NCBI GenBank assembly: GCA_902511425.1
Contig: CABXFE010000002.1
Location: forward strand, 1,943-65,942
Source: an uncultured SAR86 cluster bacterium
GTDB lineage: Bacteria; Pseudomonadota; Gammaproteobacteria; Magnimaribacterales; D2472
Reading direction: 5' to 3'
Length of the DNA stretch: 64,000 bases
Under the pieces are notes generated by a model, which did no database searches, was not told the DNA's origin, and saw nothing but the letters and a program-made list of their open reading frames with translations. The position numbers were made by a program, and so were the translations under genes. This document shows, piece after piece, positions 1 to 64,000 of the stretch. How positions within the stretch are numbered: position 1 is the stretch's first letter; every line of letters starts with the position of its first letter.

Positions 1-2479
<2,479 letters not shown>

Positions 2480-2483
<4 letters not shown>

Positions 2484-2758
2484 ATTTGACCAAAAAAGAC
2501 TTAAGCGCAATATTAAAAAAAGAATTGAGACTTTCAGTTGATATTTCTGAGTCACTAGTTGATGAATTTTTTCAAGCGCTAAAAACAACCCTTAGATCTC
2601 AAAAAAATATTAAGCTATCTGGATTTGGCTCTTTTGAAACATTTATAACAAAAGAAAGAATGGGAAGAAATCCGAAGAGCATGGAGAATTTCAAAATCCC
2701 ATCTCAAAATAAAATTCGCTTTAGCCCAACTTCAAAAGCTAAGTATTTTTTGAACTAA
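2480..2758 (+). CDS. ihfA: integration host factor alpha subunit
   Basis: 92 aa DNABII-fold protein with KLSGFGSFE and GRNPKS arm motifs. The pheST-ihfA synteny matches E. coli, and there is an ATGA overlap with pheT. Confidence 0.85.
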
Positions 2759-2760
2759 AA

Positions 2761-3057
2761 ATGAAGAAACAGGTGCAAAATTTCAATAAATCAGATCTAG
2801 CGATTCATCTTTCAAGAAAGTTCTCATCTTTGAATGATGAAACAATTATTGAAGGAATTGATCTAATGCTGCAGGAAATAATTAATACCGTTGCATTAGA
2901 TAATAGAGTTGAGATAAGAGGATTTGGTTCATTCTCAAAAAAAACCATCAGACCAAGAAAATATATTAACCCTAAGACAAAAGAAGAGTCTTATTTAGGT
3001 GAAACCTCAATTATGCATTTCAAAGCATCTAAGAAGCTCCTGGATGCTCATGATTGA
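2761..3057 (+). CDS. ihfB: integration host factor beta-like DNABII protein
   Basis: 98 aa. VEIRGFGSF matches the IhfB signature RIEIRGFGSF. The arm region is diverged (RPRKYINPKTKEE) but keeps the Pro. The start lies 2 nt after the ihfA stop. Confidence 0.7.
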   Translation: MKKQVQNFNKSDLAIHLSRKFSSLNDETIIEGIDLMLQEIINTVALDNRVEIRGFGSFSKKTIRPRKYINPKTKEESYLGETSIMHFKASKKLLDAHD

Positions 3058-3736
3058 TCCAAGAATAATTGTAGCTATTGATACATTTGATTTTGAAAAG
3101 GCTAATGCAATTTTAGAACAACTAAATCCAAATCTTTGTCTGGTTAAAATCGGAAGCGTTGTTTTTAATGCCCTTGGTAAATCATTTCTTAAGCATGCAT
3201 CTTCTCAAGGATTCAAAATTTTCTTAGATTTAAAATTGCACGATATTCCAAATACTGTTCATGAAACAATTATAGGCTTCAATGACTGCAAAATAGATAT
3301 GCTAACAGTGCACTTATCTGGCGGCGAAGAGATGCTCAGGAAAGCTATGCTTGCAGGTAAATATATTAATACTAAAGTTATAGGGGTATCCATGCTTACA
3401 AGCTTAGAAGAGGAAGATTCATTTGCTTTATTTGATAATAAGCTTGAGGATCAAATAAGCAATTTATTCAAAATTGCAATTAAAGTAAATATAGATGGAA
3501 TTGTTTGTTCGCCCCATGAGCTAAAAATAGCAAATACAATTTTAGGTTCTCATTCAATAAAAATTACACCAGGTATTAGGGATATAAAAGTAGAAGATGA
3601 TCAAGCAAGAACCATGAGCGCTAAAGAAGCGATTGCTAAGGGCTCTACATTTTTAGTTATTGGCAGACCAATTACTGAAGCAGAAAATATTTCTCAAGCT
3701 TTACAGAATTTTAATAATTCCATTTATGAAAAATAG
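3050..3736 (+). CDS. pyrF: orotidine 5'-phosphate decarboxylase
   Basis: Motifs IIVAID, VKIG, FLDLKLHDIPNTV and LVIGRPIT. I chose ATG 3050 (MIDPRIIVAID), which overlaps the ihfB stop. The track ORF starts at 3001-frame ATG 2999, inside ihfB. Confidence 0.9.
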   Translation: MIDPRIIVAIDTFDFEKANAILEQLNPNLCLVKIGSVVFNALGKSFLKHASSQGFKIFLDLKLHDIPNTVHETIIGFNDCKIDMLTVHLSGGEEMLRKAMLAGKYINTKVIGVSMLTSLEEEDSFALFDNKLEDQISNLFKIAIKVNIDGIVCSPHELKIANTILGSHSIKITPGIRDIKVEDDQARTMSAKEAIAKGSTFLVIGRPITEAENISQALQNFNNSIYEK

Positions 3737-5093
3737 ATCTACTAAAAGTATTTTTCTTGATCTCAAGAAACTTTCAAAGTCTAATAATGGCAAACAAAAA
3801 CTATCCTTTAAGTTTGAATCTGAGCTTTTAGATTATCACCCCCATTTTAAGAGCTTCTCTTCTCAGCACTATAAATTATTTGAAGAACTGGCACATAAAT
3901 TGAATCTTCAAGACTCCATTAATGATCTCTTTAATGGGGAGATTGTAAACAAGACAGAAAATAGACAAGCTTTACATCATCAATATCGTAATAATCAAGC
4001 AGCCTCAGAATTTGATTTTAAAAAAATTACAGAACCTTTTATCAAAAGGATTAAAAAAGATGGGTTTAAGAATATTATTACTTTTGGAATTGGCGGCTCC
4101 TATGAAGGGCCAAAATTGCTTCAAGAATTTACAAACAAGGAATCACTTAAATTTAATTATTATTTTGTATCTGGGCCTGACAAGGATGAGTTTAATTCAA
4201 TATTAAAACCTATAAGTGATCAAAAGAATTTTTATATTTTTTCATCTAAATCACTGTCAACAGATGAAACTCTTGCGTGCTTAAGATGGCTGGGTAAAAA
4301 AAGAAATTCAACTAATTCAATAGTAATTACGGCCAATATAGAAAAAGCAAAAATTCTGGGTTTTAATGAAAATTGCATTGTCTCATTTCCAGAAACAGTA
4401 GGAGGTAGATATTCAATTTGGTCGCCTATCTCACTGAGTGCGGCGTTGGAAAATAATTTCTCTAAATTTTTAAAGGGCGGCCTTTCTGCAGATAAAATGC
4501 TCCTAGGAAGTACAAAAATAGATCTGCAATATCAAAAATTTATTAAAATATTAGCATTTTCAGATTTGTGGTTTAGCAACTTTTTAAATAAAAAAAATAG
4601 AGTGGTTCTCTCTTACAATTGGAAATTGCGATCCCTACAAAGCTATATTCAGCAACTTGAGATGGAGTCACTTGGAAAGAAGGCAAATCCTAAATCTATA
4701 TTTAAAGAAACAGGTCAGTCAATATTCGGAGGTTTTGGATCCACTGCACAGCACTCATATTTTCAATTATTGCATCAGGGCACTGCGGAATTCTGTACCG
4801 ATATTATTTACTCAACCTCAACCAATAGCCCATTATCAAGCGCTCAAGCAAAAGGACAGGCTTCTTTGCTATCCTCAGATCCTAAAGGACCTTCTCATTT
4901 TCTAGAAAAAACAAATAGTAATTCCCCAGTTAACCTTTTTCATATAAACAAACTGTCACTTGAAGCGCTCGGCTTTTTATTAGCAACATGGGAACATCGA
5001 GTTTTTATAGCATCATGCATGCTTCAAATTAATCCATTTGATCAATATGGAGTGGCTGCAGGAAAACTTATCGCAAAAAAATTTCTTAGTTAA
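3726..5093 (+). CDS. pgi: glucose-6-phosphate isomerase, short form
   Basis: Motifs GIGGSYEGPKLL, SKSLSTDETL, GGRYSIWS, LEMESLGK and STAQHSYFQLLHQGT. The start at ATG 3726 (MKNRSTKS) overlaps the pyrF end by 11 nt. The track ORF start 3660 lies inside pyrF. Confidence 0.88.
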   Translation: MKNRSTKSIFLDLKKLSKSNNGKQKLSFKFESELLDYHPHFKSFSSQHYKLFEELAHKLNLQDSINDLFNGEIVNKTENRQALHHQYRNNQAASEFDFKKITEPFIKRIKKDGFKNIITFGIGGSYEGPKLLQEFTNKESLKFNYYFVSGPDKDEFNSILKPISDQKNFYIFSSKSLSTDETLACLRWLGKKRNSTNSIVITANIEKAKILGFNENCIVSFPETVGGRYSIWSPISLSAALENNFSKFLKGGLSADKMLLGSTKIDLQYQKFIKILAFSDLWFSNFLNKKNRVVLSYNWKLRSLQSYIQQLEMESLGKKANPKSIFKETGQSIFGGFGSTAQHSYFQLLHQGTAEFCTDIIYSTSTNSPLSSAQAKGQASLLSSDPKGPSHFLEKTNSNSPVNLFHINKLSLEALGFLLATWEHRVFIASCMLQINPFDQYGVAAGKLIAKKFLS

Positions 5094-6874
5094 TGACGTT
5101 GGATTTAAAGCAAGTACCCAATACTCCTGGAATATACAAATTTTTTTCAAACAATAAAATTATATATATTGGCAAAGCAAAGGATTTAAGAAAAAGAGTA
5201 TCTTCATATTTTGGTAAATCTTTTAAAGATAGAAAAACTCATCAAATTAAAATCCTTACAGATAAGATTGAAACTTTTTCTACGAATACTGAAGCTGAGG
5301 CTCTTCTTTTAGAACAATCATTAATTAAGGAGAACTTACCTCGATTCAATATACTCCTGCGTGATGATAAAACATATCCATATGTTCATTTTTCAATGGA
5401 GCATAAATATCCAAGTATAAGCATGAAGCGATCAAAGCATGCTGTTTCAAAAAACTATTTTGGCCCTTTTATCAGTGCTCAAGCTGTAAAAGCAACAATT
5501 AAAGATTTGCAGAAAATTTATCAAATTCGAAATTGTAGTGATTCCACCTTTAATAATAGATCTAGACCATGTATTGAACATCAAATGCAACGATGCTCTG
5601 CTCCTTGCGTCAATTTTATTTCCGAGATTAGCTATCAAGGAGATATTAAGTCTTCGCAATATTACTTATCTTCTTCCGGAAAAAAAACTAAATCATTAAT
5701 GATTTCTCAGATGCGGAAACTTGCAGAGCAGCAAGATTTTGAAAGAGCTCAGGAGATCAAAAAAAGAATTAAAAGCTTAGATCTGTTGCAGCAAGAGCAA
5801 TCATTTAATAGTTCCCTAATTAGCATTGATTTATTTGCATGTGTTTCTAAGCTTGATAGAACAGGAATATGCATTCTATCAGTCAGGGATGGGAAGATTA
5901 GAGGAACTAAAACACATTATCTAAAGGGGAATCAGTTAATTGATATTGATAGGTTATTGCAAAGTTTGATCTTCTCATATTATCAAAATAGTTTTTCTCT
6001 GCCTGAGAAGATTATTTTAAATACTAAGCCCCATAATATTGCTTTAATTAAGCAAGCTGTAAAATTAAAATTTGGAAAACAGGTTTCTATCTCAACAAGT
6101 ATCAATTCAGACATTAGGAAAGTTGCTAAATTGGGTAAATTAAATGCTAATCAAGTTATCGAAAATCGAGTTAATCAATCTGATAAATATTCGTTTGCCT
6201 TAAAAGATCTAATCTCAAACTTATCTTTATCTAAAGATGACATAACAATAGAAGGATTTGATGTCAGTCATCATAGCGGCCAGAATGCCGTTGCTTCGGC
6301 AATAAGGTTTTCTTCTAATGGGCCAGATAAAAAAAATTACAGGCTTTTCAACATACCTAAAGAATTATCAGGAAATGATGTTGGTTCAATGAGGAATGTT
6401 CTTCAGAGAAGAATTAACAAAGAAAGCACTAATCCACTGCCAGACATTTTACTAATTGATGGAGGTAAGCTGCAGCTGGAGGCAGCATTGAGCGCATTTT
6501 CAATTTTAAAAAAAAATGCACCAATGATTCTCAGTATTGCGAAGGGGTCAAAAAGGATTAGATCCACTGAAACAATACTATCTAAGGATGGGATTATAGA
6601 AATGTCAAAAGATAGCCCAGGTTTTTTACTGCTTCAACAAATTCGTGATGAGTCACACAGATTTGCTATTTCCGCCAATAGAAAGAAGAAGTCTAAAGGA
6701 ATCAAATTTTCTGTTTTAGATCAAGTGTATGGATTGGGGCCTAAAAAAAAGCAGAATCTTATCAGTTACTTCAAATCCCTAAAAAAAATTCAGGACGCAA
6801 CAATAGATGAATTATGTATCGTTCCTGGAATTAGTATTACACTAGCAAATGAAATAAAAAAACTATTTAGATAA
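5093..6874 (+). CDS. uvrC: excinuclease ABC subunit C
   Basis: N-terminal GIY-YIG domain (GIYKFFSNNKIIYIGKAKDLRKRVSSYF), a UVR-like EQQDFERAQEIKKRI, and a C-terminal RNaseH-like/HhH region. TAATG overlap with pgi. Confidence 0.93.
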   Translation: MTLDLKQVPNTPGIYKFFSNNKIIYIGKAKDLRKRVSSYFGKSFKDRKTHQIKILTDKIETFSTNTEAEALLLEQSLIKENLPRFNILLRDDKTYPYVHFSMEHKYPSISMKRSKHAVSKNYFGPFISAQAVKATIKDLQKIYQIRNCSDSTFNNRSRPCIEHQMQRCSAPCVNFISEISYQGDIKSSQYYLSSSGKKTKSLMISQMRKLAEQQDFERAQEIKKRIKSLDLLQQEQSFNSSLISIDLFACVSKLDRTGICILSVRDGKIRGTKTHYLKGNQLIDIDRLLQSLIFSYYQNSFSLPEKIILNTKPHNIALIKQAVKLKFGKQVSISTSINSDIRKVAKLGKLNANQVIENRVNQSDKYSFALKDLISNLSLSKDDITIEGFDVSHHSGQNAVASAIRFSSNGPDKKNYRLFNIPKELSGNDVGSMRNVLQRRINKESTNPLPDILLIDGGKLQLEAALSAFSILKKNAPMILSIAKGSKRIRSTETILSKDGIIEMSKDSPGFLLLQQIRDESHRFAISANRKKKSKGIKFSVLDQVYGLGPKKKQNLISYFKSLKKIQDATIDELCIVPGISITLANEIKKLFR

Positions 6875-7426
6875 ATGTTTTACTTAATACAAGGTCTTAC
6901 AATTTTTAGAATTTTTTCAGGGCCTGTTCTTTTGGTTTTGATAAGCATTTTTAATAGCTACAGCCTCGCACTTTTTATATTTTTTTTAGCAGCAATTTCA
7001 GATTATTTTGATGGCTACTTTGCTCGAAAATTTAATTTAGAATCCGAATTTGGATCTATTATCGATCCTATTGCAGATAAAATTTTAATTATTTTTATGA
7101 TTTTGGCTATTCAAATTAATACAAATAGCATCTATTTTGGGTTATTGGGAGGCTTTATTCTTGCAAGAGAGTTTTGGGTTGCTGCTCTGCGTGATCGAAA
7201 TTCTAGACAAGGTTTAAGTAGCTTGACGACAGTTACATTTATTGCAAAACTGAAAACAACTTTTCAATTACTGGCTTTACTTCTTTACCTTCTTTATTTC
7301 AAAACAAATAATAATTTAATTTTTATGATTGCGGATCTTACATTTTTTATTGCATTCTTGATGACTATCAAAAGTGGATTGGATTACACACTAAGATCGT
7401 TTAAGGCAAGTAATAATTCAACATAG
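6875..7426 (+). CDS. pgsA: CDP-diacylglycerol--glycerol-3-phosphate 3-phosphatidyltransferase
   Basis: CDP-alcohol phosphatidyltransferase motif DYFDGYFARKFNLESEFGSIIDPIADK, multiple TM segments, and uvrC-pgsA synteny. The start is immediately after the uvrC stop. Confidence 0.9.
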   Translation: MFYLIQGLTIFRIFSGPVLLVLISIFNSYSLALFIFFLAAISDYFDGYFARKFNLESEFGSIIDPIADKILIIFMILAIQINTNSIYFGLLGGFILAREFWVAALRDRNSRQGLSSLTTVTFIAKLKTTFQLLALLLYLLYFKTNNNLIFMIADLTFFIAFLMTIKSGLDYTLRSFKASNNST

Positions 7427-8095
7427 ATCTTTAATTCTCTTACTATAATAATCGTAGCATTGTTTAAGTAGGTCAATATCTGGTTCCTCATCTACATCCA
7501 CGCCTTGAAAACGATCAATTATATATCCTGTTTTATTTTCGAGGTCTTTGCTAGAGAACCATTCTTTTTTATATATATAAAATTGACCTGTGTTGTAATA
7601 ATTATCCTCTAGATCTTGAGATCTAATTAATTCTGCTCCAGGGTGATTTGAAATTAATATATTGTCATGCAACTTGAACGTCCATTCAATTGGTGACGGA
7701 AGTTTAGCAACACTAATCATCCTCAATGATTGAGATTTTTTGAACTGATTGATTGCATTATGGATTGTATCAGGATCAATGCAAATTGAATGAGGGTATA
7801 GATGCAATATGAAATCATATTCCATGAGATGCTCACGCTGATGCCAAGAAAGTAAATCAATCACAGTAGAAAAGTCATCTGAGAAATTAGAACCCCTTTC
7901 AAGAAATTTAGCCCCATTTATCTTGTTAAAGAAGTATTCATCATCTGTAGATATGAAAATAGTATCTGCAACCTGAGACCTTTGAATATTGTTAACTACT
8001 TTTTGCAGACAAAGTTGGTTATTAATTTTTAGTCTATTTTTATGCTTAATTCTTTTGCTATTTTTTCTTGCTGGAACAAATGCTGCTACTTTCAT
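7418..8095 (-). CDS. acylneuraminate (nonulosonate) cytidylyltransferase family protein
   Basis: The N-terminus VAAFVPARKNSKRIKHKN matches the NeuA/PseF-type ARxxSKRxxxKN signature. It is the last gene of a minus-strand neuB-GT2-neuA-like operon. Its 3' end overlaps the pgsA 3' end by 9 bp. Confidence 0.75.
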   Translation of the reverse strand: MKVAAFVPARKNSKRIKHKNRLKINNQLCLQKVVNNIQRSQVADTIFISTDDEYFFNKINGAKFLERGSNFSDDFSTVIDLLSWHQREHLMEYDFILHLYPHSICIDPDTIHNAINQFKKSQSLRMISVAKLPSPIEWTFKLHDNILISNHPGAELIRSQDLEDNYYNTGQFYIYKKEWFSSKDLENKTGYIIDRFQGVDVDEEPDIDLLKQCYDYYSKRIKDLC

Positions 8096-8727
8096 TTTAA
8101 TTTTCTCATTCTTAAGATATACATTAGCAAACTCATTACCAACATAAAGTTAACCTTGATATTATTTCCAAGTCTAGAACCTACTCTTGAGTTTAGTTTA
8201 ATTTCAAGATTTAGAATACTTTCAGGCTTGATATGAGATAAAACTAATAAATCAATACCAAAATCAATTAAACTTCTTTCATTAAAGTCCTCAACGTAAC
8301 CAAGCTTTAACCCACACATAAAATCAAAAATTCCATATTTTTTTTTGAAAAAAGCGTTAACAATTTTTTCACCAAGTCTTTTTGGATTAGTTCTAAACCC
8401 GCAGCACAGCCTATATTGATCTGAAAGTTTAATAATTTTATTTACTGATGTCGCATCAATTTCATTATCACCATCAACTATCAGAAATTGAGTGTATTCG
8501 TTATCTTTTAAAAATCTTAAACCAGCTTTAAGTGTTTTAGAGTAACCCGGTGAATTAATATCAATGACATTGCAGCTGCATTGTTTGGCTATTCTTTTTG
8601 TATTGTCAACAGAATTATTATTTAAAACAAATACATTTTCAGGTGCTATACCAGCGCTAAATAATCCCTCAAGAACTTTGTGAATATTCTCTTCTTCGTT
8701 CAATGCGGGAACAAGCACTCCTAACAT
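8092..8727 (-). CDS. small family-2 glycosyltransferase-like protein
   Basis: Motifs VLVPALNEEENI and LIVDGDNE (DxD), with a C-terminal hydrophobic tail. It has 4-nt and 7-nt overlaps with its neighbours. Confidence 0.55.
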   Translation of the reverse strand: MLGVLVPALNEEENIHKVLEGLFSAGIAPENVFVLNNNSVDNTKRIAKQCSCNVIDINSPGYSKTLKAGLRFLKDNEYTQFLIVDGDNEIDATSVNKIIKLSDQYRLCCGFRTNPKRLGEKIVNAFFKKKYGIFDFMCGLKLGYVEDFNERSLIDFGIDLLVLSHIKPESILNLEIKLNSRVGSRLGNNIKVNFMLVMSLLMYILRMRKLK

Positions 8728-9782
8728 ATATCATCTTTTAGAATGCTCTCACCGGCATGCTTATCGTTATTTAAGATCTTTCCAACTACTAAATCTTTTT
8801 CAAAAGGATGAAAGCTATTTTTTGGACATGGGCGCAAGAATTCAATATTATCCTCCTCAATTTTTTGACCCTTTGTGAGGCTTCTTTTGATTGTGATAGA
8901 TCGTCTTTGCACGATAAAAGCATTTTTTTCATTTTCCTCAACTTTCTTGACTCCATCTCCTAGTGTTTCAAACACTTCATTTCCCATATCAACCATTTGC
9001 CTCCAGGTGGTTGGATTTAGTGCAAACTTATGATCAGGACCTTCTCTGTCATTATCATCTGTAAAATGTTTTTCAATAACTCTTGAGCCAATAGCAATGG
9101 AGCCCAAAACTGATCCATGCCCTAAAGTGTGATCTGATAATCCAAGAACAATATTTGGAAATTTTTCTTTATATTTGTTTAATACATTAATATTTACAAA
9201 TTTATGTTTATTTTTTTCAAGAGTATAGTTAGTGTTGCATTGCATTAAGACCAACCTATCGTTTGGAATAATACTAACAGCCCTCATCACATCATCCATA
9301 GATGCTGCTCCAGTTGCTAATATAAGTGGCTTTGATTTTGAATCCATATATTTGATTAAATCAATCCAAGTTATGTCTCCTGAACCAATCTTATAAAAGT
9401 TTACATATTCATCCACCTCATCAATAGCTTGATAATCATATGGAGAAGTTGAGAATTCTATTTCGGCCTTTTGACACTCAAGATAAATTTCTTCTGTCCA
9501 TTCCCTCTTAAAGTGATATTGATCATAAATCTCAGAAACTGATTTTTTCCAAGATGACTGATGTGTTTTCAATGATTCTAACTTTTGAAACTCAACATCA
9601 TTCACTATTTTGTCGGCTAAAAAATGTTGAAATTTTGCACAATCTGCACCTGCTTCTTTAGCATGCCATACTAAATCTTTTGCACGCGAAAGATCCCCAT
9701 CATGATTTGCAGCAATATCGGCAATGAAATAGGGAGGGTGCTCAATGCCAACTGCTTTTCTTCCAAGCTTTAAATCACTCAT
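8721..9782 (-). CDS. N-acylneuraminate/pseudaminate/legionaminate synthase family protein (NeuB paralog 1)
   Basis: FIADIAANHDGDLSRAKDLVWHAKEAGADCAKFQ is the NeuB-family N-terminal signature. Also LGLSDHTLG, and a C-terminal SAF-like segment (FLRPCPKNSFHPFEKDLVVGKIL). Confidence 0.85.
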   Translation of the reverse strand: MSDLKLGRKAVGIEHPPYFIADIAANHDGDLSRAKDLVWHAKEAGADCAKFQHFLADKIVNDVEFQKLESLKTHQSSWKKSVSEIYDQYHFKREWTEEIYLECQKAEIEFSTSPYDYQAIDEVDEYVNFYKIGSGDITWIDLIKYMDSKSKPLILATGAASMDDVMRAVSIIPNDRLVLMQCNTNYTLEKNKHKFVNINVLNKYKEKFPNIVLGLSDHTLGHGSVLGSIAIGSRVIEKHFTDDNDREGPDHKFALNPTTWRQMVDMGNEVFETLGDGVKKVEENEKNAFIVQRRSITIKRSLTKGQKIEEDNIEFLRPCPKNSFHPFEKDLVVGKILNNDKHAGESILKDDIC

Positions 9783-9840
9783 ATATCAATCCCTCATTAT
9801 TATTTTCATACCATTCATTATTCTTTAACAACATTATAGT

Positions 9841-10725
9841 ATGATCAACTACAATTTTATTATGCTAACAAAAATATTATTGCTTGGATCCTCTGGAATG
9901 TTGGGATCATATATTTCAAGAAATCTAAAAATAGATGGCGTAGAACTTATTCTTGCATCACGAGAGTCTATTGATGACTTTGACTTTAACAAACCTGATA
10001 AGGTTATAACTTTTATCAAAAGTGTAAAACCGGCAATAATAATTAATGCAGTTGCCTGTATCTCCTTAGATTTTTGCGAGAATAACCCTGTATTATCCCA
10101 CCAAGTTAACTCCATTACACCTGGAGTTATCTCGCAATATTGTAAAAATAATAAAATTTACTTTATTCATATTTCTACAGATCACTTTTTCTTTGGCAAT
10201 AAGGATAAAAAACATTCTGAGAACTCAACAGTATCAATAGTCAATCAGTATGCAGCATCAAAATTTGAGGCTGAAAATAGAATACTTAAAAATAAAGAAG
10301 CATTAATTTTAAGGACTTCAATCATAGGAAGAACAAGCAAAAATAAATCTTTTCTTGACTGGGCAATAAATCAGATTGAATCTATGCAAAATATTAACCT
10401 ATTTGATGATTCATATTCCTCGTTTATGCATTGCAAACAATTTGTATCTCTTTTAAAGATTTTAATTTTGAAGAAAGCTTCGGGACTATATAATGTTGCT
10501 TCTTCTGACGTTTTTTCAAAAGCCGACTTTGTAATCAAACTTGCCTCTCTAATGAATATTAAAATTACTTATCAATTAACATCAGTTAATAACTTAAAAA
10601 TTAAACGAGCTAACTCATGCGGCCTAGATACAAAAAAACTTATTAATGAATATAAAATTGAATGTCCAAGTTTTGATGAGGTGGTAAACTGCTCCTTTAA
10701 TGAATTAAAGCAGAGCAAGGATTAA
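9841..10725 (+). CDS. RmlD-like NAD(P)-dependent sugar-nucleotide reductase/epimerase
   Basis: Rossmann motif ILLLGSSGMLGSYI and YAASKFEAE (YxxxK). The length and layout resemble dTDP-4-dehydrorhamnose reductase. The alternative start ATG 9862 (MLTKILLLG) is equally plausible. Confidence 0.65.
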   Translation: MINYNFIMLTKILLLGSSGMLGSYISRNLKIDGVELILASRESIDDFDFNKPDKVITFIKSVKPAIIINAVACISLDFCENNPVLSHQVNSITPGVISQYCKNNKIYFIHISTDHFFFGNKDKKHSENSTVSIVNQYAASKFEAENRILKNKEALILRTSIIGRTSKNKSFLDWAINQIESMQNINLFDDSYSSFMHCKQFVSLLKILILKKASGLYNVASSDVFSKADFVIKLASLMNIKITYQLTSVNNLKIKRANSCGLDTKKLINEYKIECPSFDEVVNCSFNELKQSKD

Positions 10726-10728
10726 AAA

Positions 10729-10890
10729 ATGTATTCATTTTTAAAAAGTATCCTAAGTTATTTAGGAAGCCGACTTCCTGTATTTGTTAAAAATCGCATT
10801 CTCCTTTTAAATGATGCATCCATTTCTACTTTTTTTAATACAGGCAAAAAGTCTTCAACCAATGAGCCCGAAACCTTTTTAAAAAAATGA
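10729..10890 (+). other. 53-codon ORF fragment, probably the 5' part of the downstream methyltransferase gene, separated by a 1-nt frameshift in a T5A7 tract
   Basis: ATG 10729 lies 3 nt after the upstream stop. This frame ends at TGA 10888-10890, directly after A7 (10881-10887). The downstream gene's frame is open from 10883. Confidence 0.45.
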
Positions 10891-10945
10891 CGGCTCACTG
10901 TTATATTTAGAAGATGGCTATCGTTGGTCAGTAAAAAAAGGTTGG

Positions 10946-11941
10946 ATGTTTTTTCCTGAGTTACTAGCCTTTCATAAGCTTTCACTAATGAATGTATTAA
11001 GAGATACAGACCTTAAATTTTTTCAAAGCTGTATTGGTAAAAAAACTATTGAGATTCATCCAGATGAAATAAATAAGCAATATAGAAAAGTTGCTTCCTC
11101 CTATTCCAAGCATCTGATCAGTTTAGAAGAAAATGATCCCATTTTAGTTATTCCTACAGATAATGAAAATAAAACACGTATAAATTCTTTCTATAGAAGA
11201 TATAAATCTACATTCGACATATTAAAAAATAATCTCCAACTCGATATTGTTAAAAACGATAAAATTCTTGAGATTGGATATGAAAGTGGCGGCCATTCTT
11301 TGTTTGCATTAGAAAAACTTGGCTTTCATGTTACCGGTATCGATAACGGTTACTCAGGACTTCGCTCAGTTTCATTGCTACCTGAGAAAATAAAAAAATC
11401 TATACAAAGCAATGCCCAGTTCGTCATTGGAGACATAACAAAAAAAACAAGCTTTAATTCCGAAAATTTTTCTGCTATCAATTCGATTGCAGTGCTTGAG
11501 CATATTTTGGATTTACCATCCGCCTTCCAAGAAATGTATCGAATTTTAAAGCCTGGTGGAATTATCATTCATAGTTATGATCCATATTTTCACCCCGCAG
11601 GCGGTCATGGATTGGGAGTTCTTGATATGCCATGGGGACACCTTCAAGTTAGTCCAGATGAATATGAACGATACATTAAGGAGTTTAGACCTTTTGAAAT
11701 TGATCAAGCTATTAACTGGTATAAAAATGGAGTACATAAAAAATATCCTAAGCGCTTAATGATGCAGTTAGTATTAGATTCTGGATTCAAGATACTGTTC
11801 TGGAATACTCGTAAAATAAACAAGCATCAAAGGTCAAGAATTGGCAATGGCTTAATGAGGAATGTGTTTAAAAATTATCCTGAGATTTCATTTGATGATC
11901 TCTTAGCCTGCGAACATACATTTATAGCTCAAAAAATTTAG
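10946..11941 (+). CDS. class I SAM-dependent methyltransferase (possibly 5'-truncated by a frameshift)
   Basis: Motif I ILEIGYESGGHSLFALEKLGFHVTGIDN, plus later LKPGGIII. The frame is open upstream to 10883. Confidence 0.75.
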   Translation: MFFPELLAFHKLSLMNVLRDTDLKFFQSCIGKKTIEIHPDEINKQYRKVASSYSKHLISLEENDPILVIPTDNENKTRINSFYRRYKSTFDILKNNLQLDIVKNDKILEIGYESGGHSLFALEKLGFHVTGIDNGYSGLRSVSLLPEKIKKSIQSNAQFVIGDITKKTSFNSENFSAINSIAVLEHILDLPSAFQEMYRILKPGGIIIHSYDPYFHPAGGHGLGVLDMPWGHLQVSPDEYERYIKEFRPFEIDQAINWYKNGVHKKYPKRLMMQLVLDSGFKILFWNTRKINKHQRSRIGNGLMRNVFKNYPEISFDDLLACEHTFIAQKI

Positions 11942-12027
11942 CTTCATTCCTAAATACTCAAGTTAGGATAGAGTCTCCAGCATGATAAGATTTCATTTTC
12001 AATCAAGGATATAATATTGAGTTTAAT

Positions 12028-12987
12028 ATGAGTAAACCAAAGTTATTATTTTCAGCTCCATTTTCTTTTCTCAAAGATGATATTAAAAAATTTAGGGAAT
12101 TTTTTGAAATAGATTTCATTGAAATTTGGAAACGAGATGAACTTTTACAATTGCACGCTGATTATGAATTTTGGATACCAAATCCAGGACAAAATTTTGT
12201 GATTGACAATTCTATATTAGAAAAGATGACGCATTTAAAAATTATATCGACTCCTTCAACAGGAACCAATCATATAAACATTCTTGATTGCAATTCAAGT
12301 AACGTTCATGTAGTTGGCCTGCTTGATCAAAAGATAAAGCTTGAATCTATATCCGCCAGCGCAGAATTCACATTTTTAAAAGTACTTTCAAGCCTAAGAA
12401 ATATTCGATTAGCATGGTCGGAAGTTGAATTAAATCGATGGAGAGACAATGAGGATAAAATGAGAGGACATGAAATTAATGAGAGGAGTTTTGGCCTCAT
12501 TGGAATGGGTAGAATTGGGAATAAATTATGTAGATATTTAGAGGCTTTTGAAGCAAGAAAAATTTTTTTTTATGATCCATATGTCAATTGCGACAAATTA
12601 AATATTTCAGAAAAAAAAGATTTAGACTTTATATTTCAAAATTCAGATGTAGTTGTTATATGTTGCGCTTTGAACGAAGAAACAAACTCTATGATCTCTA
12701 AAAAACACCTAGATCTTTTGCCCAAAGATGCTTGTATGATTAATACATCTAGAGGAGAGATTATAAATGAGCAGGAATTAGTTGAGTTTTTAGGGGAAAG
12801 ACCTGACATAACATTTTGTGCTGATGTGATAACTGGAGAGGTAAATGATTTGCAAATGCATAACCCATTAATTCCCCTTCATTTAGAAAAAAAAATTAAT
12901 TTGACGCCTCACATTGCAGGTGCGACATATGGATCCCAAACAAAAGCAGCTGTATTTGCATTTGAGGCTTTGATTGATCATGTTTAA
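12028..12987 (+). CDS. D-isomer-specific 2-hydroxyacid dehydrogenase family protein
   Basis: NAD-binding motif FGLIGMGRIGNKLCRYL, followed by INTSRGEII and TPHIAGAT, typical of the glycerate/phosphoglycerate dehydrogenase family. Confidence 0.75.
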   Translation: MSKPKLLFSAPFSFLKDDIKKFREFFEIDFIEIWKRDELLQLHADYEFWIPNPGQNFVIDNSILEKMTHLKIISTPSTGTNHINILDCNSSNVHVVGLLDQKIKLESISASAEFTFLKVLSSLRNIRLAWSEVELNRWRDNEDKMRGHEINERSFGLIGMGRIGNKLCRYLEAFEARKIFFYDPYVNCDKLNISEKKDLDFIFQNSDVVVICCALNEETNSMISKKHLDLLPKDACMINTSRGEIINEQELVEFLGERPDITFCADVITGEVNDLQMHNPLIPLHLEKKINLTPHIAGATYGSQTKAAVFAFEALIDHV

Positions 12988-13984
12988 ATTTTTTGATGAT
13001 AGAGCAACACTTATTGCTGAAATAGGGGGCAATCATGAAGGGTCTATTAATAAAGCAAAAGATTTAATGTTTGAAGCTGCAGAAAATGGTGCAGATATTA
13101 TTAAGTTTCAATCATACTCAGGCCCAGGCTTGGTAAACAAGAGTCTTCGTCCGGATCGATTCGAGCACTTTGAAGGCTTCATGCTGTCAGACGATCAATG
13201 GATAGACTTAGCTGAGACAGCAGTCAAAAATAATATACATTTTTCTAGTTCGCTTTGGGAGGAGAAATATTTTAACTTATTAGATAAATATATTTCTCTC
13301 CATAAGGTTGGTTCAGGGGATTTAAATAATTTCTTAATGATTAAAAAGTTGATCAGCACCAAAAAACCTCTTGTTCTATCCTCAGCCATGTCTTCAAATG
13401 ACCAGCTAAAAGTAATGTATGATTTTGTTTTAGCGGAAGATCCAAATATCATAAAAGAAAATAGATTGGGAATACTTCAATGTACCGCAATGTATGACAA
13501 TCCCTCATTCCATAATGTTCATTTGTCTGTATTAAAAACATTCAAAGATCAGTTTGACTGCATGATCGGCTTTAGTAATCACGCTGTTGGAATTAACCCA
13601 TCTATTATGGCTCTAGCATTAGGAGCTCAAATTATTGAGTTTCATTATACCAGTTCTAAAGATGCAGCCTTTCGAGACCATAAGCTATCATTTAATGCAG
13701 CTGATCTTAAATATGTTGCACAATTTAACAGGGAAGTTATGGACATGCATGGGGATAGCTGCAAGAAAATTCATTATGATGAACAAGAAAACACCAAAGA
13801 ATTCCGACGAGGCATTTTTTTAAAATCAAATCTAAAAAAAGGCTCAATTATTAATCATGATAATTTAACCTTCTTAAGACCAGAGGAAGGAATCTCAATG
13901 TGGGATTTAAATAAAGTGATCGGAAAAAAGCTTAGGGTAGATGTTTCAGCCCTTGAGCCTCTTAGTTTTGAATTCTTAGATTAA
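12980..13984 (+). CDS. N-acylneuraminate/pseudaminate/legionaminate synthase family protein (NeuB paralog 2)
   Basis: Motifs LIAEIGGNHEGSINKAKDLMFEAAENGADIIKFQ and GFSNHAVG, with a C-terminal SAF-like LTFLRPEEGISMWDLNKVIGKKL. ATG 12980 overlaps the upstream gene by 8 nt. Confidence 0.85.
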   Translation: MFKFFDDRATLIAEIGGNHEGSINKAKDLMFEAAENGADIIKFQSYSGPGLVNKSLRPDRFEHFEGFMLSDDQWIDLAETAVKNNIHFSSSLWEEKYFNLLDKYISLHKVGSGDLNNFLMIKKLISTKKPLVLSSAMSSNDQLKVMYDFVLAEDPNIIKENRLGILQCTAMYDNPSFHNVHLSVLKTFKDQFDCMIGFSNHAVGINPSIMALALGAQIIEFHYTSSKDAAFRDHKLSFNAADLKYVAQFNREVMDMHGDSCKKIHYDEQENTKEFRRGIFLKSNLKKGSIINHDNLTFLRPEEGISMWDLNKVIGKKLRVDVSALEPLSFEFLD

Positions 13985-14047
13985 CCCAACTATTTTCTAA
14001 TCATTATCGTATAATGCTATTTTTCTAAGTAACCTTGGAATATAAGT

Positions 14048-14121
14048 GGCTGGATGGCAGAGTGGTTATGCAGCGGCCTGCAAAGCCGTTTACGCCGGTT
14101 CGATTCCGGCTTCAGCCTCCA
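14048..14121 (+). tRNA. tRNA-Cys (anticodon GCA)
   Basis: Folded by hand. Acceptor GGCTGGA/TTCAGCC, 3-bp D stem, anticodon stem GCGGC/GCCGT with loop CTGCAAA, T arm GCCGG-TTCGATT-CCGGC, discriminator T and an encoded CCA. It closely resembles E. coli tRNA-Cys as I recall it. Confidence 0.93.
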
Positions 14122-14128
14122 AGCTTTT

Positions 14129-14938
14129 ATGAAATCTAAAAAAATGAAAGATATTACAAATGAAGAGCACAAGGATAATTCTGCCCTTTACGGAATAATA
14201 ATTGTTGCTCGATTAAGTTCAAGCAGACTGCCTCAAAAAAATATTATGCCTCTTGTTGGCAAACCAATGATTGAGCATCTCATAGATAGAGTGGGGCAAT
14301 CAAAAAAATCTCCAAAGATTATTATTGCAACAAGCGATGAAAAATCTGATGATCAATTAGAAGAGCTAGCAAATAAAAAAGGGATTCTTTGTTATAGAGG
14401 TTCTCTAAATAATGTTATGCAGCGTATCGTAAGTGCGGCACAAAAATTTAATGTAAAAAACATAATAGAGATTTTAGGCGATAATCCATTAGTGCATGGT
14501 AATTTAATAGATGATGTAATAGATGTCTTTGAGAGAGAAAGATGTGATTACGCAGCTACAGCAACAAAAGAATATGATCAAATACCTAAATCTGTAGCGA
14601 AATTTTCAGTTGGGGTTAGAGTTCAAATATACCCAACAAGAATTGGAGAAAAGTTTCACAACTTCCCTGAATATATCAACAATGAGGAGAAGCATCCGTG
14701 CTCGTTTATATTTGATAATTCTGATAAGTTTTCTGTCCATTTTTTAGAGGCTGATAACAATTGGAAATTTTTAAATAAACCTGATTTGAACTTTGCAGTT
14801 AACTATCCTAAAAACTTCAAGTTTGTTAAAAATATATTTGAGGCCCTGTATACACAAAACCCATATTTTTCTATATCTGATATGTTTAGATATCTTGAAA
14901 CTAATCAAGAGCTATATGAATTACTGGGGCCTGAATAA
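14129..14938 (+). CDS. SpsF/NeuA-type cytidylyltransferase family protein
   Basis: IIIVARLSSSRLPQKNIMPLVGKPMIEH matches the ARxxSxRLPxK signature of SpsF-like cytidylyltransferases. The track ORF start 14054 lies inside the tRNA, so I moved the start to ATG 14129 (ATG 14144 is also possible). Confidence 0.7.
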   Translation: MKSKKMKDITNEEHKDNSALYGIIIVARLSSSRLPQKNIMPLVGKPMIEHLIDRVGQSKKSPKIIIATSDEKSDDQLEELANKKGILCYRGSLNNVMQRIVSAAQKFNVKNIIEILGDNPLVHGNLIDDVIDVFERERCDYAATATKEYDQIPKSVAKFSVGVRVQIYPTRIGEKFHNFPEYINNEEKHPCSFIFDNSDKFSVHFLEADNNWKFLNKPDLNFAVNYPKNFKFVKNIFEALYTQNPYFSISDMFRYLETNQELYELLGPE

Positions 14939-14943
14939 GCTTT

Positions 14944-15897
14944 ATGTTTAGGGCTGGAATTATTGGATGCGGAGGAATTGCTGGTGGTTTTGATGTAAAT
15001 TTGCCCAGTGTAGGAGCCCTATCTCATGCTGGAGGTTATCATTTATCTCAATGCGTAGAACTTATCGCGATTTGTGATTCAGATCTAAAAGTTGCAAAAG
15101 AATTTTCAGAGAAATGGGGGGTTAAAAATCACTATTCAGATTATCAAAAAATGATTGCTGAATTGAATTTGGATATTGTTAGTATTTGTTTGCCAACGGA
15201 GCTTCATTTTTCTTGTTTTAAGCATGTTGTGAAGTCAGACGTAAAAGCAATTTTTTGTGAGAAACCTCTAGCAAAAAACCTTGAAGAAGCCTTAGAGATG
15301 GAAAAAATTTCTATAAATATCCCGGTTAGCATAAATTATTTCAGGAGATGGAATTTAAAAATTTCAGATCTAAAGGTTGATATTGATGCAAAGAAATTTG
15401 GAGATCATCTTCATACTACAGCAAGATATACTAAAGGATTGCTCGGCAATGGTAGCCATGTAATGCATTTAATAGAGTGGTTGTTTGGAGAGCCAACCAA
15501 TATTTCAGGAGTAGATGTTTGCGGAGATTCACCTTCTCATGAAATTGGCGTGAATTTTACTTATAATTATGACATTAATTCAAAGGTTGACTTTAGACAT
15601 ATTCCAACTTTAAATTATATTTTTATAGATATTGATATTCTATTTTCAGAGGCTAGGATTATTTTGTCTCAGAGAGGGCAAAGGCTTTCAATAGAAAAGA
15701 TTGTTGATGATCCAGATTACCCATCTTTTAAAATTTTAGACAATGCATGTTTCTCTGAAACTTCTTGGCGTGATTGCTCAACAAGAGCCATCACTGAGCT
15801 TGCAGATTGTATCAATACTGGAAATAAAACAAGTTGTAGCATTGAAGACTCAATTCAGATTATGAAAAGATACGATCAAATTATTTCATATATATAG
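14944..15897 (+). CDS. Gfo/Idh/MocA family oxidoreductase
   Basis: N-terminal Rossmann motif AGIIGCGGIAGG and EKPLA motif (FCEKPLAKN). Confidence 0.75.
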   Translation: MFRAGIIGCGGIAGGFDVNLPSVGALSHAGGYHLSQCVELIAICDSDLKVAKEFSEKWGVKNHYSDYQKMIAELNLDIVSICLPTELHFSCFKHVVKSDVKAIFCEKPLAKNLEEALEMEKISINIPVSINYFRRWNLKISDLKVDIDAKKFGDHLHTTARYTKGLLGNGSHVMHLIEWLFGEPTNISGVDVCGDSPSHEIGVNFTYNYDINSKVDFRHIPTLNYIFIDIDILFSEARIILSQRGQRLSIEKIVDDPDYPSFKILDNACFSETSWRDCSTRAITELADCINTGNKTSCSIEDSIQIMKRYDQIISYI

Positions 15898-15906
15898 GAA
15901 AGGTTA

Positions 15907-17289
15907 ATGATAAAAAAAACAAAATCTAAACTTGCAATTCATGGAGGATCTCCAGTTAGAAGCTCTCCTTATCCCATTCATTCAACAATGCTTGATGATG
16001 CTGAAGAGAAGCAATTGATTGAGACTATTAGAAAAGGTCATTTATCTGGATTCTCTGCAAGACCTGGAGATAGATTTCTTGGCGGAGAAAAAGTAATCGA
16101 GCTTGAAGAGCATTTTGCTAAAAAATTCAACGTCAAGTTTGCTGTAAGCACAAACTCAGCAACCTCAAGCCTTCATAGTGCAATTTCAGCAATTGGAATT
16201 AGAGAAGGTGATGAAGTAATTACCTCTCCATTTACAATGTCAGCTACAGGTAGTTCAATAGTAATGCAAAATGCTGTTCCGGTGTTCGCAGACATTGAAG
16301 ATAGAACTTTTGGTCTTGATCCAGCATCTGTAGAGAAGTTAATTTCTAAAAAGACCAAAGCAATTCTTACTGTAAATATACTGGGACATCCATCACGTTT
16401 AAAAGAATTAAAGGAGATTGCTGACAAATATAATTTATTTCTAATCGAAGATAATGCCCAATCACCTATGGCTGAAAATCATGGCAAGTTAGCAGGAACA
16501 GTAGGTGACATTGGAATATTAAGTTTAAATTATCATAAATGCATCCAAACTGGAGAAGGTGGCATCGCCTTAACAAATGATCCTAATCTAGCTGAAAGAC
16601 TTCGTTTAATAAGAAATCACGGAGAGGTAGTTGTAGGTAAAATTAATAAAGGTCACATGACCAATCAACTCGGATGGAATTACAGATTATCTGAATTGCA
16701 AGCAGCTGTTGGAATTCCTCAAATTAAAAAATTAGACTATTTAACAAAAATTAGATCAGATTTAGCGTCCATGTTAATTAAAGAACTTGAGCCTTTTAAT
16801 TTTCTAACACCTCCGGTAATTGAGCCCGAAAGCTCTCATGTATTTTATTTATTTGGAATGAGATTTCATGAACATGATGCAGGATTCAGCAGAAAAGAAT
16901 TTGTTAATGCCATGAAAGCTGAAGGTATAGCGTTAAATGAAGGATATGTTTTGCCGATGTATTTAGAGCCAATGTATCAAAATCCTCATCTTACACCTCA
17001 ATTAAATGTTGCATTGTCTTCAAATTTTTTAAAAGATGAATTACCAGAAAATTTTACAAATAATAGAAGTAAACATGATCACAAGAAATGTCCATATGAA
17101 TCACACATAAAAGAAAATTACTCTAATAAATTTTACTCTCCAGGCATATGCCCAATTGCAGAAAAAATGCATGAAAGTGAAATATGCATCACAGATATTT
17201 GCAAATACCCTAACTCCGAAAAAGAGATACTGGAATTTGTTGAGGCAGTTAAAAAAGTTTCTGATGGATTGCTCTCGTTGAATGCATAA
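15907..17289 (+). CDS. DegT/DnrJ/EryC1/StrS family PLP-dependent sugar aminotransferase
   Basis: Motifs DEVITSPFTMSAT and LIEDNAQS. The PLP-lysine region is LSLNYHKCIQTGEGG. It has an insertion of about 60 aa before the conserved C-terminal CPIAEK segment. Confidence 0.82.
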   Translation: MIKKTKSKLAIHGGSPVRSSPYPIHSTMLDDAEEKQLIETIRKGHLSGFSARPGDRFLGGEKVIELEEHFAKKFNVKFAVSTNSATSSLHSAISAIGIREGDEVITSPFTMSATGSSIVMQNAVPVFADIEDRTFGLDPASVEKLISKKTKAILTVNILGHPSRLKELKEIADKYNLFLIEDNAQSPMAENHGKLAGTVGDIGILSLNYHKCIQTGEGGIALTNDPNLAERLRLIRNHGEVVVGKINKGHMTNQLGWNYRLSELQAAVGIPQIKKLDYLTKIRSDLASMLIKELEPFNFLTPPVIEPESSHVFYLFGMRFHEHDAGFSRKEFVNAMKAEGIALNEGYVLPMYLEPMYQNPHLTPQLNVALSSNFLKDELPENFTNNRSKHDHKKCPYESHIKENYSNKFYSPGICPIAEKMHESEICITDICKYPNSEKEILEFVEAVKKVSDGLLSLNA

Positions 17290-18331
17290 CTTATCTTTAC
17301 GACCCCTAGTCTATTTTCAAGATATTGGAGGAACAAGATTTTTACTCCCCGTTATCAATTCATTGTTAAAACTTTTGAAAAAATTTGAAGCAATTTTTAT
17401 ATTCCACGAGAAATCATCAACATTCTCTCAAGCATTATCAGAGAGCTTCAACAATAATTTTGCATATACTTCAATTAAAAATTTTTCAATCAAGGAGTGG
17501 AAATCTATATTGACTGAAGAAAATATTGGTGTGGTTGTTTGTACCATGAGTTCAAAATACATTGATATGACAAACTGCAATCTAATTGCTGCATGCAATG
17601 AGCTTAATATTCAAAGTATTGGTTTCTTTGATCACTGGAAGGGTTTTGATCGTTTAAAAGACGCTGATAACAGGTTCACATATATGACATCTATAGTTGG
17701 TGTGATAGATAATTACGTAAAAGATGGACTTATCAATGAAGGAATAAGCTCTGAAAGAGTTGAGGTAGTTGGGCATCCATTGCTGGAGACAATCTCACCA
17801 AAAAATTATAATAACGATCCATGTGAGGCAATCATAATTTCTCAACCAAATATTTTGGATAAAAGTTTTAATGGCATCTTTAATTTACCATTGTTTGAAA
17901 ATGAGTCTTTCATTGATAGGCTCGCTTCAACCTTTTCATCTAAATTTAGTAATTTAAAACTTCTATATAAATCTCATCCAAAAGAAAAAAAAGCGGCCAT
18001 AGTCAAAGCGGACTTATTTAAAGAATCTTGGGATGAAATAAATAAATCAAAAAAAATATTTCTTGGCTTTGATTCAATGTTGTTGTTTGAATCTTATCTT
18101 TCTAATCATGAGGTAATAATTTTAAATTTTCCTGAATTTAAGAAATATTCAGATAAAAGTATTCCATATGATTTTGGGTATTCCGTTAAAGATTTTAATG
18201 AGTTAGAAAAACGTTTATTTGCTATTGTCAGTGGGGAGTATAATCAGGCTAATACTTTTTCATACAGAGAAGTCATTTGTAACTCTATTGATCGGTCAAA
18301 AAATTTAATTGAAAATACGCTGTTAAAATAA
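17282..18331 (+). CDS. hypothetical protein, possible GT-B-fold enzyme (candidate nonulosonate transferase or UDP-sugar 2-epimerase/hydrolase-like)
   Basis: No confident family match by eye. VEVVGHPLLE and KSHPKE (HP at 17975-17980) recall the HP motif of sialyl/Kdo transferases and epimerase_2-type proteins. 8-nt overlap with the aminotransferase gene. Confidence 0.3.
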   Translation: MHNLSLRPLVYFQDIGGTRFLLPVINSLLKLLKKFEAIFIFHEKSSTFSQALSESFNNNFAYTSIKNFSIKEWKSILTEENIGVVVCTMSSKYIDMTNCNLIAACNELNIQSIGFFDHWKGFDRLKDADNRFTYMTSIVGVIDNYVKDGLINEGISSERVEVVGHPLLETISPKNYNNDPCEAIIISQPNILDKSFNGIFNLPLFENESFIDRLASTFSSKFSNLKLLYKSHPKEKKAAIVKADLFKESWDEINKSKKIFLGFDSMLLFESYLSNHEVIILNFPEFKKYSDKSIPYDFGYSVKDFNELEKRLFAIVSGEYNQANTFSYREVICNSIDRSKNLIENTLLK

Positions 18332-18362
18332 TAGAACAGGCATATAAAAAAGGGGCAAGTTT

Positions 18363-19727
18363 TTGAAAATTTCTGTATACATGGCATCTTATAATTATGC
18401 TGACTTTATTGAAGAAGCCATCAATAGTGTTATCCATCAAACATTAGATGACTGGGAACTCATTGTTATTAATGATGGCTCGACTGATGATACTGAAGAG
18501 GTATTGAAGCAATATGAGTCAAATCAAAAGATTCGTATTATTCATCAACAAAACCAGGGTCTCAATATTACGAATAATATAGCTCTAAGGCTTGCTAGGG
18601 GTGAATATATTATGAGACTAGATGCTGATGATTATTTAGATGAAAATGCATTGTCAGTTTTATCAGATAGCTTAGACCGAAATAAAGCATATGATTTGGT
18701 CTTTCCTGATTATTATGAAGTTGATGAAAATGGAAAAGTATTAGACTTAATTCGAAGAGATAAGCTAGATAATGATGTTGAAATTTTGGATTTGCCTGCA
18801 CATGGTGCATGCACAATGTTCAGAACAAATACATTAAAAAGATTAGGTGGATATATTGAAGATTTTCAATGTCAGGATGGTTATGAGCTTTGGCTTCGTT
18901 TTATTCAAAAATACAAGCCTAAAAATATTAACATACCATTATTTTATTATCGTCAGCACTCTAAGTCTCTGACAAAAAATAAAAAGAAAATTTTAGACAC
19001 GAGAAGAGAAATTAAAAAAAGATTTGTAAAAAAAGAACTTAATGGAAAATTACCAAAAGTTGTTGCCATTATCCCTGCCTCACGACAAACAAATTATATT
19101 AAAAATGATGCACTGATAGATATGTGTGGCAAACCACTCATTTGGTACACAATATCTGAAGCTTTAAAATGTAAATCTTTTGAAGAAATTATCATAAGTT
19201 CTGGGGATGATGACGTTTTAGAGTTTTCAAAAGATTTTAAAAATTTAACTCTTCATAAAAGATCTTTAGAAATTGACACCAATTCTAGTAGGGGTGAGTT
19301 AGGTCTCGATGCCCTTCAATCTCTTTCAAAGATAGACCAAGCAAGTATTGATTATGTTTGTTTTTTAAACGTAAATTCTCCCTTGAGAACAGTTGAGCAT
19401 ATAGATTGGGCAATTAACACGCTTATGATTTTTAAAGTAGATAATGTGATATCTGTAGATGAAGAATTAAATAATTTGTTTCTTCATGGGGAGTCTGGTC
19501 TTTCATCTGTTACTAATTCTGATTCAATAATTAAGCTAGAAAGAGATACGTTGTATCGAGAAAACGGGGCAATAACTTTGACCCATCTAGATAATTTAAC
19601 AAAAGAGGGCTCAAGAAAGAAAACTGGTCATATAACACTTTTGCCACAAGAAAGTGTTCGGATTAATAGCGATTTTGAGTTCTGGTTAGCGGCTAAGCTT
19701 TTGGAGGAAAAAGCTTCGAGCATTTAG
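18363..19727 (+). CDS. fusion protein: N-terminal GT2 glycosyltransferase plus C-terminal cytidylyltransferase-like domain
   Basis: TTG start preceded by AAGGGG. The GT2 part shows ISVYMASYNYADFIEEAINSVIHQT, INDGSTDDT and RLDADDY. The C-terminal half shows VVAIIPAS, LNVNSPLRT, RENGAI and SDFEFWLAAKLL, like NeuA/KdsB-type enzymes. Confidence 0.7.
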   Translation: MKISVYMASYNYADFIEEAINSVIHQTLDDWELIVINDGSTDDTEEVLKQYESNQKIRIIHQQNQGLNITNNIALRLARGEYIMRLDADDYLDENALSVLSDSLDRNKAYDLVFPDYYEVDENGKVLDLIRRDKLDNDVEILDLPAHGACTMFRTNTLKRLGGYIEDFQCQDGYELWLRFIQKYKPKNINIPLFYYRQHSKSLTKNKKKILDTRREIKKRFVKKELNGKLPKVVAIIPASRQTNYIKNDALIDMCGKPLIWYTISEALKCKSFEEIIISSGDDDVLEFSKDFKNLTLHKRSLEIDTNSSRGELGLDALQSLSKIDQASIDYVCFLNVNSPLRTVEHIDWAINTLMIFKVDNVISVDEELNNLFLHGESGLSSVTNSDSIIKLERDTLYRENGAITLTHLDNLTKEGSRKKTGHITLLPQESVRINSDFEFWLAAKLLEEKASSI

Positions 19728-19810
19728 CTCCAAAGAATTTTATCCATTACAATCTTTCATGTCGAATAAAACTGTATAATACCTATTATTAAAACCCTGA
19801 AATAATAATT

Positions 19811-20713
19811 ATGGATAATAGTTCAAACGCGTCATACTCAGATCAAGATATTAATGTTAGAGAGCTCATAGGGGTAATTTGGGCTCAAAAATCTTTAATA
19901 CTTTTAGTTACTTTATTTTCTGGTATTGGGTCTGTAATGTATTCATTATCTCTTGAAAATGAATATACCTCTCAAACAATACTTACTCTTGCTGGTCAAG
20001 AGGTTCAAGCTGGTTCGATGGGAGGCTCATCTGGTCAAATTGGCGGTCTTGCTTCCCTTGCAGGAATATCAGTTGGCGGCACTTCAAACAAATCAGCTCT
20101 TGCTATGAAAACGATTGAATCAAGAGACTTTTTAAGACATCTTCTTCAGTTTGACGGCGTCTTATCCAATCTTGTAGGAATAAAAGAATATAACTCAGCA
20201 ACAAAAACAGTTATATATCAGGATGAATTTTCTGCAAAAAATGCTTCAGCTCAAAAAGATCTTATGTTCCTTGAAATATATAAAGCTTATAGGGGCACGA
20301 TAAATCTTTCTGACGACTCAAAGACTGGATTGATCTCATTATCTGTGACAAGTAAATCTCCTGAAGTTGCATATGATTTAGCAGTGCTAATCTTAAGAGA
20401 GGTTAATAATGTATACAGAGCTGAAGCTCTTGAGGAATCATCAAAAGCTTTGTCATATTTAAATGATAAATTATCTTCAACAATGCAAAATGAAGTAAGG
20501 AAGTCCATGAGTCAAGTTATAGAATCACAGTTGAAAACACAAATGTTTGCTAACATTAGACAGAATTACTTACTTAAGCCTTTTGATAATGCCTTTATTC
20601 CTGATGTAAAATCTGGTCCCTCTAGATCAATTATTTGTATAGTTATAACTCTAGGTGGTTTTTTTACTGCGATCATTTATTCAATAGCAGCTCATTTTTT
20701 AAGAAAAAGTTAA
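19811..20713 (+). CDS. Wzz-like polysaccharide chain-length determinant (PCP without kinase domain)
   Basis: N-terminal Wzz-type segment DINVRELIGVIWAQKSLILLVTLFSGIGSVMYSL, a predicted coiled middle part, and a second TM at the C-terminus (IICIVITLGGFFTAIIYSIAAHF). Confidence 0.75.
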   Translation: MDNSSNASYSDQDINVRELIGVIWAQKSLILLVTLFSGIGSVMYSLSLENEYTSQTILTLAGQEVQAGSMGGSSGQIGGLASLAGISVGGTSNKSALAMKTIESRDFLRHLLQFDGVLSNLVGIKEYNSATKTVIYQDEFSAKNASAQKDLMFLEIYKAYRGTINLSDDSKTGLISLSVTSKSPEVAYDLAVLILREVNNVYRAEALEESSKALSYLNDKLSSTMQNEVRKSMSQVIESQLKTQMFANIRQNYLLKPFDNAFIPDVKSGPSRSIICIVITLGGFFTAIIYSIAAHFLRKS

Positions 20714-20752
20714 TAAAATATCTGCATCAGCTAGAACAGATAGGTAAACATT

Positions 20753-21751
20753 ATGATTGAAAATAAAACTATATTAGTCACTGGTGGAACTGGCTCATTC
20801 GGCCAGACATTTGCGTCAACATTATTGAAAAACTATAACCCAAAAAAAATTATTATTTTTTCTCGTGATGAAATGAAGCAATGGGATATGGCAAAAAACT
20901 ACCCAAATGAATCTAGGATTAGGTTTTTTATCGGCGATGTTCGCGATAAAGATAGATTGATGAGAGCGCTTGATGGGGTTGATTTAGTTGTTCACGCCGC
21001 TGCTACAAAAATTGTTCCAACTGCAGAATATAACCCATTTGAGTGTATAAAAACTAATATTTTGGGCGCTATGAATTTAATCGATGCATGCATTGACAAA
21101 AAAATATCAAAAGTTGTCGCTCTTTCAACAGATAAAGCTAGCTCTCCCATCAATCTATATGGAGCTACCAAATTAGCTTCTGATAAGTTGTTTGTTGCAG
21201 GTAATGCATACTCTGGAGAGCACGGAACAAAATTTGGGGTAGTTAGATATGGAAATGTAATGGGGTCTAGGGGTTCTGTTATTCCCTTTTTTACATCTAT
21301 AAAAGATTCTGGAACCGTTCCTATCACAGATGATCGCATGACAAGATTTATGATTTCCCTTGAAGAAGGGGTTGATTTGGTATTAAACGCATTTAGTGAT
21401 ATGGAAGGAGGCGAAATATATGTAAAGAAAATCCCCTCCATGAAGGTAACTGATTTAGCAAAGGTGGTTGCCCCTGAAGCAAAACATGAAATTGTTGGGA
21501 TAAGGCCAGGAGAAAAATTACATGAACAAATGATTGGCTCTGAAGATGCTCATTTTACATATGAATATGATGATTATTTTAAAATATTGCCTGCAATTAA
21601 TAGCTGGGATTCTGACAAAAAACGAATTAAAAATGGTAAGAGGGTTCCAGAAAATTTTGTTTACAGTAGCGAAAACAATCCAGATTGGATGTCAGACGAG
21701 GATCTCAAGGATTGGATTAGTAATAATTCTAAGAAAATTGGCCTCATTTGA
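20753..21751 (+). CDS. UDP-N-acetylglucosamine 4,6-dehydratase, PseB/CapD/FlaA1-like
   Basis: Motifs KTILVTGGTGSFGQTF and YGATKLASDKLF. The 332-aa length is typical of PseB-type inverting dehydratases. I cannot separate PseB from LegB or FnlA by eye. Confidence 0.75.
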   Translation: MIENKTILVTGGTGSFGQTFASTLLKNYNPKKIIIFSRDEMKQWDMAKNYPNESRIRFFIGDVRDKDRLMRALDGVDLVVHAAATKIVPTAEYNPFECIKTNILGAMNLIDACIDKKISKVVALSTDKASSPINLYGATKLASDKLFVAGNAYSGEHGTKFGVVRYGNVMGSRGSVIPFFTSIKDSGTVPITDDRMTRFMISLEEGVDLVLNAFSDMEGGEIYVKKIPSMKVTDLAKVVAPEAKHEIVGIRPGEKLHEQMIGSEDAHFTYEYDDYFKILPAINSWDSDKKRIKNGKRVPENFVYSSENNPDWMSDEDLKDWISNNSKKIGLI

Positions 21752-21785
21752 TTGCTTATGCTAACAACTTTTTGATTTTTAAATT

Positions 21786-22799
21786 ATGAAAATATTAGTA
21801 ACCGGATCTGCTGGGTTTATAGGAATGCATACCTCATTACAGCTTTTAAATAGAGGTGACGAAGTTATAGGTGTTGATAATCTTAATGATTACTACGATG
21901 TCAGTCTTAAAAAAAGCAGACTTGATATTCTCAAGGAGTTCAAAAATTTTACATTTATCAAAAGTAACATAGAAGATTTCTCATCCATTCAAACCTTGTT
22001 TGAAAAACATTCACCTCAAAAGGTTATTCATCTTGCTGCTCAAGCAGGCGTAAGGTATTCACTTGAAAATCCACATGCATACATTAAAAGCAATATTCAG
22101 GGCTTTATGAATATTCTCGAGTTATGTCGGCACAATCGTGTCGAACATTTAACATATGCAAGCAGCTCGAGTGTTTATGGGGGAAATAAATCTTTACCAT
22201 TCTCTGAGCATCATTCCGTTGATCACCCAGTCAGCCTTTATGCTGCCACAAAAAAATCCAATGAGTTAATGGCCCATACTTACAGCCATTTATTTTCATT
22301 GCCTACAACTGGGTTGAGATTTTTTACTGTATACGGACCATGGGGCAGGCCTGATATGGCATTATTTCTTTTTACCAAAGCTATATTAGAAGGAAACCCA
22401 ATTGATGTTTTTAATGAAGGGAATATGACTAGAGATTTCACTTATATTGATGACATCGTAGAAGGTATAATAAGAGTCTCAGATAAAACTGCTATTCCAA
22501 GCAAATCATTTTCAGCTGAAGCACCAGATCCTGCGACTAGCAACGCTCCTTATAGAGTATTTAATATTGGTAATAGTCAACCAACACCACTAATGGATTA
22601 TATTTCTGCTATTGAAAATGCACTAAATATTCAGGCAAAAAAAAATTTTTTACCAATGCAACTTGGAGATGTTCAATCAACAAGCGCAGATACTTCAGAG
22701 TTAAATGAGTGGATTAATTTTAAACCCAATACACCTGTAAATGAGGGCGTTGCTAATTTTGTGAATTGGTATCAAAATTTTTATCAATCAAAACAATGA
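21786..22799 (+). CDS. NAD-dependent nucleotide-sugar epimerase (UDP-glucuronate 4-epimerase-like)
   Basis: Motifs [33 protein letters not shown] and [15 protein letters not shown], matching the CapI/LpsL/Gla-type pattern. Confidence 0.75.
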
Positions 22800-24067
22800 C
22801 TCATTCTATTAAATTAGCAATCATAGGCTTAGGTTATGTTGGCTTACCTTTAGCAGTTGAATTTGGAAAAAAAAGGAATGTGATTGGCTTTGATACCAAC
22901 TCTAGGAGAGTTGAGGATCTAAAAAAGGGAATTGACTACACCCTTGAGGTTACCAAAGAAAAATTAAAAGATTCTAAGAATTTAGAATTTACGAACACGC
23001 CCGATGACTTAGAAAGATGCAATTTTTTTATAGTAACCGTCCCAACTCCAATTGATAAACAAAAGAAACCAGATCTAAAGCCTCTTATTCAAGCATCTAA
23101 AACAATTGGGCATGTATTAAAAAAAGGAGATATTGTTGTATTTGAATCAACTGTTTATCCTGGTGCTACCGAGGAGCAGTGCGTACCAATTTTGGAGAAA
23201 CATTCATCCTTGATACTTAATAAAGATTTTTTTGTCGGTTATAGCCCAGAGAGGATTAATCCAGGTGATAGTGAGCATGATGTTACAAGTATTATTAAAA
23301 TAACCTCTGGATCAAATGAAGAGTCATCAATAATTATTGACGATCTTTATAATGAAATAATACTAGCAGGTACTCATAGGGCATCTAGCATAAGGGTAGC
23401 TGAAGCAGCCAAAGTGATAGAAAATACACAAAGAGATTTAAATATTGCATTGATAAATGAGCTTGCGTTAATTTTCAATAAAATGGATATTGATACCTCA
23501 GAGGTATTAGAGGCAGCTAGAACTAAATGGAATTTTCTTGACTTTCGACCTGGACTAGTTGGAGGTCATTGTATAGGAGTAGATCCATATTATTTAACCT
23601 ATAAAGCCCAATCAATTGGATATCAGCCTGAAATTATTTTATCAGGGAGAAGATTAAATGACAGGATGAGTACTTATGTTGTTTCTAGCTTCATCAAGGG
23701 AATGACAAAGATACATATCAATTTAGAGAAATCAAAAGTTCTTATCATGGGAGCTACATTTAAGGAGAATTGTCCTGATCTTCGTAATTCAAAAGTTTTA
23801 GATATGATCAGCGAGCTTAGAGAATACAGTGTTGCAGTGGATGTATTTGATCCTTGGATTTCCAAGGATGTATTGCCTGAAAATATCGATTGTGAATTTG
23901 TAGATAATTTAGAAAATAACAAGTATGACGGATTAATTTTAGCTGTGCCGCATAAAGAATTTATTCAGCTTGATCCTGCTAGTTTTAGAAATCTTTGTAA
24001 AGTAAATAGCGTAATTTTTGATTTAAAAAGCGTATTGCCAATAGATTCTTCTGATTTGAGGTTGTAA
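22796..24067 (+). CDS. UDP-N-acetyl-hexosamine 6-dehydrogenase family protein (TviB/WbpO/VipA-like)
   Basis: Motifs [28 protein letters not shown] and [16 protein letters not shown] overlap with the epimerase gene. The track ORF start 22766 lies inside the upstream gene. Confidence 0.78.
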
Positions 24068-24075
24068 ATTTTTAT

Positions 24076-25887
24076 ATGAAAAATAAGAGCAATATTTTTT
24101 TTGACCTAGTTCACTATTTACAAATTTTCCAAAAATATTTAGGTCCTAAAATTTATATTGTAACTGCCCTTTCTTTGATCGCAGCTATATCAGAAGGTGT
24201 AGGATTCTTAATTGTTTTGCCTTTATTTGAAGTTCTTGGCACCTCAGGTACTGAGGATGAATTAACCGGTATAGGAAAGCTTTTATTTAATTTTTTTATC
24301 TACTTGGGCTGGGATGGCTCCCCAATAGTTTTAATTATTGCAATTACAATTACTTTTTTACTCAAGGGATTGCTTGTTTTTGGTTCCATGGCGTTCAATG
24401 CCTACCTTATTGCACAGCTTCTTAGAGAGCTAAAAGAAAGGTTATTTGATCATTATAGCGTTATGGATTACCAGTACTATTCAAGTCGTGATACTGGTCA
24501 TTTTACCAATGTTATGAATAATCAAATTAACACTATGTTAATTGCCTTTAGATCAATGATGAGGCTCGGTTCAGAATTCGTTATGGGAGCTGTTTATGTT
24601 GGATTAGCATTTGCAGTTTCATGGAAATTTGGTGCAATGGCAATATTATTTGGCTTAGTGCTTTTATTTGTTTTTCAAGGATTAAATATTTATGTACGAA
24701 GTCTTTCTAGAAAGACCGCCAAAGAAAGCGGCATTCTCTCTAAGTTGTTAATACAATATCTTCATGCTTTTAAGTATTTAATATCCACCAATCAATCACA
24801 TCATCTAAGATATAAATTTTTTGAATCTGTGGATAGGTTTGTTGACTTTGAGTTAAGAAGACGAGTTGCTGAGACGCTAACATTTTCCTTAAGAGAGCCA
24901 ATTTTGGTAGTTGCAGTCATGATTATCATTGGCGCGCAAATCGCTTACTTCAATGAACCAATAGGGCCAATCCTTGTTTCAATAGCTTTATTTTATCGAG
25001 GGCTAAATTCCTTCCATGGAATGCAACTACACGGTCAGTTGATGCTTGATCAAATTGGCGCAGTAGAAATGGTCAATGATGAATTTAATAGGCAAATGCA
25101 CAATATTGAACATGATGCGGACATTTCAATGGATACCTTTTCAGAGTCGGTTGAGTTTCAAAATGTAAACTTTTCGTATGGAGATGAGTTTGATAATGCA
25201 CTGTCCAACATTGATATTAAAATTAGAGCATTTCAATCAGTAGCTTTTGTTGGCTCATCTGGAGCGGGTAAATCAACCATCGTTGATTTGTTAACACTAA
25301 TACTAAGACCAACAAGTGGAAACATTTTAATAGATGGACAAAATTCATCATTGTTAAAATCTAGCTCATGGCGATCACAAATTGGGTATGTTTCACAAGA
25401 TATGGTGGTTTTTGATGATTCAATAGCTAATAATATTTCTATGTGGCAAGGAGATATAGAAGAAAATCCAGAGCTGCTTTTCCAAATAAAAAAAGCATGC
25501 ATGCAGGCAAATATTTCTGATTTCATTGAATCATTGCCAGAGCAATATAATACTCAAGTTGGCGATCGAGGCATCAAATTATCAGGCGGGCAGAAACAAA
25601 GACTTTTTATAGCTAGAGAGTTATTTAGACAGCCAAATATTTTATTATTGGATGAAGCTACAAGTGCTCTTGATACTGACTCAGAAAGTTTTATTCAAGA
25701 ATCTATAGACAGCCTAAAAGGATCAATTACTTTAGTAATTATCGCTCATAGACTTTCTACAATAAGAGATGTTGATTATGTTTATGTCCTTGATCAGGGC
25801 TCTATTATCGAATCAGGCCCATATCAAACATTGCGAGATAAAAAAGGTTCCCATTTAGATCAATTGATAGAAAAACAAACGCTATGA
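24076..25887 (+). CDS. fused TMD-NBD ABC exporter, MsbA/PglK-like
   Basis: About 330 aa with six hydrophobic segments, then Walker A GSSGAGKST, signature LSGGQKQR and Walker B ILLLDEATSALD. Confidence 0.85.
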   Translation: MKNKSNIFFDLVHYLQIFQKYLGPKIYIVTALSLIAAISEGVGFLIVLPLFEVLGTSGTEDELTGIGKLLFNFFIYLGWDGSPIVLIIAITITFLLKGLLVFGSMAFNAYLIAQLLRELKERLFDHYSVMDYQYYSSRDTGHFTNVMNNQINTMLIAFRSMMRLGSEFVMGAVYVGLAFAVSWKFGAMAILFGLVLLFVFQGLNIYVRSLSRKTAKESGILSKLLIQYLHAFKYLISTNQSHHLRYKFFESVDRFVDFELRRRVAETLTFSLREPILVVAVMIIIGAQIAYFNEPIGPILVSIALFYRGLNSFHGMQLHGQLMLDQIGAVEMVNDEFNRQMHNIEHDADISMDTFSESVEFQNVNFSYGDEFDNALSNIDIKIRAFQSVAFVGSSGAGKSTIVDLLTLILRPTSGNILIDGQNSSLLKSSSWRSQIGYVSQDMVVFDDSIANNISMWQGDIEENPELLFQIKKACMQANISDFIESLPEQYNTQVGDRGIKLSGGQKQRLFIARELFRQPNILLLDEATSALDTDSESFIQESIDSLKGSITLVIIAHRLSTIRDVDYVYVLDQGSIIESGPYQTLRDKKGSHLDQLIEKQTL

Positions 25888-25930
25888 TCAAGTATGATTT
25901 TACTCGAGCTTAATGCTTTTGCCCTAAACA

Positions 25931-26998
25931 ATGAAAATTACAGACCTTAGAAAGTACGATAGCCTATACGTACTTGCAAAAAAAATGGGTAGTGGAAATA
26001 TTCTTAGATCCTATCTACAGCTAGATGAAAATCTACCTCTTCCACTTGGTATATCGCACGGTGTAGATATGAATCATCTTCATGAAGCTCAGGATATTTC
26101 CTCAATCGAACCTTTGCATTGGTGTTATAACGAAGTTATTGCTAAAAGAGCGGATGGAATTAAACAATGTGCTCATCTTCCTCATCCTTGGATCATATTA
26201 AAAGAGCTTAATTCTAGGCAAGCACCATCAAACGAATTGTTAATTATTGGTCCCCCAGATGGAAAGACAAATAATTTAAATTTATTAAAAAGCTTAAAAA
26301 AGAAAAAAATTAACAAAGGAGATGTTTTAATTAAGCAAAGAGGAGATATAGAGATATCAAAAAATTTCTGGATCAATGAAGGGTATGGTGTTGTTACTGC
26401 CGGCAGCAGTAATGATGAATTTTACAATAGGTTGTTTTGCTTGATTTCAAAATATGAAGAAGTTGTCAGTTGCTCAATGAGTAGCGCGCTTATATTCTCA
26501 GCTGCGCTTGGAAAAAAATGCTCAGTTCTAGAGGATTATCTTATGACTACCTATGAACTATCCAGCTATGCAAATTTTATTAATTTCAAAGGATCAGTCG
26601 CTCCTAAAATACTTGATATGATCAAGAAAGGTCAGAATGCCAATCTTATAAACTTTGCTGAGAATTTATTGGGTATTAGTTATTTAGATCAACCAATGAA
26701 AATGAAGAATAAATTATTAATTAATATTGAGAAGATCAAAACGCCAATACATCATCACACCTCTAGACCACTTTTTTTAAAGAAATTTTATGAAATTATA
26801 GCTCTTAAACTAAATAAACCATCTCTTACCAAGATGAGATTCATAGATATTGTGAAAAGTATTTCAAGCCCAAGGGTTTCAATCGTTACTAAGAATGAAA
26901 TCAGCATTTATTTATTGGGCATGAATGATTCAAACTTTTCTTCCTCGACAGTCAAATATCAAGCTAATATAACAGAGCCCGGAAGAGCAATTGATTAA
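25931..26998 (+). CDS. hypothetical protein (no family recognised)
   Basis: Long ORF in operon context between the ABC exporter and GT4 genes. No TM segments or known motifs apart from an HLPHPW segment. Confidence 0.5.
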   Translation: MKITDLRKYDSLYVLAKKMGSGNILRSYLQLDENLPLPLGISHGVDMNHLHEAQDISSIEPLHWCYNEVIAKRADGIKQCAHLPHPWIILKELNSRQAPSNELLIIGPPDGKTNNLNLLKSLKKKKINKGDVLIKQRGDIEISKNFWINEGYGVVTAGSSNDEFYNRLFCLISKYEEVVSCSMSSALIFSAALGKKCSVLEDYLMTTYELSSYANFINFKGSVAPKILDMIKKGQNANLINFAENLLGISYLDQPMKMKNKLLINIEKIKTPIHHHTSRPLFLKKFYEIIALKLNKPSLTKMRFIDIVKSISSPRVSIVTKNEISIYLLGMNDSNFSSSTVKYQANITEPGRAID

Positions 26999-27012
26999 AT
27001 ATTTCGTGTTAT

Positions 27013-28203
27013 ATGAAACCTAAAATAATTTTCTTAACTAGAAATGGTTTAATGGAGCCCCTGGGTCAGTCACAAGTCTTAAGATACCTGATTGGTTTAT
27101 CTAAGGATTTCAATTCCACAATTATTTCACTTGAAAAAAAGAATGATATTAAAAATACTTCACTAAAGATTTCTATCCAATCTCAATGCGATGAAAATAA
27201 TGTAAATTGGGTGGCAAAAAAATACACAAATTTTTTTGGCCCCTTTTCTCATGTAATTGATATTTTAAAGATGATTGTAACGTGCTTTATTGAGGCCAAA
27301 AAAGGAGCTAATCTTATTCATGCAAGAAGCTATATTCCCGCTTTAGCAGCTATGATAGTAGGAAAAATTCTCAATATTAATTACATTTTTGATATGCGAG
27401 CATTGTGGCCAGAAGAATTAATAACATCTGGGCGCATTAAACGTGACTCCTTTTTACATAAAATATTACTTTTACTCGAGCGACACGCTATTAAAAATGC
27501 CTTTTCAGTAGTCACTCTTACAAATGCTTCTCTTGCATATATATTTGATTTATATGAGCATGAGATTTGTCATAAAAAGGTTGTTGTCATTCCAACCTGC
27601 ACAGATCTTGAAAAATTTTATCCTAGTAACAAAAAGTCTGATTACGTAATTGGTTGCAGCGGATCAGTCTTGAGTGGTTGGTTTGATCTTGATAAGCTGG
27701 CAGTCTTTTATTCATTCGTAGCCAAAAAAAATCCTTTTATGAAATTTGAAGTTACAACAAAAGACAATCACGTAATAGTTACAGAATTTCTCCATAGAAG
27801 AGGTGTTCCTATAGATCGCCTTAGAGTATTTAGCTCAACAGTTGAAAATATGCCAAGTGTAAACCAGCATCAATGCGCATCAGTAATGTTCTATAAAGGA
27901 AATCAATTATCAGAATTGGGAAGATCTCCTACAAGAATGGCTGAGGTTTTAGGGTGTGGCAATCCAGTAGTTTCCAATAGCGGTGTTGGAGATGTTGCCG
28001 AGATTGTAAATCAATATAATGTTGGAGTGATATTAGATAATTGTGATGAAAATAGTTTAGAGCTAGCATATGAGTTATTTATTGAGCTGGTCTCAAATTC
28101 AAACACTTCTCATCGATGCAGAGAAGCGGCAGAGAAAGTTTTTTCAATCTCAAGCGGAGTGAGGAGTTATGCTGAGATTTACAATCAAGCAAAATCATTC
28201 TAA
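27013..28203 (+). CDS. GT-B fold glycosyltransferase (family 4-like)
   Basis: The C-terminal donor-binding region SPTRMAEVLGCGNPVVSNSGVGDVAEIV is typical of GT4/GT1-type enzymes. Confidence 0.65.
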   Translation: MKPKIIFLTRNGLMEPLGQSQVLRYLIGLSKDFNSTIISLEKKNDIKNTSLKISIQSQCDENNVNWVAKKYTNFFGPFSHVIDILKMIVTCFIEAKKGANLIHARSYIPALAAMIVGKILNINYIFDMRALWPEELITSGRIKRDSFLHKILLLLERHAIKNAFSVVTLTNASLAYIFDLYEHEICHKKVVVIPTCTDLEKFYPSNKKSDYVIGCSGSVLSGWFDLDKLAVFYSFVAKKNPFMKFEVTTKDNHVIVTEFLHRRGVPIDRLRVFSSTVENMPSVNQHQCASVMFYKGNQLSELGRSPTRMAEVLGCGNPVVSNSGVGDVAEIVNQYNVGVILDNCDENSLELAYELFIELVSNSNTSHRCREAAEKVFSISSGVRSYAEIYNQAKSF

Positions 28204-28266
28204 AGATAAATTAAAATAAGTCATTTAATAAATTTTTATCATGAGCGTATCTTATAATCATTACAA

Positions 28267-29349
28267 ATGAAAACTTATAAAATCTTATGTTTTGCTTTAT
28301 ATGGTGAACAAGCTGCAAGTAACAGGGTCCGTTTAGGTCAATATAAGGAAGAGTTATATTCTTCTGGGCTTGAACTTAAGATTAACTCATTACTCATCAA
28401 TGAATATATTGTTGCGCTTTCTAACAAAACTTCACTACCTTTTTTAAAGTTACTTCGTTCTTTTTTTGAACGAATTAAGCTGTTACTCTTCAGCCAAGAA
28501 TATGATTTATTAATTGTGCATTGCGAACTGTTTCCATTTCTACCTGGTTGGGTAGAGCAACTTCTTTTACGAAAACCATATATATATGATTTTGATGATG
28601 CATTTTACCTTAAATATAGTTCGGGTAAGTACAGATTACTTAAGCCATTTTTAGGTTCTAAATTTAAGAGAATTATTAAAAACGCATCTTTTATTACTGC
28701 TGGCAATAAAAACCTAGCAAATTATGCAAAGAAATATAATCCCAATGTAATCATTTTACCTAGCGTGGTTGATACAAATATTTATTATAAAAAAGATAGG
28801 AAACCTAATAGTTGTTTTACACTGGGTTGGATCGGTTCACCATCAACTGCAATTTATCTAGAAAAATTAGTCAAGCCCCTTGCATCGTTAGGTAAGAAAA
28901 TTCCTCTCAAGCTTATTATTGTAGGTGCACAAGGTCCAAGTATTCAAAATGTGATTGTTGAGTCAATACCTTGGTCTCTAGAAGATGAGGTTGATCTAAT
29001 CAACCAATTTGATGTCGGGTTAATGCCACTAAATGATGATGAGTGGTCAAGGGGAAAGTGTGCATATAAATTGATTCAATGCATGGCATGCGAAGTGTGT
29101 GTAATAGCATCTCCAGTTGGCTCAAATGTCGATGTTGTAAATGATAGCAGTGGCTTCCTGGCTGAAAGCGATCAGGATTGGTATGATAGTCTGTTTAAAT
29201 TATCCCAAGATATCTCTTTACGGGAGAAACTGGGAAAGGCTTCCGCAAATAGAATTATGCAAAATTATTCATTACAAACCAATAAGCCTTTATTGATAAA
29301 TGCAATCAGCAAAGCCATGCATATTAACAAAAATGAAAAAGAATATTGA
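28267..29349 (+). CDS. GT-B fold glycosyltransferase (family 4-like)
   Basis: Motifs GWIGSPST and GKCAYKLIQCMACEVCVIASPVGSNVDVV, a layout resembling the GT4 C-terminal domain. Confidence 0.6.
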   Translation: MKTYKILCFALYGEQAASNRVRLGQYKEELYSSGLELKINSLLINEYIVALSNKTSLPFLKLLRSFFERIKLLLFSQEYDLLIVHCELFPFLPGWVEQLLLRKPYIYDFDDAFYLKYSSGKYRLLKPFLGSKFKRIIKNASFITAGNKNLANYAKKYNPNVIILPSVVDTNIYYKKDRKPNSCFTLGWIGSPSTAIYLEKLVKPLASLGKKIPLKLIIVGAQGPSIQNVIVESIPWSLEDEVDLINQFDVGLMPLNDDEWSRGKCAYKLIQCMACEVCVIASPVGSNVDVVNDSSGFLAESDQDWYDSLFKLSQDISLREKLGKASANRIMQNYSLQTNKPLLINAISKAMHINKNEKEY

Positions 29350-30175
29350 CCTAAAAACTGTAAAATCTTTTGGAGATGAATGGTCTAGATTTGATCAGTC
29401 AATTATGAGTGAAGAAGAATCAAAAAAAATATTTGATGAATATTTTGCAATTTTTCCTTGGAATTCTTTGCCACAAAATCCAGAAGGGTTTGATATGGGC
29501 AGTGGAAGTGGGAGATGGGCTAGATGGGTTGCACCAAAAGTTGGAATTTTAAACTGCATTGACCCATCTGATGCTTTAGAAATTTCTCAAAAAAATCTAC
29601 ATGAACATACAAATATAAAATATTTCAAAGCTTCGGTTGATGATGATATCAATCTTGAGGGCACCCAAGACTTTGGATATTCTTTGGGTGTGCTTCATCA
29701 TATTCCAAATACACAAGACGCTCTGACTTCATGTACAAAATTATTAAAACCTGGAGCACCTTTCCTTTTGTACCTTTATTATTCTTTTGATAATAGATCT
29801 ACTATTTATAGGTTTATTTGGAAATTTTCAGATATTATCAGGAAATTTATATTTAGACTTACGCCTAGATTAAAACACTTTATTACTGATTTAATTGCCT
29901 TATTCATTTATTTTCCTTTCACAAGAATTGCAAGATTATTTGATCTAATTAATCTTGAATCATCCAATATCCCCCTTTCTTACTATAAAAATCATAGTTT
30001 CTATACAATGAGAACAGATGCCAGGGATAGATTTGGAACCCCTTTGGAGCAAAGGTTCTCTAAACAGGAAATTCATAGCATGATGACTTCAGCAGGACTG
30101 GATAATATAATTTTTTCTGACCATGCCCCTTTTTGGTGTGCCGTTGGTTCTAAAAAAATAACAGAGAGAAAATAA
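29333..30175 (+). CDS. class I SAM-dependent methyltransferase
   Basis: Motif I GFDMGSGSGRWARWVA and post-I region, plus LKPGAPFLLYLY. I chose ATG 29333 (MKKNIDLK). The track ORF start 29300 lies inside the upstream gene. Confidence 0.7.
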   Translation: MKKNIDLKTVKSFGDEWSRFDQSIMSEEESKKIFDEYFAIFPWNSLPQNPEGFDMGSGSGRWARWVAPKVGILNCIDPSDALEISQKNLHEHTNIKYFKASVDDDINLEGTQDFGYSLGVLHHIPNTQDALTSCTKLLKPGAPFLLYLYYSFDNRSTIYRFIWKFSDIIRKFIFRLTPRLKHFITDLIALFIYFPFTRIARLFDLINLESSNIPLSYYKNHSFYTMRTDARDRFGTPLEQRFSKQEIHSMMTSAGLDNIIFSDHAPFWCAVGSKKITERK

Positions 30176-30176
30176 T

Positions 30177-32111
30177 TTGTGTGGCATAACCGGTTTCTTA
30201 AATTTACATTCTCCAAGAAAAGATAAAGCACTGAATGTGCTACAAAAAATGACGAGCTCTCTTGAGCACAGAGGCCCAGATGCAACAGGGTATTGGATGG
30301 ATCCAAATGGAATGATTGCATTAGGCCATCGCAGATTGTCTATTTTAGATCTTTCAGACGCTGGATCTCAACCCATGGTGTCTATATGTGGAAGATATGT
30401 TCTAACTTTTAATGGAGAGATTTATAATCATCTTTCTTTAAGAAAAGATCTTGAAAAAAATACTTCTATTCAATGGAAGGGAACCTCTGATACAGAGACT
30501 TTAATTGAAGCCATTTCACATTTGGGGCTAATTAATACTTTAAAAAAGCTCAAAGGAATGTTTGCATTTGCTTTGTGGGATAAAAAACTTGAAATTCTGT
30601 CTCTTGCAAGAGACCCTATGGGTGAAAAGCATTTGTATTATGGGTGGCAAGGGAACACTTTTTTATTTGGATCAGAGTTAAAGGCTTTAAAGGAGCATCC
30701 AGATTTTCAAAAAAAAGTATCTGAAAATTCATTATCATTATTTCTTCTTCATAATTATATACCGGCACCGTATTCAATCTTTGAAGGAATAAAGAAATTA
30801 CTTCCTGCTCAAGTTGCCAGCATGAATCTCAAAAAGGGCTTTGCTGAGCCTGAGTTAATTTCATATTGGTCAATTTCTGAAATATCTTCAGAAAAAAATA
30901 TTAAATTTTCTGATGAAAATACTGCGATAGATGGACTTGAAAAAATATTGAGTCATTCTGTTCAATCTCAAATGTTATCTGATGTTCCAATTGGATCATT
31001 GTTATCTGGCGGCATAGATTCGACCTTGATAACAGCAATTATGCAAAATAATTCTACAAGACCTGTGAAAACTTTTACCATTGGATTTGATGATAAGAAT
31101 TTTAATGAAGCAAGACATGCTGCTTCTATTGCAGATTATCTGAAAACAGATCATCACGAATTATATGTTTCCTCTTCAGATTCATTATCCCTTGTTCCAA
31201 ATTTAGCTAGGTATTGGGATGAGCCTTTTGCTGATTCATCTCAAATCCCCACTTATTTGGTTATGCAGCTTGCTAGCAATGAAATCAAGGTTGCATTATC
31301 TGGTGATGGAGCTGACGAATTATTTGGAGGCTATAACAGATATAAATATGCTCCAAAAATATGGAATCAGCTTGGATGGCTACCACTTAGCTTTAAAAAA
31401 ATTTTAAAAACTATTTCTACATCAATTCCGGCATCAACAATTGATTCAGCTTCAAAACCGTTTTCAAAAATATTGGGGATCTCTCAACTTGGTCAAAAAA
31501 TACATAAACTTGGCAATAGATTTTCTAATCTTAACTCAATTGATTCTTTTTACTATTCGCTTGTTACAGAATGGCCGGATGTAAATCAGGTGCTGAGGGA
31601 GCCCCAATATCCATCATACTTACTGAATGATTTTAAAAGGTGGCCTCAATTTCAAAATCCAGTCTCGCGCATGATGGCTTTGGATACTTTAACCTATCTA
31701 CCTGATGACATCTTAACTAAAGTTGATAGAGCATCCATGGCAGTGTCTATTGAGAGTAGGGCGCCATTTTTAGATCTTGATGTAGTTGAATATGCTTTTA
31801 ATTTACCACTGAAATACAAAGTCAATAATAATCAATCAAAATGGATATTGCGCCAAATTCTGAACAGACATATTCCCGAGCACCTTATCAATAGACCAAA
31901 AATGGGCTTTGGGTTACCTATTGATGAGTGGTTAAGGAGCCCTTTAAGGGAATGGGCAGATGAATTACTTAATAAAGATAAATTGTTGCAGCAAGGTTTT
32001 TTTAATGCTGAGTATGTTCAAAATATCTGGGTTAAGCATTGTAAAGGTGAGCAATTTGGCTCAAGATTATGGGGTATTTTAATGTTTCAAAATTGGCTTG
32101 AGCAACAATAA
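30177..32111 (+). CDS. asparagine synthase (glutamine-hydrolysing) family amidotransferase, WbpS-like
   Basis: TTG start followed by CGITGF (Ntn Cys2), and the PP-loop LLSGGIDSTLI. 644 aa. Located inside the polysaccharide cluster. Confidence 0.85.
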   Translation: MCGITGFLNLHSPRKDKALNVLQKMTSSLEHRGPDATGYWMDPNGMIALGHRRLSILDLSDAGSQPMVSICGRYVLTFNGEIYNHLSLRKDLEKNTSIQWKGTSDTETLIEAISHLGLINTLKKLKGMFAFALWDKKLEILSLARDPMGEKHLYYGWQGNTFLFGSELKALKEHPDFQKKVSENSLSLFLLHNYIPAPYSIFEGIKKLLPAQVASMNLKKGFAEPELISYWSISEISSEKNIKFSDENTAIDGLEKILSHSVQSQMLSDVPIGSLLSGGIDSTLITAIMQNNSTRPVKTFTIGFDDKNFNEARHAASIADYLKTDHHELYVSSSDSLSLVPNLARYWDEPFADSSQIPTYLVMQLASNEIKVALSGDGADELFGGYNRYKYAPKIWNQLGWLPLSFKKILKTISTSIPASTIDSASKPFSKILGISQLGQKIHKLGNRFSNLNSIDSFYYSLVTEWPDVNQVLREPQYPSYLLNDFKRWPQFQNPVSRMMALDTLTYLPDDILTKVDRASMAVSIESRAPFLDLDVVEYAFNLPLKYKVNNNQSKWILRQILNRHIPEHLINRPKMGFGLPIDEWLRSPLREWADELLNKDKLLQQGFFNAEYVQNIWVKHCKGEQFGSRLWGILMFQNWLEQQ

Positions 32112-32157
32112 GCTTAGTAAGTTTTAATTTTGTCTTATATTATTTAATTTAAAAATT

Positions 32158-33243
32158 ATGACAACTTACTGGATTCTCTTTTTTATTGCAGCTGGTTTTG
32201 CTCTAATTTCTCAGTCAAGAGCACCCATTCTTGGAGATAACCTATATTCAACAAAACTATATTCTGAATGGATTGTTTTCATTTTCATTTTAACGATATT
32301 AATTGGCTTTCGGTTTGAAGTTGGTGGAGACTGGTATATATATAATGAGCATGTTTCTGAGGCAATAGACTCAACTCTTGCAAGCGCATTAACTAAGTAT
32401 GGTGATCCAGGGTATTATTTTTTAAATTGGATGAGTGCTAAATCTGGTTTTGATATATATGGCGTTAATTTAATATGTGGACTGGTTTTTGCGATTGGCT
32501 TATCTAAATTTTGCAGAAGTTTGCCTAGACCTTGGTTAGCGTTAACAGTTGCTATTCCTTATTTATTTTTAGTGGTCGCATTAGGTTATTCAAGGCAAGG
32601 GGTTGCAATTGGCTTTGGAATGCTTGCTTTGGTTGCATTTGGTCGCAAGGATATTAAATGGTTTGTTTTGTGGGTTTTTTTAGCAGCCTCTTTCCATAAA
32701 TCTGCTGTTTTGCTTCTACCAATTGCTTTAATAGCAAATACAAAAAATTCGTATCTTACTATTTTTGGGTTTTTAATATTAGGAGTAGGAGCATTTTTTT
32801 TATATTTAGAGCAATACATAGAAAAGCTTTATCAAAACTATGTTACAGCCCAATCGCAATCAAGCGGAGCATTTATTAGGCTTTCTATGAATGCAGTTCC
32901 CGCATTAATTTATTTACTTTTTAGAGATAGATTTCACTTTTCAGAGAATGAGAAGGAAATTTGGAGATGGTTTTCTATTCTATCTATAGTAATGCTTATA
33001 TTATTTTTTTTAATTTCAGCATCAACTGCTTTAGATCGAATTGCACTATACATGATACCTCTTCAGCTAGTAATCTTTTCAAGACTGCCTGACGCCTTTG
33101 GTGTAGACACTTTTTCACGCACTTTTATTTTTACATTAATATTATTTTATTACGCATTTGTTATGTTTGTGTGGTTAAATTTTGCTTATCACGCATACAT
33201 GTGGATACCATATAAATCCTTTTTAGTTGAGATGGTAATTTGA
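32158..33243 (+). CDS. EpsG/Wzy-like polysaccharide polymerase (polytopic membrane protein)
   Basis: About 10 hydrophobic segments, with an EpsG-like GGDWYIYNEH near the N-terminus. No nucleotide-binding motifs. Confidence 0.6.
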   Translation: MTTYWILFFIAAGFALISQSRAPILGDNLYSTKLYSEWIVFIFILTILIGFRFEVGGDWYIYNEHVSEAIDSTLASALTKYGDPGYYFLNWMSAKSGFDIYGVNLICGLVFAIGLSKFCRSLPRPWLALTVAIPYLFLVVALGYSRQGVAIGFGMLALVAFGRKDIKWFVLWVFLAASFHKSAVLLLPIALIANTKNSYLTIFGFLILGVGAFFLYLEQYIEKLYQNYVTAQSQSSGAFIRLSMNAVPALIYLLFRDRFHFSENEKEIWRWFSILSIVMLILFFLISASTALDRIALYMIPLQLVIFSRLPDAFGVDTFSRTFIFTLILFYYAFVMFVWLNFAYHAYMWIPYKSFLVEMVI

Positions 33244-33246
33244 TAC

Positions 33247-34374
33247 ATGAAAAAGCGCATCGTTCTATTTGCTAATTCAGACTGGTATCTCTTTAATTTT
33301 AGACTGCCCTTAATTCAAGAAATTCAAAAATCTGGTTGTGAATTATGGCTAATTTCTCCAGCTGGTCCATATGGACAAAAGCTAGTCGAAATGGGTCTTA
33401 ATTGGCATCCAATCCAGCTTGATAGATCAAGTATTAATATTTTTGTTGAGTTTAAAGCTATTTTTCAGCTTCGTAATTTTATAAAAGCTAATAAGATTGA
33501 TTTAGTGCACGGTTTCACAATCAAATGCTCTATATACACAGCGCTAGCGTCTTTGAGGTTAAAAGTATTAAATATTTTTTCCATCACTGGAATGGGGTAT
33601 GTTTTTACTAGCAAAGATTTTAAGGCAAAATTGTTAAAGCCATTTTTATGGACACTATTAAATATCTCTCTTAATAAAAAAAATGCTCATTTAATAGTTC
33701 AAAATAAAGATGATTTAAATTTATTTATCTCTTCTAATTTAATTGAAGAGTCTAGAATTTCTCTAATTCCTAGTTCTGGAGTTGATTGCTCTAGATTTAT
33801 TCCTACTAATGCTGCCTATAATAGCTCTAATTTAAAGGTTTTATTATCAGCGAGATTATTATGGGATAAGGGAATATCTACTTTTGTTGAATGTGCAGAA
33901 ATGATAATTCATGAGCGAGATGATATTACGTTTTATTTGGCAGGAGCTATAGATAAAAATAATCCAGCCTCAATCTCAATTGAACAAGCAAATGCTTGGA
34001 ATAATCAAGGAATTATTAATTACCTTGGACATATTGATGACATGCCTAATCTGCTAAATAAAATTGATATAGCAGTATTACCGAGTGCACGTGAAGGTCT
34101 GCCTAAGAGTTTAATAGAAGCATTGGCATGTGGAATTCCAATAATTACAACTGATGTGCCAGGGTGTAGAGAAGTTGTTGAAAACGGATTTGATGGTATT
34201 TTAATTCAATATGGCAGACCCTTGGAATTAAAGCAGGCAATAGAATTCTTAATTTCTAATCCAGAGAAATATAATCGCTTTTCAAAAAATGCACGTATTT
34301 CTGCGCTTAGTAAATTTGACTCAAAGATAGTAAATAAGCATACGTTAGAAATATATAAAAGTTTATTTTCTTAA
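33247..34374 (+). CDS. family 4 glycosyltransferase
   Basis: EGLPKSLIEALACGIPIITTDVPGCREVVENGFDGILI is the classical GT4 E-x7-E region. Confidence 0.8.
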   Translation: MKKRIVLFANSDWYLFNFRLPLIQEIQKSGCELWLISPAGPYGQKLVEMGLNWHPIQLDRSSINIFVEFKAIFQLRNFIKANKIDLVHGFTIKCSIYTALASLRLKVLNIFSITGMGYVFTSKDFKAKLLKPFLWTLLNISLNKKNAHLIVQNKDDLNLFISSNLIEESRISLIPSSGVDCSRFIPTNAAYNSSNLKVLLSARLLWDKGISTFVECAEMIIHERDDITFYLAGAIDKNNPASISIEQANAWNNQGIINYLGHIDDMPNLLNKIDIAVLPSAREGLPKSLIEALACGIPIITTDVPGCREVVENGFDGILIQYGRPLELKQAIEFLISNPEKYNRFSKNARISALSKFDSKIVNKHTLEIYKSLFS

Positions 34375-34427
34375 ATTAAGTATTCATGACTGTTATATAA
34401 TAGGCTTCGCAAATAGACAAAAAATTT

Positions 34428-35306
34428 ATGAAAGAAAGAAAAGGCATTATCCTTGCAGGCGGATCAGGCTCAAGACTCTACCCAGTTTCTCATAGCATTA
34501 GCAAGCAAATTCTCCCTATATATGATAAGCCAATGATTTATTACCCACTCAGCACGCTAATGCTGGCAGGAATTAGAAACATTCTTATTATTACCACTCC
34601 AAGAGATTCTGCTGCATTTGAAAATTTACTTGGCACAGGAGAGCAATGGGGAATTGATATTAAATATGAAATTCAACCTTCTCCTGATGGTATCGCTCAA
34701 GCATTTATTATTGGTAAGAAGTACCTTGATGGGCATCCATGCGCATTGATATTAGGCGATAATATTTTTTATGGACATAATTTAACTTCATTGCTTGAAA
34801 ATGCAAATGCAAGACGGAATAGTGCAAGTGTTTTTGCATATCATGTTAATGATCCTGAGCGTTATGGAGTTGTTGAATTTGATGATGCGTTTAGGGTTAT
34901 TAGCATTGAAGAGAAACCTGCAACACCAAAAAGTAATTTCGCGTTAACGGGTCTTTATTTCTATGACAAAAGCGTTGTAGACATAGCTACCGAGATTCAA
35001 CCTTCTTCAAGAGGAGAGCTAGAAATAACGGATGTAAATAATACCTATCTTTCTATGGGTAAATTAGATGTTGAGGTAATGGGCAGGGGTTATGCTTGGC
35101 TAGATACTGGTACTCATGAGTCTTTGCATGATGCCTCGGGATTTATTTCAACTCTCCAAAAAAGACAAGGGACGATGATATCCTGCCCTGAAGAAATAGC
35201 ATTTCTTAATAAATGGATTACAACAGAAAGCCTTTATAATTACGCTAGTCAATTATCTAAAAACCAATATGGTCAATATTTACTCAATTTAATTAAAGAA
35301 AAATAA
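34428..35306 (+). CDS. rmlA: glucose-1-phosphate thymidylyltransferase
   Basis: Motifs [23 protein letters not shown] and [12 protein letters not shown]. Confidence 0.93.
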
Positions 35307-35311
35307 TCGAT

Positions 35312-35857
35312 ATGGCATACAAGGTTAAACAGTCATCAATTCCAGAAGTATTAATTATCAATTCTCCGGTTTTTGAAGATAATAGGGGATATTTCTTCGA
35401 GAGCTTCAATAAAAAAGATTTTTGCTCTTCAACTAATCTTGATATTGAATTTGTTCAAGATAATTGTAGTTATTCTAAGAAAGGAGTTTTACGAGGTCTT
35501 CATTTTCAAAAACCAAAACCTCAGGGAAAACTTATTCGAGTTATTTCGGGTGAAATTTATGATGTTGCTGTAGATATAAGAAAAAACTCAGATAATTTTG
35601 GAAAATGGTTTGGAATAGAGCTCTCATCAATCAACAATACTCAGCTTTGGATACCTGAAGGTTTTGCGCATGGTTTTCAAGTAATCTCTGATGATGCACT
35701 GGTCTCATATAAAACGACTGATTACTGGGATCCTAAATGTGAAAAAGCAATCAAATGGAATGATCCTATTTTGAATATTGAATGGCCATTACAAGATAGA
35801 GTTATTATTAATAAAAAAGATGCTTCTGCACAAAAATTAAGTGAAATAATAATATAA
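35312..35857 (+). CDS. rmlC: dTDP-4-dehydrorhamnose 3,5-epimerase
   Basis: Motifs FEDNRGYFFE, LRGLHFQ and IPEGFAHGF. 181 aa. Confidence 0.92.
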   Translation: MAYKVKQSSIPEVLIINSPVFEDNRGYFFESFNKKDFCSSTNLDIEFVQDNCSYSKKGVLRGLHFQKPKPQGKLIRVISGEIYDVAVDIRKNSDNFGKWFGIELSSINNTQLWIPEGFAHGFQVISDDALVSYKTTDYWDPKCEKAIKWNDPILNIEWPLQDRVIINKKDASAQKLSEIII

Positions 35858-35885
35858 GAATGAAAACTAATTTTCTCAATTTAAA

Positions 35886-36947
35886 ATGATATTAGTAACT
35901 GGAGGAGCTGGATTTATTGGCAGTAATTTTATTCTTGATTGGTGCAGATCTTCTGATGAGCAAGTTATAAATATAGATAAATTGACTTATGCTGGAAATT
36001 TAATGAATCTTTCTTCTTTAAAGGACTCTCCTCAGCATAAATTCTTTAATGTGGAAATTGGGAATAGCAATCAAGTTTCAAAGATCCTAAAAAAATATAA
36101 ACCTAGAGCGGTTATAAATTTTGCAGCAGAATCTCATGTTGATAGATCCATACATGGACCAAGAGATTTTATATATACTAACATCATAGGAACATATGAG
36201 CTGCTTGAAGCAGTCAATTCATATTGGGCAAATCTTCAAGATAGTCAGAAAGCTGATTTTAAGTTCATGCATATCTCTACTGATGAGGTTTATGGATCTT
36301 TGTTACCAGAGGATTCCAGCTTCACTGAAAAAAATCAATACAAGCCTAATAGCCCTTATTCTGCAAGCAAAGCTTCAAGCGATCACCTTGTCAGAGCATT
36401 TAATAAAACATATCAATTACCAACAATCACTACAAATTGTTCCAATAATTATGGGCCTTTTCAATTCCCTGAAAAGTTAATACCTTTAACAATTAATAAC
36501 ATAATTCATAATAAAAAAATTCCTGTATATGGAGATGGGATGCAAGTTAGAGATTGGCTTTATGTCAATGATCACTGCGATGCGCTGAGGCTAATACTTT
36601 CAGATGGATCAATTGGAGAGATTTATAATATTGGTGGGCTAAACGAAAAAACAAATATTGATGTTATTACAATGATTTGTAATAAAATGGATGATATTCA
36701 ATTTAAAAAAGATATTCCATCCATAAATTTAATCCAACACGTAAAAGATAGGGCTGGTCATGATACAAGGTACTCAATTGATATTTCCAAAGTTTCTAAA
36801 ACCTTAGATTGGAAACCAAAAGAAACATTTGAGTCAGGCATTGATAAAACTATTAAATGGTATTTAGATAACCAAAACTGGGTGGACTCCGTGTCAACGG
36901 GAGAGTACGTAAAGTGGATGAAAAAAAATTATTCTGAGCTTTTATGA
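35886..36947 (+). CDS. rmlB: dTDP-glucose 4,6-dehydratase
   Basis: Motifs ILVTGGAGFIGSNF, HISTDEVYG and YSASKASSDHLV. Confidence 0.93.
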   Translation: MILVTGGAGFIGSNFILDWCRSSDEQVINIDKLTYAGNLMNLSSLKDSPQHKFFNVEIGNSNQVSKILKKYKPRAVINFAAESHVDRSIHGPRDFIYTNIIGTYELLEAVNSYWANLQDSQKADFKFMHISTDEVYGSLLPEDSSFTEKNQYKPNSPYSASKASSDHLVRAFNKTYQLPTITTNCSNNYGPFQFPEKLIPLTINNIIHNKKIPVYGDGMQVRDWLYVNDHCDALRLILSDGSIGEIYNIGGLNEKTNIDVITMICNKMDDIQFKKDIPSINLIQHVKDRAGHDTRYSIDISKVSKTLDWKPKETFESGIDKTIKWYLDNQNWVDSVSTGEYVKWMKKNYSELL

Positions 36948-37813
36948 AATTGCTTATTTTTGGCTCATCAGGCCAATTGGGAAAAAGTATTATCAAGCAA
37001 CTAAATCAATATCAAATTGATGCAGTTTGCCTTAATAGCAAACAATTAAACATAACAGATAAAAGACAGGTTGCTAACAAAATTAATAAGATTTGTCCTG
37101 ACCTAGTTATCAATACTGCAGCTTATACCAATGTAGACAAAGCAGAGGAATTTTTTGAAAGCGCATATAGAGTTAATTGCTCTGGCCCAGAAAATATTGT
37201 TGATGCTTGCAAAGCAAAACTTATTCCCATAATTCATGTATCCACTGATTATGTATTTGATGGCCTTCAAACCTCGCCCTATAAACCGACAGACATCACA
37301 AATCCAATTAGTATTTATGGAAAGTCTAAGCTTGCCGGGGAGAATTTTATTAATAATTATGACCAAGGATTTATCATTAGAACCTCATGGCTTTTTAGTG
37401 AATTTAATAGCAATTTTTATAAAACGATGTTGAATTTAGCAAATCATAAGAGAGAGATAAGGGTTGTAAATGATGAAATTGGATGTCCAACTTATGCGGG
37501 GGATCTTGCAGAAGCCATTCTTAAACTGGCTCTTGGAATTATTTCAGAAAATTTGTCCTCTAATATTTATCATTTCGCGGGAGACAAACAATGTACTTGG
37601 TATGACTTTGCAAAATTTATATTAAATGAAAGTTATGCTCAAAAAAAAATAAAAACTCTACCTGAGGTAATACCCGTAACAAGCGAAGAATTTCATAATA
37701 AATTTTCTATTAGGCCAAAATTTTCTGCTCTAGATTCAACAAAACTTTGCTCTCAGTTAGCTATTAATTCTTCAAAATGGGAAGAAGCTATTTTCAAACT
37801 ACTACTTGTTTAA
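36944..37813 (+). CDS. rmlD: dTDP-4-dehydrorhamnose reductase
   Basis: Motifs LLIFGSSGQLG, STDYVFDG and YGKSKLAGE. ATGA overlap with rmlB. Confidence 0.9.
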   Translation: MKLLIFGSSGQLGKSIIKQLNQYQIDAVCLNSKQLNITDKRQVANKINKICPDLVINTAAYTNVDKAEEFFESAYRVNCSGPENIVDACKAKLIPIIHVSTDYVFDGLQTSPYKPTDITNPISIYGKSKLAGENFINNYDQGFIIRTSWLFSEFNSNFYKTMLNLANHKREIRVVNDEIGCPTYAGDLAEAILKLALGIISENLSSNIYHFAGDKQCTWYDFAKFILNESYAQKKIKTLPEVIPVTSEEFHNKFSIRPKFSALDSTKLCSQLAINSSKWEEAIFKLLLV

Positions 37814-37875
37814 AACAAAGAAAAGATTTTTTATTCACTCAGGCATTTGCAAATATATTAGAATACACATAAATC

Positions 37876-39057
37876 ATGAGAAAAAAAGAATTAAAAATTA
37901 CAGTAGTTGGTTTAGGTTATGTAGGTGTTTCGATGGCAGTGCTACTTGCCCAAAAACATAATGTAACTGCGCTTGATATAAATAAAGACAGAGTTGACTC
38001 AATTAATAATAAAGTTTCAACTATTGTTGATCCTGATATTTCTGAATTTTTAAAAAACCCATCTCTGAATATAGAGGCTACCTGCAATCAGCAATCAGCA
38101 TATAAGAATGCTGATTTTATTATTATTGCAACGCAAACAGATTATGATCCAGAAACTGATAAGTTTAATACTTCTTCTGTTGAAGGAGTTATAGAAGAGG
38201 CCCTAAAATATAATTCGACTGCCACAATTGTTATTAAATCTACCATTCCAATTGGTTTTACAAATTCAATGAATCAAAAAATATCAGCAGAAAGAATCAT
38301 TTTCTCGCCTGAATTTTTAAGAGAAGGGATGGCCCTTCATGATAATCTTTTTCCATCTAGAATAATTGTGGGCGGTGAAAATGATTCATGCAAAGTATTT
38401 GCTAATATATTAGTAGAATCAGCAAAAAAAGAAAATATTGAAGTATTGTATATGTCTTCAACTGAGGCAGAAGCCGTGAAGTTATTTGCAAATACATATC
38501 TTGCTATGAGGGTGGCTTATTTTAATGAGCTTGATTCGTATGCTATGGTCAATCATCTTAATTCAAAGAATATTATTTTAGGAATGAGTTTTGATGATCG
38601 TATTGGTAATTTCTATAATAATCCATCTTTTGGCTATGGAGGTTATTGTTTGCCAAAAGATACTCAGCAATTACTTTCTAATTTTAAGGAGACGCCTCAA
38701 AAAATTATACAAGCTATTGTTGAAGCAAATAGAACAAGATTTCATTTTCTTGCAGACACGATTCTTCAAAATAATCCAAAAGTAGTAGGAATATACCGCT
38801 TGGTTATGAAGCAGGATTCAGATAATTTTCGTTTTTCAGCCATTCAAGAAATCATGAGTATTTTAGATAATAATGGGGTTGAGATGATTATTTATGAGCC
38901 AACTCTTAAATCGTCTCATTTTAAAAATTATCAGGTTGTTAATGAACTTAGTAACTTTAAGTCTAAATCAGACTTAGTTATTGCAAATAGAAAATCTGAT
39001 GAGCTTGATGATATTCCTTCAAAGATCTTTACAAGAGATGTGTTTGGTAACAATTAA
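37876..39057 (+). CDS. ugd: UDP-glucose 6-dehydrogenase
   Basis: Motifs ITVVGLGYVGVSMAVLLA, SPEFLREG and GYGGYCLPKD. Confidence 0.9.
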   Translation: MRKKELKITVVGLGYVGVSMAVLLAQKHNVTALDINKDRVDSINNKVSTIVDPDISEFLKNPSLNIEATCNQQSAYKNADFIIIATQTDYDPETDKFNTSSVEGVIEEALKYNSTATIVIKSTIPIGFTNSMNQKISAERIIFSPEFLREGMALHDNLFPSRIIVGGENDSCKVFANILVESAKKENIEVLYMSSTEAEAVKLFANTYLAMRVAYFNELDSYAMVNHLNSKNIILGMSFDDRIGNFYNNPSFGYGGYCLPKDTQQLLSNFKETPQKIIQAIVEANRTRFHFLADTILQNNPKVVGIYRLVMKQDSDNFRFSAIQEIMSILDNNGVEMIIYEPTLKSSHFKNYQVVNELSNFKSKSDLVIANRKSDELDDIPSKIFTRDVFGNN

Positions 39058-39145
39058 TATAACCCTAATTTTTCGCTTTTTTGTTTTATCTATAGGGCAG
39101 AATATGATGTAAAATGAGTAGCACAACAACATTTAGGCTACAAAG

Positions 39146-40987
39146 ATGAAATCAAAATACCTTTTCAACACTTTCTTTGCATTAAGAACTTTCATTGTTT
39201 TAAATATTTTTTTTACCACTTCTGTATTTTCTCAGGATATTTCAGAGGAGTTTCTGGATAGCTTGCCAGAAGGTCTTAGAGATCAAGTGGAGGCCCAAAC
39301 AGAAAAGAGTGAGCAAGAACAAGAGGTTGAAGGACTATTTAGATCAGATACATCTGTTTATAACAATAAAAAAATTCTTCAAAACCTTAAAGACCAGATT
39401 GAAGATCTAGGCGAACGAATCTTATTTGAAGAAAATAATATTAAAACACTTAATAGGTTTGGTGAAGAATTCTTCAGTACGATTCAATCGTCATTTATGC
39501 CCATTAATATTCCTAATTTGAGTAGTAACTACATAATTGATGTAGGTGATGAATTAAGTATCTTGTTGACTGGTATCAAAAACCAAGAGCATAAGCTTTT
39601 TGTTCAACGTGATGGATCTTTGATAATACCGGAATTTGGCAAGATATATGTTTCAGGAAACTCACTAGACGAATCTTCAGCATTAATTAGGAATTTTATT
39701 GAAACTTCCGCAGTTGGAACTAGTGCATTCGTTACCTTATCCGCAATAAGAGACGTTCAAATTATCATGCTCGGCGGAGTAAAGAGTCCAGGAATTTATA
39801 CCATAAGTGGAGGTTCAAATCCTGTTTTTGCTTTAAATGCTGCAGGAGGTATATCTGAAAAAGGCTCTTTCAGAAAAATTGATCATAGGAGAAATGGTAA
39901 AACCATTCAGTCAATTGACTTATATGATATTTTTGTTTTTGGAGATTATAATATTAAACATCAGATGAGGTCTGGTGATGTTATTTTTGTTCATCCTCCT
40001 CAAATTCAAATTCCAATCTCAGGAGGAATTTATAATCCTAATATTTATGAGATGGTTGAAGGGCAGTCAGTTAACGATTTAATTGAATATGCAGGCGGAT
40101 TTAGAGAAGGTTTCTATGGCTATAATAAGATTGCTGTTAGGAGAACTTCAATAGATCGGGCTTTAACATTAGAGGTATCAATTGATGAAATTTCTGATTT
40201 TAAGCTGCAACACCGAGATATTGTTAGCGTACCTTTTTATGAAAATCAATTTGAAAAAATTAAATCAGTTATTATCGAAGGAATGGTTAATAAACCAGGT
40301 GAATATTTTATTAATGACAGCGAAAAACTCTCTTCAGTCATAAAAAGAGCTGGTGGTTATAAAGAAAAAGCATATGTTTTTGGAGGAATGCTTTTAAGAG
40401 ATGATGCATTAGAAAAAGAGCAATTGTATGCAGAAAAAGTATATTCAGATACCATTAATTTTTTAGTCTCAAGTATAGCTAAGCCGGGCACCTCATTTGA
40501 TTCTTCAGCTGTTCAATTATTAATAGAAGAGCTTAAATCCCAAAATTTTACTGGTCGAATAATAACAGAATTCGATTTAGATCAAATTAATGAAAACAGT
40601 GCGCTAGACTTATTATTACAAGATAAAGACAGAATTATTATTCCGCAGATTCAAAAGGTCGTATATCTTTTCGGAGATTTAAATGCGCCCACAATATTAA
40701 ATTACAACTCGGATTACGGAATTAATGATTACATCAGATTGGCTGGTGGAATAAAGGACTCTGCAACTAATGATTTATTAGTAATTAACCCTGATGGAAT
40801 CTCTCAACAGATCAGTAGAAGTTTTTCTTTGTTTAATAGAAGCCAAGTAGATATATATCCTGGCTCAATTATTTATGTACCAAGAGACATTGGTCAATTA
40901 TCCGGTATTTACTATGCATCTACTGTTGCTCCTGTTCTTAGCAGCTTAGCCATATCTTTAGCATCATTAAATAGCATTAAGGATTAG
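39146..40987 (+). CDS. outer-membrane polysaccharide export (OPX) protein, long Wza/KpsD-like form
   Basis: Signal peptide without a lipobox. Poly_export-like segment YIIDVGDELSILL...VQRDGSLIIPEFGKIYVSGNSLDE. Several SLBB-like repeats (GGV/GGF...G motifs). C-terminal amphipathic/hydrophobic helix VAPVLSSLAISLASL. Confidence 0.8.
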   Translation: MKSKYLFNTFFALRTFIVLNIFFTTSVFSQDISEEFLDSLPEGLRDQVEAQTEKSEQEQEVEGLFRSDTSVYNNKKILQNLKDQIEDLGERILFEENNIKTLNRFGEEFFSTIQSSFMPINIPNLSSNYIIDVGDELSILLTGIKNQEHKLFVQRDGSLIIPEFGKIYVSGNSLDESSALIRNFIETSAVGTSAFVTLSAIRDVQIIMLGGVKSPGIYTISGGSNPVFALNAAGGISEKGSFRKIDHRRNGKTIQSIDLYDIFVFGDYNIKHQMRSGDVIFVHPPQIQIPISGGIYNPNIYEMVEGQSVNDLIEYAGGFREGFYGYNKIAVRRTSIDRALTLEVSIDEISDFKLQHRDIVSVPFYENQFEKIKSVIIEGMVNKPGEYFINDSEKLSSVIKRAGGYKEKAYVFGGMLLRDDALEKEQLYAEKVYSDTINFLVSSIAKPGTSFDSSAVQLLIEELKSQNFTGRIITEFDLDQINENSALDLLLQDKDRIIIPQIQKVVYLFGDLNAPTILNYNSDYGINDYIRLAGGIKDSATNDLLVINPDGISQQISRSFSLFNRSQVDIYPGSIIYVPRDIGQLSGIYYASTVAPVLSSLAISLASLNSIKD

Positions 40988-41018
40988 TAAACAATTCTTT
41001 TGTTTGATCTGCAATAGG

Positions 41019-43211
41019 ATGAAAATAACGCAAAAGATATTTCTATCTTTTTTCGTGCTTCAATCTTTTATTTCTATAGAGTTACAAAGCTCTATTTACG
41101 ATTATAGATTTCCTAATAGCACATACCCTAGCTACAGTAATTACGGAACAATAGGAATAATCCAAATGCCTAACGCAAGAATGATGCCAGAGGGATCTCT
41201 AGGCTTCTCTTGGAGTGATATGGATCCTTATAAGAGAGGCTCAATTGTTGCTTACCCTTTTTCTTGGTTTGAAGCTTCATATCAATATACAGATATTGGA
41301 AATGCTTTATACAGTAACATAGAGGCTTTTAGTGGAAAACAAACATATAAAGATAAGAGTTTTGATGCAAAGTTTTTACTTTTTAAGGAAACAAAGTACT
41401 TGCCTGCAGTTGCAGCAGGCGCTAGAGATCTAGCAGGTACAGGTGTTTTTTCATCAGAATTTATTGTTGCCTCCAAAAGAGTCAATAATTTTGATTTTTC
41501 TATTGGGCTAGGCTGGGGAATTTTAAACAATAATCATACCTTTTCTAACCCTTTTACGGTTCTTTCAAATCGATTTGAATCCAGGTCCGTAAATGAGGGC
41601 TTGGGCGGAAATATAAATACTGATGCATTTTTTGCTGGTGATACAGGAGTATTCGGTGGTGTTGAGATATACCTCCCTAACTTGAAAGGCCTGAGAATAA
41701 AATTAGAATACGATGGAATTGATTACACTAAGGAAGGCTTTCCTTTTGGGGAAGATTCATTTAAGTATGCATTTAGATCTGTAAGACCACAGGAATCAAA
41801 ATTTAATTACGGATTTGTATACCCAGTTAATGATAGCTTCCACTTAAAATTTAATTACGTCAAGGGTAATACATTTAGTTTTGGATTTTCAATTCAAGCT
41901 AACTTAGGTAAGAAAAATTCAGTTATTCCAAAGGAAGATCCATATGTGAAAACTCCTAAAGCTGACGTGGTAAGAAGTGTTACAGCAAAGAAAGAAAGCT
42001 TAGTATATTTATCATCATTGAGATCTCTTAGAAGTAATAATCTTTTTATTCAGAATGCTAAAATTGAAGATTCTCAATTAGATATTGTCTTTACCCAATC
42101 AAAGCATTCAAGCTTTGCTCGTGCAGCCGGAAGAGCATTTACAGTCCTTGATGAGGTTTCTCCAGATTATATAGATACTTTCAAGATATCAAATATAAAT
42201 GGTGGTGTTGGGATGCATACAATTGAAATCAAAAGAGATGCATTTAAGCGAAATCAAGAGAGCAAATTGCATAAACTAGCTACAAAAAATATCAAAGTTG
42301 AAAGGTTTAAGTATAAACCTCAGGATTATACGTATGCCCCAAAACCTACTCTTCCTGCATTTTTTTATAAGGTCGTTCCTACAGTAAGGTCTCAGATTGG
42401 AGGGCCAGATGGTTTTTATTTTGGGGATCTAAGGTTATCGCTACATACTGAAACTTTATTTAAAAAGAATCTAAGTCTTATTACCTCTGCTTCAGTTGGC
42501 ATAGTAGATAATTATGATAATCTTAGGTTAGCATCTGATAGTTCGCTACCTCATGTTAGAACAGATATTGTTAAGTATTTAAAATCATCAAAAGATTATT
42601 CTGTAAGAAGGATGCAACTGAATTATTTCTTAAATCCATACAAAGACATTTATGCCAAGTTGTCTGGAGGGCTATTAGAAGAAATGTTTGGTGGTGTTGG
42701 TGGCGAGATTTTGTATAGGCCTTTTAATCGTACTTGGGGAATTGGAGCTGAGTTATGGCGGGTAAGGCAAAGGGGATATAATCAGATGTTTGATTTTGAG
42801 CCTGATACAGCTTACCAAACTACAACAGGACATATTAATATTTATGTTAAAGAACCAAGATCGCAAGTCCTTTTAACACTTAGAGGTGGAAAATTTTTAG
42901 CTCAAGACTCTGGAATAAATTTTGATTTTTCTAGACGATTTAAAAGCGGTCTTAGGGTTGGAGCTTTTTTCTCTCTTACAGATATCTCTGAAGCTGAGTT
43001 TGGAGAAGGAAGTTTTGATAAGGGGTTCTACTTTTATATTCCTGTAGACATATTTTTTAATTTTTATAATAAAGGTAATGCGGCCTTTGGTTTAAGACCT
43101 ATTACAAGAGATGGAGCAGCTATTTTAGTTCATTCGCATCATCTGTGGGGTATTACTGAGCAGGCTCAAGGCCATACGATTTTGAGAGATTTGGATGATA
43201 TATACGATTAG
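41019..43211 (+). CDS. YjbH/GfcD-family outer-membrane protein
   Basis: Signal peptide followed by GTIGIIQMPNARMMPEGSLGFSW, which resembles the N-terminal signature of YjbH-family (DUF940) proteins. About 730 aa and rich in Gly/aromatic beta-strand patterns. The track ORF begins at TTG 41004; ATG 41019 is preferred. Confidence 0.65.
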   Translation: MKITQKIFLSFFVLQSFISIELQSSIYDYRFPNSTYPSYSNYGTIGIIQMPNARMMPEGSLGFSWSDMDPYKRGSIVAYPFSWFEASYQYTDIGNALYSNIEAFSGKQTYKDKSFDAKFLLFKETKYLPAVAAGARDLAGTGVFSSEFIVASKRVNNFDFSIGLGWGILNNNHTFSNPFTVLSNRFESRSVNEGLGGNINTDAFFAGDTGVFGGVEIYLPNLKGLRIKLEYDGIDYTKEGFPFGEDSFKYAFRSVRPQESKFNYGFVYPVNDSFHLKFNYVKGNTFSFGFSIQANLGKKNSVIPKEDPYVKTPKADVVRSVTAKKESLVYLSSLRSLRSNNLFIQNAKIEDSQLDIVFTQSKHSSFARAAGRAFTVLDEVSPDYIDTFKISNINGGVGMHTIEIKRDAFKRNQESKLHKLATKNIKVERFKYKPQDYTYAPKPTLPAFFYKVVPTVRSQIGGPDGFYFGDLRLSLHTETLFKKNLSLITSASVGIVDNYDNLRLASDSSLPHVRTDIVKYLKSSKDYSVRRMQLNYFLNPYKDIYAKLSGGLLEEMFGGVGGEILYRPFNRTWGIGAELWRVRQRGYNQMFDFEPDTAYQTTTGHINIYVKEPRSQVLLTLRGGKFLAQDSGINFDFSRRFKSGLRVGAFFSLTDISEAEFGEGSFDKGFYFYIPVDIFFNFYNKGNAAFGLRPITRDGAAILVHSHHLWGITEQAQGHTILRDLDDIYD

Positions 43212-43812
43212 ATTGCTTTTAATTCTTTTGTTACTTTCCTGCTGTAGCTATGTTAGCTATTCACAAGTTGTCCCTATGATTAAAGTTGCTACAATTGGAG
43301 TTCCAAATGAAAGTATTACTTTAAAAGATTTTCAAAATGCTGAATATTCTTTTTTAAAAGTTCGCATTGGAAGATCTGCAAACGCTAATCTAACATTAGC
43401 GACGGTTAAAAATAATATTCTTGAATGGGTCTCAGCAACTAATGAGAAAATTTATACTTATAACGGTAAGATTATCAAAGTATCAGGAATTGGGAAGAAC
43501 ATAAGCTTTATCACTTATTCTAAATTTGCAATTGAGCCCCAAACTATTGATTCCTTTGATGTTCAGCTATATAACCCTGGCGCTGTAATACAGCAAGTAT
43601 CTGATATGCGCTTTGTGGATTATAGAGAAATTTATCATCTCGATGAAAAAATAAATACACAATACTTTAAGGAATATGTTATTACCAAAGAATTTAGATG
43701 GAAGTATGTTAATCACTATTGGGTAGATGATTCTACTAATAGAGTAATCAAGACAAAGCAGTCAATTCACCCAGACTTCCCAAGTCTAGAAATAGAATAT
43801 TTCTATAAATAA
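43195..43812 (+). CDS. YjbF/GfcB-family lipoprotein
   Basis: Lipobox LLLSCC. The segments AEYSFLKVRIG...EWVSATNEKIYTYNGKIIKV and VNHYWVDDSTNRVIKTKQSI align by eye with E. coli YjbF as I recall it (WHNRYWIDSEGQIRQSEQYL). 17-nt overlap with the yjbH-like gene. Confidence 0.65.
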   Translation: MIYTIRLLLILLLLSCCSYVSYSQVVPMIKVATIGVPNESITLKDFQNAEYSFLKVRIGRSANANLTLATVKNNILEWVSATNEKIYTYNGKIIKVSGIGKNISFITYSKFAIEPQTIDSFDVQLYNPGAVIQQVSDMRFVDYREIYHLDEKINTQYFKEYVITKEFRWKYVNHYWVDDSTNRVIKTKQSIHPDFPSLEIEYFYK

Positions 43813-43817
43813 AAGAC

Positions 43818-43848
43818 AAAAAAAACGCTGCAAATGCAGCGTTTTTTT
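43818..43848. terminator. bidirectional Rho-independent terminator between convergent genes
   Basis: A8 run (43818-43825), stem CGCTGC (43826-43831), loop AAAT, stem GCAGCG (43836-43841), then T7 run (43842-43848). A/T runs on both sides allow termination in both directions. Confidence 0.8.
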
Positions 43849-43859
43849 ATAGAAATAAT

Positions 43860-44690
43860 TTAGGATCCTGGGGCTGTAGCAGTTGAAACTACTGTTCCAC
43901 CGTAAGATGACTCTTCTCCAACTGGAACCTCTATTTGAATCTCAACAGTGGACTCGATATCTTGAATTACAGATATCTGAGTAGGATCTATTTCGACTTC
44001 TTGAGTAGCTCCTGATGGTATATCTACGTCAATTACAATTGGAACTTCTGTTTCAACAATGATATCTACGGGTACTTCAATGTATTGAGAAGTTCCAAGG
44101 CCAATGTCATCGGCATTGATTGTTTCATCGTTAAAAGCTCCACCAGGGAAGTCATTCAACATTACGTTAATTGTTTGCCCTAACTCAGCAATACCATCGT
44201 TACCTGGGTCATTTGGATTAATGCTAAGGTCAATCGGCAAGTTGGTTTGAGTAGCAACTGTTGAAGTAACTGTGTCTGTACTCGTAGTCGTATTAGTAAG
44301 TGACGTTGTAGTTGTATTTGTGTTAGTACTTGTCGTAGTACTGGTCAAAACAGGATCAGTTCTGTATTGACTTTGTGTCACAGTTACTGAAGTTGGATTT
44401 ACTGTCTGCGTAGTGGTATTAATTGTTGAAATTATTACTGTAGGAGCAGGAGTCGGTGCAGGAGCGGCTTCTCCACCCCCAGATGAATCTGCTGCAGCGG
44501 CTATTGCTGCTGCGGCTGCAACTGCTGCTGCAATAGCGCCAGCGCTAAGAGATCCTGATGATGCTTTTTTGGCTTTTTCAGCAGATCCAGCACTTTTAGG
44601 CTCACTGCCCTCATCTGCCATAGCTTGAGAACCAAAGAACGGTGCTAGTAATGCTACCAAATAACGAAACTTGTTTTTGATCTTTGCCAT
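43860..44690 (-). CDS. secreted Ala/Thr-rich low-complexity protein, N-terminal half resembling YjbE/GfcA
   Basis: Strong SD (TAGGAG, 10 nt upstream of the ATG). Signal peptide ending AMA. Ser/Ala segment, poly-Ala hydrophobic run AIAAAVAAAAAIAAAA, GGGE, Pro-Ala linker, a Thr-rich tract of about 60 aa, then an acidic Val/Ile/Glu/Asp-rich C-terminal half. Confidence 0.6.
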   Translation of the reverse strand: MAKIKNKFRYLVALLAPFFGSQAMADEGSEPKSAGSAEKAKKASSGSLSAGAIAAAVAAAAAIAAAADSSGGGEAAPAPTPAPTVIISTINTTTQTVNPTSVTVTQSQYRTDPVLTSTTTSTNTNTTTTSLTNTTTSTDTVTSTVATQTNLPIDLSINPNDPGNDGIAELGQTINVMLNDFPGGAFNDETINADDIGLGTSQYIEVPVDIIVETEVPIVIDVDIPSGATQEVEIDPTQISVIQDIESTVEIQIEVPVGEESSYGGTVVSTATAPGS

Positions 44691-44951
44691 CTTGTTTAAA
44701 CTCCTAGTATAAACTGTTAATTTTTATTATCTTAAATAAAAGCAATAAAAGCAATATTTTGACCTATTCTTATATTATTGCAAGAAGTAGATGAATATTT
44801 ATTTAAAGTATTATAAGTAAGTATTATTTTCTGTCGAGCATATTATCACTAGTCGAATTGAATATGCAATTGAAAAATAGACATATTTGTTTCTATTTCA
44901 AAAATAGCTCCATTCAAGAATAGCTTTTGATAAGTAATAAAGCATGTGTTA

Positions 44952-44980
44952 TTTACACATCTATTAATAGAAACTATAGT
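44952..44980 (+). promoter_or_regulatory. sigma70-type promoter for tRNA-Pro
   Basis: TTTACA (44952-44957), a 17-nt spacer, then TATAGT (44975-44980). The predicted start is about 10 nt upstream of the mature tRNA 5' end at 44998. Confidence 0.5.
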
Positions 44981-44997
44981 GGCTAAATTTTTATTTT

Positions 44998-45074
44998 CGG
45001 GATGTAGCGCAGTCTGGTAGCGCACCTCGCTGGGGGTGAGGTGGTCGTCGGTTCAAATCCGGCCATCCCGACCA
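44998..45074 (+). tRNA. tRNA-Pro (anticodon GGG)
   Basis: Folded by hand. Acceptor CGGGATG/CATCCCG, D arm GCGC-AGTCTGGTA-GCGC, anticodon stem CCTCG/TGAGG with loop CTGGGGG, T arm GTCGG-TTCAAAT-CCGGC, discriminator A and an encoded CCA. Confidence 0.9.
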
Positions 45075-45075
45075 T

Positions 45076-45954
45076 TTATTTAGATTTATTGATTACTTCC
45101 TCAGCATACCAATTAATCTCAGCAATCATCCCCTCAAGAGTTCTGTTATCTGGCCCACCTTCATAAGTATTCCTAAATGCTACAATTACTTCAGTTGCTC
45201 CTAGTGCTTCTAGTTGCTTTATACCTTCTGGCGAGTATGCAGCTTCGCCCATCACTTGAAATTGATAATTATGATGATCTAATGTCCCATATTCTTTTCT
45301 GTAAGAATTGATTTGATCTATAAGATTTTTTGTTTCTTCTAGGCTTAATCCAGCGCTTATCCAGCCATCTCCAACCCTTGCAGCCCTTTTTAAAGCAAGT
45401 TTTGAATGACCTCCAATTAAAATGGGTACAGGTTTTGAGGGCGCAGGGCAAAGCTTTAATTCTGGAATATCATAAAACTCACCTTTGTATGAGAAGTATT
45501 CCCCATTCATCAGTCCTCTAAGAATATCAATTTGTTCATCCATCCTTTTGCCGCGTTTTTCCCACCTTTCTCCAGTAGCTAAAAAATCTTCATACCAAGG
45601 ACTCACTCCAACACCGAAATGAAATCTATTATTGGTCATAACTCCCAAAGTAGTTACAAACTTAGCTGTTGTTACAGCTTGTCTGGGTGCTAGCTTGTAA
45701 ACAGATGTTGAAAATTCTAGCTTCTCTGTAACAGCTGCAATCGCTGGAATAATAGAAAATGGCTCTAAGAAGGGAACCCCATCAAGAAACTCTCTGCTAC
45801 CGTCATCATTGTATGGATATGTTGAATCACATTCTTTTGGATAGCAGATGCTATCAGGAAATGTAATTGCATCAAAGCCTGCGGCTTCAGCAGCTTTACC
45901 AAGCTCTAAATAAAATGAAGGATCGCACATTGATGGATGGTATGAAAAACGCAT
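45076..45954 (-). CDS. luciferase-like (LLM class) flavin/F420-type oxidoreductase
   Basis: 292 aa TIM-barrel-like protein. The N-terminus MRFSYHP...LGKAAEAAGFDAITFPDS, plus GVGVSPW and VPILIGGHSKLALKRAARVGDGW, are typical of LLM-family proteins. Confidence 0.65.
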   Translation of the reverse strand: MRFSYHPSMCDPSFYLELGKAAEAAGFDAITFPDSICYPKECDSTYPYNDDGSREFLDGVPFLEPFSIIPAIAAVTEKLEFSTSVYKLAPRQAVTTAKFVTTLGVMTNNRFHFGVGVSPWYEDFLATGERWEKRGKRMDEQIDILRGLMNGEYFSYKGEFYDIPELKLCPAPSKPVPILIGGHSKLALKRAARVGDGWISAGLSLEETKNLIDQINSYRKEYGTLDHHNYQFQVMGEAAYSPEGIKQLEALGATEVIVAFRNTYEGGPDNRTLEGMIAEINWYAEEVINKSK

Positions 45955-46050
45955 AATTATTTACCTTTTGGTTAAATTTTATATAAATAATATAATAACA
46001 ACATAATAGAAATCGATATATAATGACAGCGTTGTCAAATTAAAATAATT

Positions 46051-48702
46051 TTGAAAGATCAGTCTCAAAAAAATAACTCGATAAATGATCCCGAACTCAA
46101 GGAATGGTTAGACGCATTAGAAAATATTATTAATGAAGATGGCAATGATAGAGCTTCATTTATTTTAGGCAAACTTGCATCAAAATTGACAGAGTCAGGA
46201 ACCATTCCTGACTTCAATCTGACTACCCCATTTAGAAATTCAATTCCAATAAACGAAGAAGCCAAAATGCCTGGGGATCTTTTCATGGAGCGCAAGATAA
46301 GATCTCTTATAAGATGGAATGCTTTGGTGATGGTATTGAGGGCAAATAAGTCATCGGATGATTTAGGTGGCCACATTGCAACTTTTTCCTCTTCAGCAAC
46401 ACTGTATGACATTGGATTTAATTATTTTTTTCAAGGGTCAAAAGATGGTCAAGAAGATCTAATATATTTTCAAGGCCACTCTTCACCTGGAATTTATGCG
46501 AGAAGCTTTTTAGAGGGGTATCTATCAGAAGATGATTTAGATAACTTTAGAAGAGAAGTCGATAAGCCTGGAATCTCGTCTTATCCTCATCCATGGTTGA
46601 TGCCTGATTATTGGCAATTTCCAACAGTCTCAATGGGTTTGGGACCAATTATGGGAATTTATCAAGCAAATATTATGAGATATTTATCCGCAAGAGGCCT
46701 TGCTCCAAGGAATGATAGAAAAGTTTGGGTTTTTTGTGGTGATGGAGAAATGGACGAGCCAGAATCTAAAGGCGCTATTGGTTTGGCGGGTAGAGAAAAA
46801 TTAGAAAATTTAATTTTTGTAGTAAATTGTAATTTGCAGAGATTAGATGGGCCTGTTCGAGGAAACAATAAAATTGTTCATGAATTAGAAAGAGAATTCA
46901 GAGGCTCTGGTTGGAATGTTATCAAGGTTATTTGGGGAAGACTATGGGATCCAATCTTTGCTAGGGATAAGGAAGGTAAGCTCCAAGAACTTATGGATGC
47001 AGTGGTAGATGGCGAACTTCAAAATTTTAAAGCAAAAGGGGGGGGCTACACCCGAGAAAAATTCTTTGGGCAAGACCCCGATGTACTGGAAATGGTTGAT
47101 GATCTAACCGACGAAGACATTTATAAATTAAACCGAGGCGGGCATGATCCATACAAAGTTTATGCTGCGTATCATAAAGCAGTAAATTCTAAAGGAGCTC
47201 CAACAGTAATTCTTGCCTTGACTACAAAAGGTTATGGGACTGGATCAAGAGAAGCAGATAATACAACCCATCAAGTAAAAAAATTAACAGTTGAAAATAT
47301 CAAATCATTCAGAGATAAGTTTGATATTCCAGTGACAGACAAAGAGATTGAAAAACTTCCATATGTTAAACCTCCAAAAGATTCACCTGAAATTCAATAC
47401 CTTTTAAAAACTAGAGATGGTTTAGGAGGCCCGATACCGAGAAGGCGTGGCCATACTCAAAAACTCTCCGAGCCATCAGATTCGATTTTTCAGAAATTTA
47501 CTCAAGGGTTTAAAGATAAAGAAATTTCTTCCACTATGTCATTTGTAAGAATGATGACAGATATTTTAAAAGATAAAAATATTGGAGAGCGTATCGTTCC
47601 AATTGTGCCTGATGAAGCTAGAACTTTTGGAATGGAGGGTTTGTTTAGACAAATTGGTATTTATTCTTCTGAGGGTCAAAAGTATAAACCCGAAGATGCG
47701 GATCAAGTGATGTGGTACAAGGAATCAAAAGACGGAGTCATGCTTGAAGAAGGTATAAACGAAGCTGGAGCATTCTCAGCCTGGATTGCTCTCGCAACAG
47801 CATATTCAAACTACAACATACCAATGATTCCTATTTACTTATTCTATTCAATGTTTGGTTTTCAGCGTATCCATGATCTTGCTTGGGCTGCTGGTGATTC
47901 TCAAGCCAAGGGATTTTTAATTGGAGCTACATCAGGAAGGACTACTTTAAATGGAGAGGGACTGCAGCACCAAGATGGACATAGTCATATATTTTCCTCA
48001 ACTATCCCTAATTGTCGGTCATATGATCCAGCATATGCATATGAATTAGCAGTTATTTTCAAGGATGGAATAAAGAAAATGTTTGTAGATTTAGAAAATT
48101 ACTACTACTACATTACTGTTACTAACGAAAACTATTTACAACCTGCTCAACCAAAGAATTCTGATCAAGGAATTATTAAGGGCCTATATAAGCTTAATGA
48201 TAGTGAAAAACCTCAAGTCACTTTAATTGGCTCAGGATCAATTTTGAATGAATCAATTAAGGCTAAAAAAATACTACATTCTTTTGGAATTGAATCTGAC
48301 GTATGGAGTGCTACTAGCTTTAATATGCTAAGAAAAGATGGAATGGAAAAAGAGCGTTTTAACGAACTAAACCCAACATCAAAGCAAAAACAAACCTATG
48401 TAGAAGAGTGTTTGCCAAGCTCAGAGACTCCTGTTATAGCAGCGACTGACTATATGCGCGCTTACCCTGAACAAATTAGAGGTTTTATTAAAGCGCCATA
48501 CTATACACTTGGAACAGACGGATACGGAAGAAGCGACTCTCGACAAAAACTTCGAGAATTTTTTGAAGTAGATGCAACTAGCATTGCTAGAATAGCTATT
48601 TACTCTCTTTTTCGAAAAGGAGATCTCAATAAAAAACAAATTACAGCTTTTTATAAAAAATTAGAGGTTAATCCAAGTAAACCAAATCCTTGGGAAATTT
48701 AA
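46051..48702 (+). CDS. aceE: pyruvate dehydrogenase E1 component, homodimeric type
   Basis: 883 aa. Motifs DPELKEWLDALENI, GGHIATFSSSATLY, GDGEMDEPES (ThDP motif) and VNCNLQRLDGPVRGN. TTG start, with no in-frame ATG upstream of the conserved N-terminus. Confidence 0.93.
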   Translation: MKDQSQKNNSINDPELKEWLDALENIINEDGNDRASFILGKLASKLTESGTIPDFNLTTPFRNSIPINEEAKMPGDLFMERKIRSLIRWNALVMVLRANKSSDDLGGHIATFSSSATLYDIGFNYFFQGSKDGQEDLIYFQGHSSPGIYARSFLEGYLSEDDLDNFRREVDKPGISSYPHPWLMPDYWQFPTVSMGLGPIMGIYQANIMRYLSARGLAPRNDRKVWVFCGDGEMDEPESKGAIGLAGREKLENLIFVVNCNLQRLDGPVRGNNKIVHELEREFRGSGWNVIKVIWGRLWDPIFARDKEGKLQELMDAVVDGELQNFKAKGGGYTREKFFGQDPDVLEMVDDLTDEDIYKLNRGGHDPYKVYAAYHKAVNSKGAPTVILALTTKGYGTGSREADNTTHQVKKLTVENIKSFRDKFDIPVTDKEIEKLPYVKPPKDSPEIQYLLKTRDGLGGPIPRRRGHTQKLSEPSDSIFQKFTQGFKDKEISSTMSFVRMMTDILKDKNIGERIVPIVPDEARTFGMEGLFRQIGIYSSEGQKYKPEDADQVMWYKESKDGVMLEEGINEAGAFSAWIALATAYSNYNIPMIPIYLFYSMFGFQRIHDLAWAAGDSQAKGFLIGATSGRTTLNGEGLQHQDGHSHIFSSTIPNCRSYDPAYAYELAVIFKDGIKKMFVDLENYYYYITVTNENYLQPAQPKNSDQGIIKGLYKLNDSEKPQVTLIGSGSILNESIKAKKILHSFGIESDVWSATSFNMLRKDGMEKERFNELNPTSKQKQTYVEECLPSSETPVIAATDYMRAYPEQIRGFIKAPYYTLGTDGYGRSDSRQKLREFFEVDATSIARIAIYSLFRKGDLNKKQITAFYKKLEVNPSKPNPWEI

Positions 48703-49985
48703 TGGCTAATAAAACTATCAATATTCCAGACCTAGGTGAAGCTGAGGATGTTGAAGTGATCGAAATTTGCGCTAAAGCGGGTGATCACGTTGACTCTGAG
48801 GATCCAATTATCGTTTTGGAATCTGATAAAGCTGCAATGGAAATCCCAGCTTCTGCAATTGGCAAAGTCATTTCGATTGAAGTTTCTGTTGGAGATACGG
48901 TAAATTCAGGCTTACCTTTTTTGCAAATTGAAGTTTCTGAAGATGCTGCGAAAAAGGATGAAAAAGTCCCTCCAAAAAATACAGATCAAAAGCATCATAC
49001 GATTAATGAAGAATCAAAAAATATTAAATCTGAACAATTAGCTAACCCTGAAAAACCAAAAAATTCTCTTAATATTTCAAATACAAATAATGCAAACATC
49101 TATGCAGGACCAGCAGTTAGAAAGCTAGCAAGAGAATTTGGAATTGAATTATCACAAGTTCAACCAACAGGCCCTAAGAATAGAATACAAAAAGAAGACT
49201 TACATTTATTTGTAAAATCCCGACTTTCTGCAACTTCGCAAAAAAATAGCTTTGAGTTTTCTCAGCCTGATATTGATTATTCAAAATGGGGACCAACTAA
49301 GGAGCAAAAGCTTTCAAAGTTTCAGAAATCTTCTCTTGGTAACCTTCACACATCTTGGATCAATATCCCACATGTTACACAACATGATGAATGTGATTTA
49401 ACGATATTGCTTGAAACCAGAACTCAATTATGTAAAAAACATAAAATAAAAATCTCACCTTTAGCCTTCATAGCAAAAGTTGTTTCCCAATTACTAGCTG
49501 ATTTCCCATTACTCAATTGCTCTTTAGATCAAAACTTAGAAAACATTATTTTGAAAGATTATGTCAATCTGGGTATTGCCGTCGATACTCCTGAGGGACT
49601 GATTGTGCCAAATGTAAAAAATACTCAATTAAAATCGATTGTGGAAATCTCGTCAGAAATAAGTGAATTGGCTAAAGCTGCAAAAAAACGAAAGTTAAAA
49701 ATTGCAGATTTGAAAGGTGCTTCCTTTAGCATAAGTTCCCTGGGAGCAATTGGCGGAAGATTTTTTACGCCTATAATCAATCCTCCTGAAGTGGGTATAT
49801 TAGGAGTATCAAAAAGCTATGAAAAAGTTATTCAATCAAAAACTGGGTTTGAGGGTCGAAGCTTTTTACCAATTTCTTTGAGTTATGATCACCGCGCAAT
49901 TAATGGGGTCTATGCAGTACAATTTACTAGTCAGTTAGGAGAAGCCTTATCTGATAATAAATTGATTGAGAAGAGTTTTAAATGA
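48702..49985 (+). CDS. aceF: dihydrolipoyllysine-residue acetyltransferase (E2) with a single lipoyl domain
   Basis: One lipoyl domain (LESDKAAMEIPA), subunit-binding domain AGPAVRKLAREFGI, and a catalytic domain with SYDHRAINGV. TAATG overlap with aceE. Confidence 0.9.
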   Translation: MANKTINIPDLGEAEDVEVIEICAKAGDHVDSEDPIIVLESDKAAMEIPASAIGKVISIEVSVGDTVNSGLPFLQIEVSEDAAKKDEKVPPKNTDQKHHTINEESKNIKSEQLANPEKPKNSLNISNTNNANIYAGPAVRKLAREFGIELSQVQPTGPKNRIQKEDLHLFVKSRLSATSQKNSFEFSQPDIDYSKWGPTKEQKLSKFQKSSLGNLHTSWINIPHVTQHDECDLTILLETRTQLCKKHKIKISPLAFIAKVVSQLLADFPLLNCSLDQNLENIILKDYVNLGIAVDTPEGLIVPNVKNTQLKSIVEISSEISELAKAAKKRKLKIADLKGASFSISSLGAIGGRFFTPIINPPEVGILGVSKSYEKVIQSKTGFEGRSFLPISLSYDHRAINGVYAVQFTSQLGEALSDNKLIEKSFK

Positions 49986-50749
49986 CAGATTCAAATTTTA
50001 AAGAAGGTTGTGTTTTAATTGTTGGTGGAAGCGGGGGCATCGGATCATTGTGCGCTCAAGAATTTGCTAATTCGGATGCCAAGGTTGCCATTACATATTA
50101 TAAAAATGAGCAAGCTGCGATTGATATAGCAAATGAAATTGATGCTGATGTAAATATATATCAATTAGATAATAGCAATTCAAAATCCGTAGAAGATACT
50201 TTTAAGAATGTAATAAAAGACTATGGCTCTATTAATACTCTTGTTAATGCCGCAGGATTTGATATACCGCAAAAATTTATCAATGAAATAGATATTGACT
50301 TATGGAAAGGAGTTATTGATGCAGATATCAATGGTTTTTTTAATTTAATAAAATCTGGATTACCTTATTTGCGTAAGTCTAAAGGCTCTATAGTTTTCAT
50401 AAGTTCAGCAGGTCTATTCAAGTATCCTCCTGGTGATATTTTATCTGTTGCTCCTAAAGCAACAATAGAGCACGTTTTAAGGGGTATAGCAAAAGAAGAG
50501 GGAAAAAATGGCATAAGGGCTAATTCAATTGCTCTTGGTGTAATAGATACCGGAATTTTTCATAGATTAAGAGAGGAAAATAATACTTTCTTTGATGATG
50601 CCTGGCATGATGCTGTTATGAATACATTAGCTATCAAAAGGTTTGGATTTCCTAAAGAAGTTGCTGACACAGCTGTGTTCTTAGCTTCAAGCAAAGGGGG
50701 TTACATTACTGGACATTGTGTTCCAGTTGATGGCGGTTACCACCTTTAA
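49982..50749 (+). CDS. short-chain dehydrogenase/reductase family protein with an atypical active-site region
   Basis: Motifs VGGSGGIGS, NAAG and ISSAG. Where the canonical YxxxK should lie, the sequence reads SVAPK. ATGA overlap with aceF. Confidence 0.65.
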   Translation: MTDSNFKEGCVLIVGGSGGIGSLCAQEFANSDAKVAITYYKNEQAAIDIANEIDADVNIYQLDNSNSKSVEDTFKNVIKDYGSINTLVNAAGFDIPQKFINEIDIDLWKGVIDADINGFFNLIKSGLPYLRKSKGSIVFISSAGLFKYPPGDILSVAPKATIEHVLRGIAKEEGKNGIRANSIALGVIDTGIFHRLREENNTFFDDAWHDAVMNTLAIKRFGFPKEVADTAVFLASSKGGYITGHCVPVDGGYHL

Positions 50750-50752
50750 GAT

Positions 50753-51955
50753 TTATACAAAATAGTCTGTATTCTCTACTCCAAGCTGCATGGCTCCATA
50801 GTTTCTTGAAAAACTAACAGGATTATTTGCAACATGAGCTCTAGATGTGTGAACGTCTAAAAATATTTTTTGAATATCACTACCTGCAAATACTGCGCCA
50901 CCACCCGCATTTGAGAATAGAGTATCGACTACTTCTAGACACTTTTCTATAACTAGGGATGCGTCATATCTAAATTTTACTCTGTCAATCATAGAGATAC
51001 CACCTTGATTACCAGCCTGATCCACCATCACATCATAATTTCTAAACATAATGGTTTCTATGGCATCAAGTTTTGCCGATGCTTCAGCTACGATTGATTG
51101 AGTATGAGTATCACCAGCCAATTTTGCAGGATCACTAGAAGCTTTGTTATTGGCTCCATCTATAAATAGTTCTAACATTTTCTTTGTTGCGCCGATTGCT
51201 GGGGTAGAAACAGCTCTTACAAATAATTGACCCCAAGGTATTTTGTATAAATCGTTTTTGTTTACCTCGTATCCCGGATTAGTTAAGTTAAAGCCATCGG
51301 ACTGTTTATGAGTGCGATATTCTGGAACAAAAACATCATTAACATGGATATCTTGGCTACCAGTTGCCTTTAAACCCATTGAGTACCAGGTATCTTTGAT
51401 TTCGTAGTCACTTTTAGGAATCAGAAAAGTCCTATATTCAGGAGCGCCTCCCTCAGGGGGGAAGATTAAACCACCAAGCAACGCCCAATCACAATGCTCT
51501 GAACCGCTTGACCATTGCCAATGACCTGAAAATTTAAATCCACCTTCCACAGGAGTAACCTGCCCCATAGGAGCATAAGAAGATGAAACAAGAGTATTGT
51601 CATCTTCACCCCAAACCTCTTGTTGAGCTTTATCATCATAAAGAGCAAGTTGAAAAGGATGAATGCCAACAACACCTAAAACCCATGCAGAAGACATACA
51701 GCCCTGCGCAATTCTTAATTGTACTTCTGAAAAAGTGTGTGGATCTAATTCATGCCCACCGTATTGCTTAGGTTGTAGAATCTTAAAAAATCCAGCATCT
51801 TTCATGTCTTGAATAGTTTCTTTAGGAATTCTTCGATCAATGTTTGCAGATTCGGATCTTTTCTTAAGAACAGGAATAAGATCTTCAGCTTTTCTGATCA
51901 TTTCGTTATGTAGTTCAATATTTGTTCTTTCTTTGGTAATTGTTGCTAATGCCAT
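50753..51955 (-). CDS. acyl-CoA-dehydrogenase-fold flavin-dependent monooxygenase, HsaA-like
   Basis: SSSYAPMG, SGHWQWSSG, FLIPKSDYEIKDTWYSMGLKATGS, VFVPEYR and YKIPWG align by eye with M. tuberculosis HsaA as I recall it. Confidence 0.65.
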   Translation of the reverse strand: MALATITKERTNIELHNEMIRKAEDLIPVLKKRSESANIDRRIPKETIQDMKDAGFFKILQPKQYGGHELDPHTFSEVQLRIAQGCMSSAWVLGVVGIHPFQLALYDDKAQQEVWGEDDNTLVSSSYAPMGQVTPVEGGFKFSGHWQWSSGSEHCDWALLGGLIFPPEGGAPEYRTFLIPKSDYEIKDTWYSMGLKATGSQDIHVNDVFVPEYRTHKQSDGFNLTNPGYEVNKNDLYKIPWGQLFVRAVSTPAIGATKKMLELFIDGANNKASSDPAKLAGDTHTQSIVAEASAKLDAIETIMFRNYDVMVDQAGNQGGISMIDRVKFRYDASLVIEKCLEVVDTLFSNAGGGAVFAGSDIQKIFLDVHTSRAHVANNPVSFSRNYGAMQLGVENTDYFV

Positions 51956-52139
51956 TTTTCACCTCTTTATGGTATTGATAGTAATGATTCCATTAATACT
52001 TTGTTGATTCAACATAATAATTCATATTTTTTAATATTATTTTTACGATTAATATTAAAATTATCTATTTTTATGAGCATACTCATGTTCAATATTGCGT
52101 ATTCAGAAATTTTTTACTTTATACATCTATAATTGTTCG

Positions 52140-53636
52140 ATGTCATATATAAGTGTTCACTGTAGCGCAGGAAAATTTACTGGTGTAAATGATAATGATA
52201 TAAATTTTTTTTATGGCATTCCTTTCGCAAAACCCTTAACCAAAAAAACTCAGTGGCAGGCACCTGAAAAAATTGATTCTCAAATATCTTATGATGCAAC
52301 CAAAAGAGGGCTTAGTGCACCCCAAACAATTTATCAAGATTCTTTTTTAACTGACCCAAACATGCCAGATGAATCAGTGGACTGTTTATCTCTTAACGTA
52401 GCCTCACAAAATATAAATGGCAAAATGCCAGTGATGATTTGGATTCATGGAGGAGCATATGTTACCGGCTCATCTAATTCCATCATCTATGATCTTGATT
52501 CTCTTCCTCGTCATGAAATTGTATTAGTTACAATTAACTATCGCTTAGGACCATTTGGATTCTTAAAGCTTGATGAAGTCTCAAATGGTGAAATTAAATC
52601 TACAGGTAATGAAGGTTTAATGGATCAAAAGTTAGCAATAGAATGGGTAAAAGAAAACATTGCTGAGTTTGGGGGAGATCCTGAAAACATTACTATTTTT
52701 GGAGAATCAGCTGGAGCTTGGAGTGTTGCATTGCAATCTTCAATAAGTCCAGAAGGTGATTTATTTTCTAAAGCTATCTGTCAAAGCGGAGGAATGAATG
52801 CATATTTTGATAAAGAGAGAGGAAATCAGTGGGGTGAGTTATTCCTGAAAACCGCACATGATAATGGAATCAAAATTAATGATTTGCTATTCCTTGATCA
52901 CAAGCAGATTACCTCACTTGCATCAGATATAAAACATACGATGATTGCAAGTGGGAAGTGGCTTTCACCAGAAATAGGATTTGCACCAATTGCAGATGGC
53001 AATTTCTTACCCTTAAATCCCATAAAAAATTTCCAAGATTCACCAATCAAATTAATAGTTGGAACAACTGCAGATGAATACAGACTCTGGTCAGAATTTG
53101 AACTATATTATTTAAATTTAAACAAAGATAATTTTTATAAAAGACTAAATAAATTATTCATAACAGAGGCCGTTGATAGAATTGCTGAAAATTATATACC
53201 CAAAGGAAAATCAGATGATCGATATAAGCATGCGCTATCAAATATTATGACTGATTGGACATTTGGAATTCACGCATTGGAACTATTAGAGCAACATCAA
53301 GATAATGCTTATGGATATTTTTTTAATGAGCCTAGCCCAGTCCTAGGAGGTAAATTGGGTGCATATCATGCAAGCGAGCTTCCATATGTCTTCGGGTCAG
53401 CATCTAAAAAAATTATTCAAGATTTTTGCTCAAAAGAAGCTCAAAAAATTTCAAATTTTTTTCAAGTTTCCTGGACTCAGTTTGCAAAAACCGGTTCTCC
53501 ATCTTCAGACTTGATGAACTGGGATACCTATAGTATTAATGAATCTATTGCGTTTATAAATTCAACTCCTAAAATAAAATCTATGCCCAACAAAGAAAGG
53601 ATGAAATTGCTGCATGAATCAAAAAATAATTTATAA
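52140..53636 (+). CDS. type-B carboxylesterase/lipase family protein (no signal peptide)
   Basis: Motifs FYGIPFAKP, EDCLSLNV-like DESVDCLSLNV, VMIWIHGGAY and the nucleophile elbow IFGESAGA. ATG 52140 is preferred over the track's TTG 52095. Confidence 0.85.
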   Translation: MSYISVHCSAGKFTGVNDNDINFFYGIPFAKPLTKKTQWQAPEKIDSQISYDATKRGLSAPQTIYQDSFLTDPNMPDESVDCLSLNVASQNINGKMPVMIWIHGGAYVTGSSNSIIYDLDSLPRHEIVLVTINYRLGPFGFLKLDEVSNGEIKSTGNEGLMDQKLAIEWVKENIAEFGGDPENITIFGESAGAWSVALQSSISPEGDLFSKAICQSGGMNAYFDKERGNQWGELFLKTAHDNGIKINDLLFLDHKQITSLASDIKHTMIASGKWLSPEIGFAPIADGNFLPLNPIKNFQDSPIKLIVGTTADEYRLWSEFELYYLNLNKDNFYKRLNKLFITEAVDRIAENYIPKGKSDDRYKHALSNIMTDWTFGIHALELLEQHQDNAYGYFFNEPSPVLGGKLGAYHASELPYVFGSASKKIIQDFCSKEAQKISNFFQVSWTQFAKTGSPSSDLMNWDTYSINESIAFINSTPKIKSMPNKERMKLLHESKNNL

Positions 53637-55458
53637 AAATTTTTTAATAACTTTATCATTTCTATTTGCCTTAGGATCCTGCATGAATCCTATTCAACAA
53701 GGAAACGTGTTAACAATTAATACTTCATCTGGAGTATCTCAGGGAACATTAAATAAAAATGTTGTTACATGGGAGGACATTCCTTACGCCATTCCTCCTG
53801 AAGGAGATCTTCGCTGGAAGGCTCCTAGGGCCTTAATATCTCCTGAATCAAATATTCAGCCTCAAGATGGCAATGGATGCCTGCAAGAAGCTAGTATTTA
53901 TGCAGGAATACAGGGTGAAGGAATTGTCGGACAAGAGGATTGCTTGTACTTAGATATAAGAGCTCCTGTAAATAATTTAAATAAAAGGCTTCCTGTAATG
54001 TTTTGGATACACGGTGGTGGCAATACATCTGGAGTAAAAGACTACTATGATTTTTCAGAGCTCATTCGCGAACATGAGGTTCTCGTTGTAACAATTAATT
54101 ATCGTTTAGGCCCAATGGGTTGGTTTACCCATCCTGCTATACAGGAACTACAAAATGGAATTGATAAAACCTCTAATTTTGGAACCCTCGATATTATGGA
54201 GGCGCTAAAATGGGTGCGAGCTAACATACAAAATTTTGGTGGAGATCCAAATAACATCACGATTTTTGGAGAGTCAGCCGGAGGAAATAATGTACTGTCT
54301 TTGCTTGCTTCTCCTATGGGAAATGGGCTCTTTCACAAGGCAATCTCTCAATCAGGCTATACAACTAGTTTTACAAAGGAAGAGGCAATTGGCATAAATC
54401 AAAAAGGCGCAATAGTAAATCGATTAGGTTCTGATCCAGTGCTTTCCAGTTACGACTTATCTGGATATGGAAGTATAAAAAATCTTTTTAACAATGATCC
54501 CAAGAAATATGCAGAAGAATATCAGCGTTATTTGAGATCCATTGATGGAAAAGCTCTTTTGGAGATCTATGAAAAACTTTCAAAAGATACTTATGATCGA
54601 TTGCCGCTCCTAACTAGAGATGGAATAGTAGCTCATATTGATGGAGTGAGTGCTGGGTTAGCTGCTTCTGCAGAAAAAAATAATATTCCAGTTATAGCAG
54701 GATCAAATAAAGACGAGCTCTCCCTTTGGCTGGGTTCAAATAGATATTTTGTGAATGCTTCATACCCCTTAACAAAACTTGTGCCCATTCCAAAAATTAC
54801 ATTTAAGAAAGAAGATTTATATAAACTTTGGGTGAAAACTCGTTCGCAAGGATGGAAGCTAAGGGGCGTTGATGAGCCATTAATGGAGTTAGAAAAAGCC
54901 GGTTATGATTCTTTATATGCATATAGATTTGATTGGGATGATCAATCTTCTTCATACTTTGCAGATTTTCCTAATTTAATTGGGGCGGCTCATGGGTTTG
55001 AGATTTCTTTTATCACTGGTGACTTTAAATTTGGCCCCATTGGACGATTTGTTTATCCTGAAGGTGAATTAAGAGATCAAATGCAAGAAACCATGATGCA
55101 AGCTTGGACATCATTTGCAAAAACTGGCATCCCGAATACTGGTAAAAGTCAGGAGTGGAAAAAATTTAATTCGAAGGATAGAAACTTCATGAAACTAGAT
55201 TCTGAGAAAAATTTATCTCTAGACAAAGAAATGCTGTCTCTCGAATTTATAACTGAAAATGTTCGACTTTCACCAGTGGGAACATTATTAGAAAAATGCT
55301 TGTTAGTTCAAGAGACATTTTTTAATATTGGGGATTATCTTGAGGATGAATTTTACAGATGGAATCAGGGTGCATGCAAACAATTTGATATGGATTTTGA
55401 ACGTAAAAAAATTGAAACTGATTTAATTGAAGAATACGGTTCAGCAACTGTTTACTGA
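53614..55458 (+). CDS. type-B carboxylesterase/lipase family lipoprotein
   Basis: Lipobox-like FALGSC. Motifs WEDIPYAIPP, EDCLYLDI, VMFWIHGGGN and IFGESAGG. The start overlaps the upstream esterase gene by 23 nt. Confidence 0.85.
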   Translation: MNQKIIYKNFLITLSFLFALGSCMNPIQQGNVLTINTSSGVSQGTLNKNVVTWEDIPYAIPPEGDLRWKAPRALISPESNIQPQDGNGCLQEASIYAGIQGEGIVGQEDCLYLDIRAPVNNLNKRLPVMFWIHGGGNTSGVKDYYDFSELIREHEVLVVTINYRLGPMGWFTHPAIQELQNGIDKTSNFGTLDIMEALKWVRANIQNFGGDPNNITIFGESAGGNNVLSLLASPMGNGLFHKAISQSGYTTSFTKEEAIGINQKGAIVNRLGSDPVLSSYDLSGYGSIKNLFNNDPKKYAEEYQRYLRSIDGKALLEIYEKLSKDTYDRLPLLTRDGIVAHIDGVSAGLAASAEKNNIPVIAGSNKDELSLWLGSNRYFVNASYPLTKLVPIPKITFKKEDLYKLWVKTRSQGWKLRGVDEPLMELEKAGYDSLYAYRFDWDDQSSSYFADFPNLIGAAHGFEISFITGDFKFGPIGRFVYPEGELRDQMQETMMQAWTSFAKTGIPNTGKSQEWKKFNSKDRNFMKLDSEKNLSLDKEMLSLEFITENVRLSPVGTLLEKCLLVQETFFNIGDYLEDEFYRWNQGACKQFDMDFERKKIETDLIEEYGSATVY

Positions 55459-57620
55459 TGGTTTCAATTCAAATGAAGTTCCTTTTTTTTTCATTAATCG
55501 CAATAAACCTTTTGTTTGGCTGTGGATCTGATGTCGACCCCGGAACAGTTGAGGGCCCCCCTCGCTCCTCAGAGGCAATTTATAAACAAGATCTAAAATT
55601 TTTTCAGACTAAAAAAAGCTTAATGGTAGACGACTCGGATGAAACATCTCAAATTCTTTTTGGAGATTTGCATGTCCATACAACCTATTCTATTGATGCT
55701 TTCACACTAGAGCTACCTATGATGGGTCTTCAGGGTGCCCATGATAGTTCTATGGCTTGTGATTTTGCCAGGTATTGCGCAAATTTAGATTTTTTTAGCT
55801 TTAATGATCATGCTGAAGGTTTAACCCCGGATCACTGGCGTGAGCAACAAAAGATTATTCAACAATGTAATATCTCAAACAGCGACCCAGCAACCAATGA
55901 TTTGGTGGTATTCCCGGGTTGGGAGTGGACCCAAATTGGCACTACGAAAGAAAATCACTGGGGCCACAGAAATGTAATTTTTAAAGACATTCAAAACCTT
56001 CCTGCTAGGCCGATTGGCGCAAGAACTCCAGATTCAGGATTGGGGGTCTTTGACACTACTGAGCAAGCTGTAGGTGCGAGATGGCTAGATGTATTGAATT
56101 TTAAGCGTTACTCAGATTTAAAATGGCTCCTCAATGAGGTAAGAAACATACCATATTGTGAGGAGGGTGTTGCTTCTCCAGATCTTCCGAATGATTGTTA
56201 TGAATATGCACAAACCCCTAGAGATTTGTTTTCTAAGTTAGATGAATGGAATCTAGACAGCATTGTAATTCCTCATGGTCAATCATGGGGTTTTCATGTC
56301 CCATTGGGAACTTCTTGGGATAACCGCCTTAATTTTGAGGGCCATGACCCAAGCAAACAAATCCTTCTAGAAATTATGTCCGGTCACGGTAACAGTGAAG
56401 AATATAGGGACATTGTATCTGCAAATTTTCTTCAAGATAATACAATGAGTTGCCCTGAACCAACTGATGATTTTCTGCCATGTTGTTGGCAAGCTGGCGA
56501 AATGCAAAAAAAACGTTGCGATGGGGTCACAAAAGACGAGTGTGATGCAAGAGTTGAGCTTGCAAAAAAATATACCTTAGCAGGTGGACCATATACTAAT
56601 ATGGTTTTTCCTGAAGCTCAGCCTGAAGAATGGTTAAATTGTGATCAATGTTCAGATTGCTTTAAACCAGCATTTAACTATAGACCAAAACAATCTGCTC
56701 AATATGCTTTAGCTATTTCAAATTTTGAGGATTCTCTTGACGTCCCACAAAGATATAATTTTGGATTTATAGCCTCTACAGATGATCATACTGCTAGGCC
56801 AGGAACAGGGTATAAACAATATGAAAGAAGGAAGATGACTTTTGCAACTGGTGTTAAATCAAAGGTCTGGGAATACCAGTACAAGGCTGAAGATCCAAAT
56901 TTCCCTGAAATACCTAAAATCAATCCAGGCGAAAGTCAGCCTGACAGTGAGAGAGTATCTAGTTTTGTATATCCAGGTGGAATATTGGCTGTGCATGCAA
57001 AGGGTAGAGGCAAGGATGAAATTTGGACTGCCTTAAAAAATAAAAATGTCTACGGTACAAGTGGGCCAAGAATATTATTATGGTTTGATTTGATAAATTC
57101 TCCAGATGGAAAAGCCCCAATGGGCTCGGAAATCACAATGAGTCAAAATCCACAATTTATCGTAAAGGCCGCTGGAAGTTTTAAACAAAATAAAGGTTGT
57201 TCAGATGAATCTGTAGACTCACTTTCTTCAGAAAGGCTGGAATATTTATGTGCAGGAGAATGTTATAACCCAAGCAATGAAAGAGAGGTCATTGAGAAAA
57301 TTGAAATTATTAAGATCACTCCACAAATTTATGCTGGCGAGGCGGTCAATCCTCTCATTCAAGATCCATGGAAAACCATTCCATGTCAAGGAACAGGAGA
57401 GTGTATTGTTAATTTTGAAGATGAAAATTTTGCAAGGGACAGTGTTTATTATGTTAGAGCAATACAGAGCCCCACATCAGCAATAAATGGGTCACCTCTT
57501 ATTCAAAGAGATAGTTTTAAGCTTTGTAAGGGAAGTTTTAAAACTGATTTCAAAGATGACTGTCTAAGCACGACCAATGAAAGAGCTTGGTCCTCTCCAA
57601 TCTATGTAAATAAACCTTAA
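55458..57620 (+). CDS. DUF3604-family protein (predicted PHP-like metal-dependent hydrolase), lipoprotein
   Basis: Lipobox-like LLFGCGSD. FGDLHVHTTYSIDAF is the characteristic His-rich N-terminal motif I associate with DUF3604. Cys-rich middle region. TGATG overlap with the upstream esterase gene. Confidence 0.65.
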   Translation: MVSIQMKFLFFSLIAINLLFGCGSDVDPGTVEGPPRSSEAIYKQDLKFFQTKKSLMVDDSDETSQILFGDLHVHTTYSIDAFTLELPMMGLQGAHDSSMACDFARYCANLDFFSFNDHAEGLTPDHWREQQKIIQQCNISNSDPATNDLVVFPGWEWTQIGTTKENHWGHRNVIFKDIQNLPARPIGARTPDSGLGVFDTTEQAVGARWLDVLNFKRYSDLKWLLNEVRNIPYCEEGVASPDLPNDCYEYAQTPRDLFSKLDEWNLDSIVIPHGQSWGFHVPLGTSWDNRLNFEGHDPSKQILLEIMSGHGNSEEYRDIVSANFLQDNTMSCPEPTDDFLPCCWQAGEMQKKRCDGVTKDECDARVELAKKYTLAGGPYTNMVFPEAQPEEWLNCDQCSDCFKPAFNYRPKQSAQYALAISNFEDSLDVPQRYNFGFIASTDDHTARPGTGYKQYERRKMTFATGVKSKVWEYQYKAEDPNFPEIPKINPGESQPDSERVSSFVYPGGILAVHAKGRGKDEIWTALKNKNVYGTSGPRILLWFDLINSPDGKAPMGSEITMSQNPQFIVKAAGSFKQNKGCSDESVDSLSSERLEYLCAGECYNPSNEREVIEKIEIIKITPQIYAGEAVNPLIQDPWKTIPCQGTGECIVNFEDENFARDSVYYVRAIQSPTSAINGSPLIQRDSFKLCKGSFKTDFKDDCLSTTNERAWSSPIYVNKP

Positions 57621-58036
57621 ATAGTTTGATGCTTTATTTGATTAGCAGTTGAGCGCTTTATCTGAATCAATTCAGCAATTTGGAAATATAAGTTTTCCTC
57701 ATAAGCATCAACCACAGAATCAGCGGTAACAAGTTCCCAAAGCACTTTTAATAACTCAATTTTTTCTTCTTTTGAATGCGTATCATTAATTTTTTTTATT
57801 GAAGGATAAAAAGAAACAGATTCCTCAGTTTCATCGATAATTTTTTTCACAATGCTGCTTGCTTTTAAATCCTCAGAGGCAAGTTTGTCTGCTCTTTTTT
57901 TTATCAGCCTTAATTCTGAGCTATCAAGCTTTCCATCGCTTATAGCTATCTCAAACATCAATCGTAATGCTACATCTGCTTCATGAGTATTAATTACATC
58001 AAGTGACTGTTTTTTTTTAAAAAGGTTTTTAAGCAT
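57617..58036 (-). CDS. TerB-family (tellurite-resistance-like) small protein
   Basis: 139 aa helical protein. MFEIAISDGKLDSSELRLIKK and LWELVTADSVVDAYEENLYFQIAELI fit the two-repeat TerB pattern. The stop overlaps the convergent DUF3604 stop by 4 nt. Confidence 0.5.
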   Translation of the reverse strand: MLKNLFKKKQSLDVINTHEADVALRLMFEIAISDGKLDSSELRLIKKRADKLASEDLKASSIVKKIIDETEESVSFYPSIKKINDTHSKEEKIELLKVLWELVTADSVVDAYEENLYFQIAELIQIKRSTANQIKHQTI

Positions 58037-58062
58037 ATTATTTATTTAAGTGTGTATTTTGA

Positions 58063-59493
58063 TCAAACATGATCTTTAATATGATTGGATAATCTACCTG
58101 AACTGTAATAAAAAAGTAATGCAAAGATGATAAATAACATAAAAGAAAATTCTGGTGAAAGATAAGTTTTTTCAATTATTATTCCAACCCCAGCAACCAA
58201 GGACCCTAAAGCAAGCAAGCCTATCAATGTTTTAGATGAGCTACCAGTTATATTTTGAAGCTTGTGATGAATATGATCTCTGCCTGGACTAAAGGGAAGA
58301 ATCCCCTTAATAGCTCTTCCAGCCATCACTCCTAAACAATCTAACAATGGTATAGCAACAATCCACAAGCATGTCACAGGATGAATTAAATTTTCAGAGC
58401 TTTGTGAATAGTTAATACATGTCCATGCAACCAAAAAACCTAAAAAAGTAGATCCATTGTCCCCCAAAAACACTCTTCTTTTTATTCCTAGGAAACCAAG
58501 ATTATAAAAAAGGAATCCTATTATGCTTCCCATTGCTATTACTAAAGAATAATTAGCAACATCAAAACCTGATCCAGCTTGAAGAGCGCCAAGGGCAATA
58601 AGAGCGAATCCAGCGCACAATCCATTAATTCCATCAATCATGTTAAAAGCATTAACAATTCCAACAACTGCAAATATTGTAAAAGGTATTCCCCATACCC
58701 CAAGCTGCATATCAATTCCCAATAAAGATACTTTTAAATTTAAAATGTAAATATCACTGATTAGAATTAAAGCTAGTGTTGCGACAGACTGAATTAATAA
58801 TCTTTTTGTTGCTTTGATTCCAAAAGCATCATCTAAAAGTATGAATACCTGAAGAGCTAAAGCTATTAATATAAATGCGGCAGTAAAGGATGAAAAAGAA
58901 AAAAATTGATTTGTTTCACTTTCAATTATTATTGGTTGGCTTATTTGCTCACCAGATGGATCAATCTCAATTATTTTAGAATTAATAGCTTGAAATGTTT
59001 TGATTTGGCCATTTGGCAGAGTCACATTAAAAGTATTTTTATTTACCTGAGTAATATTCAAAGACTGATTGTTATCAGATCCAAAATCTACATCATACGA
59101 TTGAGAATCATTGCCAGAATTTTGTTGATGAGTGATGTTTAATCTATAGTTTTCAGCATTACCGTTGCCTTCATTTTTAATGCTTAGTTTTTTTGAGTAA
59201 TTTACCTCTCTGGGAGCTTCTATCTGCGTTTGTTTAATGAGAGAGAATCCATCAAATTGAAAATCATATTTATAGTCAATCAAAAAAAGCATGAACATCG
59301 AAGATAAGAGCATAGATGCATGAATGCTAAGTCCACCAATTAATGGTGTTGGTCTAAAATGAAATTTTCGACTTTTATCAGGTATATCAATTAATATATT
59401 GTTTGCCCGAGCTATATTTCTGAAGTAACCAGTCAATACAACTGAAGCAAAAAAACTTAAAAAAAGAAGGGTGACTGCTATACTGAACAACAT
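58063..59493 (-). CDS. WecA/MraY-family polyprenyl-phosphate N-acetylhexosamine-1-phosphate transferase with a large loop insertion
   Basis: Motifs HFRPTPLIGG, FILLDDAFG, VNAFNMIDGINGL, VFLGDNGSTFLGF and PFSPGRDHIHH. 476 aa versus about 367 for E. coli WecA as recalled. Confidence 0.8.
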   Translation of the reverse strand: MLFSIAVTLLFLSFFASVVLTGYFRNIARANNILIDIPDKSRKFHFRPTPLIGGLSIHASMLLSSMFMLFLIDYKYDFQFDGFSLIKQTQIEAPREVNYSKKLSIKNEGNGNAENYRLNITHQQNSGNDSQSYDVDFGSDNNQSLNITQVNKNTFNVTLPNGQIKTFQAINSKIIEIDPSGEQISQPIIIESETNQFFSFSSFTAAFILIALALQVFILLDDAFGIKATKRLLIQSVATLALILISDIYILNLKVSLLGIDMQLGVWGIPFTIFAVVGIVNAFNMIDGINGLCAGFALIALGALQAGSGFDVANYSLVIAMGSIIGFLFYNLGFLGIKRRVFLGDNGSTFLGFLVAWTCINYSQSSENLIHPVTCLWIVAIPLLDCLGVMAGRAIKGILPFSPGRDHIHHKLQNITGSSSKTLIGLLALGSLVAGVGIIIEKTYLSPEFSFMLFIIFALLFYYSSGRLSNHIKDHV

Positions 59494-59531
59494 AGATTTA
59501 TTTTAACTGACTTTTATTTTTACAGGTAACT

Positions 59532-60647
59532 ATGAGAAATTTATTTATTTTTGTATTTCTCTCAATATATATTCTTCCCTTTAATCTAAAAGCATTAGAT
59601 CTAAGCAATCTTGAGTTAGAAGATGGCTTTGAAATTTCTATTTTCTCAGAAAACTTAGATGCACCAAGGCAGATGGCTGAAGGAGAAAATGGAACTATTT
59701 TTGTTGGAGAGAGAGGTGGCCAGATATTAGCATTAATAGATTCTGACAAAAATGGACAAGTCGATTCCAAAATTATTATTGCAAAGAACCTTGAGTATTC
59801 AACGGGCATCAGTCTTTTTGATGGAGATTTATATTTTTCTGAAATAAGCAAGATATGGAAAATTGAAAATGTAGAAAAGTGGATTAGTAATTACACAACT
59901 GATTCCAATTTTCCTAAAAAAATTCTTGTATTAGATAATTTACCTGATGATCAATGGCATGGTTGGAAATGGCTAAGACATGATCAACAAGGAGGCCTTT
60001 ACTTTAATGTTGGAGCGCCATGCAATATTTGTCTATCGGAAAATCCTCAATATGCCTCAATTTTAAAGTATCAAGATAGCGAGCTTAATTATATTGCAAA
60101 AGGGGTCAGGAATAGTGTTGGGTTTGATTTTCATCCAGTCAGTAAGCTACTTTTTTTCACTGATAATGGAAGAGATTGGCTAGGAGATGACTCCCCATCT
60201 TGTGAGTTAAACAGAGTAGATTTTGATGGGCAGTTTTTTGGATACCCATTTAAGCATGCATCAAAGGTTATTGATCCAGAATTTGGTCATATAAATCCAG
60301 GCTATGATTTTGTTGATCCAATCTTAGAGCTTGGTGCTCATGTTGCTCCTACAGGCATAAGTTTTTATAACGCTGATATGTTTCCAGCAAAAATGAAAAA
60401 CAATCTTTTTATAGTCTTGCATGGCTCATGGAATAGAACTGAAAAAGTCGGCTATAAAGTAATTCGAGTTGAAATAGATGAAAGTGGCAATGTCATCAAT
60501 ACAAATGATTTTATTACTGGATGGCTAAAAAATGGCAAAGTTTTTGGCAGACCTTCAGCTCCATTGGTTAGGAATGACGGAAGTCTTTTATTATCTGATG
60601 ATAAAGCAAATGTTATTTATCAAGTTACATATCAAAATTCACCATGA
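59532..60647 (+). CDS. PQQ-dependent (soluble glucose/sorbosone dehydrogenase-like) beta-propeller sugar dehydrogenase
   Basis: Signal peptide, repeated beta-propeller-like blades, and segments GVRNSVGFDFHP and APTGISFY typical of the GSDH/sorbosone dehydrogenase family. Confidence 0.55.
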   Translation: MRNLFIFVFLSIYILPFNLKALDLSNLELEDGFEISIFSENLDAPRQMAEGENGTIFVGERGGQILALIDSDKNGQVDSKIIIAKNLEYSTGISLFDGDLYFSEISKIWKIENVEKWISNYTTDSNFPKKILVLDNLPDDQWHGWKWLRHDQQGGLYFNVGAPCNICLSENPQYASILKYQDSELNYIAKGVRNSVGFDFHPVSKLLFFTDNGRDWLGDDSPSCELNRVDFDGQFFGYPFKHASKVIDPEFGHINPGYDFVDPILELGAHVAPTGISFYNADMFPAKMKNNLFIVLHGSWNRTEKVGYKVIRVEIDESGNVINTNDFITGWLKNGKVFGRPSAPLVRNDGSLLLSDDKANVIYQVTYQNSP

Positions 60648-60744
60648 GAGATTGTATTGCTAGCTATTATATTGATTAAAAATTCGTCCATGTTTCAATC
60701 AATTTCTAGGTTTTTTGGATCTTACTTTAGAGGTTCATTTTTAA

Positions 60745-61494
60745 ATGATTGATTTTAACCAGTCTTTACAAATCGCCAAATCAGCCGCATTGCTTGCTGG
60801 AGACTTTTTGTTCAAAGCTCAGGGGAGTGATCTTAAAATTTTATTAAATCAGGATCGAGATCTTAAGCTTCAACTTGATATTGATACTGAGAAGATTATA
60901 AAAGATTACGTATTATCTCACAGTAATTATTCAATCCTGGGAGAAGAGACTGGCCTCAGCGGTGAACAGGGGGAATTCTTCTGGGTTATAGATCCCCTTG
61001 ATGGCACATCAAATTTTTTAAGAGGTATTCCAATCAGTTGTGTTTCTATTGCATTAATGCATGAATTGGAACCAGTACTCGGGGTCATTTATGACTTTAA
61101 TCATCAGGAGCTTTACTCTGGGCACAAGGAATCTAAAGCTTATTTAAATGATCAAGAAATCCAGGTATCTTCATTATCTTTAAAAAATGAATCCACTTTA
61201 GTTACAGGCATACCAGCAAAAACTAATTATTCAGATGATGAGTTTAATCAACTGATATCTACCTTCCAGTCTTGGAAAAAAATTAGAATGATTGGATCTG
61301 CAGCAATGGCAGCAGTATATGTAGCAGCAGGAAAAGCAGAAAGATATCAAGAGAAAGGAATTTTTCTATGGGATGTTGCAGCTGGTGCATCTATTGTAAG
61401 TGCCGCAGGGGGAAAAGTATCAATAAGCAATCTTCAGCCAGATTATAGGGTAGATGCAATGTTTTCTAATAATCAAATTGAAGAGATGGCTTAA
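60745..61494 (+). CDS. inositol monophosphatase family protein
   Basis: Motifs ILGEE, WVIDPLDGTSNF, GSAAMAAVYVAAG and WDVAAG. Confidence 0.85.
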   Translation: MIDFNQSLQIAKSAALLAGDFLFKAQGSDLKILLNQDRDLKLQLDIDTEKIIKDYVLSHSNYSILGEETGLSGEQGEFFWVIDPLDGTSNFLRGIPISCVSIALMHELEPVLGVIYDFNHQELYSGHKESKAYLNDQEIQVSSLSLKNESTLVTGIPAKTNYSDDEFNQLISTFQSWKKIRMIGSAAMAAVYVAAGKAERYQEKGIFLWDVAAGASIVSAAGGKVSISNLQPDYRVDAMFSNNQIEEMA

Positions 61495-62918
61495 TGGCAA
61501 AAGGATTAATTTGGTTTAGAGCGGATTTAAGGCTTGATGACAATCCTGCATTAAATGCTGCCTTGAGTGAATGCGAAGAAGTCCTCGCAATCTATATTTT
61601 TTCTCATTCTCAGTGGGAAATTCATAACGAATCAAATATTAAGCACGAGTTCTTAATTAATAATTTAATTCTGCTTAAAGAATCACTAGAAAGCTTTGGC
61701 ATTTCTCTTATTGCAATAAATACAAAATCTTACGAAGACTTACCAAAAGATTTATGCTCCATTGCAGTCGAGCAGAAAGTAGACCATGTATTCTGGAATA
61801 ATGAGTTTGGGTTTAACGAAACTATTAGAGATCAAAATTCAATAAAGTTTTTGAAGGAAAACAATATTTGCTCTTCATCGTTTCATGATCAGGTTATTTA
61901 TTCGCCAGGTTATTTAAAGACAGGTCAAGGCAATCCTTTCTCAGTTTTTACTCCATACAAGAGAAGGTGGGTTGAAAACTTTGATATGAATTTCTTGGAC
62001 ATAGCTAAGGTATCAAAACCAAAACGGCCTTCCTCAATTCATAGTGATTTATCTGCTTTAAAATTTGTTAAAACGCATTCAGCAAGTATTGACCTCTGGC
62101 CTGCTGGAGAAAGTGTTGCTCAGGAAAAGCTTGCAAACTTCCTACAATCAAAAGCTAATTCATATAGTGAATTAAGAAACTCTCCAATTATTGATGGAAC
62201 TAGTAGAATCTCACCCTACCTAGCTCTTGGCATTCTCTCCCCTAAGAGATGCATCCTGGAGGGCTTAAAACTTAATGATTTTGAGTTTACATCTGGTAAT
62301 AAAGGAATTTGTAAGTGGATTGATGAAATTGTTTGGAGAGAATTTTATCGAAATATCATGCACTCATTTCCCAAAGTAAGTATGAACCAACCCTTTCAAG
62401 AATATACAAAATATATCCAGTGGCGACATTCAAGCGAGGAGCTCGAAGCTTTTTATACTGGTAGAACGGGCTTTCCTATTGTTGATGCTGGCATAAGACA
62501 AATGCTTGCGGAAGGATGGATGCACAATCGATTAAGGATGGTGGTTGCAATGTTTTTCACAAAAAATATGCTCCATGACTGGAGACTTGGAGAAAAGTTT
62601 TTTATGGAACACTTGATAGATGGAGATTTTTGTTCTAACAATGGTGGATGGCAGTGGAGCTCCTCAACCGGCACAGATGCAGCACCTTACTTTAGAATTT
62701 TTAACCCCATAACTCAATCGCAAAATTTTGATCCTGATGGAGAATTTATTAAAAAATTCATCCCTGAATTAAAAGATGTTCCTGTTGCGCAAATTCATCA
62801 GCCACAAACCGATCTTTTTTCGTCCACTGACTATCCTGCACCAATGCTTGATTTGAAAGAATCTCGTATTAGAGCCATTCAGGCGTTCAAAGATGCCAGA
62901 GAAAATACCAGTATCTAG
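61494..62918 (+). CDS. phrB: deoxyribodipyrimidine photo-lyase (class I CPD photolyase type)
   Basis: Motifs GLIWFRADLRLDDNPAL, SRISPYLALG, WREFY, TGFPIVDAGIRQM, GWMHNRLRM, NNGGWQW and YFRIFNP. TAATG overlap with the upstream gene. Confidence 0.9.
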   Translation: MAKGLIWFRADLRLDDNPALNAALSECEEVLAIYIFSHSQWEIHNESNIKHEFLINNLILLKESLESFGISLIAINTKSYEDLPKDLCSIAVEQKVDHVFWNNEFGFNETIRDQNSIKFLKENNICSSSFHDQVIYSPGYLKTGQGNPFSVFTPYKRRWVENFDMNFLDIAKVSKPKRPSSIHSDLSALKFVKTHSASIDLWPAGESVAQEKLANFLQSKANSYSELRNSPIIDGTSRISPYLALGILSPKRCILEGLKLNDFEFTSGNKGICKWIDEIVWREFYRNIMHSFPKVSMNQPFQEYTKYIQWRHSSEELEAFYTGRTGFPIVDAGIRQMLAEGWMHNRLRMVVAMFFTKNMLHDWRLGEKFFMEHLIDGDFCSNNGGWQWSSSTGTDAAPYFRIFNPITQSQNFDPDGEFIKKFIPELKDVPVAQIHQPQTDLFSSTDYPAPMLDLKESRIRAIQAFKDARENTSI

Positions 62919-63001
62919 ATTATTGCATTACATAATCAACGCTGGAGATAATTTACAAACATCCGTTATAATTAAATTCAATTTTTTAGTGAGGTATAAA
63001 T

Positions 63002-64000
63002 ATGGCTGATCATCTAAAGTTTTACATAAATGGAGAATGGGTTAATCCATCAGGCATAGAAACGATTGAGGTTATAAATCCTTCTGATGAATCTGTAATC
63101 GGGTCTATATCTTCTGGAACTAAAGAAGATATTGATTTAGCAGTCGCCTCTGCAAAAGAAGCATTTAAAACTTTTGGTTTCTCTTCTAAAGAAGAAAGAA
63201 TTAAGTTGCTTGAAAATATTATTTCTGAATATGAAAAACGTTCAGAAGAATTAGCAAAAACAATTTCGAAAGAAATGGGCGCTCCATTATGGCTATCTAA
63301 TGTGGCTCAAGTGACATCTGGCCTATCTCATTTTAAAGATACCTTAGAGGTGTTAAAAACTTTTGAATTTGAAGGGGTTGAAAATAATTATTTAGTAAGA
63401 AAAGAGCCAATAGGTGTCATTGGGATGATTACTCCATGGAATTGGCCTATGAATCAAATGTGTACAAAAGTTGCCTCTGCTATCGCATCAGGATGCACCA
63501 TGGTATTAAAACCTAGTGAAATAACTCCATTTTGTGGAATTATATTTGCCGAAATATTGGATGCTGCAAAAGTTCCTCCCGGAGTTTTCAATCTCGTAAA
63601 TGGAATGGGTCCAATTGTCGGAGCTGCTTTATCAGAGCATCAAGATATTGATATGATGCATTTCACCGGCTCAACACGAGCTGGTGTTGCAGTTGCTATA
63701 GCGTCAGCTCCAACTGTGAAGAGAGTTGCGCAGGAGCTCGGCGGCAAGTCAGCTAACATCATCCTGGATGATGCTGATATTGAAAAAGCTGCTAGCGCTG
63801 GGGCAAATCATTGTTTTATGAATACTGGTCAATCATGTAATGCGCCAACAAGAATGCTTGTTTCATCTAAAAATTATGAAAAGGCTGTTGAAGCTGCGGC
63901 AGAAGTTGCAAATTCAACTGTAGTAGGTTCCCCAGAAGATGAGGGTGTAAAAATTGGACCAATCTCTAATAAAGTTCAGTATGAAAAAGTGCAAAGGTTA
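63002..64000 (+). CDS. NAD(P)-dependent aldehyde dehydrogenase, N-terminal 333 codons (3' end outside the window)
   Basis: Not in the ORF track because there is no stop in the window. My own translation from ATG 63002 gives MADHLKFYINGEWVNPSG...ITPWNWPMNQM...ELGGKSANII, which are ALDH-family motifs. SD GTGAGG lies upstream. Confidence 0.85.
   Translation, partial: MADHLKFYINGEWVNPSGIETIEVINPSDESVIGSISSGTKEDIDLAVASAKEAFKTFGFSSKEERIKLLENIISEYEKRSEELAKTISKEMGAPLWLSNVAQVTSGLSHFKDTLEVLKTFEFEGVENNYLVRKEPIGVIGMITPWNWPMNQMCTKVASAIASGCTMVLKPSEITPFCGIIFAEILDAAKVPPGVFNLVNGMGPIVGAALSEHQDIDMMHFTGSTRAGVAVAIASAPTVKRVAQELGGKSANIILDDADIEKAASAGANHCFMNTGQSCNAPTRMLVSSKNYEKAVEAAAEVANSTVVGSPEDEGVKIGPISNKVQYEKVQRL

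What the first reader, a model, noticed from the sequence alone, without database searches (positions are those of the whole stretch)
7418..19727. Two NeuB-type synthases and three cytidylyltransferase domains suggest a double or non-canonical nonulosonic-acid pathway
Seen in the sequence: two paralogous NeuB/PseI/LegI-type synthases (8721-9782 minus strand, 12980-13984 plus strand). Both have the N-terminal I-A-[DE]-I-x-x-N-H-x-G...KFQ signature and SAF-like C-termini. There are three cytidylyltransferase-like domains: 7418-8095, 14129-14938 and the C-terminal half of 18363-19727. One DegT aminotransferase and one Gfo/Idh/MocA oxidoreductase are nearby, and a PseB-like 4,6-dehydratase lies further right at 20753-21751. 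The canonical Neu5Ac, pseudaminic and legionaminic pathways each need one synthase and one CMP-synthetase. I could not find a PseH/LegH-type N-acetyltransferase or an obvious NeuC/PseG hydrolase. The left module instead contains an RmlD-like reductase, a SAM methyltransferase and a D-2-hydroxyacid dehydrogenase, and none of these belong to the textbook pathways. Inference: the island makes either two different nonulosonic acids or one with an unusual substituent, for example a methylated hydroxyacyl/glyceroyl group of the kind reported on Campylobacter pseudaminic acid.
Basis: partly seen in the sequence, partly recalled or inferred. Interest (0 to 1): 0.7.

Follow-up and report, generated by a model that had tools for sequence, protein, structure and literature searches.

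The report
Two separate sialic-acid-like sugar pathways
A surface-polysaccharide locus of an uncultured SAR86 ocean bacterium carries two independent gene modules for sialic-acid-like sugars. Each is built around a synthase from a lineage that has never been characterised, so the sugars made are probably not the textbook ones.

Summary
There are two intact NeuB+SAF synthases (8721-9782 minus strand; 12980-13984 plus strand), 30% identical to each other. There are three CTP_transf_3 domains, one DegT, one Gfo/Idh/MocA and a bona fide PseB.

Left module: NeuB1, a small GT2 and CT1, plus a divergently transcribed RmlD-like reductase. It is a 3.7 kb indel that is absent from a related SAR86 contig. 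It belongs to a widespread cassette, usually next to a PseB-like gene, in which an RmlD-like gene sits directly upstream of the synthase in 60 of 68 loci.

Right module: 2-HADH, NeuB2, tRNA-Cys, CT2, GFO, DegT, an orphan 349-aa protein and a GT2::NeuA-like fusion. It stands alone in other SAR86 genomes. It is a SAR86 variant of a widespread CT-NeuB-GT2::CT cassette, so two of the three cytidylyltransferase domains belong to this one module.

The apparently missing NeuC is probably the orphan protein, whose predicted fold and profile relatives match UDP-GlcNAc 2-epimerases.

The methyltransferase is dispensable. Both synthase clades score below NCBI's curated NeuB and PseI cut-offs. The products are unknown.

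The parts
7418..8095 (-). CT1: NeuA/PseF-type cytidylyltransferase of the left module. It is the last gene of the NeuB1-GT2s-CT1 operon, with overlapping stop and start codons.
   Evidence: Pfam CTP_transf_3 3e-15. Best NCBIfam hit is PseF at 99.4 bits, below the 205.7 cut-off. The P-loop PARKNSKRIKHKN is intact. A cytidylyltransferase of this type or the SpsF type lies within 8 kb in 39 of 54 fully covered NeuB1-type loci.
8092..8727 (-). Small GT2-like protein (211 aa, hydrophobic C-terminus). Its role is unknown. It is a candidate for releasing or handling the UDP-sugar in the left module.
   Evidence: Pfam Glycos_transf_2 6.6e-11. No PDB sequence hit. A homologous small GT2 lies directly downstream of the NeuB1-family gene in 19-20 of 80 loci, alternating with a GNAT in 35 of 80. 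The same pair occurs on a Maritalea plasmid.
8721..9782 (-). NeuB1: PEP-condensing nonulosonate synthase of a widespread uncharacterised clade (F1).
   Evidence: Pfam NeuB 1e-64 and SAF 3e-7. TIGR03569 245 bits (cut-off 400) and PseI 213 bits (cut-off 340). 592 relatives in genome contigs, best 55% identity, across many phyla. Catalytic residues kept; clade signature E25D, E134D, N184T, F112Y. Separate from NmNeuB and CjPseI in an NJ tree.
9841..10725 (+). RmlD-like NAD(P)H reductase, the conserved partner of NeuB1. Inferred role: 4-ketoreductase acting on the PseB product.
   Evidence: Pfam RmlD_sub_bind 3e-37. TIGR01214 134 bits, below the 224 cut-off. GxxGxxG and YxxxK motifs present. A homologue lies directly upstream of the NeuB1-family gene in 60 of 68 loci. 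The true rmlD is elsewhere in the window (36944-37813, 308 bits).
10946..11941 (+). SAM-dependent methyltransferase. It is a variable accessory gene that forms its own indel.
   Evidence: Pfam Methyltransf_11 4e-13. Window 10689-11920 is replaced by about 105 bp in the otherwise 90-91% identical L107. Present at 71% identity in L082 and 41% in L112.
12028..12987 (+). D-2-hydroxyacid dehydrogenase (PGDH/glyoxylate-reductase-like), translationally coupled to NeuB2. Its substrate is unknown.
   Evidence: Pfam 2-Hacid_dh_C 3.8e-37. No NCBIfam equivalog is reached. GxGxxG and the Arg/Glu/His catalytic residues align with PGDH 1wwk. It sits directly upstream of, or overlapping, NeuB2 in L082, L083, L084, L085, L086, L107, L110, L111, L112 and L113. 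It is also next to NeuB2-clade genes in Actinomycetota, Thiohalocapsa and Multivoradales MAGs.
12980..13984 (+). NeuB2: PEP-condensing ulosonate synthase of a second clade (F2). The HADH-coupled subclade is confined to SAR86-like marine genomes.
   Evidence: Pfam NeuB 2.5e-46 and SAF 1e-4. TIGR03569 218 bits (cut-off 400) and PseI 168 bits (cut-off 340). Only one of 185,579 species genomes holds a relative above 50% identity, and it is a SAR86. Catalytic residues kept; clade signature E134D, F112W, N184A, F288E.
14048..14121 (+). tRNA-Cys(GCA) embedded between NeuB2 and CT2. It probably marks the ancestral pgsA|tRNA junction into which HADH-NeuB2, the methyltransferase and the left module were inserted.
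   Evidence: ARAGORN. Rfam RF00005 63.9 bits. The same position is found in L082, L107, L110 and L113. In L083 tRNA-Cys and tRNA-Leu directly follow pgsA.
14129..14938 (+). CT2: SpsF/KdsB-like cytidylyltransferase of the right module.
   Evidence: Pfam CTP_transf_3 4e-29. Best PDB match is 6oew 'Cytidylyltransferase' at 84.5 bits, followed by KdsB structures. P-loop ARLSSSRLPQK is intact. A homologue lies next to NeuB2-clade genes in 55 of 83 loci by tblastn and 65 of 83 by clustering.
14944..15897 (+). Gfo/Idh/MocA oxidoreductase. Inferred to oxidise a sugar hydroxyl to the keto group that DegT then aminates.
   Evidence: Pfam GFO_IDH_MocA 4e-19. Weak NCBIfam hits to inositol 2-dehydrogenase and UDP-GlcNAc 3-dehydrogenase. 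It always occurs in the block CT-GFO-DegT-epimerase-like-GT2::CT (L082, L107, L108, L110, L113). A natural fusion of GFO with an epimerase-like domain exists (P0272).
15907..17289 (+). DegT-family PLP aminotransferase (460 aa).
   Evidence: Pfam 3e-81. PseC 217 bits (cut-off 423) and LegC-family 186 bits (cut-off 420). Best PDB matches are scyllo-inositol transaminase, perosamine synthetase and the Kdo8N transaminase 5k8b. PseC (119 bits) and WbpE (121 bits) score lower.
17282..18331 (+). Orphan 349-aa protein: a cryptic GT-B fold member of the UDP-GlcNAc 2-epimerase superfamily. It is the candidate NeuC-like enzyme that releases the hexosamine substrate for NeuB2.
   Evidence: No Pfam, NCBIfam or PDB sequence hit. 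Only 6 clusters among 5.8 billion proteins. AlphaFold2 pLDDT 78.9, pTM 0.76. Foldseek top hits are UDP-GlcNAc 2-epimerases, including NeuC and WbpI-type enzymes (E 6e-10, TM 0.55-0.65). A profile search finds 1034 relatives. Of 50 sampled, 18 hit Pfam Epimerase_2 and 6 hit polysialyltransferase.
18363..19727 (+). GT2::CT3 fusion: an N-terminal inverting GT-A glycosyltransferase and a C-terminal NeuA-like domain with a divergent P-loop.
   Evidence: Pfam Glycos_transf_2 1e-31 and CTP_transf_3 2e-9. PDB: the N-terminus matches the chondroitin synthase GT2 domain and 6p61; the C-terminus matches CMP-Neu5Ac synthetases 6ifd, 9t4z and 1eyr. The P-loop reads PASRQTNYIKN. Homologues at 33-47% identity lie next to NeuB2-clade genes in 69 of 83 loci.
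20753..21751 (+). PseB: inverting UDP-GlcNAc 4,6-dehydratase. Inferred entry enzyme for the left module.
   Evidence: TIGR03589 546.8 bits, above the 407.75 cut-off. A PseB-like gene lies within 8 kb of NeuB1-family genes in 45 of 54 fully covered loci. It is adjacent to the cassette in SAR86 AG-325-E16 (L094: pgsA-PseB-CT-RmlD-like-NeuB1-GT2s).

Best explanation
The region holds two independent biosynthetic modules for CMP-activated sialic-acid-like (ulosonic) sugars. Both were inserted at the head of the hypervariable surface-polysaccharide locus of a SAR86 gammaproteobacterium.

Left module (inferred steps):
1. PseB converts UDP-GlcNAc to the 4-keto-6-deoxy-L-sugar.
2. The RmlD-like enzyme reduces C4 instead of a PseC/PseH amination and acetylation.
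3. The sugar is released from UDP. The enzyme is not identified; the small GT2 is the only candidate.
4. NeuB1 condenses it with PEP to give a 9-deoxy, probably 7-hydroxy, 5-acetamido nonulosonic acid.
5. CT1 makes the CMP-sugar.

Right module (inferred steps):
1. The GFO oxidoreductase and DegT convert a hydroxyl of a nucleotide hexosamine into an amine without 6-deoxygenation.
2. The cryptic 2-epimerase-like protein releases the free sugar.
3. NeuB2 condenses it with PEP.
4. CT2 and/or the NeuA-like domain of the GT2::CT3 fusion activate the product with CTP.
5. The GT2 domain acts in the next transfer step.
6. The coupled 2-HADH performs an extra redox step. It either supplies a D-2-hydroxyacyl substituent (glycerate or lactate type) or acts on the 2-keto-acid function. 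The optional methyltransferase decorates the product.

Shown here: gene identities, intact active sites, the independence and conservation of each module, and that both synthase clades lie outside the curated NeuB and PseI families.

Inferred: every substrate and product, and the order of steps.
For: Independence of the modules:
- L082 lacks window 7210-10875 (CT1, GT2s, NeuB1, RmlD-like) but keeps the methyltransferase, HADH and everything through TviB.
- L110 and L113 carry only pgsA-HADH-NeuB2-tRNA-Cys-CT-GFO-DegT-epimerase-like-GT2::CT.
- L094 carries only pgsA-PseB-CT-RmlD-like-NeuB1-GT2s.
- L107 carries both modules but no methyltransferase.

Left cassette conservation:
- 592 relatives were found. 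An RmlD-like gene is directly upstream in 60 of 68 loci.
- A PseB-like gene is present in 45 of 54 fully covered loci.
- 24 of 54 loci have PseB and RmlD-like genes but no aminotransferase within 8 kb.

Right cassette conservation:
- A GT2::CT homologue is present in 69 of 83 loci and a CT2 homologue in 55-65 of 83.
- Fusions link the parts: NeuB::CTP_transf_3 (P0050) and GFO::epimerase-like (P0272), the latter in a locus that also holds NeuB, a cytidylyltransferase and DegT.
- A polysialyltransferase-family gene follows NeuB2 in L086. MptE/Maf-like genes occur in the wider cassette.

The orphan protein as an epimerase-like enzyme.

Both synthases are intact and not recent duplicates: 30% identity; residue check (residue list from PMC8208679); tree.

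Non-canonical status; PGAP gives an F1 member only a generic family name.
Against: - No step has biochemical support.
- The enzyme that removes UDP in the left module is not identified.
- 18 of 54 NeuB1-type loci carry both an RmlD-like gene and an aminotransferase. The reductase is therefore not simply a replacement for PseC.
- L082 keeps PseB at 97% identity without the left module, so PseB may serve another sugar.
- Known GFO-type UDP-sugar dehydrogenases act at C3. An amine there would block the usual pyranose ring of a nonulosonate, so the site of amination is unclear.
- Type B NeuB2 modules (L083, L084, L086, L111) and most of the wider NeuB2 clade lack GFO, DegT and the epimerase-like gene. 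NeuB2-type enzymes can therefore draw on another aldose.
- The role of the HADH is a guess.
- The P-loop of CT3 is divergent, so the domain may not be catalytic.
- The tree has only two characterised anchors. No LegI, Kdn-9-P synthase or Aci/Fus synthase was included.
Confidence: 0.6

Rival explanations
1. One nonulosonic acid with an unusual acyl substituent. NeuB1, PseB and CT1 make the sugar. HADH, with or without NeuB2 and the methyltransferase, makes a (methylated) 2-hydroxyacyl or glyceroyl-type group that is attached to it, as on Campylobacter Pse5(2,3-di-O-methylglyceroyl)7Ac.
For: - In related SAR86 loci a methyltransferase and a DUF4910/DUF2172 protein sit directly upstream of CT-GT2::CT-HADH-NeuB2. 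This is the same family as Cj1295, which is required for the dimethylglyceroyl-Pse of C. jejuni 11168 (PMC3068675).
- Those loci always carry a second NulO cassette as well.
- The HADH is of the glycerate/glyoxylate-reductase/PGDH type.
- No N-acetyltransferase accompanies DegT in the window.
Against: - The right module occurs with no other NeuB within 10 kb in L110 and L113.
- NeuB2 keeps all sugar- and PEP-contact residues, including R314.
- NeuB2 has its own cytidylyltransferases, a NeuB::CT fusion relative and a polysialyltransferase-like neighbour.
- The window has no DUF4910 gene and no acyl-activating enzyme.
- The methyltransferase is absent from L107.
Confidence: 0.15
2. A scattered but essentially canonical pseudaminic acid pathway. 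PseB, DegT acting as PseC, the 349-aa GT-B protein acting as PseG, one NeuB acting as PseI and one cytidylyltransferase acting as PseF. The acetyltransferase would be encoded elsewhere, and the second synthase would serve a Neu- or Kdn-like sugar.
For: - PseB is genuine.
- The best NCBIfam hit of DegT is PseC, and the best hit of CT1 is PseF.
- PseG is also a GT-B enzyme.
Against: - PseC, PseI and PseF scores are about half their curated cut-offs.
- DegT matches inosose, perosamine and Kdo8N transaminases better than PseC in the PDB.
- DegT travels with GFO and the epimerase-like gene in loci where no PseB is seen.
- The top structural matches of the 349-aa protein are 2-epimerases.
- No PseH or PseG model matches anything in the window.
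Confidence: 0.1
3. The GFO-DegT-epimerase-like trio makes a separate nucleotide sugar for the repeat unit, for example a UDP-ManNAc3N(A)-type residue as with WbpB/WbpE/WbpI together with the TviB-like dehydrogenase. It does not feed NeuB2, which would use a common aldose such as ManNAc, mannose or a 6-phosphate.
For: - The trio mirrors WbpB/WbpE/WbpI. WbpI-type epimerases are among the fold hits.
- A TviB/WbpA-like dehydrogenase is in the locus.
- Type B modules and most of the wider NeuB2 clade lack the trio.
Against: - The trio is always inserted between CT2 and GT2::CT3, in four versions whose epimerase-like protein is 33-92% identical to the window's.
- Close relatives of the epimerase-like protein are extremely rare, and all those examined lie in this context.
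- The GFO::epimerase-like fusion again sits with NeuB, a cytidylyltransferase and DegT.
- No WbpD-type acetyltransferase is present.
Confidence: 0.12
4. Recent duplication with one decaying synthase copy; a single functional pathway.
For: None beyond the presence of two paralogues.
Against: - The two are 30% identical.
- They fall in different deep clades.
- All catalytic residues are kept in both.
- Each has its own conserved partners and occurs alone in other genomes.
Confidence: 0.02

Closest known systems
Pseudaminic acid pathway (PseB, PseC, PseH, PseG, PseI, PseF)
   Same: The left module starts from a genuine inverting UDP-GlcNAc 4,6-dehydratase (PseB). It uses a NeuB-family PEP condensation and a PseF/NeuA-type CMP activation. 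The same cassette occurs in flagellin-glycosylation islands and O-antigen loci.
   Different: The cassette has no PseC, PseH or PseG. An RmlD-like reductase is the invariant partner of the synthase. The synthase and the cytidylyltransferase score far below the PseI and PseF cut-offs. The predicted product has a 7-hydroxyl rather than a 7-acylamino group.
Bacterial Neu5Ac pathway (NeuC hydrolysing 2-epimerase, NeuB, NeuA)
   Same: The right module has the same three-part logic. A GT-B protein of 2-epimerase type releases the sugar, a NeuB-type synthase with a SAF domain and conserved R314 condenses it, and NeuA/KdsB-type cytidylyltransferases activate the product.
   Different: The epimerase-like protein cannot be recognised by sequence models. 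A GFO and DegT oxidation-transamination pair precedes it. A 2-HADH is coupled to the synthase. There are two cytidylyltransferase domains, one fused to a GT2. NeuB2 scores 218 bits against a cut-off of 400.
UDP-L-RhaNAc / L-QuiNAc route of Vibrio cholerae O37 (WbvB, WbvR, WbvD) and the FnlA/B/C route (from my own knowledge)
   Same: A 4-keto-6-deoxy-L-HexNAc nucleotide is reduced at C4 by an RmlD-family or SDR reductase.
   Different: In those pathways the product stays a UDP-sugar and is transferred as a 6-deoxyhexosamine. Here the reductase is locked to a NeuB-type synthase, which implies extension to a nine-carbon acid.
WbpB/WbpE/WbpI (UDP-ManNAc3NAcA), GnnA/GnnB, and Kdo8N synthesis (KdnB/KdnA)
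   Same: A dehydrogenase and a DegT transaminase convert a sugar hydroxyl into an amine. In the Wbp system a 2-epimerase follows. KdnA (PDB 5k8b) is among the best matches of the window's DegT.
   Different: No WbpD-type acetyltransferase is present. The block is embedded in a NeuB/cytidylyltransferase cassette. KdnB is an iron-dependent alcohol dehydrogenase, not a GFO enzyme. The position oxidised here is unknown.
Cj1295-dependent 2,3-di-O-methylglyceroyl modification of Pse in C. jejuni 11168 (PMC3068675)
   Same: Sister SAR86 loci combine a Cj1295-family (DUF4910/DUF2172) protein and a methyltransferase with the HADH-NeuB2 module. A glycerate-type dehydrogenase could supply the acyl group.
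   Different: This window has no DUF4910 gene. Its methyltransferase is unrelated to those of the sister loci (no tblastn match) and is dispensable. No gene set for the glyceroyl donor is known in Campylobacter for comparison.

Membership tests
Pseudaminic acid pathway | PseB, inverting UDP-GlcNAc 4,6-dehydratase (TIGR03589) | tested here: met
   20753-21751 scores 546.8 bits against a cut-off of 407.75.
Pseudaminic acid pathway | PseC aminotransferase (TIGR03588) | tested here: not met
   The only DegT (15907-17289) scores 217.3 bits against a cut-off of 423.5. PDB PseC 2fn6 ranks below inosose, perosamine and Kdo8N transaminases.
Pseudaminic acid pathway | PseH N-acetyltransferase and PseG UDP-sugar hydrolase | tested here: not met
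   No GNAT, hexapeptide or PseG/Glyco_tran_28 match was found in any ORF of at least 90 aa in 7.4-29.3 kb. The only GT-B candidate resembles 2-epimerases.
Pseudaminic acid pathway | PseI synthase (TIGR03586) and PseF cytidylyltransferase (TIGR03584) | tested here: not met
   PseI model: NeuB1 213 bits and NeuB2 168.5 bits, cut-off 340.25. PseF model: CT1 99.4, CT2 33.4 and CT3 49.3 bits, cut-off 205.7. Ten further members of the two clades also fall below the cut-off.
Neu5Ac pathway (NeuC/NeuB/NeuA) | NeuB equivalog (TIGR03569) | tested here: not met
   NeuB1 scores 245.2 bits and NeuB2 217.7 bits, cut-off 399.65. Other clade members score 228-281 bits.
Neu5Ac pathway (NeuC/NeuB/NeuA) | Hydrolysing UDP-GlcNAc 2-epimerase (Pfam Epimerase_2) | tested here: inconclusive
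   17282-18331 has no Pfam hit. Its predicted fold best matches 2-epimerases, including NeuC. Of 50 profile relatives, 18 hit Epimerase_2. Hydrolytic activity cannot be tested here.
Legionaminic acid pathway | LegB dehydratase (TIGR04180) and LegC aminotransferase (TIGR04181) | tested here: not met
   LegB model: 62.8 and 132.4 bits, cut-off 475. LegC-family model: 185.6 bits, cut-off 420.
Legionaminic acid pathway | LegI synthase clade | not tested
   No characterised LegI sequence or LegI-specific model was available. The JGI label 'N,N'-diacetyllegionaminate synthase' on NeuB2 relatives is an automatic name.
NeuB superfamily (PF03102 + SAF), PEP-dependent ulosonate synthases | NeuB TIM-barrel and SAF domain, with the metal (H215, H236), PEP and sugar-contact residues (K53, Q55, K129, S132, Y186, S213, E234, D247, R314) | tested here: met
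   Pfam hits. All listed residues are conserved in both proteins and in both clades (residue list from PMC8208679).
dTDP-rhamnose pathway RmlD | RmlD equivalog (TIGR01214), encoded with rmlABC | tested here: not met
   9841-10725 scores 134 bits against a cut-off of 224. The real rmlA-rmlC-rmlB-rmlD set is at 34428-37813.
WbpB/WbpE/WbpD/WbpI-type diacetamido-uronic acid pathway | GFO 3-dehydrogenase, DegT, N-acetyltransferase and non-hydrolysing 2-epimerase | tested here: inconclusive
   GFO, DegT and an epimerase-like protein are present. No acetyltransferase was found. WbpE ranks low among the PDB matches of DegT. The trio is always embedded in a NeuB/cytidylyltransferase cassette.

The most novel reading that the evidence does not exclude
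SAR86, one of the most abundant uncultured bacteria of the surface ocean, makes two nonulosonic acids of kinds not yet described biochemically.

(a) A 7-hydroxy-9-deoxy, mono-amino acid made by PseB, an RmlD-type 4-reductase and a dedicated NeuB clade. This route would also explain the trideoxy nonulosonic acids reported from Fusobacterium, and it is widespread across phyla.

(b) An amino-ulosonic acid made without any 4,6-dehydratase. It would use a GFO oxidase, a DegT transaminase and a cryptic 2-epimerase, with a coupled 2-hydroxyacid dehydrogenase step that has no counterpart in any known sialic-acid pathway.
Probability: 0.25. Interest if true: 0.75.

Novelty: new variant of a known kind. 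Interest (0 to 1): 0.6.

Why it matters
Nonulosonic acids decorate bacterial surfaces and flagella. They shape recognition by phages, grazers and immune systems.

Current annotation sorts every NeuB homologue into Neu, Leg or Pse. This locus shows two large synthase clades that fit none of these. One has hundreds of members across many phyla. The other has a widespread CT-NeuB-GT2::CT cassette with a SAR86-specific branch. Each clade has a conserved but unexplained partner enzyme: an RmlD-like reductase for one and a 2-hydroxyacid dehydrogenase for the other.

The analysis gives concrete, testable enzyme sets for new sugar chemistry. It identifies a cryptic NeuC-like enzyme family that sequence models miss. 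It also shows how a hypervariable surface-glycan locus in an abundant, uncultured marine lineage is assembled from mobile cassettes around a tRNA gene.

Tried and rejected
- A single-sequence scan of species genomes with NeuB2 found nothing close. It needed a homologue search and then an alignment-based scan.
- Literature searches found no paper that describes either cassette. They covered NeuB with 2-hydroxyacid or phosphoglycerate dehydrogenase, trideoxy nonulosonic acid biosynthesis, fusaminic acid, and SAR86 sialic acid. No biosynthetic genes for fusaminic acid were found.
- PDB sequence searches for the 349-aa protein and the small GT2 gave nothing.
- The promoter and terminator scan was at chance level in this AT-rich DNA.
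- I looked for a rule linking GNAT versus small GT2, presence of an aminotransferase, and cytidylyltransferase type in NeuB1 cassettes. There was no clean correlation.
- Rejected: the 14054 start for CT2, because it overlaps the tRNA.
- Rejected: recent duplication or decay of one synthase.
- Rejected: the RmlD-like gene as the rhamnose enzyme.
- Rejected: homology between the window's methyltransferase and those of type B loci or of the wider cassette.
- Rejected: homology between the no-Pfam 341-349-aa proteins of L083, L084 and L111 and either orphan protein of the window.
- Considered: HADH as a reductase of a cyclic imine formed from a 6-amino nonulosonate. Set aside because HADH is also coupled to NeuB2 in loci that lack GFO and DegT.

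Full report
**Context.** The window begins with pheS', pheT, two HU/IHF-type genes, pyrF, pgi, uvrC and pgsA. A roughly 36 kb surface-polysaccharide locus follows. It holds Wzz, PseB, a TviC/TviB-like pair, an ABC exporter, glycosyltransferases, AsnB, EpsG, rmlACBD, ugd, Wza-like, YjbH and YjbF. GC content is about 33%. UvrC is 77-83% identical to SAR86 single-cell and metagenome genomes. In those genomes the stretch after uvrC-pgsA differs from genome to genome. The finding therefore lies at the head of a hypervariable glycan locus of a SAR86 bacterium.

**Observation.**
- Two NeuB+SAF proteins.
- Three CTP_transf_3 domains, the third fused behind a GT2 domain.
- One DegT and one Gfo/Idh/MocA protein.
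- An RmlD-like SDR, a SAM methyltransferase and a 2-hydroxyacid dehydrogenase.
- A PseB that passes NCBI's curated cut-off (546.8 bits against 407.75).

Two details needed adjusting. NeuB2 starts at 12980, like its 334-aa homologues.

The two synthases share 30% identity. They are 25-30% identical to N. meningitidis NeuB and C. jejuni PseI. Both keep K53, Q55, K129, S132, Y186, S213, H215, E234, H236, D247 and R314 of the meningococcal enzyme (residue list from PMC8208679). Neither is a decaying copy.

**Neither synthase is canonical.** On NCBI's equivalog models, NeuB1 scores 245 bits (NeuB, cut-off 400) and 213 bits (PseI, cut-off 340). NeuB2 scores 218 and 168 bits. Five further members of each clade give the same picture. 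PGAP names a 52%-identical NeuB1 relative on a Maritalea plasmid only 'N-acetylneuraminate synthase family protein'. Genes that PGAP annotates as pseI on plasmids are only 32-35% identical to NeuB1. In a neighbour-joining tree the two proteins fall in separate deep clades, F1 and F2, with NmNeuB and CjPseI outside both. That tree has only two characterised anchors, which is a limitation. DegT, all three cytidylyltransferase domains and the RmlD-like protein also miss every equivalog cut-off.

**Two modules, shown by natural variants.**
- L107, a metagenome contig, is 90-91% identical over the whole region. It has the same genes except that window 10689-11920, the methyltransferase, is replaced by about 105 bp.
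- L082 aligns at 79% identity over the housekeeping genes. It lacks window 7210-10875 (CT1, small GT2, NeuB1, RmlD-like) but keeps the methyltransferase, HADH, NeuB2, tRNA-Cys, CT2, GFO, DegT, the 349-aa ORF, GT2::CT3, Wzz and PseB.
- L110 and the SAR86 genome L113 carry only pgsA-HADH-NeuB2-tRNA-Cys-CT-GFO-DegT-(313-aa homologue)-GT2::CT.
- SAR86 AG-325-E16 (L094) carries only pgsA-PseB-CT-RmlD-like-NeuB1-small GT2.

The left unit, the methyltransferase and the right unit are therefore three independent insertions.

**Left module.** NeuB1 has 592 detected relatives in species genomes. The best is only 55% identical, and they span Bacillota, Bacteroidota, Alpha-, Beta- and Gammaproteobacteria, Acidobacteriota, Verrucomicrobiota and candidate phyla. 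I clustered the neighbouring ORFs of 80 loci, with these results:
- An RmlD-like gene lies directly upstream of the synthase in 60 of 68 loci.
- A GNAT (35 loci) or a small GT2 (19-20 loci) lies directly downstream.
- A PseB-like dehydratase is present in 45 of 54 fully covered loci.
- A cytidylyltransferase of NeuA or SpsF type is present in 39 of 54.
- A DegT or class-III aminotransferase is present in only about a third.
- 24 of 54 loci have PseB and RmlD-like genes with no aminotransferase within 8 kb.
- Several loci sit beside flagellin and fliS.

The RmlD-like protein has its nucleotide-binding and YxxxK motifs. It is not the rhamnose enzyme, which is encoded at 36944-37813. The simplest reading is that the PseB product is reduced at C4 rather than aminated, then released and condensed with PEP. 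That would give a 9-deoxy, 7-hydroxy, 5-acetamido nonulosonic acid, which CT1 activates. This is inference. The UDP-releasing enzyme is not identified. 18 of 54 loci combine the reductase with an aminotransferase. L082 keeps PseB without the module.

**Right module.** Close NeuB2 relatives are almost all metagenomic. Among 185,579 species genomes only one, a SAR86, exceeds 50% identity. The 2-HADH has intact GxGxxG and Arg/Glu/His residues. It is immediately upstream of, or overlapping, NeuB2 in every member of this subclade that I examined. It is also adjacent to more distant NeuB2-clade genes in Actinomycetota, Thiohalocapsa and Multivoradales MAGs.

Two architectures exist:
- Type A, as in the window: HADH-NeuB2-tRNA-CT-GFO-DegT-orphan-GT2::CT.
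- Type B: (MT-DUF4910)-CT-GT2::CT-HADH-NeuB2, seen in L083, L084, L111 and L086. In L086 a polysialyltransferase-family gene follows.

In the wider F2 clade (32-40% identity; Bacteroidota, Pelagibacteraceae, Planctomycetota and others) the conserved cassette is: hexapeptide acetyltransferase, SpsF-like cytidylyltransferase, NeuB, then an acetyltransferase or methyltransferase, then the GT2::NeuA-like fusion, often followed by an MptE/Maf-like gene. A GT2::CT homologue occurs in 69 of 83 loci and a CT2 homologue in 55-65 of 83.

CT2 has a canonical KdsB-type P-loop. The CT3 domain resembles CMP-Neu5Ac synthetases (PDB 6ifd, 9t4z, 1eyr), but its P-loop is divergent. A NeuB2-like::CTP_transf_3 fusion (P0050) supports CMP activation of the product.

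**The 'missing' NeuC.** The 349-aa ORF at 17282-18331 has no Pfam, NCBIfam or PDB sequence match. It has only six relatives in a word-indexed search of 5.8 billion proteins, and all those examined lie in the same gene context. An AlphaFold2 model (pLDDT 78.9, pTM 0.76) is a GT-B fold. Its best PDB matches are UDP-GlcNAc 2-epimerases, including NeuC and WbpI-type enzymes (E down to 6e-10, TM 0.55-0.65).

A profile search of 1.84 billion representatives found 1034 relatives. Of 50 sampled, 18 hit Pfam Epimerase_2, 6 hit the polysialyltransferase family and 5 hit TagF-like. One relative, P0272, is a natural fusion. Its N-terminal half is 29% identical to the window's GFO, and its C-terminal half is related to the orphan protein. 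Its locus again holds NeuB, a cytidylyltransferase and DegT.

The DegT matches inosose, perosamine and Kdo8N transaminases better than PseC or WbpE. I therefore read GFO, DegT and the orphan protein as a unit. It would turn a hydroxyl of a nucleotide hexosamine into an amine and then release the sugar for NeuB2. The position aminated, and whether the epimerase-like protein hydrolyses, cannot be decided here. Because type B modules lack this trio, NeuB2-type enzymes can also use another aldose.

**HADH and the methyltransferase.** No published system couples a 2-hydroxyacid dehydrogenase to a NeuB-type synthase. There are two candidate roles:
1. Supply of a D-2-hydroxyacyl group (glycerate, lactate or glycolate type) for N-acylation.
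2. A redox step on the 2-keto-acid function of the NeuB2 product or of a precursor.

The first is favoured slightly. Type B loci place a methyltransferase and a DUF4910/DUF2172 protein beside the module, and that is the family of Cj1295, which is required for the 2,3-di-O-methylglyceroyl-Pse of C. jejuni 11168 (PMC3068675). However, this window has no DUF4910 gene and no acyl-activating enzyme, and its methyltransferase is dispensable (L107).

**Verdict.** Two NulO synthases in one genome or island are already known, for example in Campylobacter, Leptospira and Moritella (PMC7371886). The doubling itself is therefore not new. What is new is that both synthases belong to uncharacterised clades with conserved, unexplained partner enzymes, and that the right-hand cassette uses a dehydratase-free route to an amino sugar. 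I rate it a new variant of a known kind, with moderate to high interest.

Noticed in passing
window 14048-14121; also L082 10984-11057, L107 6767-6840, L110 5045-5118, L113 11006-11079, L083 3349-3542: A tRNA-Cys(GCA) gene sits inside the sugar operon between NeuB2 and CT2, in every type A locus. In L083, tRNA-Cys and tRNA-Leu directly follow pgsA. The pgsA|tRNA-Cys junction therefore looks ancestral. Window 7418-13984 looks like a stack of insertions into that slot: HADH-NeuB2 first, then the methyltransferase, then the left module.
   Followed up: partly
window 15870-23870 versus L082 12905-20918: Identity to L082 jumps from 78-79% (housekeeping genes and MT through GFO) to 93% exactly at the GFO/DegT border. 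This indicates recent recombination of the DegT-to-TviB segment between two SAR86 lineages whose pgsA proteins are only 51% identical.
   Followed up: partly
L083 15796-20116, L084 12320-16652, L108 12449-17962, L111 13668-19306: SAR86-like loci carry a third type of nonulosonate cassette. Its order is NeuB (353-374 aa, 45-49% identical to NeuB1), a PseB-like SDR (37-41% identical to the window's PseB), a 241-aa protein with no Pfam match, a short-chain dehydrogenase, a cytidylyltransferase and a LIC12162-family protein.
   Followed up: no
window 24076-26998; L107 16798-19720; L112 8022-9116: A 355-aa protein with no Pfam or NCBIfam match (25931-26998) follows the MsbA/HepA-like ABC exporter. 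It has a 31-33% identical homologue directly upstream of HADH-NeuB2 in L112. It may be a transferase for the NeuB2 product.
   Followed up: no
L193 (Logan SRR14876844 contig), 27-13950: This locus holds the GFO::epimerase-like fusion together with NeuB, WbqC, a radical-SAM/SPASM protein, four methyltransferases, DegT, a PIG-L deacetylase and a CTP_transf_3::LIC12162 fusion. It appears to encode a heavily tailored nonulosonate pathway.
   Followed up: no
window 20992-21441 (minus strand) and 25233-25526 (minus strand): ORFs of 149 and 97 aa lie antisense inside PseB and the ABC transporter gene. They are most likely spurious.
   Followed up: no
window 43860-45074: The polysaccharide locus ends after yjbF at about 43.8 kb. 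A tRNA-Pro(GGG) lies at 44998-45074, so the island is bracketed by tRNA genes.
   Followed up: no

Follow-up and report, generated by a model that had tools for sequence, protein, structure and literature searches.

Results

The fusion gene and its product

The window analysed here, a stretch of 64,000 nucleotides from an uncultured SAR86 cluster bacterium, carries on its forward strand a single open reading frame of 454 codons in which a GT2 glycosyltransferase domain is joined to a domain with the fold of NeuA-type cytidylyltransferases (Table 1). The initial annotation had read this frame as one polypeptide with two such domains, and the architecture is confirmed: the protein consists of a GT2 domain, a basic helix and a NeuA-type cytidylyltransferase-fold domain, with both assignments supported by Pfam profiles scoring above their cutoffs (PF00535 and PF02348) and by the structural matches of Foldseek (6P61, 6IFD and 9T4Z). 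The sequence signatures on which that reading was based are all present, namely INDGSTDDT (residues 36-44), RLDADDY (85-91), the Lys-rich linker (206-232), VVAIIPAS (233-240), LNVNSPLRT (335-343), RENGAI (399-404) and SDFEFWLAAKLL (436-447). The TTG start codon (18363-18365), together with the Shine-Dalgarno sequence ahead of it, also stands as first described, and is supported by the full-length homologues, which begin M-K-[VI]-[ST]-V-Y at the same position in the alignment; starting at the internal ATG (Met7) would cost the protein its conserved first strand. Promoter and terminator scans gave no more information than was obtained from shuffled sequence. The AF2 model of the whole chain (pLDDT 82.7, pTM 0.77) shows two GT-A-like domains.

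Table 1. Positions in the window of the fusion gene, its domains and motifs, and the neighbouring genes referred to in the text
Feature	Position	Strand	Remarks
D-2-hydroxyacid dehydrogenase, recurrent cassette accessory	12028..12987	+	Overlaps the start of the NeuB-type gene
NeuB-type ulosonic-acid synthase, partner	12974..13984	+	Pfam NeuB, 2.5e-46
SpsF-type cytidylyltransferase, partner	14129..14938	+	Intact ARLSSSRLPQKN loop; Pfam CTP_transf_3, 4.1e-29; four genes upstream of the fusion
Unannotated 349-aa GT-B-fold protein	17282..18331	+	Directly upstream of the fusion; lineage-specific
Shine-Dalgarno sequence AAGGGG	18350..18355	+	7 nt ahead of the start codon; direct sequence reading
GT2-ψCT fusion CDS	18363..19727	+	454 aa; TTG start, TAG stop
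GT2 (GT-A fold) glycosyltransferase domain	18363..18977	+	Residues 1-205; Pfam PF00535, Foldseek, phmmer
NDGSTDD nucleotide-binding motif	18471..18491	+	D38 and D42 invariant in alignment A1
RLDADDY, DxD metal/diphosphate motif	18615..18635	+	D87, D89 and D90; invariant in A1
QDGYELW, with D172 as candidate catalytic base	18873..18893	+	Q171, D172, G173 and Y174 invariant in A1
Basic interdomain helix NKKKILDTRREIKKRFVKKELNGKLPK	18978..19058	+	Residues 206-232; Lys-rich
ψCT, NeuA-type cytidylyltransferase fold without catalytic residues	19059..19724	+	Residues 233-454; PF02348, Foldseek, tree
Degenerate P-loop PASRQTNYIKNDAL	19074..19115	+	Alignment to 1EYR and seven NeuA-type enzymes from the same loci
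Arg300, equivalent of the cytosine-reading Arg71	19260..19262	+	Arg in 99% of the family and in 7/7 reference enzymes
NSPLR, kept [ST]PLR sugar/nucleotide cleft motif	19374..19388	+	P340 in 100% of the family
His375, gained	19485..19487	+	90% of the family; absent from canonical enzymes
Glu393	19539..19541	+	Glu 91%, Asp 9%; adjoins K391
His423, gained	19629..19631	+	94% of the family
R-I-N replacing the Mg-binding D-x-D (Asp209/Asp211 equivalents)	19659..19667	+	R433 and N435; alignment

The GT2 half and the interdomain helix

The N-terminal half matches the Pfam family Glycos_transf_2 (PF00535) over residues 4-160 (1e-31; 110.6 bits against a cutoff of 23.3), and most of residues 1-130 are modelled with a pLDDT above 90. 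Its leading structural match is 6P61 (TM 0.90), with SpsA, TarP, TarS and WrtF also retrieved by Foldseek, whereas by sequence phmmer places K4CP (1.7e-33) ahead of 6P61 (9.5e-31), both aligned over the full domain length; TuaG and EpsE match at about 95 bits. The motifs of the domain recur throughout the family, with [ND]DGS.D in 173 of its 188 members, D[AGS]DD in 185 and QDG[YWH] in 169. RLDADDY aligns with LDSDD of K4CP and VDADD of 6P61, the nucleotide-binding Asp residues D38 and D42 likewise find their counterparts in these two proteins, and the invariant D172 falls, by alignment only, on the Glu of the H-E-D motif of 6P61. Since the DxD, nucleotide-binding and candidate base motifs are intact, the GT2 half is likely to be catalytically competent, using an NDP-sugar and a divalent metal. 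The median pairwise identity of this half is 69% within the family and 55-64% between phyla, a conservation far above the usual for glycan-specific transferases.

Within the linker, AF2 predicts a helix at residues 207-225, where R214 and I217 are invariant in A1 and T213, R215, K218 and F221 nearly so. The start of this helix is found in the free 6P61-type GT2 proteins as well.

Residues lost and kept in the ψCT half

The C-terminal half, here called ψCT, is matched by CTP_transf_3 (PF02348) at residues 234-360 (2.2e-9; 37.9 bits against a cutoff of 22.6), a match that spans only positions 1-120 of the 217 in the profile, that is, its N-terminal half. Foldseek aligns the domain with the CMP-sugar synthetases 6IFD (TM 0.83), 9T4Z (0.80) and 1EYR (0.77), and the NCBIfam equivalog profiles remain below cutoff (PseF 49.3 bits against 205.7; KdsB 21.4 against 155.2). 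The P-loop, initially described as degraded from the string ASRQTNYIKND, is correctly so described: S240, N244, D249 and A250 stand in place of Arg12, Lys16, Lys21 and Asn22, and the family as a whole has the canonical residue in 28.6, 1.1, 2.2 and 0% of members at these four columns. At the metal site, the reference enzymes read [DNE]-I-D, whereas in the ψCT family position 433 is Lys or Arg in 75% (acidic or Asn in 3.8%) and position 435 is Asn in 64% and Asp in only 6%. Not one of 182 family members retains two of K16, K21 and D211.

The weight of these losses can be read from work on active synthetases, in which Arg12, Lys16 and Lys21 hold the CTP phosphates and the K21A mutation abolishes activity (PMC6580227), D211A cuts kcat 15,000-fold (PMC2901514) and D209A leaves no measurable activity (PMC2901514/PMC6580227). 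As the equivalents of these experimentally essential residues are lost family-wide, the ψCT is shown, at the level of residues, to be deprived of the means of making a CMP-sugar, being no longer equipped to hold the phosphates of CTP or the catalytic Mg2+. In view of the same losses, the proposal that sugar activation and transfer are coupled by channelling on one chain is not supported, and CMP-sugar synthesis by the fusion is further argued against by the separate, intact cytidylyltransferase four genes upstream (14129-14938).

Other positions of the cleft are strongly conserved. Besides Arg300, the equivalent of the Arg71 that reads the cytosine base in NeuA-type enzymes (PMC6580227), and the proline of the SPLR motif, K391 corresponds in the MAFFT alignment to Arg165, which forms a salt bridge from the swapped arm to the sugar carboxylate, with Arg or Lys in 93% of the column, the phmmer alignment being shifted by one residue at the dimerisation arm. 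Of 182 members, 162 (89%) have all three of H375, E/D393 and H423. The region of the dimerisation arm, through which NeuA-type enzymes form obligate domain-swapped dimers (PMC6580227), is kept, and the median pairwise identity of this half within the family is 51%. Judged from the conservation of R300, P340, the presumed Arg165 equivalent and H375/E393/H423, the ψCT is probably still functional. Since the Arg that reads cytosine, the SPLR cleft and the presumed carboxylate-binding Arg/Lys are kept and a His-Glu-His set has been gained, its most likely ligand is CMP or the CMP-ulosonate that the adjacent NeuB and SpsF-type cytidylyltransferase would produce. The second thought of the initial annotation, that the domain might bind rather than make a CMP-sugar, fits the retention of the cytosine-reading Arg (99%) and of the presumed carboxylate-binding Arg/Lys (93%).

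Distribution and origin of the fusion

A search for the same architecture recovered more than 3000 full-length homologues with both domains, at about 50% identity to the fusion, and placed it in at least 573 species genomes of many phyla; the carriers range from CPR bacteria to SAR11, Bacteroidota, Planctomycetota and Archaea, in thousands of sequence clusters. The GT2-ψCT fusion is real and ancient, and an assembly or frameshift artefact is rejected on these comparative grounds. The architecture is described in none of the papers found by our literature search.

All 38 sampled ψCT domains fall in a single clade (support 100/99) nested within the active NeuA-type enzymes, while the SpsF-type cytidylyltransferases form a separate clade (100/100). 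Strict monophyly of the ψCT domains is rejected by the AU test (p = 0.018) only because P0198, labelled as canonical, falls inside the clade; this protein represents an intermediate state, in which the P-loop is intact, the metal-binding Asp pair is missing and the His-Glu-His set is present. Stand-alone ψCT domains can mostly be rejected as a common form: the majority of short matches begin inside the GT2 domain or the linker and resemble truncated gene calls, and only P0188, P0236 and P0198 look genuine. A recent duplication of the split NeuB-GT2-CT trio found elsewhere in the window (7418-9782, minus strand) was also considered as the source of the fusion and discarded, the halves being only about 21% identical to the genes of the trio; the small GT2 of this trio lies outside the 6P61 lineage.

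Gene neighbourhood

The fusion travels with genes of ulosonic-acid synthesis. Of 69 fusion loci, 61 have a NeuB-type gene no more than 10 kb away and 48 have a cytidylyltransferase of the SpsF type; in the window, the true start of the SpsF-type gene (14129-14938) lies after a tRNA gene. In two loci from two phyla (L003 and L089), a CT-HAD fusion, a short NeuB and the GT2-ψCT fusion are adjacent, and natural CT-GT2-ψCT fusions occur (P0040 and L022). As obligate partners, the 2-hydroxyacid dehydrogenase, GFO and DegT can be dismissed, with presence in only 5, 10 and 16 of the 69 loci, respectively. Free 6P61-type GT2 proteins are encoded within Fe-ADH-GT2-DegT-NeuB-CT operons of three lineages.

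The window around the fusion is a polysaccharide locus, with Wzz, EpsG/Wzy-like, ABC exporter, GT4 and Wza genes, and Wzy, Wzx or ABC genes lie near the fusion in many other loci. The 349-aa protein encoded directly upstream has no match in Pfam or NCBIfam; its AF2 model (pLDDT 74.7) finds its best Foldseek matches, at a TM of about 0.6, among UDP-GlcNAc 2-epimerases and LPS glycosyltransferases. Present in one of 69 loci, and with only six homologue clusters, it does not qualify as a member of the conserved cassette.

Neither half of the fusion matches the known sialyl- or ulosonate-transferase families (GT38, GT42, GT52, GT80, Maf, KpsS/KpsC) in Pfam or NCBIfam to E = 1, and no member of the NeuC, PseG or known sialyltransferase Pfam families was found in seven labelled neighbourhoods or the window. 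At the genome level, NeuC scores above cutoff in two of 13 carrier genomes and PseG in none; the NeuC/LegG and PseG families were not detected in the genome of the window, which is 56% complete. In Leptospira idonii, a PseG-like gene scoring below threshold is found about 12 kb away from the cassette. Having a GT-A fold, and not the GT-B or epimerase_2 fold of NeuC, LegG and PseG, the GT2 half does not itself belong to these families and would be, at best, their functional analogue.

Comparison with known systems

The closest counterpart of the GT2 half is 6P61, a structural-genomics entry of about 220 aa from Leptospira borgpetersenii, deposited as a 'glycosyltransferase' of putative function. 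As well as being the top structural match, it is 33-34% identical to the GT2 half from end to end (E = 6e-37), the first part of the linker helix included, and shares the DADDY, HED/QDG and YRxH motifs. Its family likewise resides in NeuB/CT operons and is unusually conserved across phyla (62-70% identity). In contrast to the fusion, however, 6P61 stands alone, without a ψCT, and its cassette contains Fe-ADH and DegT, whereas that of the fusion typically has NeuB-CT fusions, a short NeuB and a 2-hydroxyacid dehydrogenase.

The ψCT resembles the NeuA-type synthetases of Neisseria meningitidis (1EYR) and Vibrio cholerae (6IFD) and the CMP-Kdn synthetase of P. parvum (9T4Z) in its fold (TM 0.77-0.83), the Arg71-type cytosine contact, the [ST]PLR and NGA motifs and the dimerisation arm, probably with its Arg/Lys. 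It differs from them in the loss of Arg12, Lys16, Lys21, Asn22, Gln104 and Asp209/Asp211, in the gain of His375, Glu393 and His423, and in being fused to a GT2 domain, barring the possible stand-alone P0188, P0236 and P0198.

The same three enzyme types are found in one operon in the case of the Bacillus subtilis spore crust, with SpsA (GT2), SpsE (NeuB-type) and SpsF (cytidylyltransferase), and the partner cytidylyltransferase of the fusion locus is of the B. subtilis SpsF type (ARxxSxRLPxK). SpsA itself is less similar to the GT2 half (TM about 0.7) than 6P61 or K4CP and has no fused ψCT; its deletion does not stop the display of legionaminic acid, for whose attachment it is not required (PMC7439481). 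A further comparison concerns E. coli K4CP (2Z86/2Z87), whose second GT-A domain is the best sequence match of the GT2 half. K4CP and the heparosan synthase of Pasteurella multocida also have two GT-A domains on one chain, but both of these are active UDP-sugar transferases, whereas the second domain of the fusion is derived from a nucleotidyltransferase. The domain orientation differs as well, with a whole-chain TM of about 0.4 over 440-550 columns aligned by Foldseek.

Discussion

In this study, we have described a two-domain protein that we regard, with moderate confidence, as a soluble two-module enzyme of an uncharacterised cassette for ulosonic (sialic-acid-like) acids. In the reading that we prefer, which in our judgement is evenly poised between right and wrong, the GT2 half would act on a small, invariant substrate of the pathway. 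The dead ψCT, a descendant of a NeuA-type CMP-sugar synthetase, would read the CMP-sugar and, by sensing the CMP-activated end product or by holding a substrate, make the GT2 reaction depend on how much of that product there is or on whether it is there at all. What the GT2 half does could take two forms. Tentatively, it may cleave a sugar nucleotide and so free the aldose used by NeuB, a step that elsewhere belongs to NeuC, LegG or PseG, which are missing from these cassettes. That it instead adds a sugar to the ulosonate would be the second form, which we consider unlikely. GNE is inhibited by CMP-Neu5Ac. Inhibition of PseB by CMP-pseudaminic acid is mentioned, by citation, in PMC4758666. 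In both, a committed, nucleotide-sugar-consuming first step senses the CMP-activated end product, which may serve as an analogy for a sensing ψCT; there, however, the CMP-sugar binds a catalytic or allosteric site of the same fold, whereas the fusion would sense it through a separate pseudo-synthetase domain, with no homology between the systems.

A number of observations weigh against the pathway-enzyme reading. The closest sequence relatives of the GT2 half, such as K4CP, TuaG and EpsE, are genuine glycan-building transferases, and an ordinary transferase is also expected in a polysaccharide locus. We know of no dedicated GT-A-fold sugar-nucleotide hydrolase. The releasing enzyme could be the upstream GT-B protein with its epimerase-like fold; NeuC is present in two carrier genomes and a PseG-like gene in Leptospira idonii; and the substrate of NeuB could be a sugar phosphate, in which case a hydrolase would not be needed.

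The main competing explanation, which we hold to be somewhat unlikely, is that the GT2 half takes part in ordinary glycan assembly, adding a common sugar from a UDP-sugar beside the ulosonate on a growing lipid-linked polysaccharide, while the ψCT docks the CMP-ulosonate or recognises an ulosonate-terminated acceptor and thereby coordinates the additions. The transferase relatives just mentioned and the Wzz, EpsG/Wzy-like, ABC exporter, GT4 and Wza genes of the locus, with similar genes near many others, are what such a role would predict, and the conserved basic helix (206-232) could contact the membrane. Glycan structures, however, vary by lineage, yet the GT2 half is very highly conserved across phyla; it has repeatedly been fused to soluble biosynthetic enzymes, as in CT-GT2-ψCT; and its free 6P61-type relative is found between Fe-ADH and DegT/NeuB rather than amid transferases. 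Moreover, legionaminic acid attachment does not depend on SpsA (PMC7439481), which of the GT2 enzymes in NeuB/CT operons is the nearest one to have been studied.

It is improbable that the ψCT is purely structural, having lost ligand binding and serving either for homodimerisation of the GT2 half or for pairing with the active cytidylyltransferase or NeuB through a NeuA-type swapped arm. Such a role is suggested by the obligate domain-swapped dimers of NeuA-type enzymes (PMC6580227), by the arm region kept in the ψCT and by partner CT and NeuB genes that are nearly always adjacent or fused. Nevertheless, the best-conserved polar residues are those of the cleft (the Arg71 equivalent in 99%, the SPLR proline in 100% and the Arg165 equivalent in 93%), together with the His-Glu-His set, a pattern that a simple interface would not be expected to show; a NeuA-style heterodimer is not obvious either, given that the partner CT is of the SpsF type and belongs to a separate clade.

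Still further from what we would expect is a ψCT that acts as a CMP-ulosonate glycosyltransferase, with metal-independent transfer relying on the newly acquired His and Glu side chains and on Lys/Arg at position 433, which would give the fusion two transferase activities, as in K4CP or the meningococcal W/Y capsule polymerases. The conservation of H375, E393 and H423, the basic residue in place of Asp209 and the retained cytidine and carboxylate contacts would suit this role, as would the lack of recognised sialyl- or ulosonate-transferase families in the examined cassettes and the window; the Foldseek alignment of the full chain with K4CP and heparosan synthase also extends over both of their GT-A domains, at a TM of only about 0.4. 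Yet the attack on phosphorus made by a synthetase and glycosyl cleavage at C2 are different reactions, the ribose contact of Asn22 is lost, and the real transferase could be the GT-B protein at 17282, the unknown ORF at 25931 or, in other loci, further unannotated genes. To our knowledge, a CMP-ulosonate glycosyltransferase derived from a nucleotidyltransferase has no precedent; if true, this would be the founding member of a transferase family evolved from a donor-making enzyme. Finally, a true bifunctional enzyme, in which the ψCT makes the CMP-sugar by a variant mechanism and passes it to the GT2 half, is barely credible: despite the CTP_transf_3 match above cutoff and the fold of a CMP-sugar synthetase, every residue shown to be essential for synthesis is replaced across the family, the score to the PseF equivalog profile (49) falls short of the cutoff (205.7), the same string of genes encodes an intact cytidylyltransferase, as do 48 of 69 loci, and a GT2 enzyme of the DxD type would be expected to take its sugar from an NDP-sugar rather than a CMP-sugar.

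Sialic-acid-like sugars carried on the surfaces of microbes influence phage attachment and grazing as well as immune recognition and the chemistry of organic matter in the sea, and the fusion family described here is tied to the NeuB and cytidylyltransferase cassette. If the GT2 half provides the missing release of the sugar, or the ψCT senses the end product, as in the reading that we prefer, this would explain how NeuB-type pathways operate in many organisms without NeuC, LegG or PseG, and would supply a clear case in which a pseudoenzyme has been recruited to read a ligand. Should the GT2 half prove to be an ordinary transferase, the family would still point to a sugar-acid pathway so far unstudied. 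In both cases, the orphan structure 6P61 gains a functional context.

Architecture of the fusion protein

The open reading frame of the GT2-ψCT fusion, in which ψCT denotes a C-terminal half (residues 233-454) of NeuA-type cytidylyltransferase (CT) fold, is present as the initial annotation described and encodes 454 residues. All the motif strings quoted for it occur in the translation, and the proposed TTG start, preceded at 7 nt by the Shine-Dalgarno sequence AAGGGG, is residue 1 of the aligned homologues, which open with M-K-[VI]-[ST]-V-Y. Pfam Glycos_transf_2 matches residues 4-160 (110.6 bits), and the C-terminal half does match a nucleotidyltransferase profile, CTP_transf_3, at residues 234-360 (37.9 bits, cutoff 22.6), covering only profile positions 1-120 of 217. 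Neither half has an NCBIfam equivalog (PseF reached 49 bits, with 205.7 required). With 31 family members as input, AlphaFold2 gave a confident model (pLDDT 82.7, pTM 0.77) in which a long basic helix (residues 207-225) joins two GT-A-like domains. The structures retrieved by Foldseek were, for the N-terminal half, the orphan Leptospira structure 6P61 (TM 0.90), the chondroitin polymerase K4CP, heparosan synthase and SpsA, and, for the C-terminal half, the CMP-NeuAc/CMP-Kdn synthetases 6IFD, 9T4Z, 1QWJ and 1EYR (TM 0.77-0.83).

In the GT2 half, D38, D42 and D87-A-D89-D90 are invariant in a 31-sequence alignment, and D172, likewise invariant, lines up with the acidic residue of the 6P61 H-E-D motif; of 188 full-length members, 185 have DxD and 173 the nucleotide-binding motif. 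Over its whole length this half can be aligned with 6P61 (9.5e-31) and with the second GT-A domain of K4CP (1.7e-33). On the strength of these motifs, it is probably a competent enzyme using an NDP-sugar and a metal.

Residue state and origin of ψCT

We set 182 unique C-domains of the family in one alignment beside seven NeuA-type CTs from the same loci, including P0123 of the window, and compared the columns that correspond to catalytic residues of the N. meningitidis enzyme NmCSS. These are the residues with which NmCSS holds the phosphates and ribose of CTP and the catalytic Mg2+; the K21A enzyme is inactive, D209A leaves no measurable activity and D211A lowers kcat 15,000-fold (PMC2901514, PMC6580227).

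State of NmCSS catalytic positions in the fusion and its family
NmCSS	Fusion	Reference enzymes	Family
Arg12	S240	R 7/7	R 28.6%
Lys16	N244	K 7/7	K 1.1%
Lys21	D249	K 7/7	K 2.2%
Asn22	A250	N 7/7	N 0%
Asp209	R433	D/N/E	K/R 75%
Asp211	N435	D 7/7	D 6%, N 64%

Not one of the 182 domains keeps two or more of Lys16, Lys21 and Asp211. As the phosphate, ribose and Mg2+ residues are missing family-wide, ψCT is not a cytidylyltransferase of known kind. It cannot act as a synthetase, yet residues of the cleft are kept: the equivalent of Arg71, which reads the cytosine base in the reference enzyme (PMC6580227), is Arg in 99% of the family, 100% keep the Pro of SPLR, and 93% carry R/K at the position aligned with Arg165, the residue binding the carboxylate of the sugar. 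Beyond these, His375, Glu393 and His423, which canonical enzymes lack, are each 90-94% conserved and occur together in 162/182. Median pairwise identity is 51% for ψCT, 69% for the GT2 half and 44% for the linker. This retention, the conserved His-Glu-His gain and the 51% identity indicate a domain that is not decaying.

A search of 1.84 billion representative proteins with ψCT, whose best 149 matches were classified, gave 47 with the canonical R-K-K...D signature, almost only stand-alone proteins of ~230 aa. Among the same 149, the ψ signature (R300, P340, H375, [RK]391, E393, H423) occurs in ~455-aa fusions and in fragments starting within the GT2 half or linker, and only two or three seem genuine stand-alone ψCT proteins. 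In a maximum-likelihood tree, 38/38 sampled ψCT domains form one clade (support 100/99) nested within active NeuA-type enzymes, the SpsF-type enzymes forming a separate clade. P0198, a protein labelled 'canonical', falls inside the ψCT clade with an intact P-loop, the Asp pair gone and His-Glu-His present, a mixture suggesting that metal-site loss and His-Glu-His gain came first and P-loop decay later.

Distribution and genomic context

The two-domain architecture does recur in other genomes, in more than 3000 full-length proteins of typically ~50% identity, and is not an artefact. With one genome scanned per species, at least 573 carriers were counted, a few isolates among them; they include CPR bacteria, Planctomycetota, Desulfobacterota, Bacteroidota, Elusimicrobia, Omnitrophota, Nitrospinota, Pelagibacteraceae, Marinimicrobia, Dehalococcoidia and, in the archaea, Methanosarcinales and Woesearchaeota. 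The fusion is real and ancient, with purifying selection on both halves; we found no paper on this architecture. The window's own genome, assigned through near-identical PheT and UvrC clusters to an uncultured gammaproteobacterium (1.14 Mb assembly, 56% complete, AT-rich, with 31-38% GC across the window), has one copy.

The fusion is genetically tied to the ulosonic-acid synthase NeuB and to an active CT: of 69 loci that carry the whole fusion, 61 have a NeuB-type gene within 10 kb and 48 have an SpsF-type CT, other neighbours being lineage-specific. Frequent layouts are [NeuB-CT fusion] [GT2-ψCT] [short NeuB, ~230 aa] and, in two phyla, [CT-HAD fusion] [short NeuB] [GT2-ψCT]; CT-GT2-ψCT triple fusions occur (protein P0040; locus L022, a Methanosarcinales genome). 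In Planctomycetota, Pelagibacteraceae and others, a CT fused to a D-2-hydroxyacid dehydrogenase (570-600 aa) adjoins a ~227-aa NeuB without SAF domain. A sub-module of SpsF-type CT, GFO/Idh/MocA oxidoreductase and DegT, sometimes with a GNAT acetyltransferase, recurs in ~10 loci, which points to a CMP-linked or related sugar that is oxidised and transaminated. Neither NeuC, PseG nor a recognised sialyltransferase family was found in seven Pfam-labelled neighbourhoods or in the window; across 13 carrier genomes NeuC exceeded the cutoff in two and PseG in none, with sub-threshold PseG-like matches in three.

Features of the window and of compared loci (L numbers, other loci)
Locus	Feature	Position	Strand
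Window	PseF-like CT, intact VPARKNSKRIKHKN loop	7418-8095	-
Window	Small GT2, 211 aa	8092-8727	-
Window	Second NeuB	8721-9782	-
Window	D-2-hydroxyacid dehydrogenase	12028-12987	+
Window	NeuB-type synthase	12974-13984	+
Window	tRNA-Cys(GCA)	14048-14121	+
Window	SpsF-type CT, intact loop	14129-14938	+
Window	GFO/Idh/MocA oxidoreductase	14944-15897	+
Window	DegT aminotransferase	15907-17289	+
Window	CT/GFO/DegT sub-module	14129-17289	+
Window	349-aa protein without annotation	17282-18331	+
Window	GT2-ψCT fusion	18363-19727	+
Window	355-aa ORF	25931-26998	+
Window	Wza-like, YjbH, YjbF genes	39146-43812	+
L005	tRNA	5829-5902	
L089	CT/GFO/DegT sub-module	15403-19021	
L054, L057, L063, L071	CT/GFO/DegT sub-module		
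L003	CT-D-2-hydroxyacid dehydrogenase fusion	7548-9993 (with the short NeuB)	
L089	CT-D-2-hydroxyacid dehydrogenase fusion	7523-9993 (with the short NeuB)	
L053	CT-D-2-hydroxyacid dehydrogenase fusion	11388- (with the short NeuB)	
L079	CT-D-2-hydroxyacid dehydrogenase fusion	8226- (with the short NeuB)	
L093, L094, L095	6P61-family GT2 locus	8001-8670 (each)	
L001	6P61-family GT2 locus	1-3480	

In the window the fusion stands last in a run of genes on the same strand, which are tightly packed or overlap. The tRNA gene between NeuB and CT has a TATAAT box ~33 nt upstream and keeps its place in L005, a syntenic relative; a CT call of 14054-14938 runs through it, so the true CT start is 14129. 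The 349-aa protein has no Pfam or NCBIfam match, and among 5.8 billion proteins its homologues make up only six clusters. Its AF2 model (pLDDT 74.7) is a two-Rossmann GT-B fold nearest to UDP-GlcNAc 2-epimerases and one LPS glycosyltransferase (TM about 0.55-0.63), and GHP and SHPKE motifs are conserved. The protein could be a divergent hydrolysing epimerase, an analogue of PseG or a CMP-sugar transferase. Downstream of the fusion lie Wzz and a true PseB, the remaining polysaccharide locus extending to ~43.8 kb. It includes a 355-aa ORF without Pfam match between an ABC exporter and two GT4 genes, and ends in Wza-like (Poly_export/SLBB), YjbH and YjbF genes, an export set of group-4-capsule type in a small-genome marine gammaproteobacterium. 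Nearby, a divergent operon (7418-9782) carries an unfused second NeuB, a small GT2 and a PseF-like CT; this GT2 lies outside both the 6P61 and the fused lineages (~21-25% identity), and a GT2 beside NeuB and CT therefore arose more than once.

The free 6P61-type GT2 (~220 aa) shares 33% identity with the fused half along its entire length (E = 6e-37) and belongs to a very large family (>4700 matches, 62-70% identity across phyla). It stands in the order Fe-ADH, GT2, (DegT), NeuB, CT in Leptospira idonii, in a second spirochaete and in a deltaproteobacterium, and the left edge of L001 has the same gene set as GT2, DegT, Fe-ADH, NeuB; the combination of Fe-ADH and aminotransferase is similar to KdnB and KdnA, the Kdo8N enzymes of Shewanella. 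The GT2 lineage, free or fused, thus lies among soluble enzymes of sugar-acid biosynthesis. A comparative-genomics study of Leptospira assigns no role to the 6P61-type gene and records, without explaining them, fusions of NeuB with a 'transferase' domain and with a phosphoglycerate-dehydrogenase domain (PMC4758666). In B. subtilis, legionaminic acid is attached without the analogous GT2 SpsA (PMC7439481).

Discussion

We give about even chances to a pathway enzyme carrying a CMP-sugar-reading pseudo-synthetase domain, in which ψCT would bind CMP or the CMP-ulosonate and the GT2 half would act on a small invariant pathway substrate instead of a variable glycan. Tentatively, the GT2 half may supply the sugar-nucleotide-cleaving step that the cassette lacks, doing the work of NeuC/LegG/PseG, while ψCT would sense the end product; in this window that proposal is weakened, because the upstream GT-B-fold, UDP-GlcNAc 2-epimerase-like protein (TM about 0.6) could perform the cleavage itself. 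Somewhat less likely within the same reading, the GT2 half would decorate a ulosonate bound by ψCT.

The main competing explanation, a conventional transferase that builds glycans and carries a docking domain, draws on the nearest sequence relatives of the GT2 half and on the assembly and export genes around the fusion; we regard it as rather unlikely. A purely structural ψCT is improbable alongside the conserved cleft and His-Glu-His residues, and its re-invention as a CMP-ulosonate transferase, for which the same residues could be read, still more so. The initial proposal of a true bifunctional enzyme, with sugar activation and transfer on one chain, can practically be discarded given the residue state of ψCT. 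The fusion combines known kinds, a GT2 enzyme and a pseudoenzyme domain.

Follow-up and report, generated by a model that had tools for sequence, protein, structure and literature searches.

In Escherichia coli, the group 4 capsule operon gfcABCDE-etp-etk has a paralogue, yjbEFGH. GfcC and GfcB bind GfcD in this species (PMC8592465), and the YjbH-type barrel has been reported to be a double barrel (PMC8346858). OtnG of Burkholderia thailandensis is described as a GfcC-GfcD fusion in the passages of PMC8592465 and PMC4017328 that cite Sathiyamoorthy 2011. Class 2 of the OPX polysaccharide export proteins, typified by E. coli KpsD, has the layout Poly_export-SLBBn-GfcC (Saïdi et al. 2022, PMC9603273). 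The same study gives a median length of 605 aa for subclass 2A, reports genes for YjbH/GfcD-type barrels in the neighborhood of some OPX genes of subclasses 2A and 2B, and already proposes that the fused GfcC module docks on these barrels. Composite translocons made of an OPX protein and a beta-barrel are known from EpsY/EpsX and VpsN/VpsM (Schwabe et al. 2022, PMC9601211).

We analyzed a stretch of 64,000 nucleotides (the window) from a MAG of a SAR86 cluster bacterium, a marine gammaproteobacterium with low GC and a small genome. The MAG is 56% complete, that is, 44% of the genome is unassembled. As part of the docking explanation developed below, the region described here is likely to be the outer-membrane end of a Wzy-type surface-polysaccharide pathway.

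The export genes and their setting

The four open reading frames listed in a first-pass annotation of the window were confirmed at their coordinates. The OPX gene, yjbH, and yjbF follow one another in this order on the plus strand and are predicted to be co-transcribed; a GfcA-like gene lies convergent to them on the minus strand. The pathway was assigned to the Wzy type because an EpsG-family (Wzy-like) polymerase is present in the locus (32158..33243, plus strand; PF14897, E 1.9e-51). A kinase-less Wzz-type PCP of 300 aa (19811..20713, plus strand; PF02706, E 2.4e-10) is the only candidate inner-membrane partner for the OPX protein. A search for Wzz in five genomes returned one match each, every time in a frame of about 300 aa; no kinase-bearing or longer Wzz frame was found in these genomes, and no GNVR match was above the cut-off. 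The export genes are contained in a hypervariable island, where identity to relatives is 36-62% as compared to 89-97% in the flank. The switch occurs at a tRNA-Pro(GGG) gene (44998..45074, plus strand; identified with ARAGORN), the border of variable island and conserved flank.

The OPX gene (39146..40987, plus strand) encodes a Class 2 (KpsD-like) polysaccharide export protein of 613 aa with an SPase-I-type signal peptide, as identified with Pfam, AF2, and Foldseek. More than 700 homologues of about 610 aa occur in marine metagenomes. The protein had been annotated as a non-lipoprotein about 230 aa longer than E. coli Wza; it does not contain a single cysteine and therefore cannot be a lipoprotein, and it exceeds the 379-aa E. 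coli GfcE/Wza by 234 aa. Pfam recognized Poly_export (PF02563) at aa 126-185 (32.5 bits, cut-off 28) and SLBB domains (PF10531, E 1e-19; PF22461, E 8.5e-21; three stretches each). The AF2 model, of moderate confidence (pLDDT 69.8), contains four beta-grasp domains, and Foldseek matched it to both Wza and GfcC. The front half (aa 126-365; 39521..40240, plus strand) is Wza-like, with PES/D1 and two beta-grasp domains corresponding to Wza D1-D3. Using phmmer, aa 152-303 matched Wza 2J58 (E 3e-10), and hhalign placed residues 151-364 on residues 118-344 of E. coli GfcE (97.9%, E 5e-13); this alignment stops just short of the Wza D4 helix.

After a spacer of 31 nt follows yjbH (41019..43211, plus strand; an alternative TTG start at 41004 would extend the product from 730 to 735 aa), which encodes an outer-membrane beta-barrel protein of the YjbH/GfcD family. 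It matches positions 1-657 of the 658 positions in the PF06082 profile (627.7 bits, E 4.1e-188). The yjbF gene (43195..43812, plus strand) shares 17 nt with yjbH, a hint that translation of the two genes is coupled, as in E. coli. Its product is a 205-aa lipoprotein of the YjbF/GfcB family (PF11102, 80 bits with a cut-off of 25.9, E 2.4e-22) with a lipobox-like LLSC (Cys16/17 after LLLLS). The profile search thus bears out the two family names given in the first-pass annotation. The possibility that a yjbG gene was lost through a frameshift or an assembly error was rejected, given the 31-nt spacer between OPX gene and yjbH and the overlap between yjbH and yjbF.

Synteny was drawn from contigs that encode homologues and from genome searches of the order. 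A related-locus search of genome contigs retrieved no locus with the single OPX sequence and two loci with an alignment. The survey of gene order in relatives that had been proposed covered 19 related loci, and in 18 of them yjbH comes directly after the OPX gene. The yjbF gene immediately follows yjbH in 23 of 81 genomes of the order, and YjbF is absent from several sister lineages. As a rule, the cassette in this order consists of OPX-YjbH, with or without YjbF.

The C-terminal module of the OPX protein

The D3 equivalent of the OPX protein is followed by about 215 C-terminal residues (aa ~366-580; 40241..40885, plus strand) that are a specific GfcC/YjbG-like module with a hairpin, beyond generic SLBB repeats. 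In the AF2 model, a beta-grasp into which a helical hairpin is inserted (helices 419-444 and 453-464) precedes a second beta-grasp. At the level of sequence, the similarity to GfcC is marginal. Caps_syn_GfcC_C (PF06251) barely reached its cut-off at aa 522-580 (20.9 bits, cut-off 20), and GfcC_N (PF20616) remained under its cut-off of 22.1 at aa 390-491 (17.5 bits). In a phmmer search with the single sequence, aa 414-578 matched GfcC 3P42 with an E value of 0.0027; searching the PDB with a profile of 29 OPX sequences gave a weaker match (E 0.47). Because the profile weakened the GfcC match, the assignment was based on hhalign and Foldseek, together with a reciprocal HMM search.

When compared to E. 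coli YjbG and GfcC with hhalign, aa 452-578 of the OPX protein aligned with YjbG 93-217 (94.8%, E 5e-8), and the motifs TGR and PGSIIY are common to both. Foldseek matched the model to GfcC 3P42 over 231 columns (E 4e-11, TM 0.61); GfcC has about 229-234 residues. In the reciprocal search, a stand-alone YjbG from another gammaproteobacterium (L024), encoded in a canonical yjbF-G-H context, matched positions 373-582 of the OPX-family HMM (E 7e-13). An HMM of E. coli YjbG and GfcC matched the C-terminal part alone in 17 of 20 OPX proteins, and the first two beta-grasp domains in none of the 20. The first-pass annotation had suggested that the extra beta-grasp repeats replace GfcC. Four independent comparisons of sequence or predicted structure (Pfam, phmmer to the PDB, hhalign, and Foldseek), as well as the AF2 model and the reciprocal HMM, argue for this suggestion.

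A separate YjbG, which the annotation had found to be missing, was detected neither in the 56% of the source genome that is assembled, where PF06251 matches solely inside the OPX protein, nor in 81 genomes of the order, of which 51 have a completeness of 90% or more, nor in the 20 loci inspected. All 35 PF06251 matches in uninterrupted frames in the 81 genomes are in long frames (583-942 aa); the other two are in frames of 372 and 144 aa, neither of which is near the approximately 250 aa of a separate YjbG. With the GfcC module fused to the OPX protein, a separate yjbG would be unnecessary. The description of the export module as incomplete therefore does not hold: YjbG is present as an OPX-fused domain.

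The OPX protein has the Poly_export domain, the SLBB domains following it, and the C-terminal GfcC module of Class 2, with the reservation that the Pfam matches alone fall short of the 1e-5 hmmscan cut-off used in PMC9603273, whose HHpred step corresponds to hhalign and Foldseek in this analysis. Of the Class 1 (Wza-type) features, neither a lipoprotein signal nor Wza_C directly after the D3 equivalent was found in the protein; the GfcC/YjbG-like module and a C-terminal helix stand where Wza has its D4 helix. No match to Wza_C (PF18412) was obtained with Pfam at E<=0.1, and this result, combined with an hhalign alignment that ends before D4, points to subclass 2A as far as the sequence can tell. 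Subclass 2A is defined by the lack of the Wza_C membrane-spanning helix; a conserved C-terminal helix of about 25 residues is nonetheless present.

Routes across the outer membrane and the convergent gene

We favor, as the probable arrangement, an OPX protein that docks through its built-in GfcC module on the YjbH barrel to form one export station. The OPX oligomer would be the periplasmic conduit that takes the polymer from the PCP/Wzy machinery. Its GfcC module would do the job of the free E. coli GfcC and bind the periplasmic face of the YjbH barrel, to which YjbF would likewise bind. Exporter and barrel would thereby be joined as one outer-membrane export station, and the polymer, or a form attached to a lipid or to the GfcA-like protein, would cross the membrane via YjbH, via the C-terminal helices of the OPX protein, or via both.

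A possible but rather unlikely alternative is that the locus encodes two separate routes. The OPX protein would be self-sufficient, as proposed for KpsD (Class 2B), with its helices forming an alpha-helical pore for free polymer. YjbH and YjbF would be a separate outer-membrane route for other cargo (for example, the Thr-rich GfcA-like protein or a lipid-anchored form of the polymer), and the GfcC module would merely tether the routes or have no role with YjbH. The C-terminal Ala/Ser/Leu helix (aa 586-611, SGIYYASTVAPVLSSLAISLASLNSI; 40901..40978, plus strand) is consistent with this alternative in that it is near-invariant and, with about 25 residues, long enough to cross a membrane; most of its columns are invariant in an alignment of 29 homologues that are 48-86% identical overall. 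However, the helix is moderately hydrophobic (mean KD hydropathy 1.15, hydrophobic moment 0.56), AF2 places it at residues 587-606 with low confidence (pLDDT <50), and both the missing Wza_C match and the end of the GfcE alignment before the D4 helix argue against the two-route alternative. The helix may function in outer-membrane insertion or in docking.

Co-occurrence also bears on the choice between one station and two routes. YjbH is present in 21 of the 22 genomes whose GfcC-type OPX frame measures 583-637 aa, and this near-obligate pairing suggests dependence, although the co-occurrence counts overstate the support because related genomes are not independent. In contrast, one genus of the order has a GfcC-type OPX protein of about 923 aa and YjbH in none of the six genomes searched, so that a barrel partner cannot always be expected where there is a GfcC module. 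In a class-level sample of 250 genomes, YjbH was present in 12. Ten YjbH genomes were searched for GfcC_C, a sample too small for a test of mutual exclusion between free and fused GfcC; one has the canonical yjbF-G-H order, and two have YjbH beside a GfcC-type OPX protein of 903-970 aa. A division of cargo has been suggested for the E. coli proteins, with GfcD exporting a lipid- or protein-linked form and GfcE the free polymer (Larson et al., PMC8592465); a modeling paper suggests the same split between GfcD and GfcE (PMC11494523). The constancy with which the GfcA-like gene neighbors the cassette also fits two routes.

This convergent gene (43860..44690, minus strand) encodes a 276-aa secreted protein rich in Ala, Thr, and Pro, which we call GfcA-like for its architecture, its adjacency, and a match with the core HMM. 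Between it and yjbF lies an intrinsic terminator common to the convergent transcripts (43819..43848, AAAAAAACGCTGCAAATGCAGCGTTTTTTT). It had been annotated as bidirectional, and its perfect 13-bp hairpin stem, with five GC pairs, an A7 run on one side and a T7 run on the other, agrees with that reading. A consensus scan alone gave a promoter-like site for the gene (44810..44837, minus strand; TCGACA-16-TATAAT, 11/12). The protein consists of a signal peptide, a conserved SLSAGAIAAAVAAAAAIAAAADSSGGG core, a PAPT linker, a Thr-rich tract, and a variable acidic tail; it includes a poly-Ala hydrophobic segment (residues 45-71, KD maximum 2.06) and DSSGGG, and 15% of its residues are Thr. Its orthologues range from 123 to more than 935 aa and combine a conserved poly-Ala/DSGSGG core with a hypervariable Pro/Thr-rich tail that contains Ig-like repeats in some lineages. 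The first 75 aa are 59-78% identical, the remainder 38-50%.

The gene might be a fast-evolving surface-protein neighbor at the island edge, neither homologous to GfcA/YjbE nor part of the module, but we consider this improbable. It forms a transcription unit of its own, convergent to the export genes and preceded by a promoter-like site, and similarity is hard to prove for a low-complexity sequence: BLASTP between two orthologues produced no alignment, probably as a result of low complexity, and four of the seven matches in a database search with a 140-aa orthologue were unrelated PT-rich lipoproteins. The Pfam YjbE family (PF11106) did not match the protein from the window or four orthologues at E<=10, and the core HMM did not score YjbE above shuffled sequences. 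However, PF11106 recognizes E. coli YjbE and misses E. coli GfcA, so that its negative result says little. NCBIfam has no model that recognizes even E. coli YjbE or GfcA, and neither library therefore settles family membership. E. coli GfcA received 4.6 bits from the core HMM, more than 2992 of 3000 shuffles did (p about 0.003), in an alignment that spans the Thr tail, DSG-GG, and the hydrophobic segment. Orthologues that share this core adjoin yjbF/yjbH in nearly all related loci, and this adjacency holds across families of the order, with OPX identity down to 38% and different surrounding genes. The label YjbE-like, under which the gene was annotated, is weakly supported. What stands is an apparent resemblance to GfcA in architecture and one short motif, together with conserved adjacency.

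More speculatively, and with considerable doubt on our part, the GfcA-like protein could be a working part or a cargo of the system, its core engaging YjbH, YjbF, and the OPX protein with its GfcC module, and its tail being O-glycosylated and displayed, or anchoring the capsule. If so, Gfc/Yjb systems in general would be devices for glycoprotein display or capsule anchoring, and SAR86-type loci, which carry the gene constantly and in highly variable form, would be the clearest natural evidence for it.

It is very improbable that the extra OPX domains are generic SLBB repeats without a specific relation to GfcC, with YjbG absent or encoded in the unassembled 44% of a MAG that is 56% complete: weak cross-matches are expected from a GfcC that is itself made of Wza-like beta-grasp domains, and PF20616 under its cut-off and the profile E value of 0.47 against 3P42 fit that expectation, but the hhalign match (E 5e-8) spans the second hairpin helix, TGR, and the last beta-grasp, which are foreign to plain SLBB, the hairpin insert is present in the model, Foldseek covers 231 columns of GfcC, the YjbG and GfcC HMM finds the C-terminal part alone in 17 of 20 OPX proteins and never the first two beta-grasp domains, and no free YjbG was found in the 51 genomes from the order with a completeness of 90% or more.

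Comparison with described systems

The first-pass annotation regarded the locus as an unusual natural experiment; its architecture is that of the published Class 2 and is the normal form across the order. The Class 2 layout, the nearby YjbH/GfcD barrels, and the docking idea were already known (PMC9603273). Our analysis adds that OPX-YjbH with or without YjbF is usual in the order, that a GfcA-like gene is almost always its neighbor, and that the cassette is located inside a hypervariable island. An abundant group of ocean bacteria has this cassette as its standard exporter at the outer membrane, and the variable GfcA-like companions provide a comparative data set for the function of GfcA-type proteins. 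The fusion of GfcC to the OPX protein is a further natural indication that exporter, helper, and barrel function as a single unit. The same argument has already been made in print for Class 2 as a whole, and the value of the present findings is mainly descriptive.

Judged from the published architecture, the OPX protein shares with KpsD and the other Class 2 proteins the domain order, an SPase-I signal, a length of about 600 aa, and a C-terminal GfcC-like module. The loci differ: KpsD acts together with KpsE in pathways of the ABC-transporter type (group 2) and has no known barrel, whereas the locus described here is of the Wzy type and contains a YjbH-YjbF pair beside the OPX gene as well as a Wzz-type PCP that is short and kinase-less.

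For each of the five Gfc functions of the E. coli gfc/yjb systems, this locus has a homologue or a likely counterpart. The genes are arranged as OPX-H-F, with A pointing towards them, as compared to A-B-C-D-E in E. coli, and GfcC is a domain of the OPX protein, whereas it is a stand-alone periplasmic protein in the E. coli group 4 system. Unlike E. coli GfcE, the OPX protein is non-lipidated and appears to lack the Wza_C helix. An Etk-type PCP-2a tyrosine kinase as in E. coli was not found in the five genomes, each of which has one Wzz frame of about 300 aa.

As far as the citing passages describe OtnG, it and the OPX protein are both natural fusions that dispense with a free GfcC. On the same description, OtnG points to an interaction between GfcC and the barrel; GfcC is fused to the barrel in OtnG and to the OPX protein in SAR86, where it would link the OPX protein to the barrel. 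If OtnG is as cited, the two fusions together would connect exporter, helper, and barrel. EpsY/EpsX and VpsN/VpsM resemble the SAR86 system in having an OPX protein without a proven membrane-spanning domain that is genomically coupled to an outer-membrane barrel. However, OPX proteins of the EpsY/VpsN type are short D1D2 lipoproteins (280 aa or less) paired with 18-stranded PgaA-like barrels, whereas the SAR86 OPX protein is long, ends in a GfcC module followed by a C-terminal helix, and is paired with a YjbH-type barrel.

Composition of the export genes

The four genes in the ORF list are laid out as the first-pass annotation had described: the OPX gene (39146-40987, plus strand, 613 aa), a YjbH-like gene with two possible starts (41004/41019-43211, plus strand), a YjbF-like gene overlapping it by 17 nt (43195-43812, plus strand), and a convergent GfcA-like gene (43860-44690, minus strand, 276 aa). 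In Pfam searches, the YjbH product matched PF06082 over its full length (E-value 4.1e-188) and the YjbF product matched PF11102 (E-value 2.4e-22), which upholds both family assignments. YjbF carries a lipobox-like LLLLS-C16. OPX contains no cysteine and therefore cannot be lipidated, in line with the annotation. The 47-nt spacer between the convergent yjbF and GfcA-like genes contains a perfect hairpin, AAAAAAACGCTGCAAATGCAGCGTTTTTTT, a predicted terminator that can be used in both directions, as had been suggested.

The annotation regarded this module as incomplete, lacking YjbG, and proposed that extra repeats in OPX might replace GfcC. Pfam found Poly_export and three SLBB stretches in OPX, together with Caps_syn_GfcC_C at residues 522-580 (20.9 bits, cut-off 20) and GfcC_N at residues 390-491 (17.5 bits, under the cut-off). 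Because the GfcC matches were weak, the possibility of a fusion was put to five further tests. In a phmmer search against PDB sequences, residues 152-303 matched Wza (E-value 3e-10) and residues 414-578 matched GfcC (3P42; E-value 0.0027). When a profile of 29 OPX homologs was set against aligned E. coli YjbG and GfcC, OPX 452-578 aligned with YjbG 93-217 (94.8% probability, E-value 5e-8); within this stretch are a PGSIIY strand and a TGR motif that follows the helical hairpin. Against E. coli GfcE, a Wza paralog, OPX 151-364 aligned with GfcE 118-344, and this alignment ends exactly at the start of the Wza membrane helix D4. In the AlphaFold2 model (pLDDT 69.8, domains mostly 70-90), a PES domain is followed by four beta-grasp domains and a C-terminal helix; the third beta-grasp domain (373-499) has the feature that typifies GfcC domain D2, a long helical hairpin (helices 419-444 and 453-464). 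The structural comparison with Wza plus GfcC that the annotation had proposed returned both in a Foldseek search of the PDB: Wza with an E-value of 1e-17, and GfcC (3P42) with an E-value of 4e-11, 231 aligned columns, and a TM-score of 0.61 on the GfcC side. The E. coli YjbG and GfcC HMM matched OPX proteins only in their C-terminal part, and in the reverse direction the free-standing YjbG of another gammaproteobacterium, encoded in a canonical yjbF-G-H locus, matched positions 373-582 of the OPX-family HMM (E-value 7e-13). The contrary result was the 29-sequence OPX profile against 3P42, with an E-value of 0.47. On balance, the front half of OPX resembles Wza and its back half, fused to it, resembles GfcC/YjbG; the proposal about the repeats was right, and the module is not incomplete, as its YjbG counterpart exists as the OPX back half.

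Separate YjbG and the distribution of the cassette

OPX was the sole match to PF06251 in the window genome. This genome is a 1.14 Mb MAG of 56% completeness, which cannot prove that YjbG is absent elsewhere; therefore, 81 genomes of the same order were searched (completeness of 90% or more in 51). All 35 PF06251 matches in uninterrupted frames fell within frames of 583-942 aa, the two remaining matches were in frames of 372 and 144 aa, and none of these lengths comes close to that of a separate YjbG (~250 aa). A separate YjbG-like ORF was also absent from all 20 excised loci except the canonical control locus, so the reported lack of a free YjbG stood throughout these searches. In locus L024 of another gammaproteobacterium (G282:C1, 2633-7552), a 435-aa Wza-like OPX gene, yjbF, a stand-alone 258-aa yjbG, and yjbH follow one another on one strand; the unfused form thus has OPX upstream of yjbF-G-H.

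More than 700 OPX homologs of ~610 aa were found in marine metagenomes. The survey of gene order suggested by the annotation gave OPX, YjbH, YjbF on all three long contigs (OPX identity 50-54%), followed by a convergent gene that matches no Pfam family, an LLM oxidoreductase, and aceE. Within the order, YjbH was present in 47/81 and YjbF in 23/81 genomes, adjoining each other and OPX except in locus L017. YjbH was carried by 21 of the 22 genomes with a GfcC-type OPX frame of 583-637 aa, the exception being an 88%-complete genome. In genus g12 (e.g., G007, G023, G031, G035, and G047), neither YjbH nor YjbF was detected in the six of six genomes searched; its GfcC-type OPX frames are ~923-942 aa long, and these long forms may be self-sufficient and Class 2B-like. 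YjbF was undetectable where YjbH is shorter (650-700 aa; genera g2, g4, g5, and g10; loci L016-L019) and matches its Pfam profile as two segments; those lineages therefore either can dispense with the lipoprotein or have replaced it. Class-wide, YjbH is rare (12/250 sampled genomes). Ten of these 12 were searched for GfcC_C: a canonical yjbF-G-H occurs in one, and in two YjbH adjoins a GfcC-type OPX of 903-970 aa. These counts are descriptive only, as related genomes are not independent.

The cassette can be split, and its chromosomal position differs from family to family. In L017 (G062:C2, 885-9078), the OPX gene and yjbH are separated by a housekeeping block of ~4.4 kb comprising a 199-aa ORF, infC, rplT, pheS, and pheT; in L003 (single-cell genome SCGC AAA076-P13; 5240-11752), the same block immediately precedes the OPX gene.

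The glycan island and the GfcA-like neighbor

Upstream of the export genes are sugar-nucleotide genes, glycosyltransferases, rmlBDAC-like genes, and ugd. Also upstream, a Wzz-type PCP (19811-20713, 300 aa) and an EpsG/Wzy-like polymerase (32158-33243) are encoded on either side of a fused TMD-NBD ABC exporter (24076-25887). No Wzx-type flippase family was found among the scanned locus ORFs (19811-33243), and the ORFs at 17282-18331 and 25931-26998 had no Pfam match. In each of five genomes searched, the ~300-aa frame was the sole Wzz-domain protein; no GNVR match over the cut-off and no longer kinase-bearing frame was found, so no Etk-like partner is evident.

We compared positions 39146-45954 with three close relatives (L006, L007, and L008; L007, from G042, is from the same genus). 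In the flank, LLM and AceE are 89-97% identical, whereas identity is 50-54% for OPX, 56-62% for YjbH, and 36-40% for YjbF, even against the same-genus genome. The shift is sharp at tRNA-Pro (44998-45074), the right edge of the island. This places the export genes, as deeply diverged alleles, inside the hypervariable glycan island; in enterobacterial capsule loci, by contrast, export genes are the conserved part.

The product of the convergent gene had no Pfam or NCBIfam match. Features common to its orthologs in 16 related loci are a signal peptide, an acidic stretch, the core G-x-[IV]-A-A-x-[VA]-A-x-A-A-A...[AS]-D-S-G-S-G-G, and a Pro/Thr linker (PAPT, PTPT, PEPT, or poly-Pro); the tails are wholly different in sequence, the proteins range from 123 to more than 935 aa, and some have Ig-like repeats. 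Against the three relatives, residues 1-75 are 59-78% identical and the remainder 38-50%. The layout is the same in E. coli GfcA, with a hydrophobic Ala/Val/Gly segment (maximum KD hydropathy 2.16, versus 2.06 in the window protein), then NDSGDGG and a Thr-rich tail. With the core HMM, GfcA outscored 2992 of 3000 composition-matched shuffles, aligning from the hydrophobic segment through DSG-GG; YjbE did not score above shuffles, and Pfam YjbE (PF11106) matched neither the window protein nor GfcA. Conserved adjacency argues strongly, and sequence weakly, for reading this gene as a GfcA-like partner. The YjbE-like label has weak support. This neighbor is constant yet hypervariable.

In L017 (9178-11985) and L018 (1178-2575), this position encodes Thr-rich proteins of 465 to 935 aa with a diverged hydrophobic core followed by Ig-like repeats of the type VITILGDNPATVELG...YTDxGATA; in L018, the gene has the same direction as yjbH. 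The orthologs in L009 (5774-7999) and L010 (5458-8001), of more than 740-847 aa, have a ~20-residue poly-proline run right after a DSSTGG patch, then many TRTTGATA repeats.

Proposed export route and known systems

The analysis shows which domains the proteins contain, how the operon is built, and which partnerships are conserved; beyond this, a route of export may be proposed. The OPX oligomer would serve as the conduit through the periplasm and would dock on YjbH by its integral GfcC module, with YjbF bound too; the polymer would exit via YjbH and/or the OPX C-terminal helices. The main rival starts from this C-terminal helix, which is nearly invariant: it would make its own pore, and YjbH and YjbF would serve a second cargo, e.g., the GfcA-like protein. 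GfcA has been speculated to be glycosylated and exported via GfcD (Larson et al. 2021, PMC8592465). Docking of the GfcC module on YjbH is consistent with the binding of GfcB and GfcC to GfcD and with OtnG, a GfcC-GfcD fusion (both PMC8592465). Composite OPX/barrel translocons are established for short OPX proteins (Schwabe et al. 2022, PMC9601211).

The first-pass annotation treated the layout as unusual; however, the Class 2 OPX architecture with a nearby YjbH/GfcD was already published (Saïdi et al. 2022, PMC9603273). In that survey, Class 2A proteins have a median of 605 aa and no Wza_C, Class 2 proteins mostly bear SPase-I signal peptides, and YjbH/GfcD homologs occur near Class 2A (4-5 cases) and 2B genes (18-19 cases). 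The same authors proposed possible contacts between GfcC modules built into OPX proteins and their partner barrels; both the OPX-GfcC architecture and its interpretation are thus already known.
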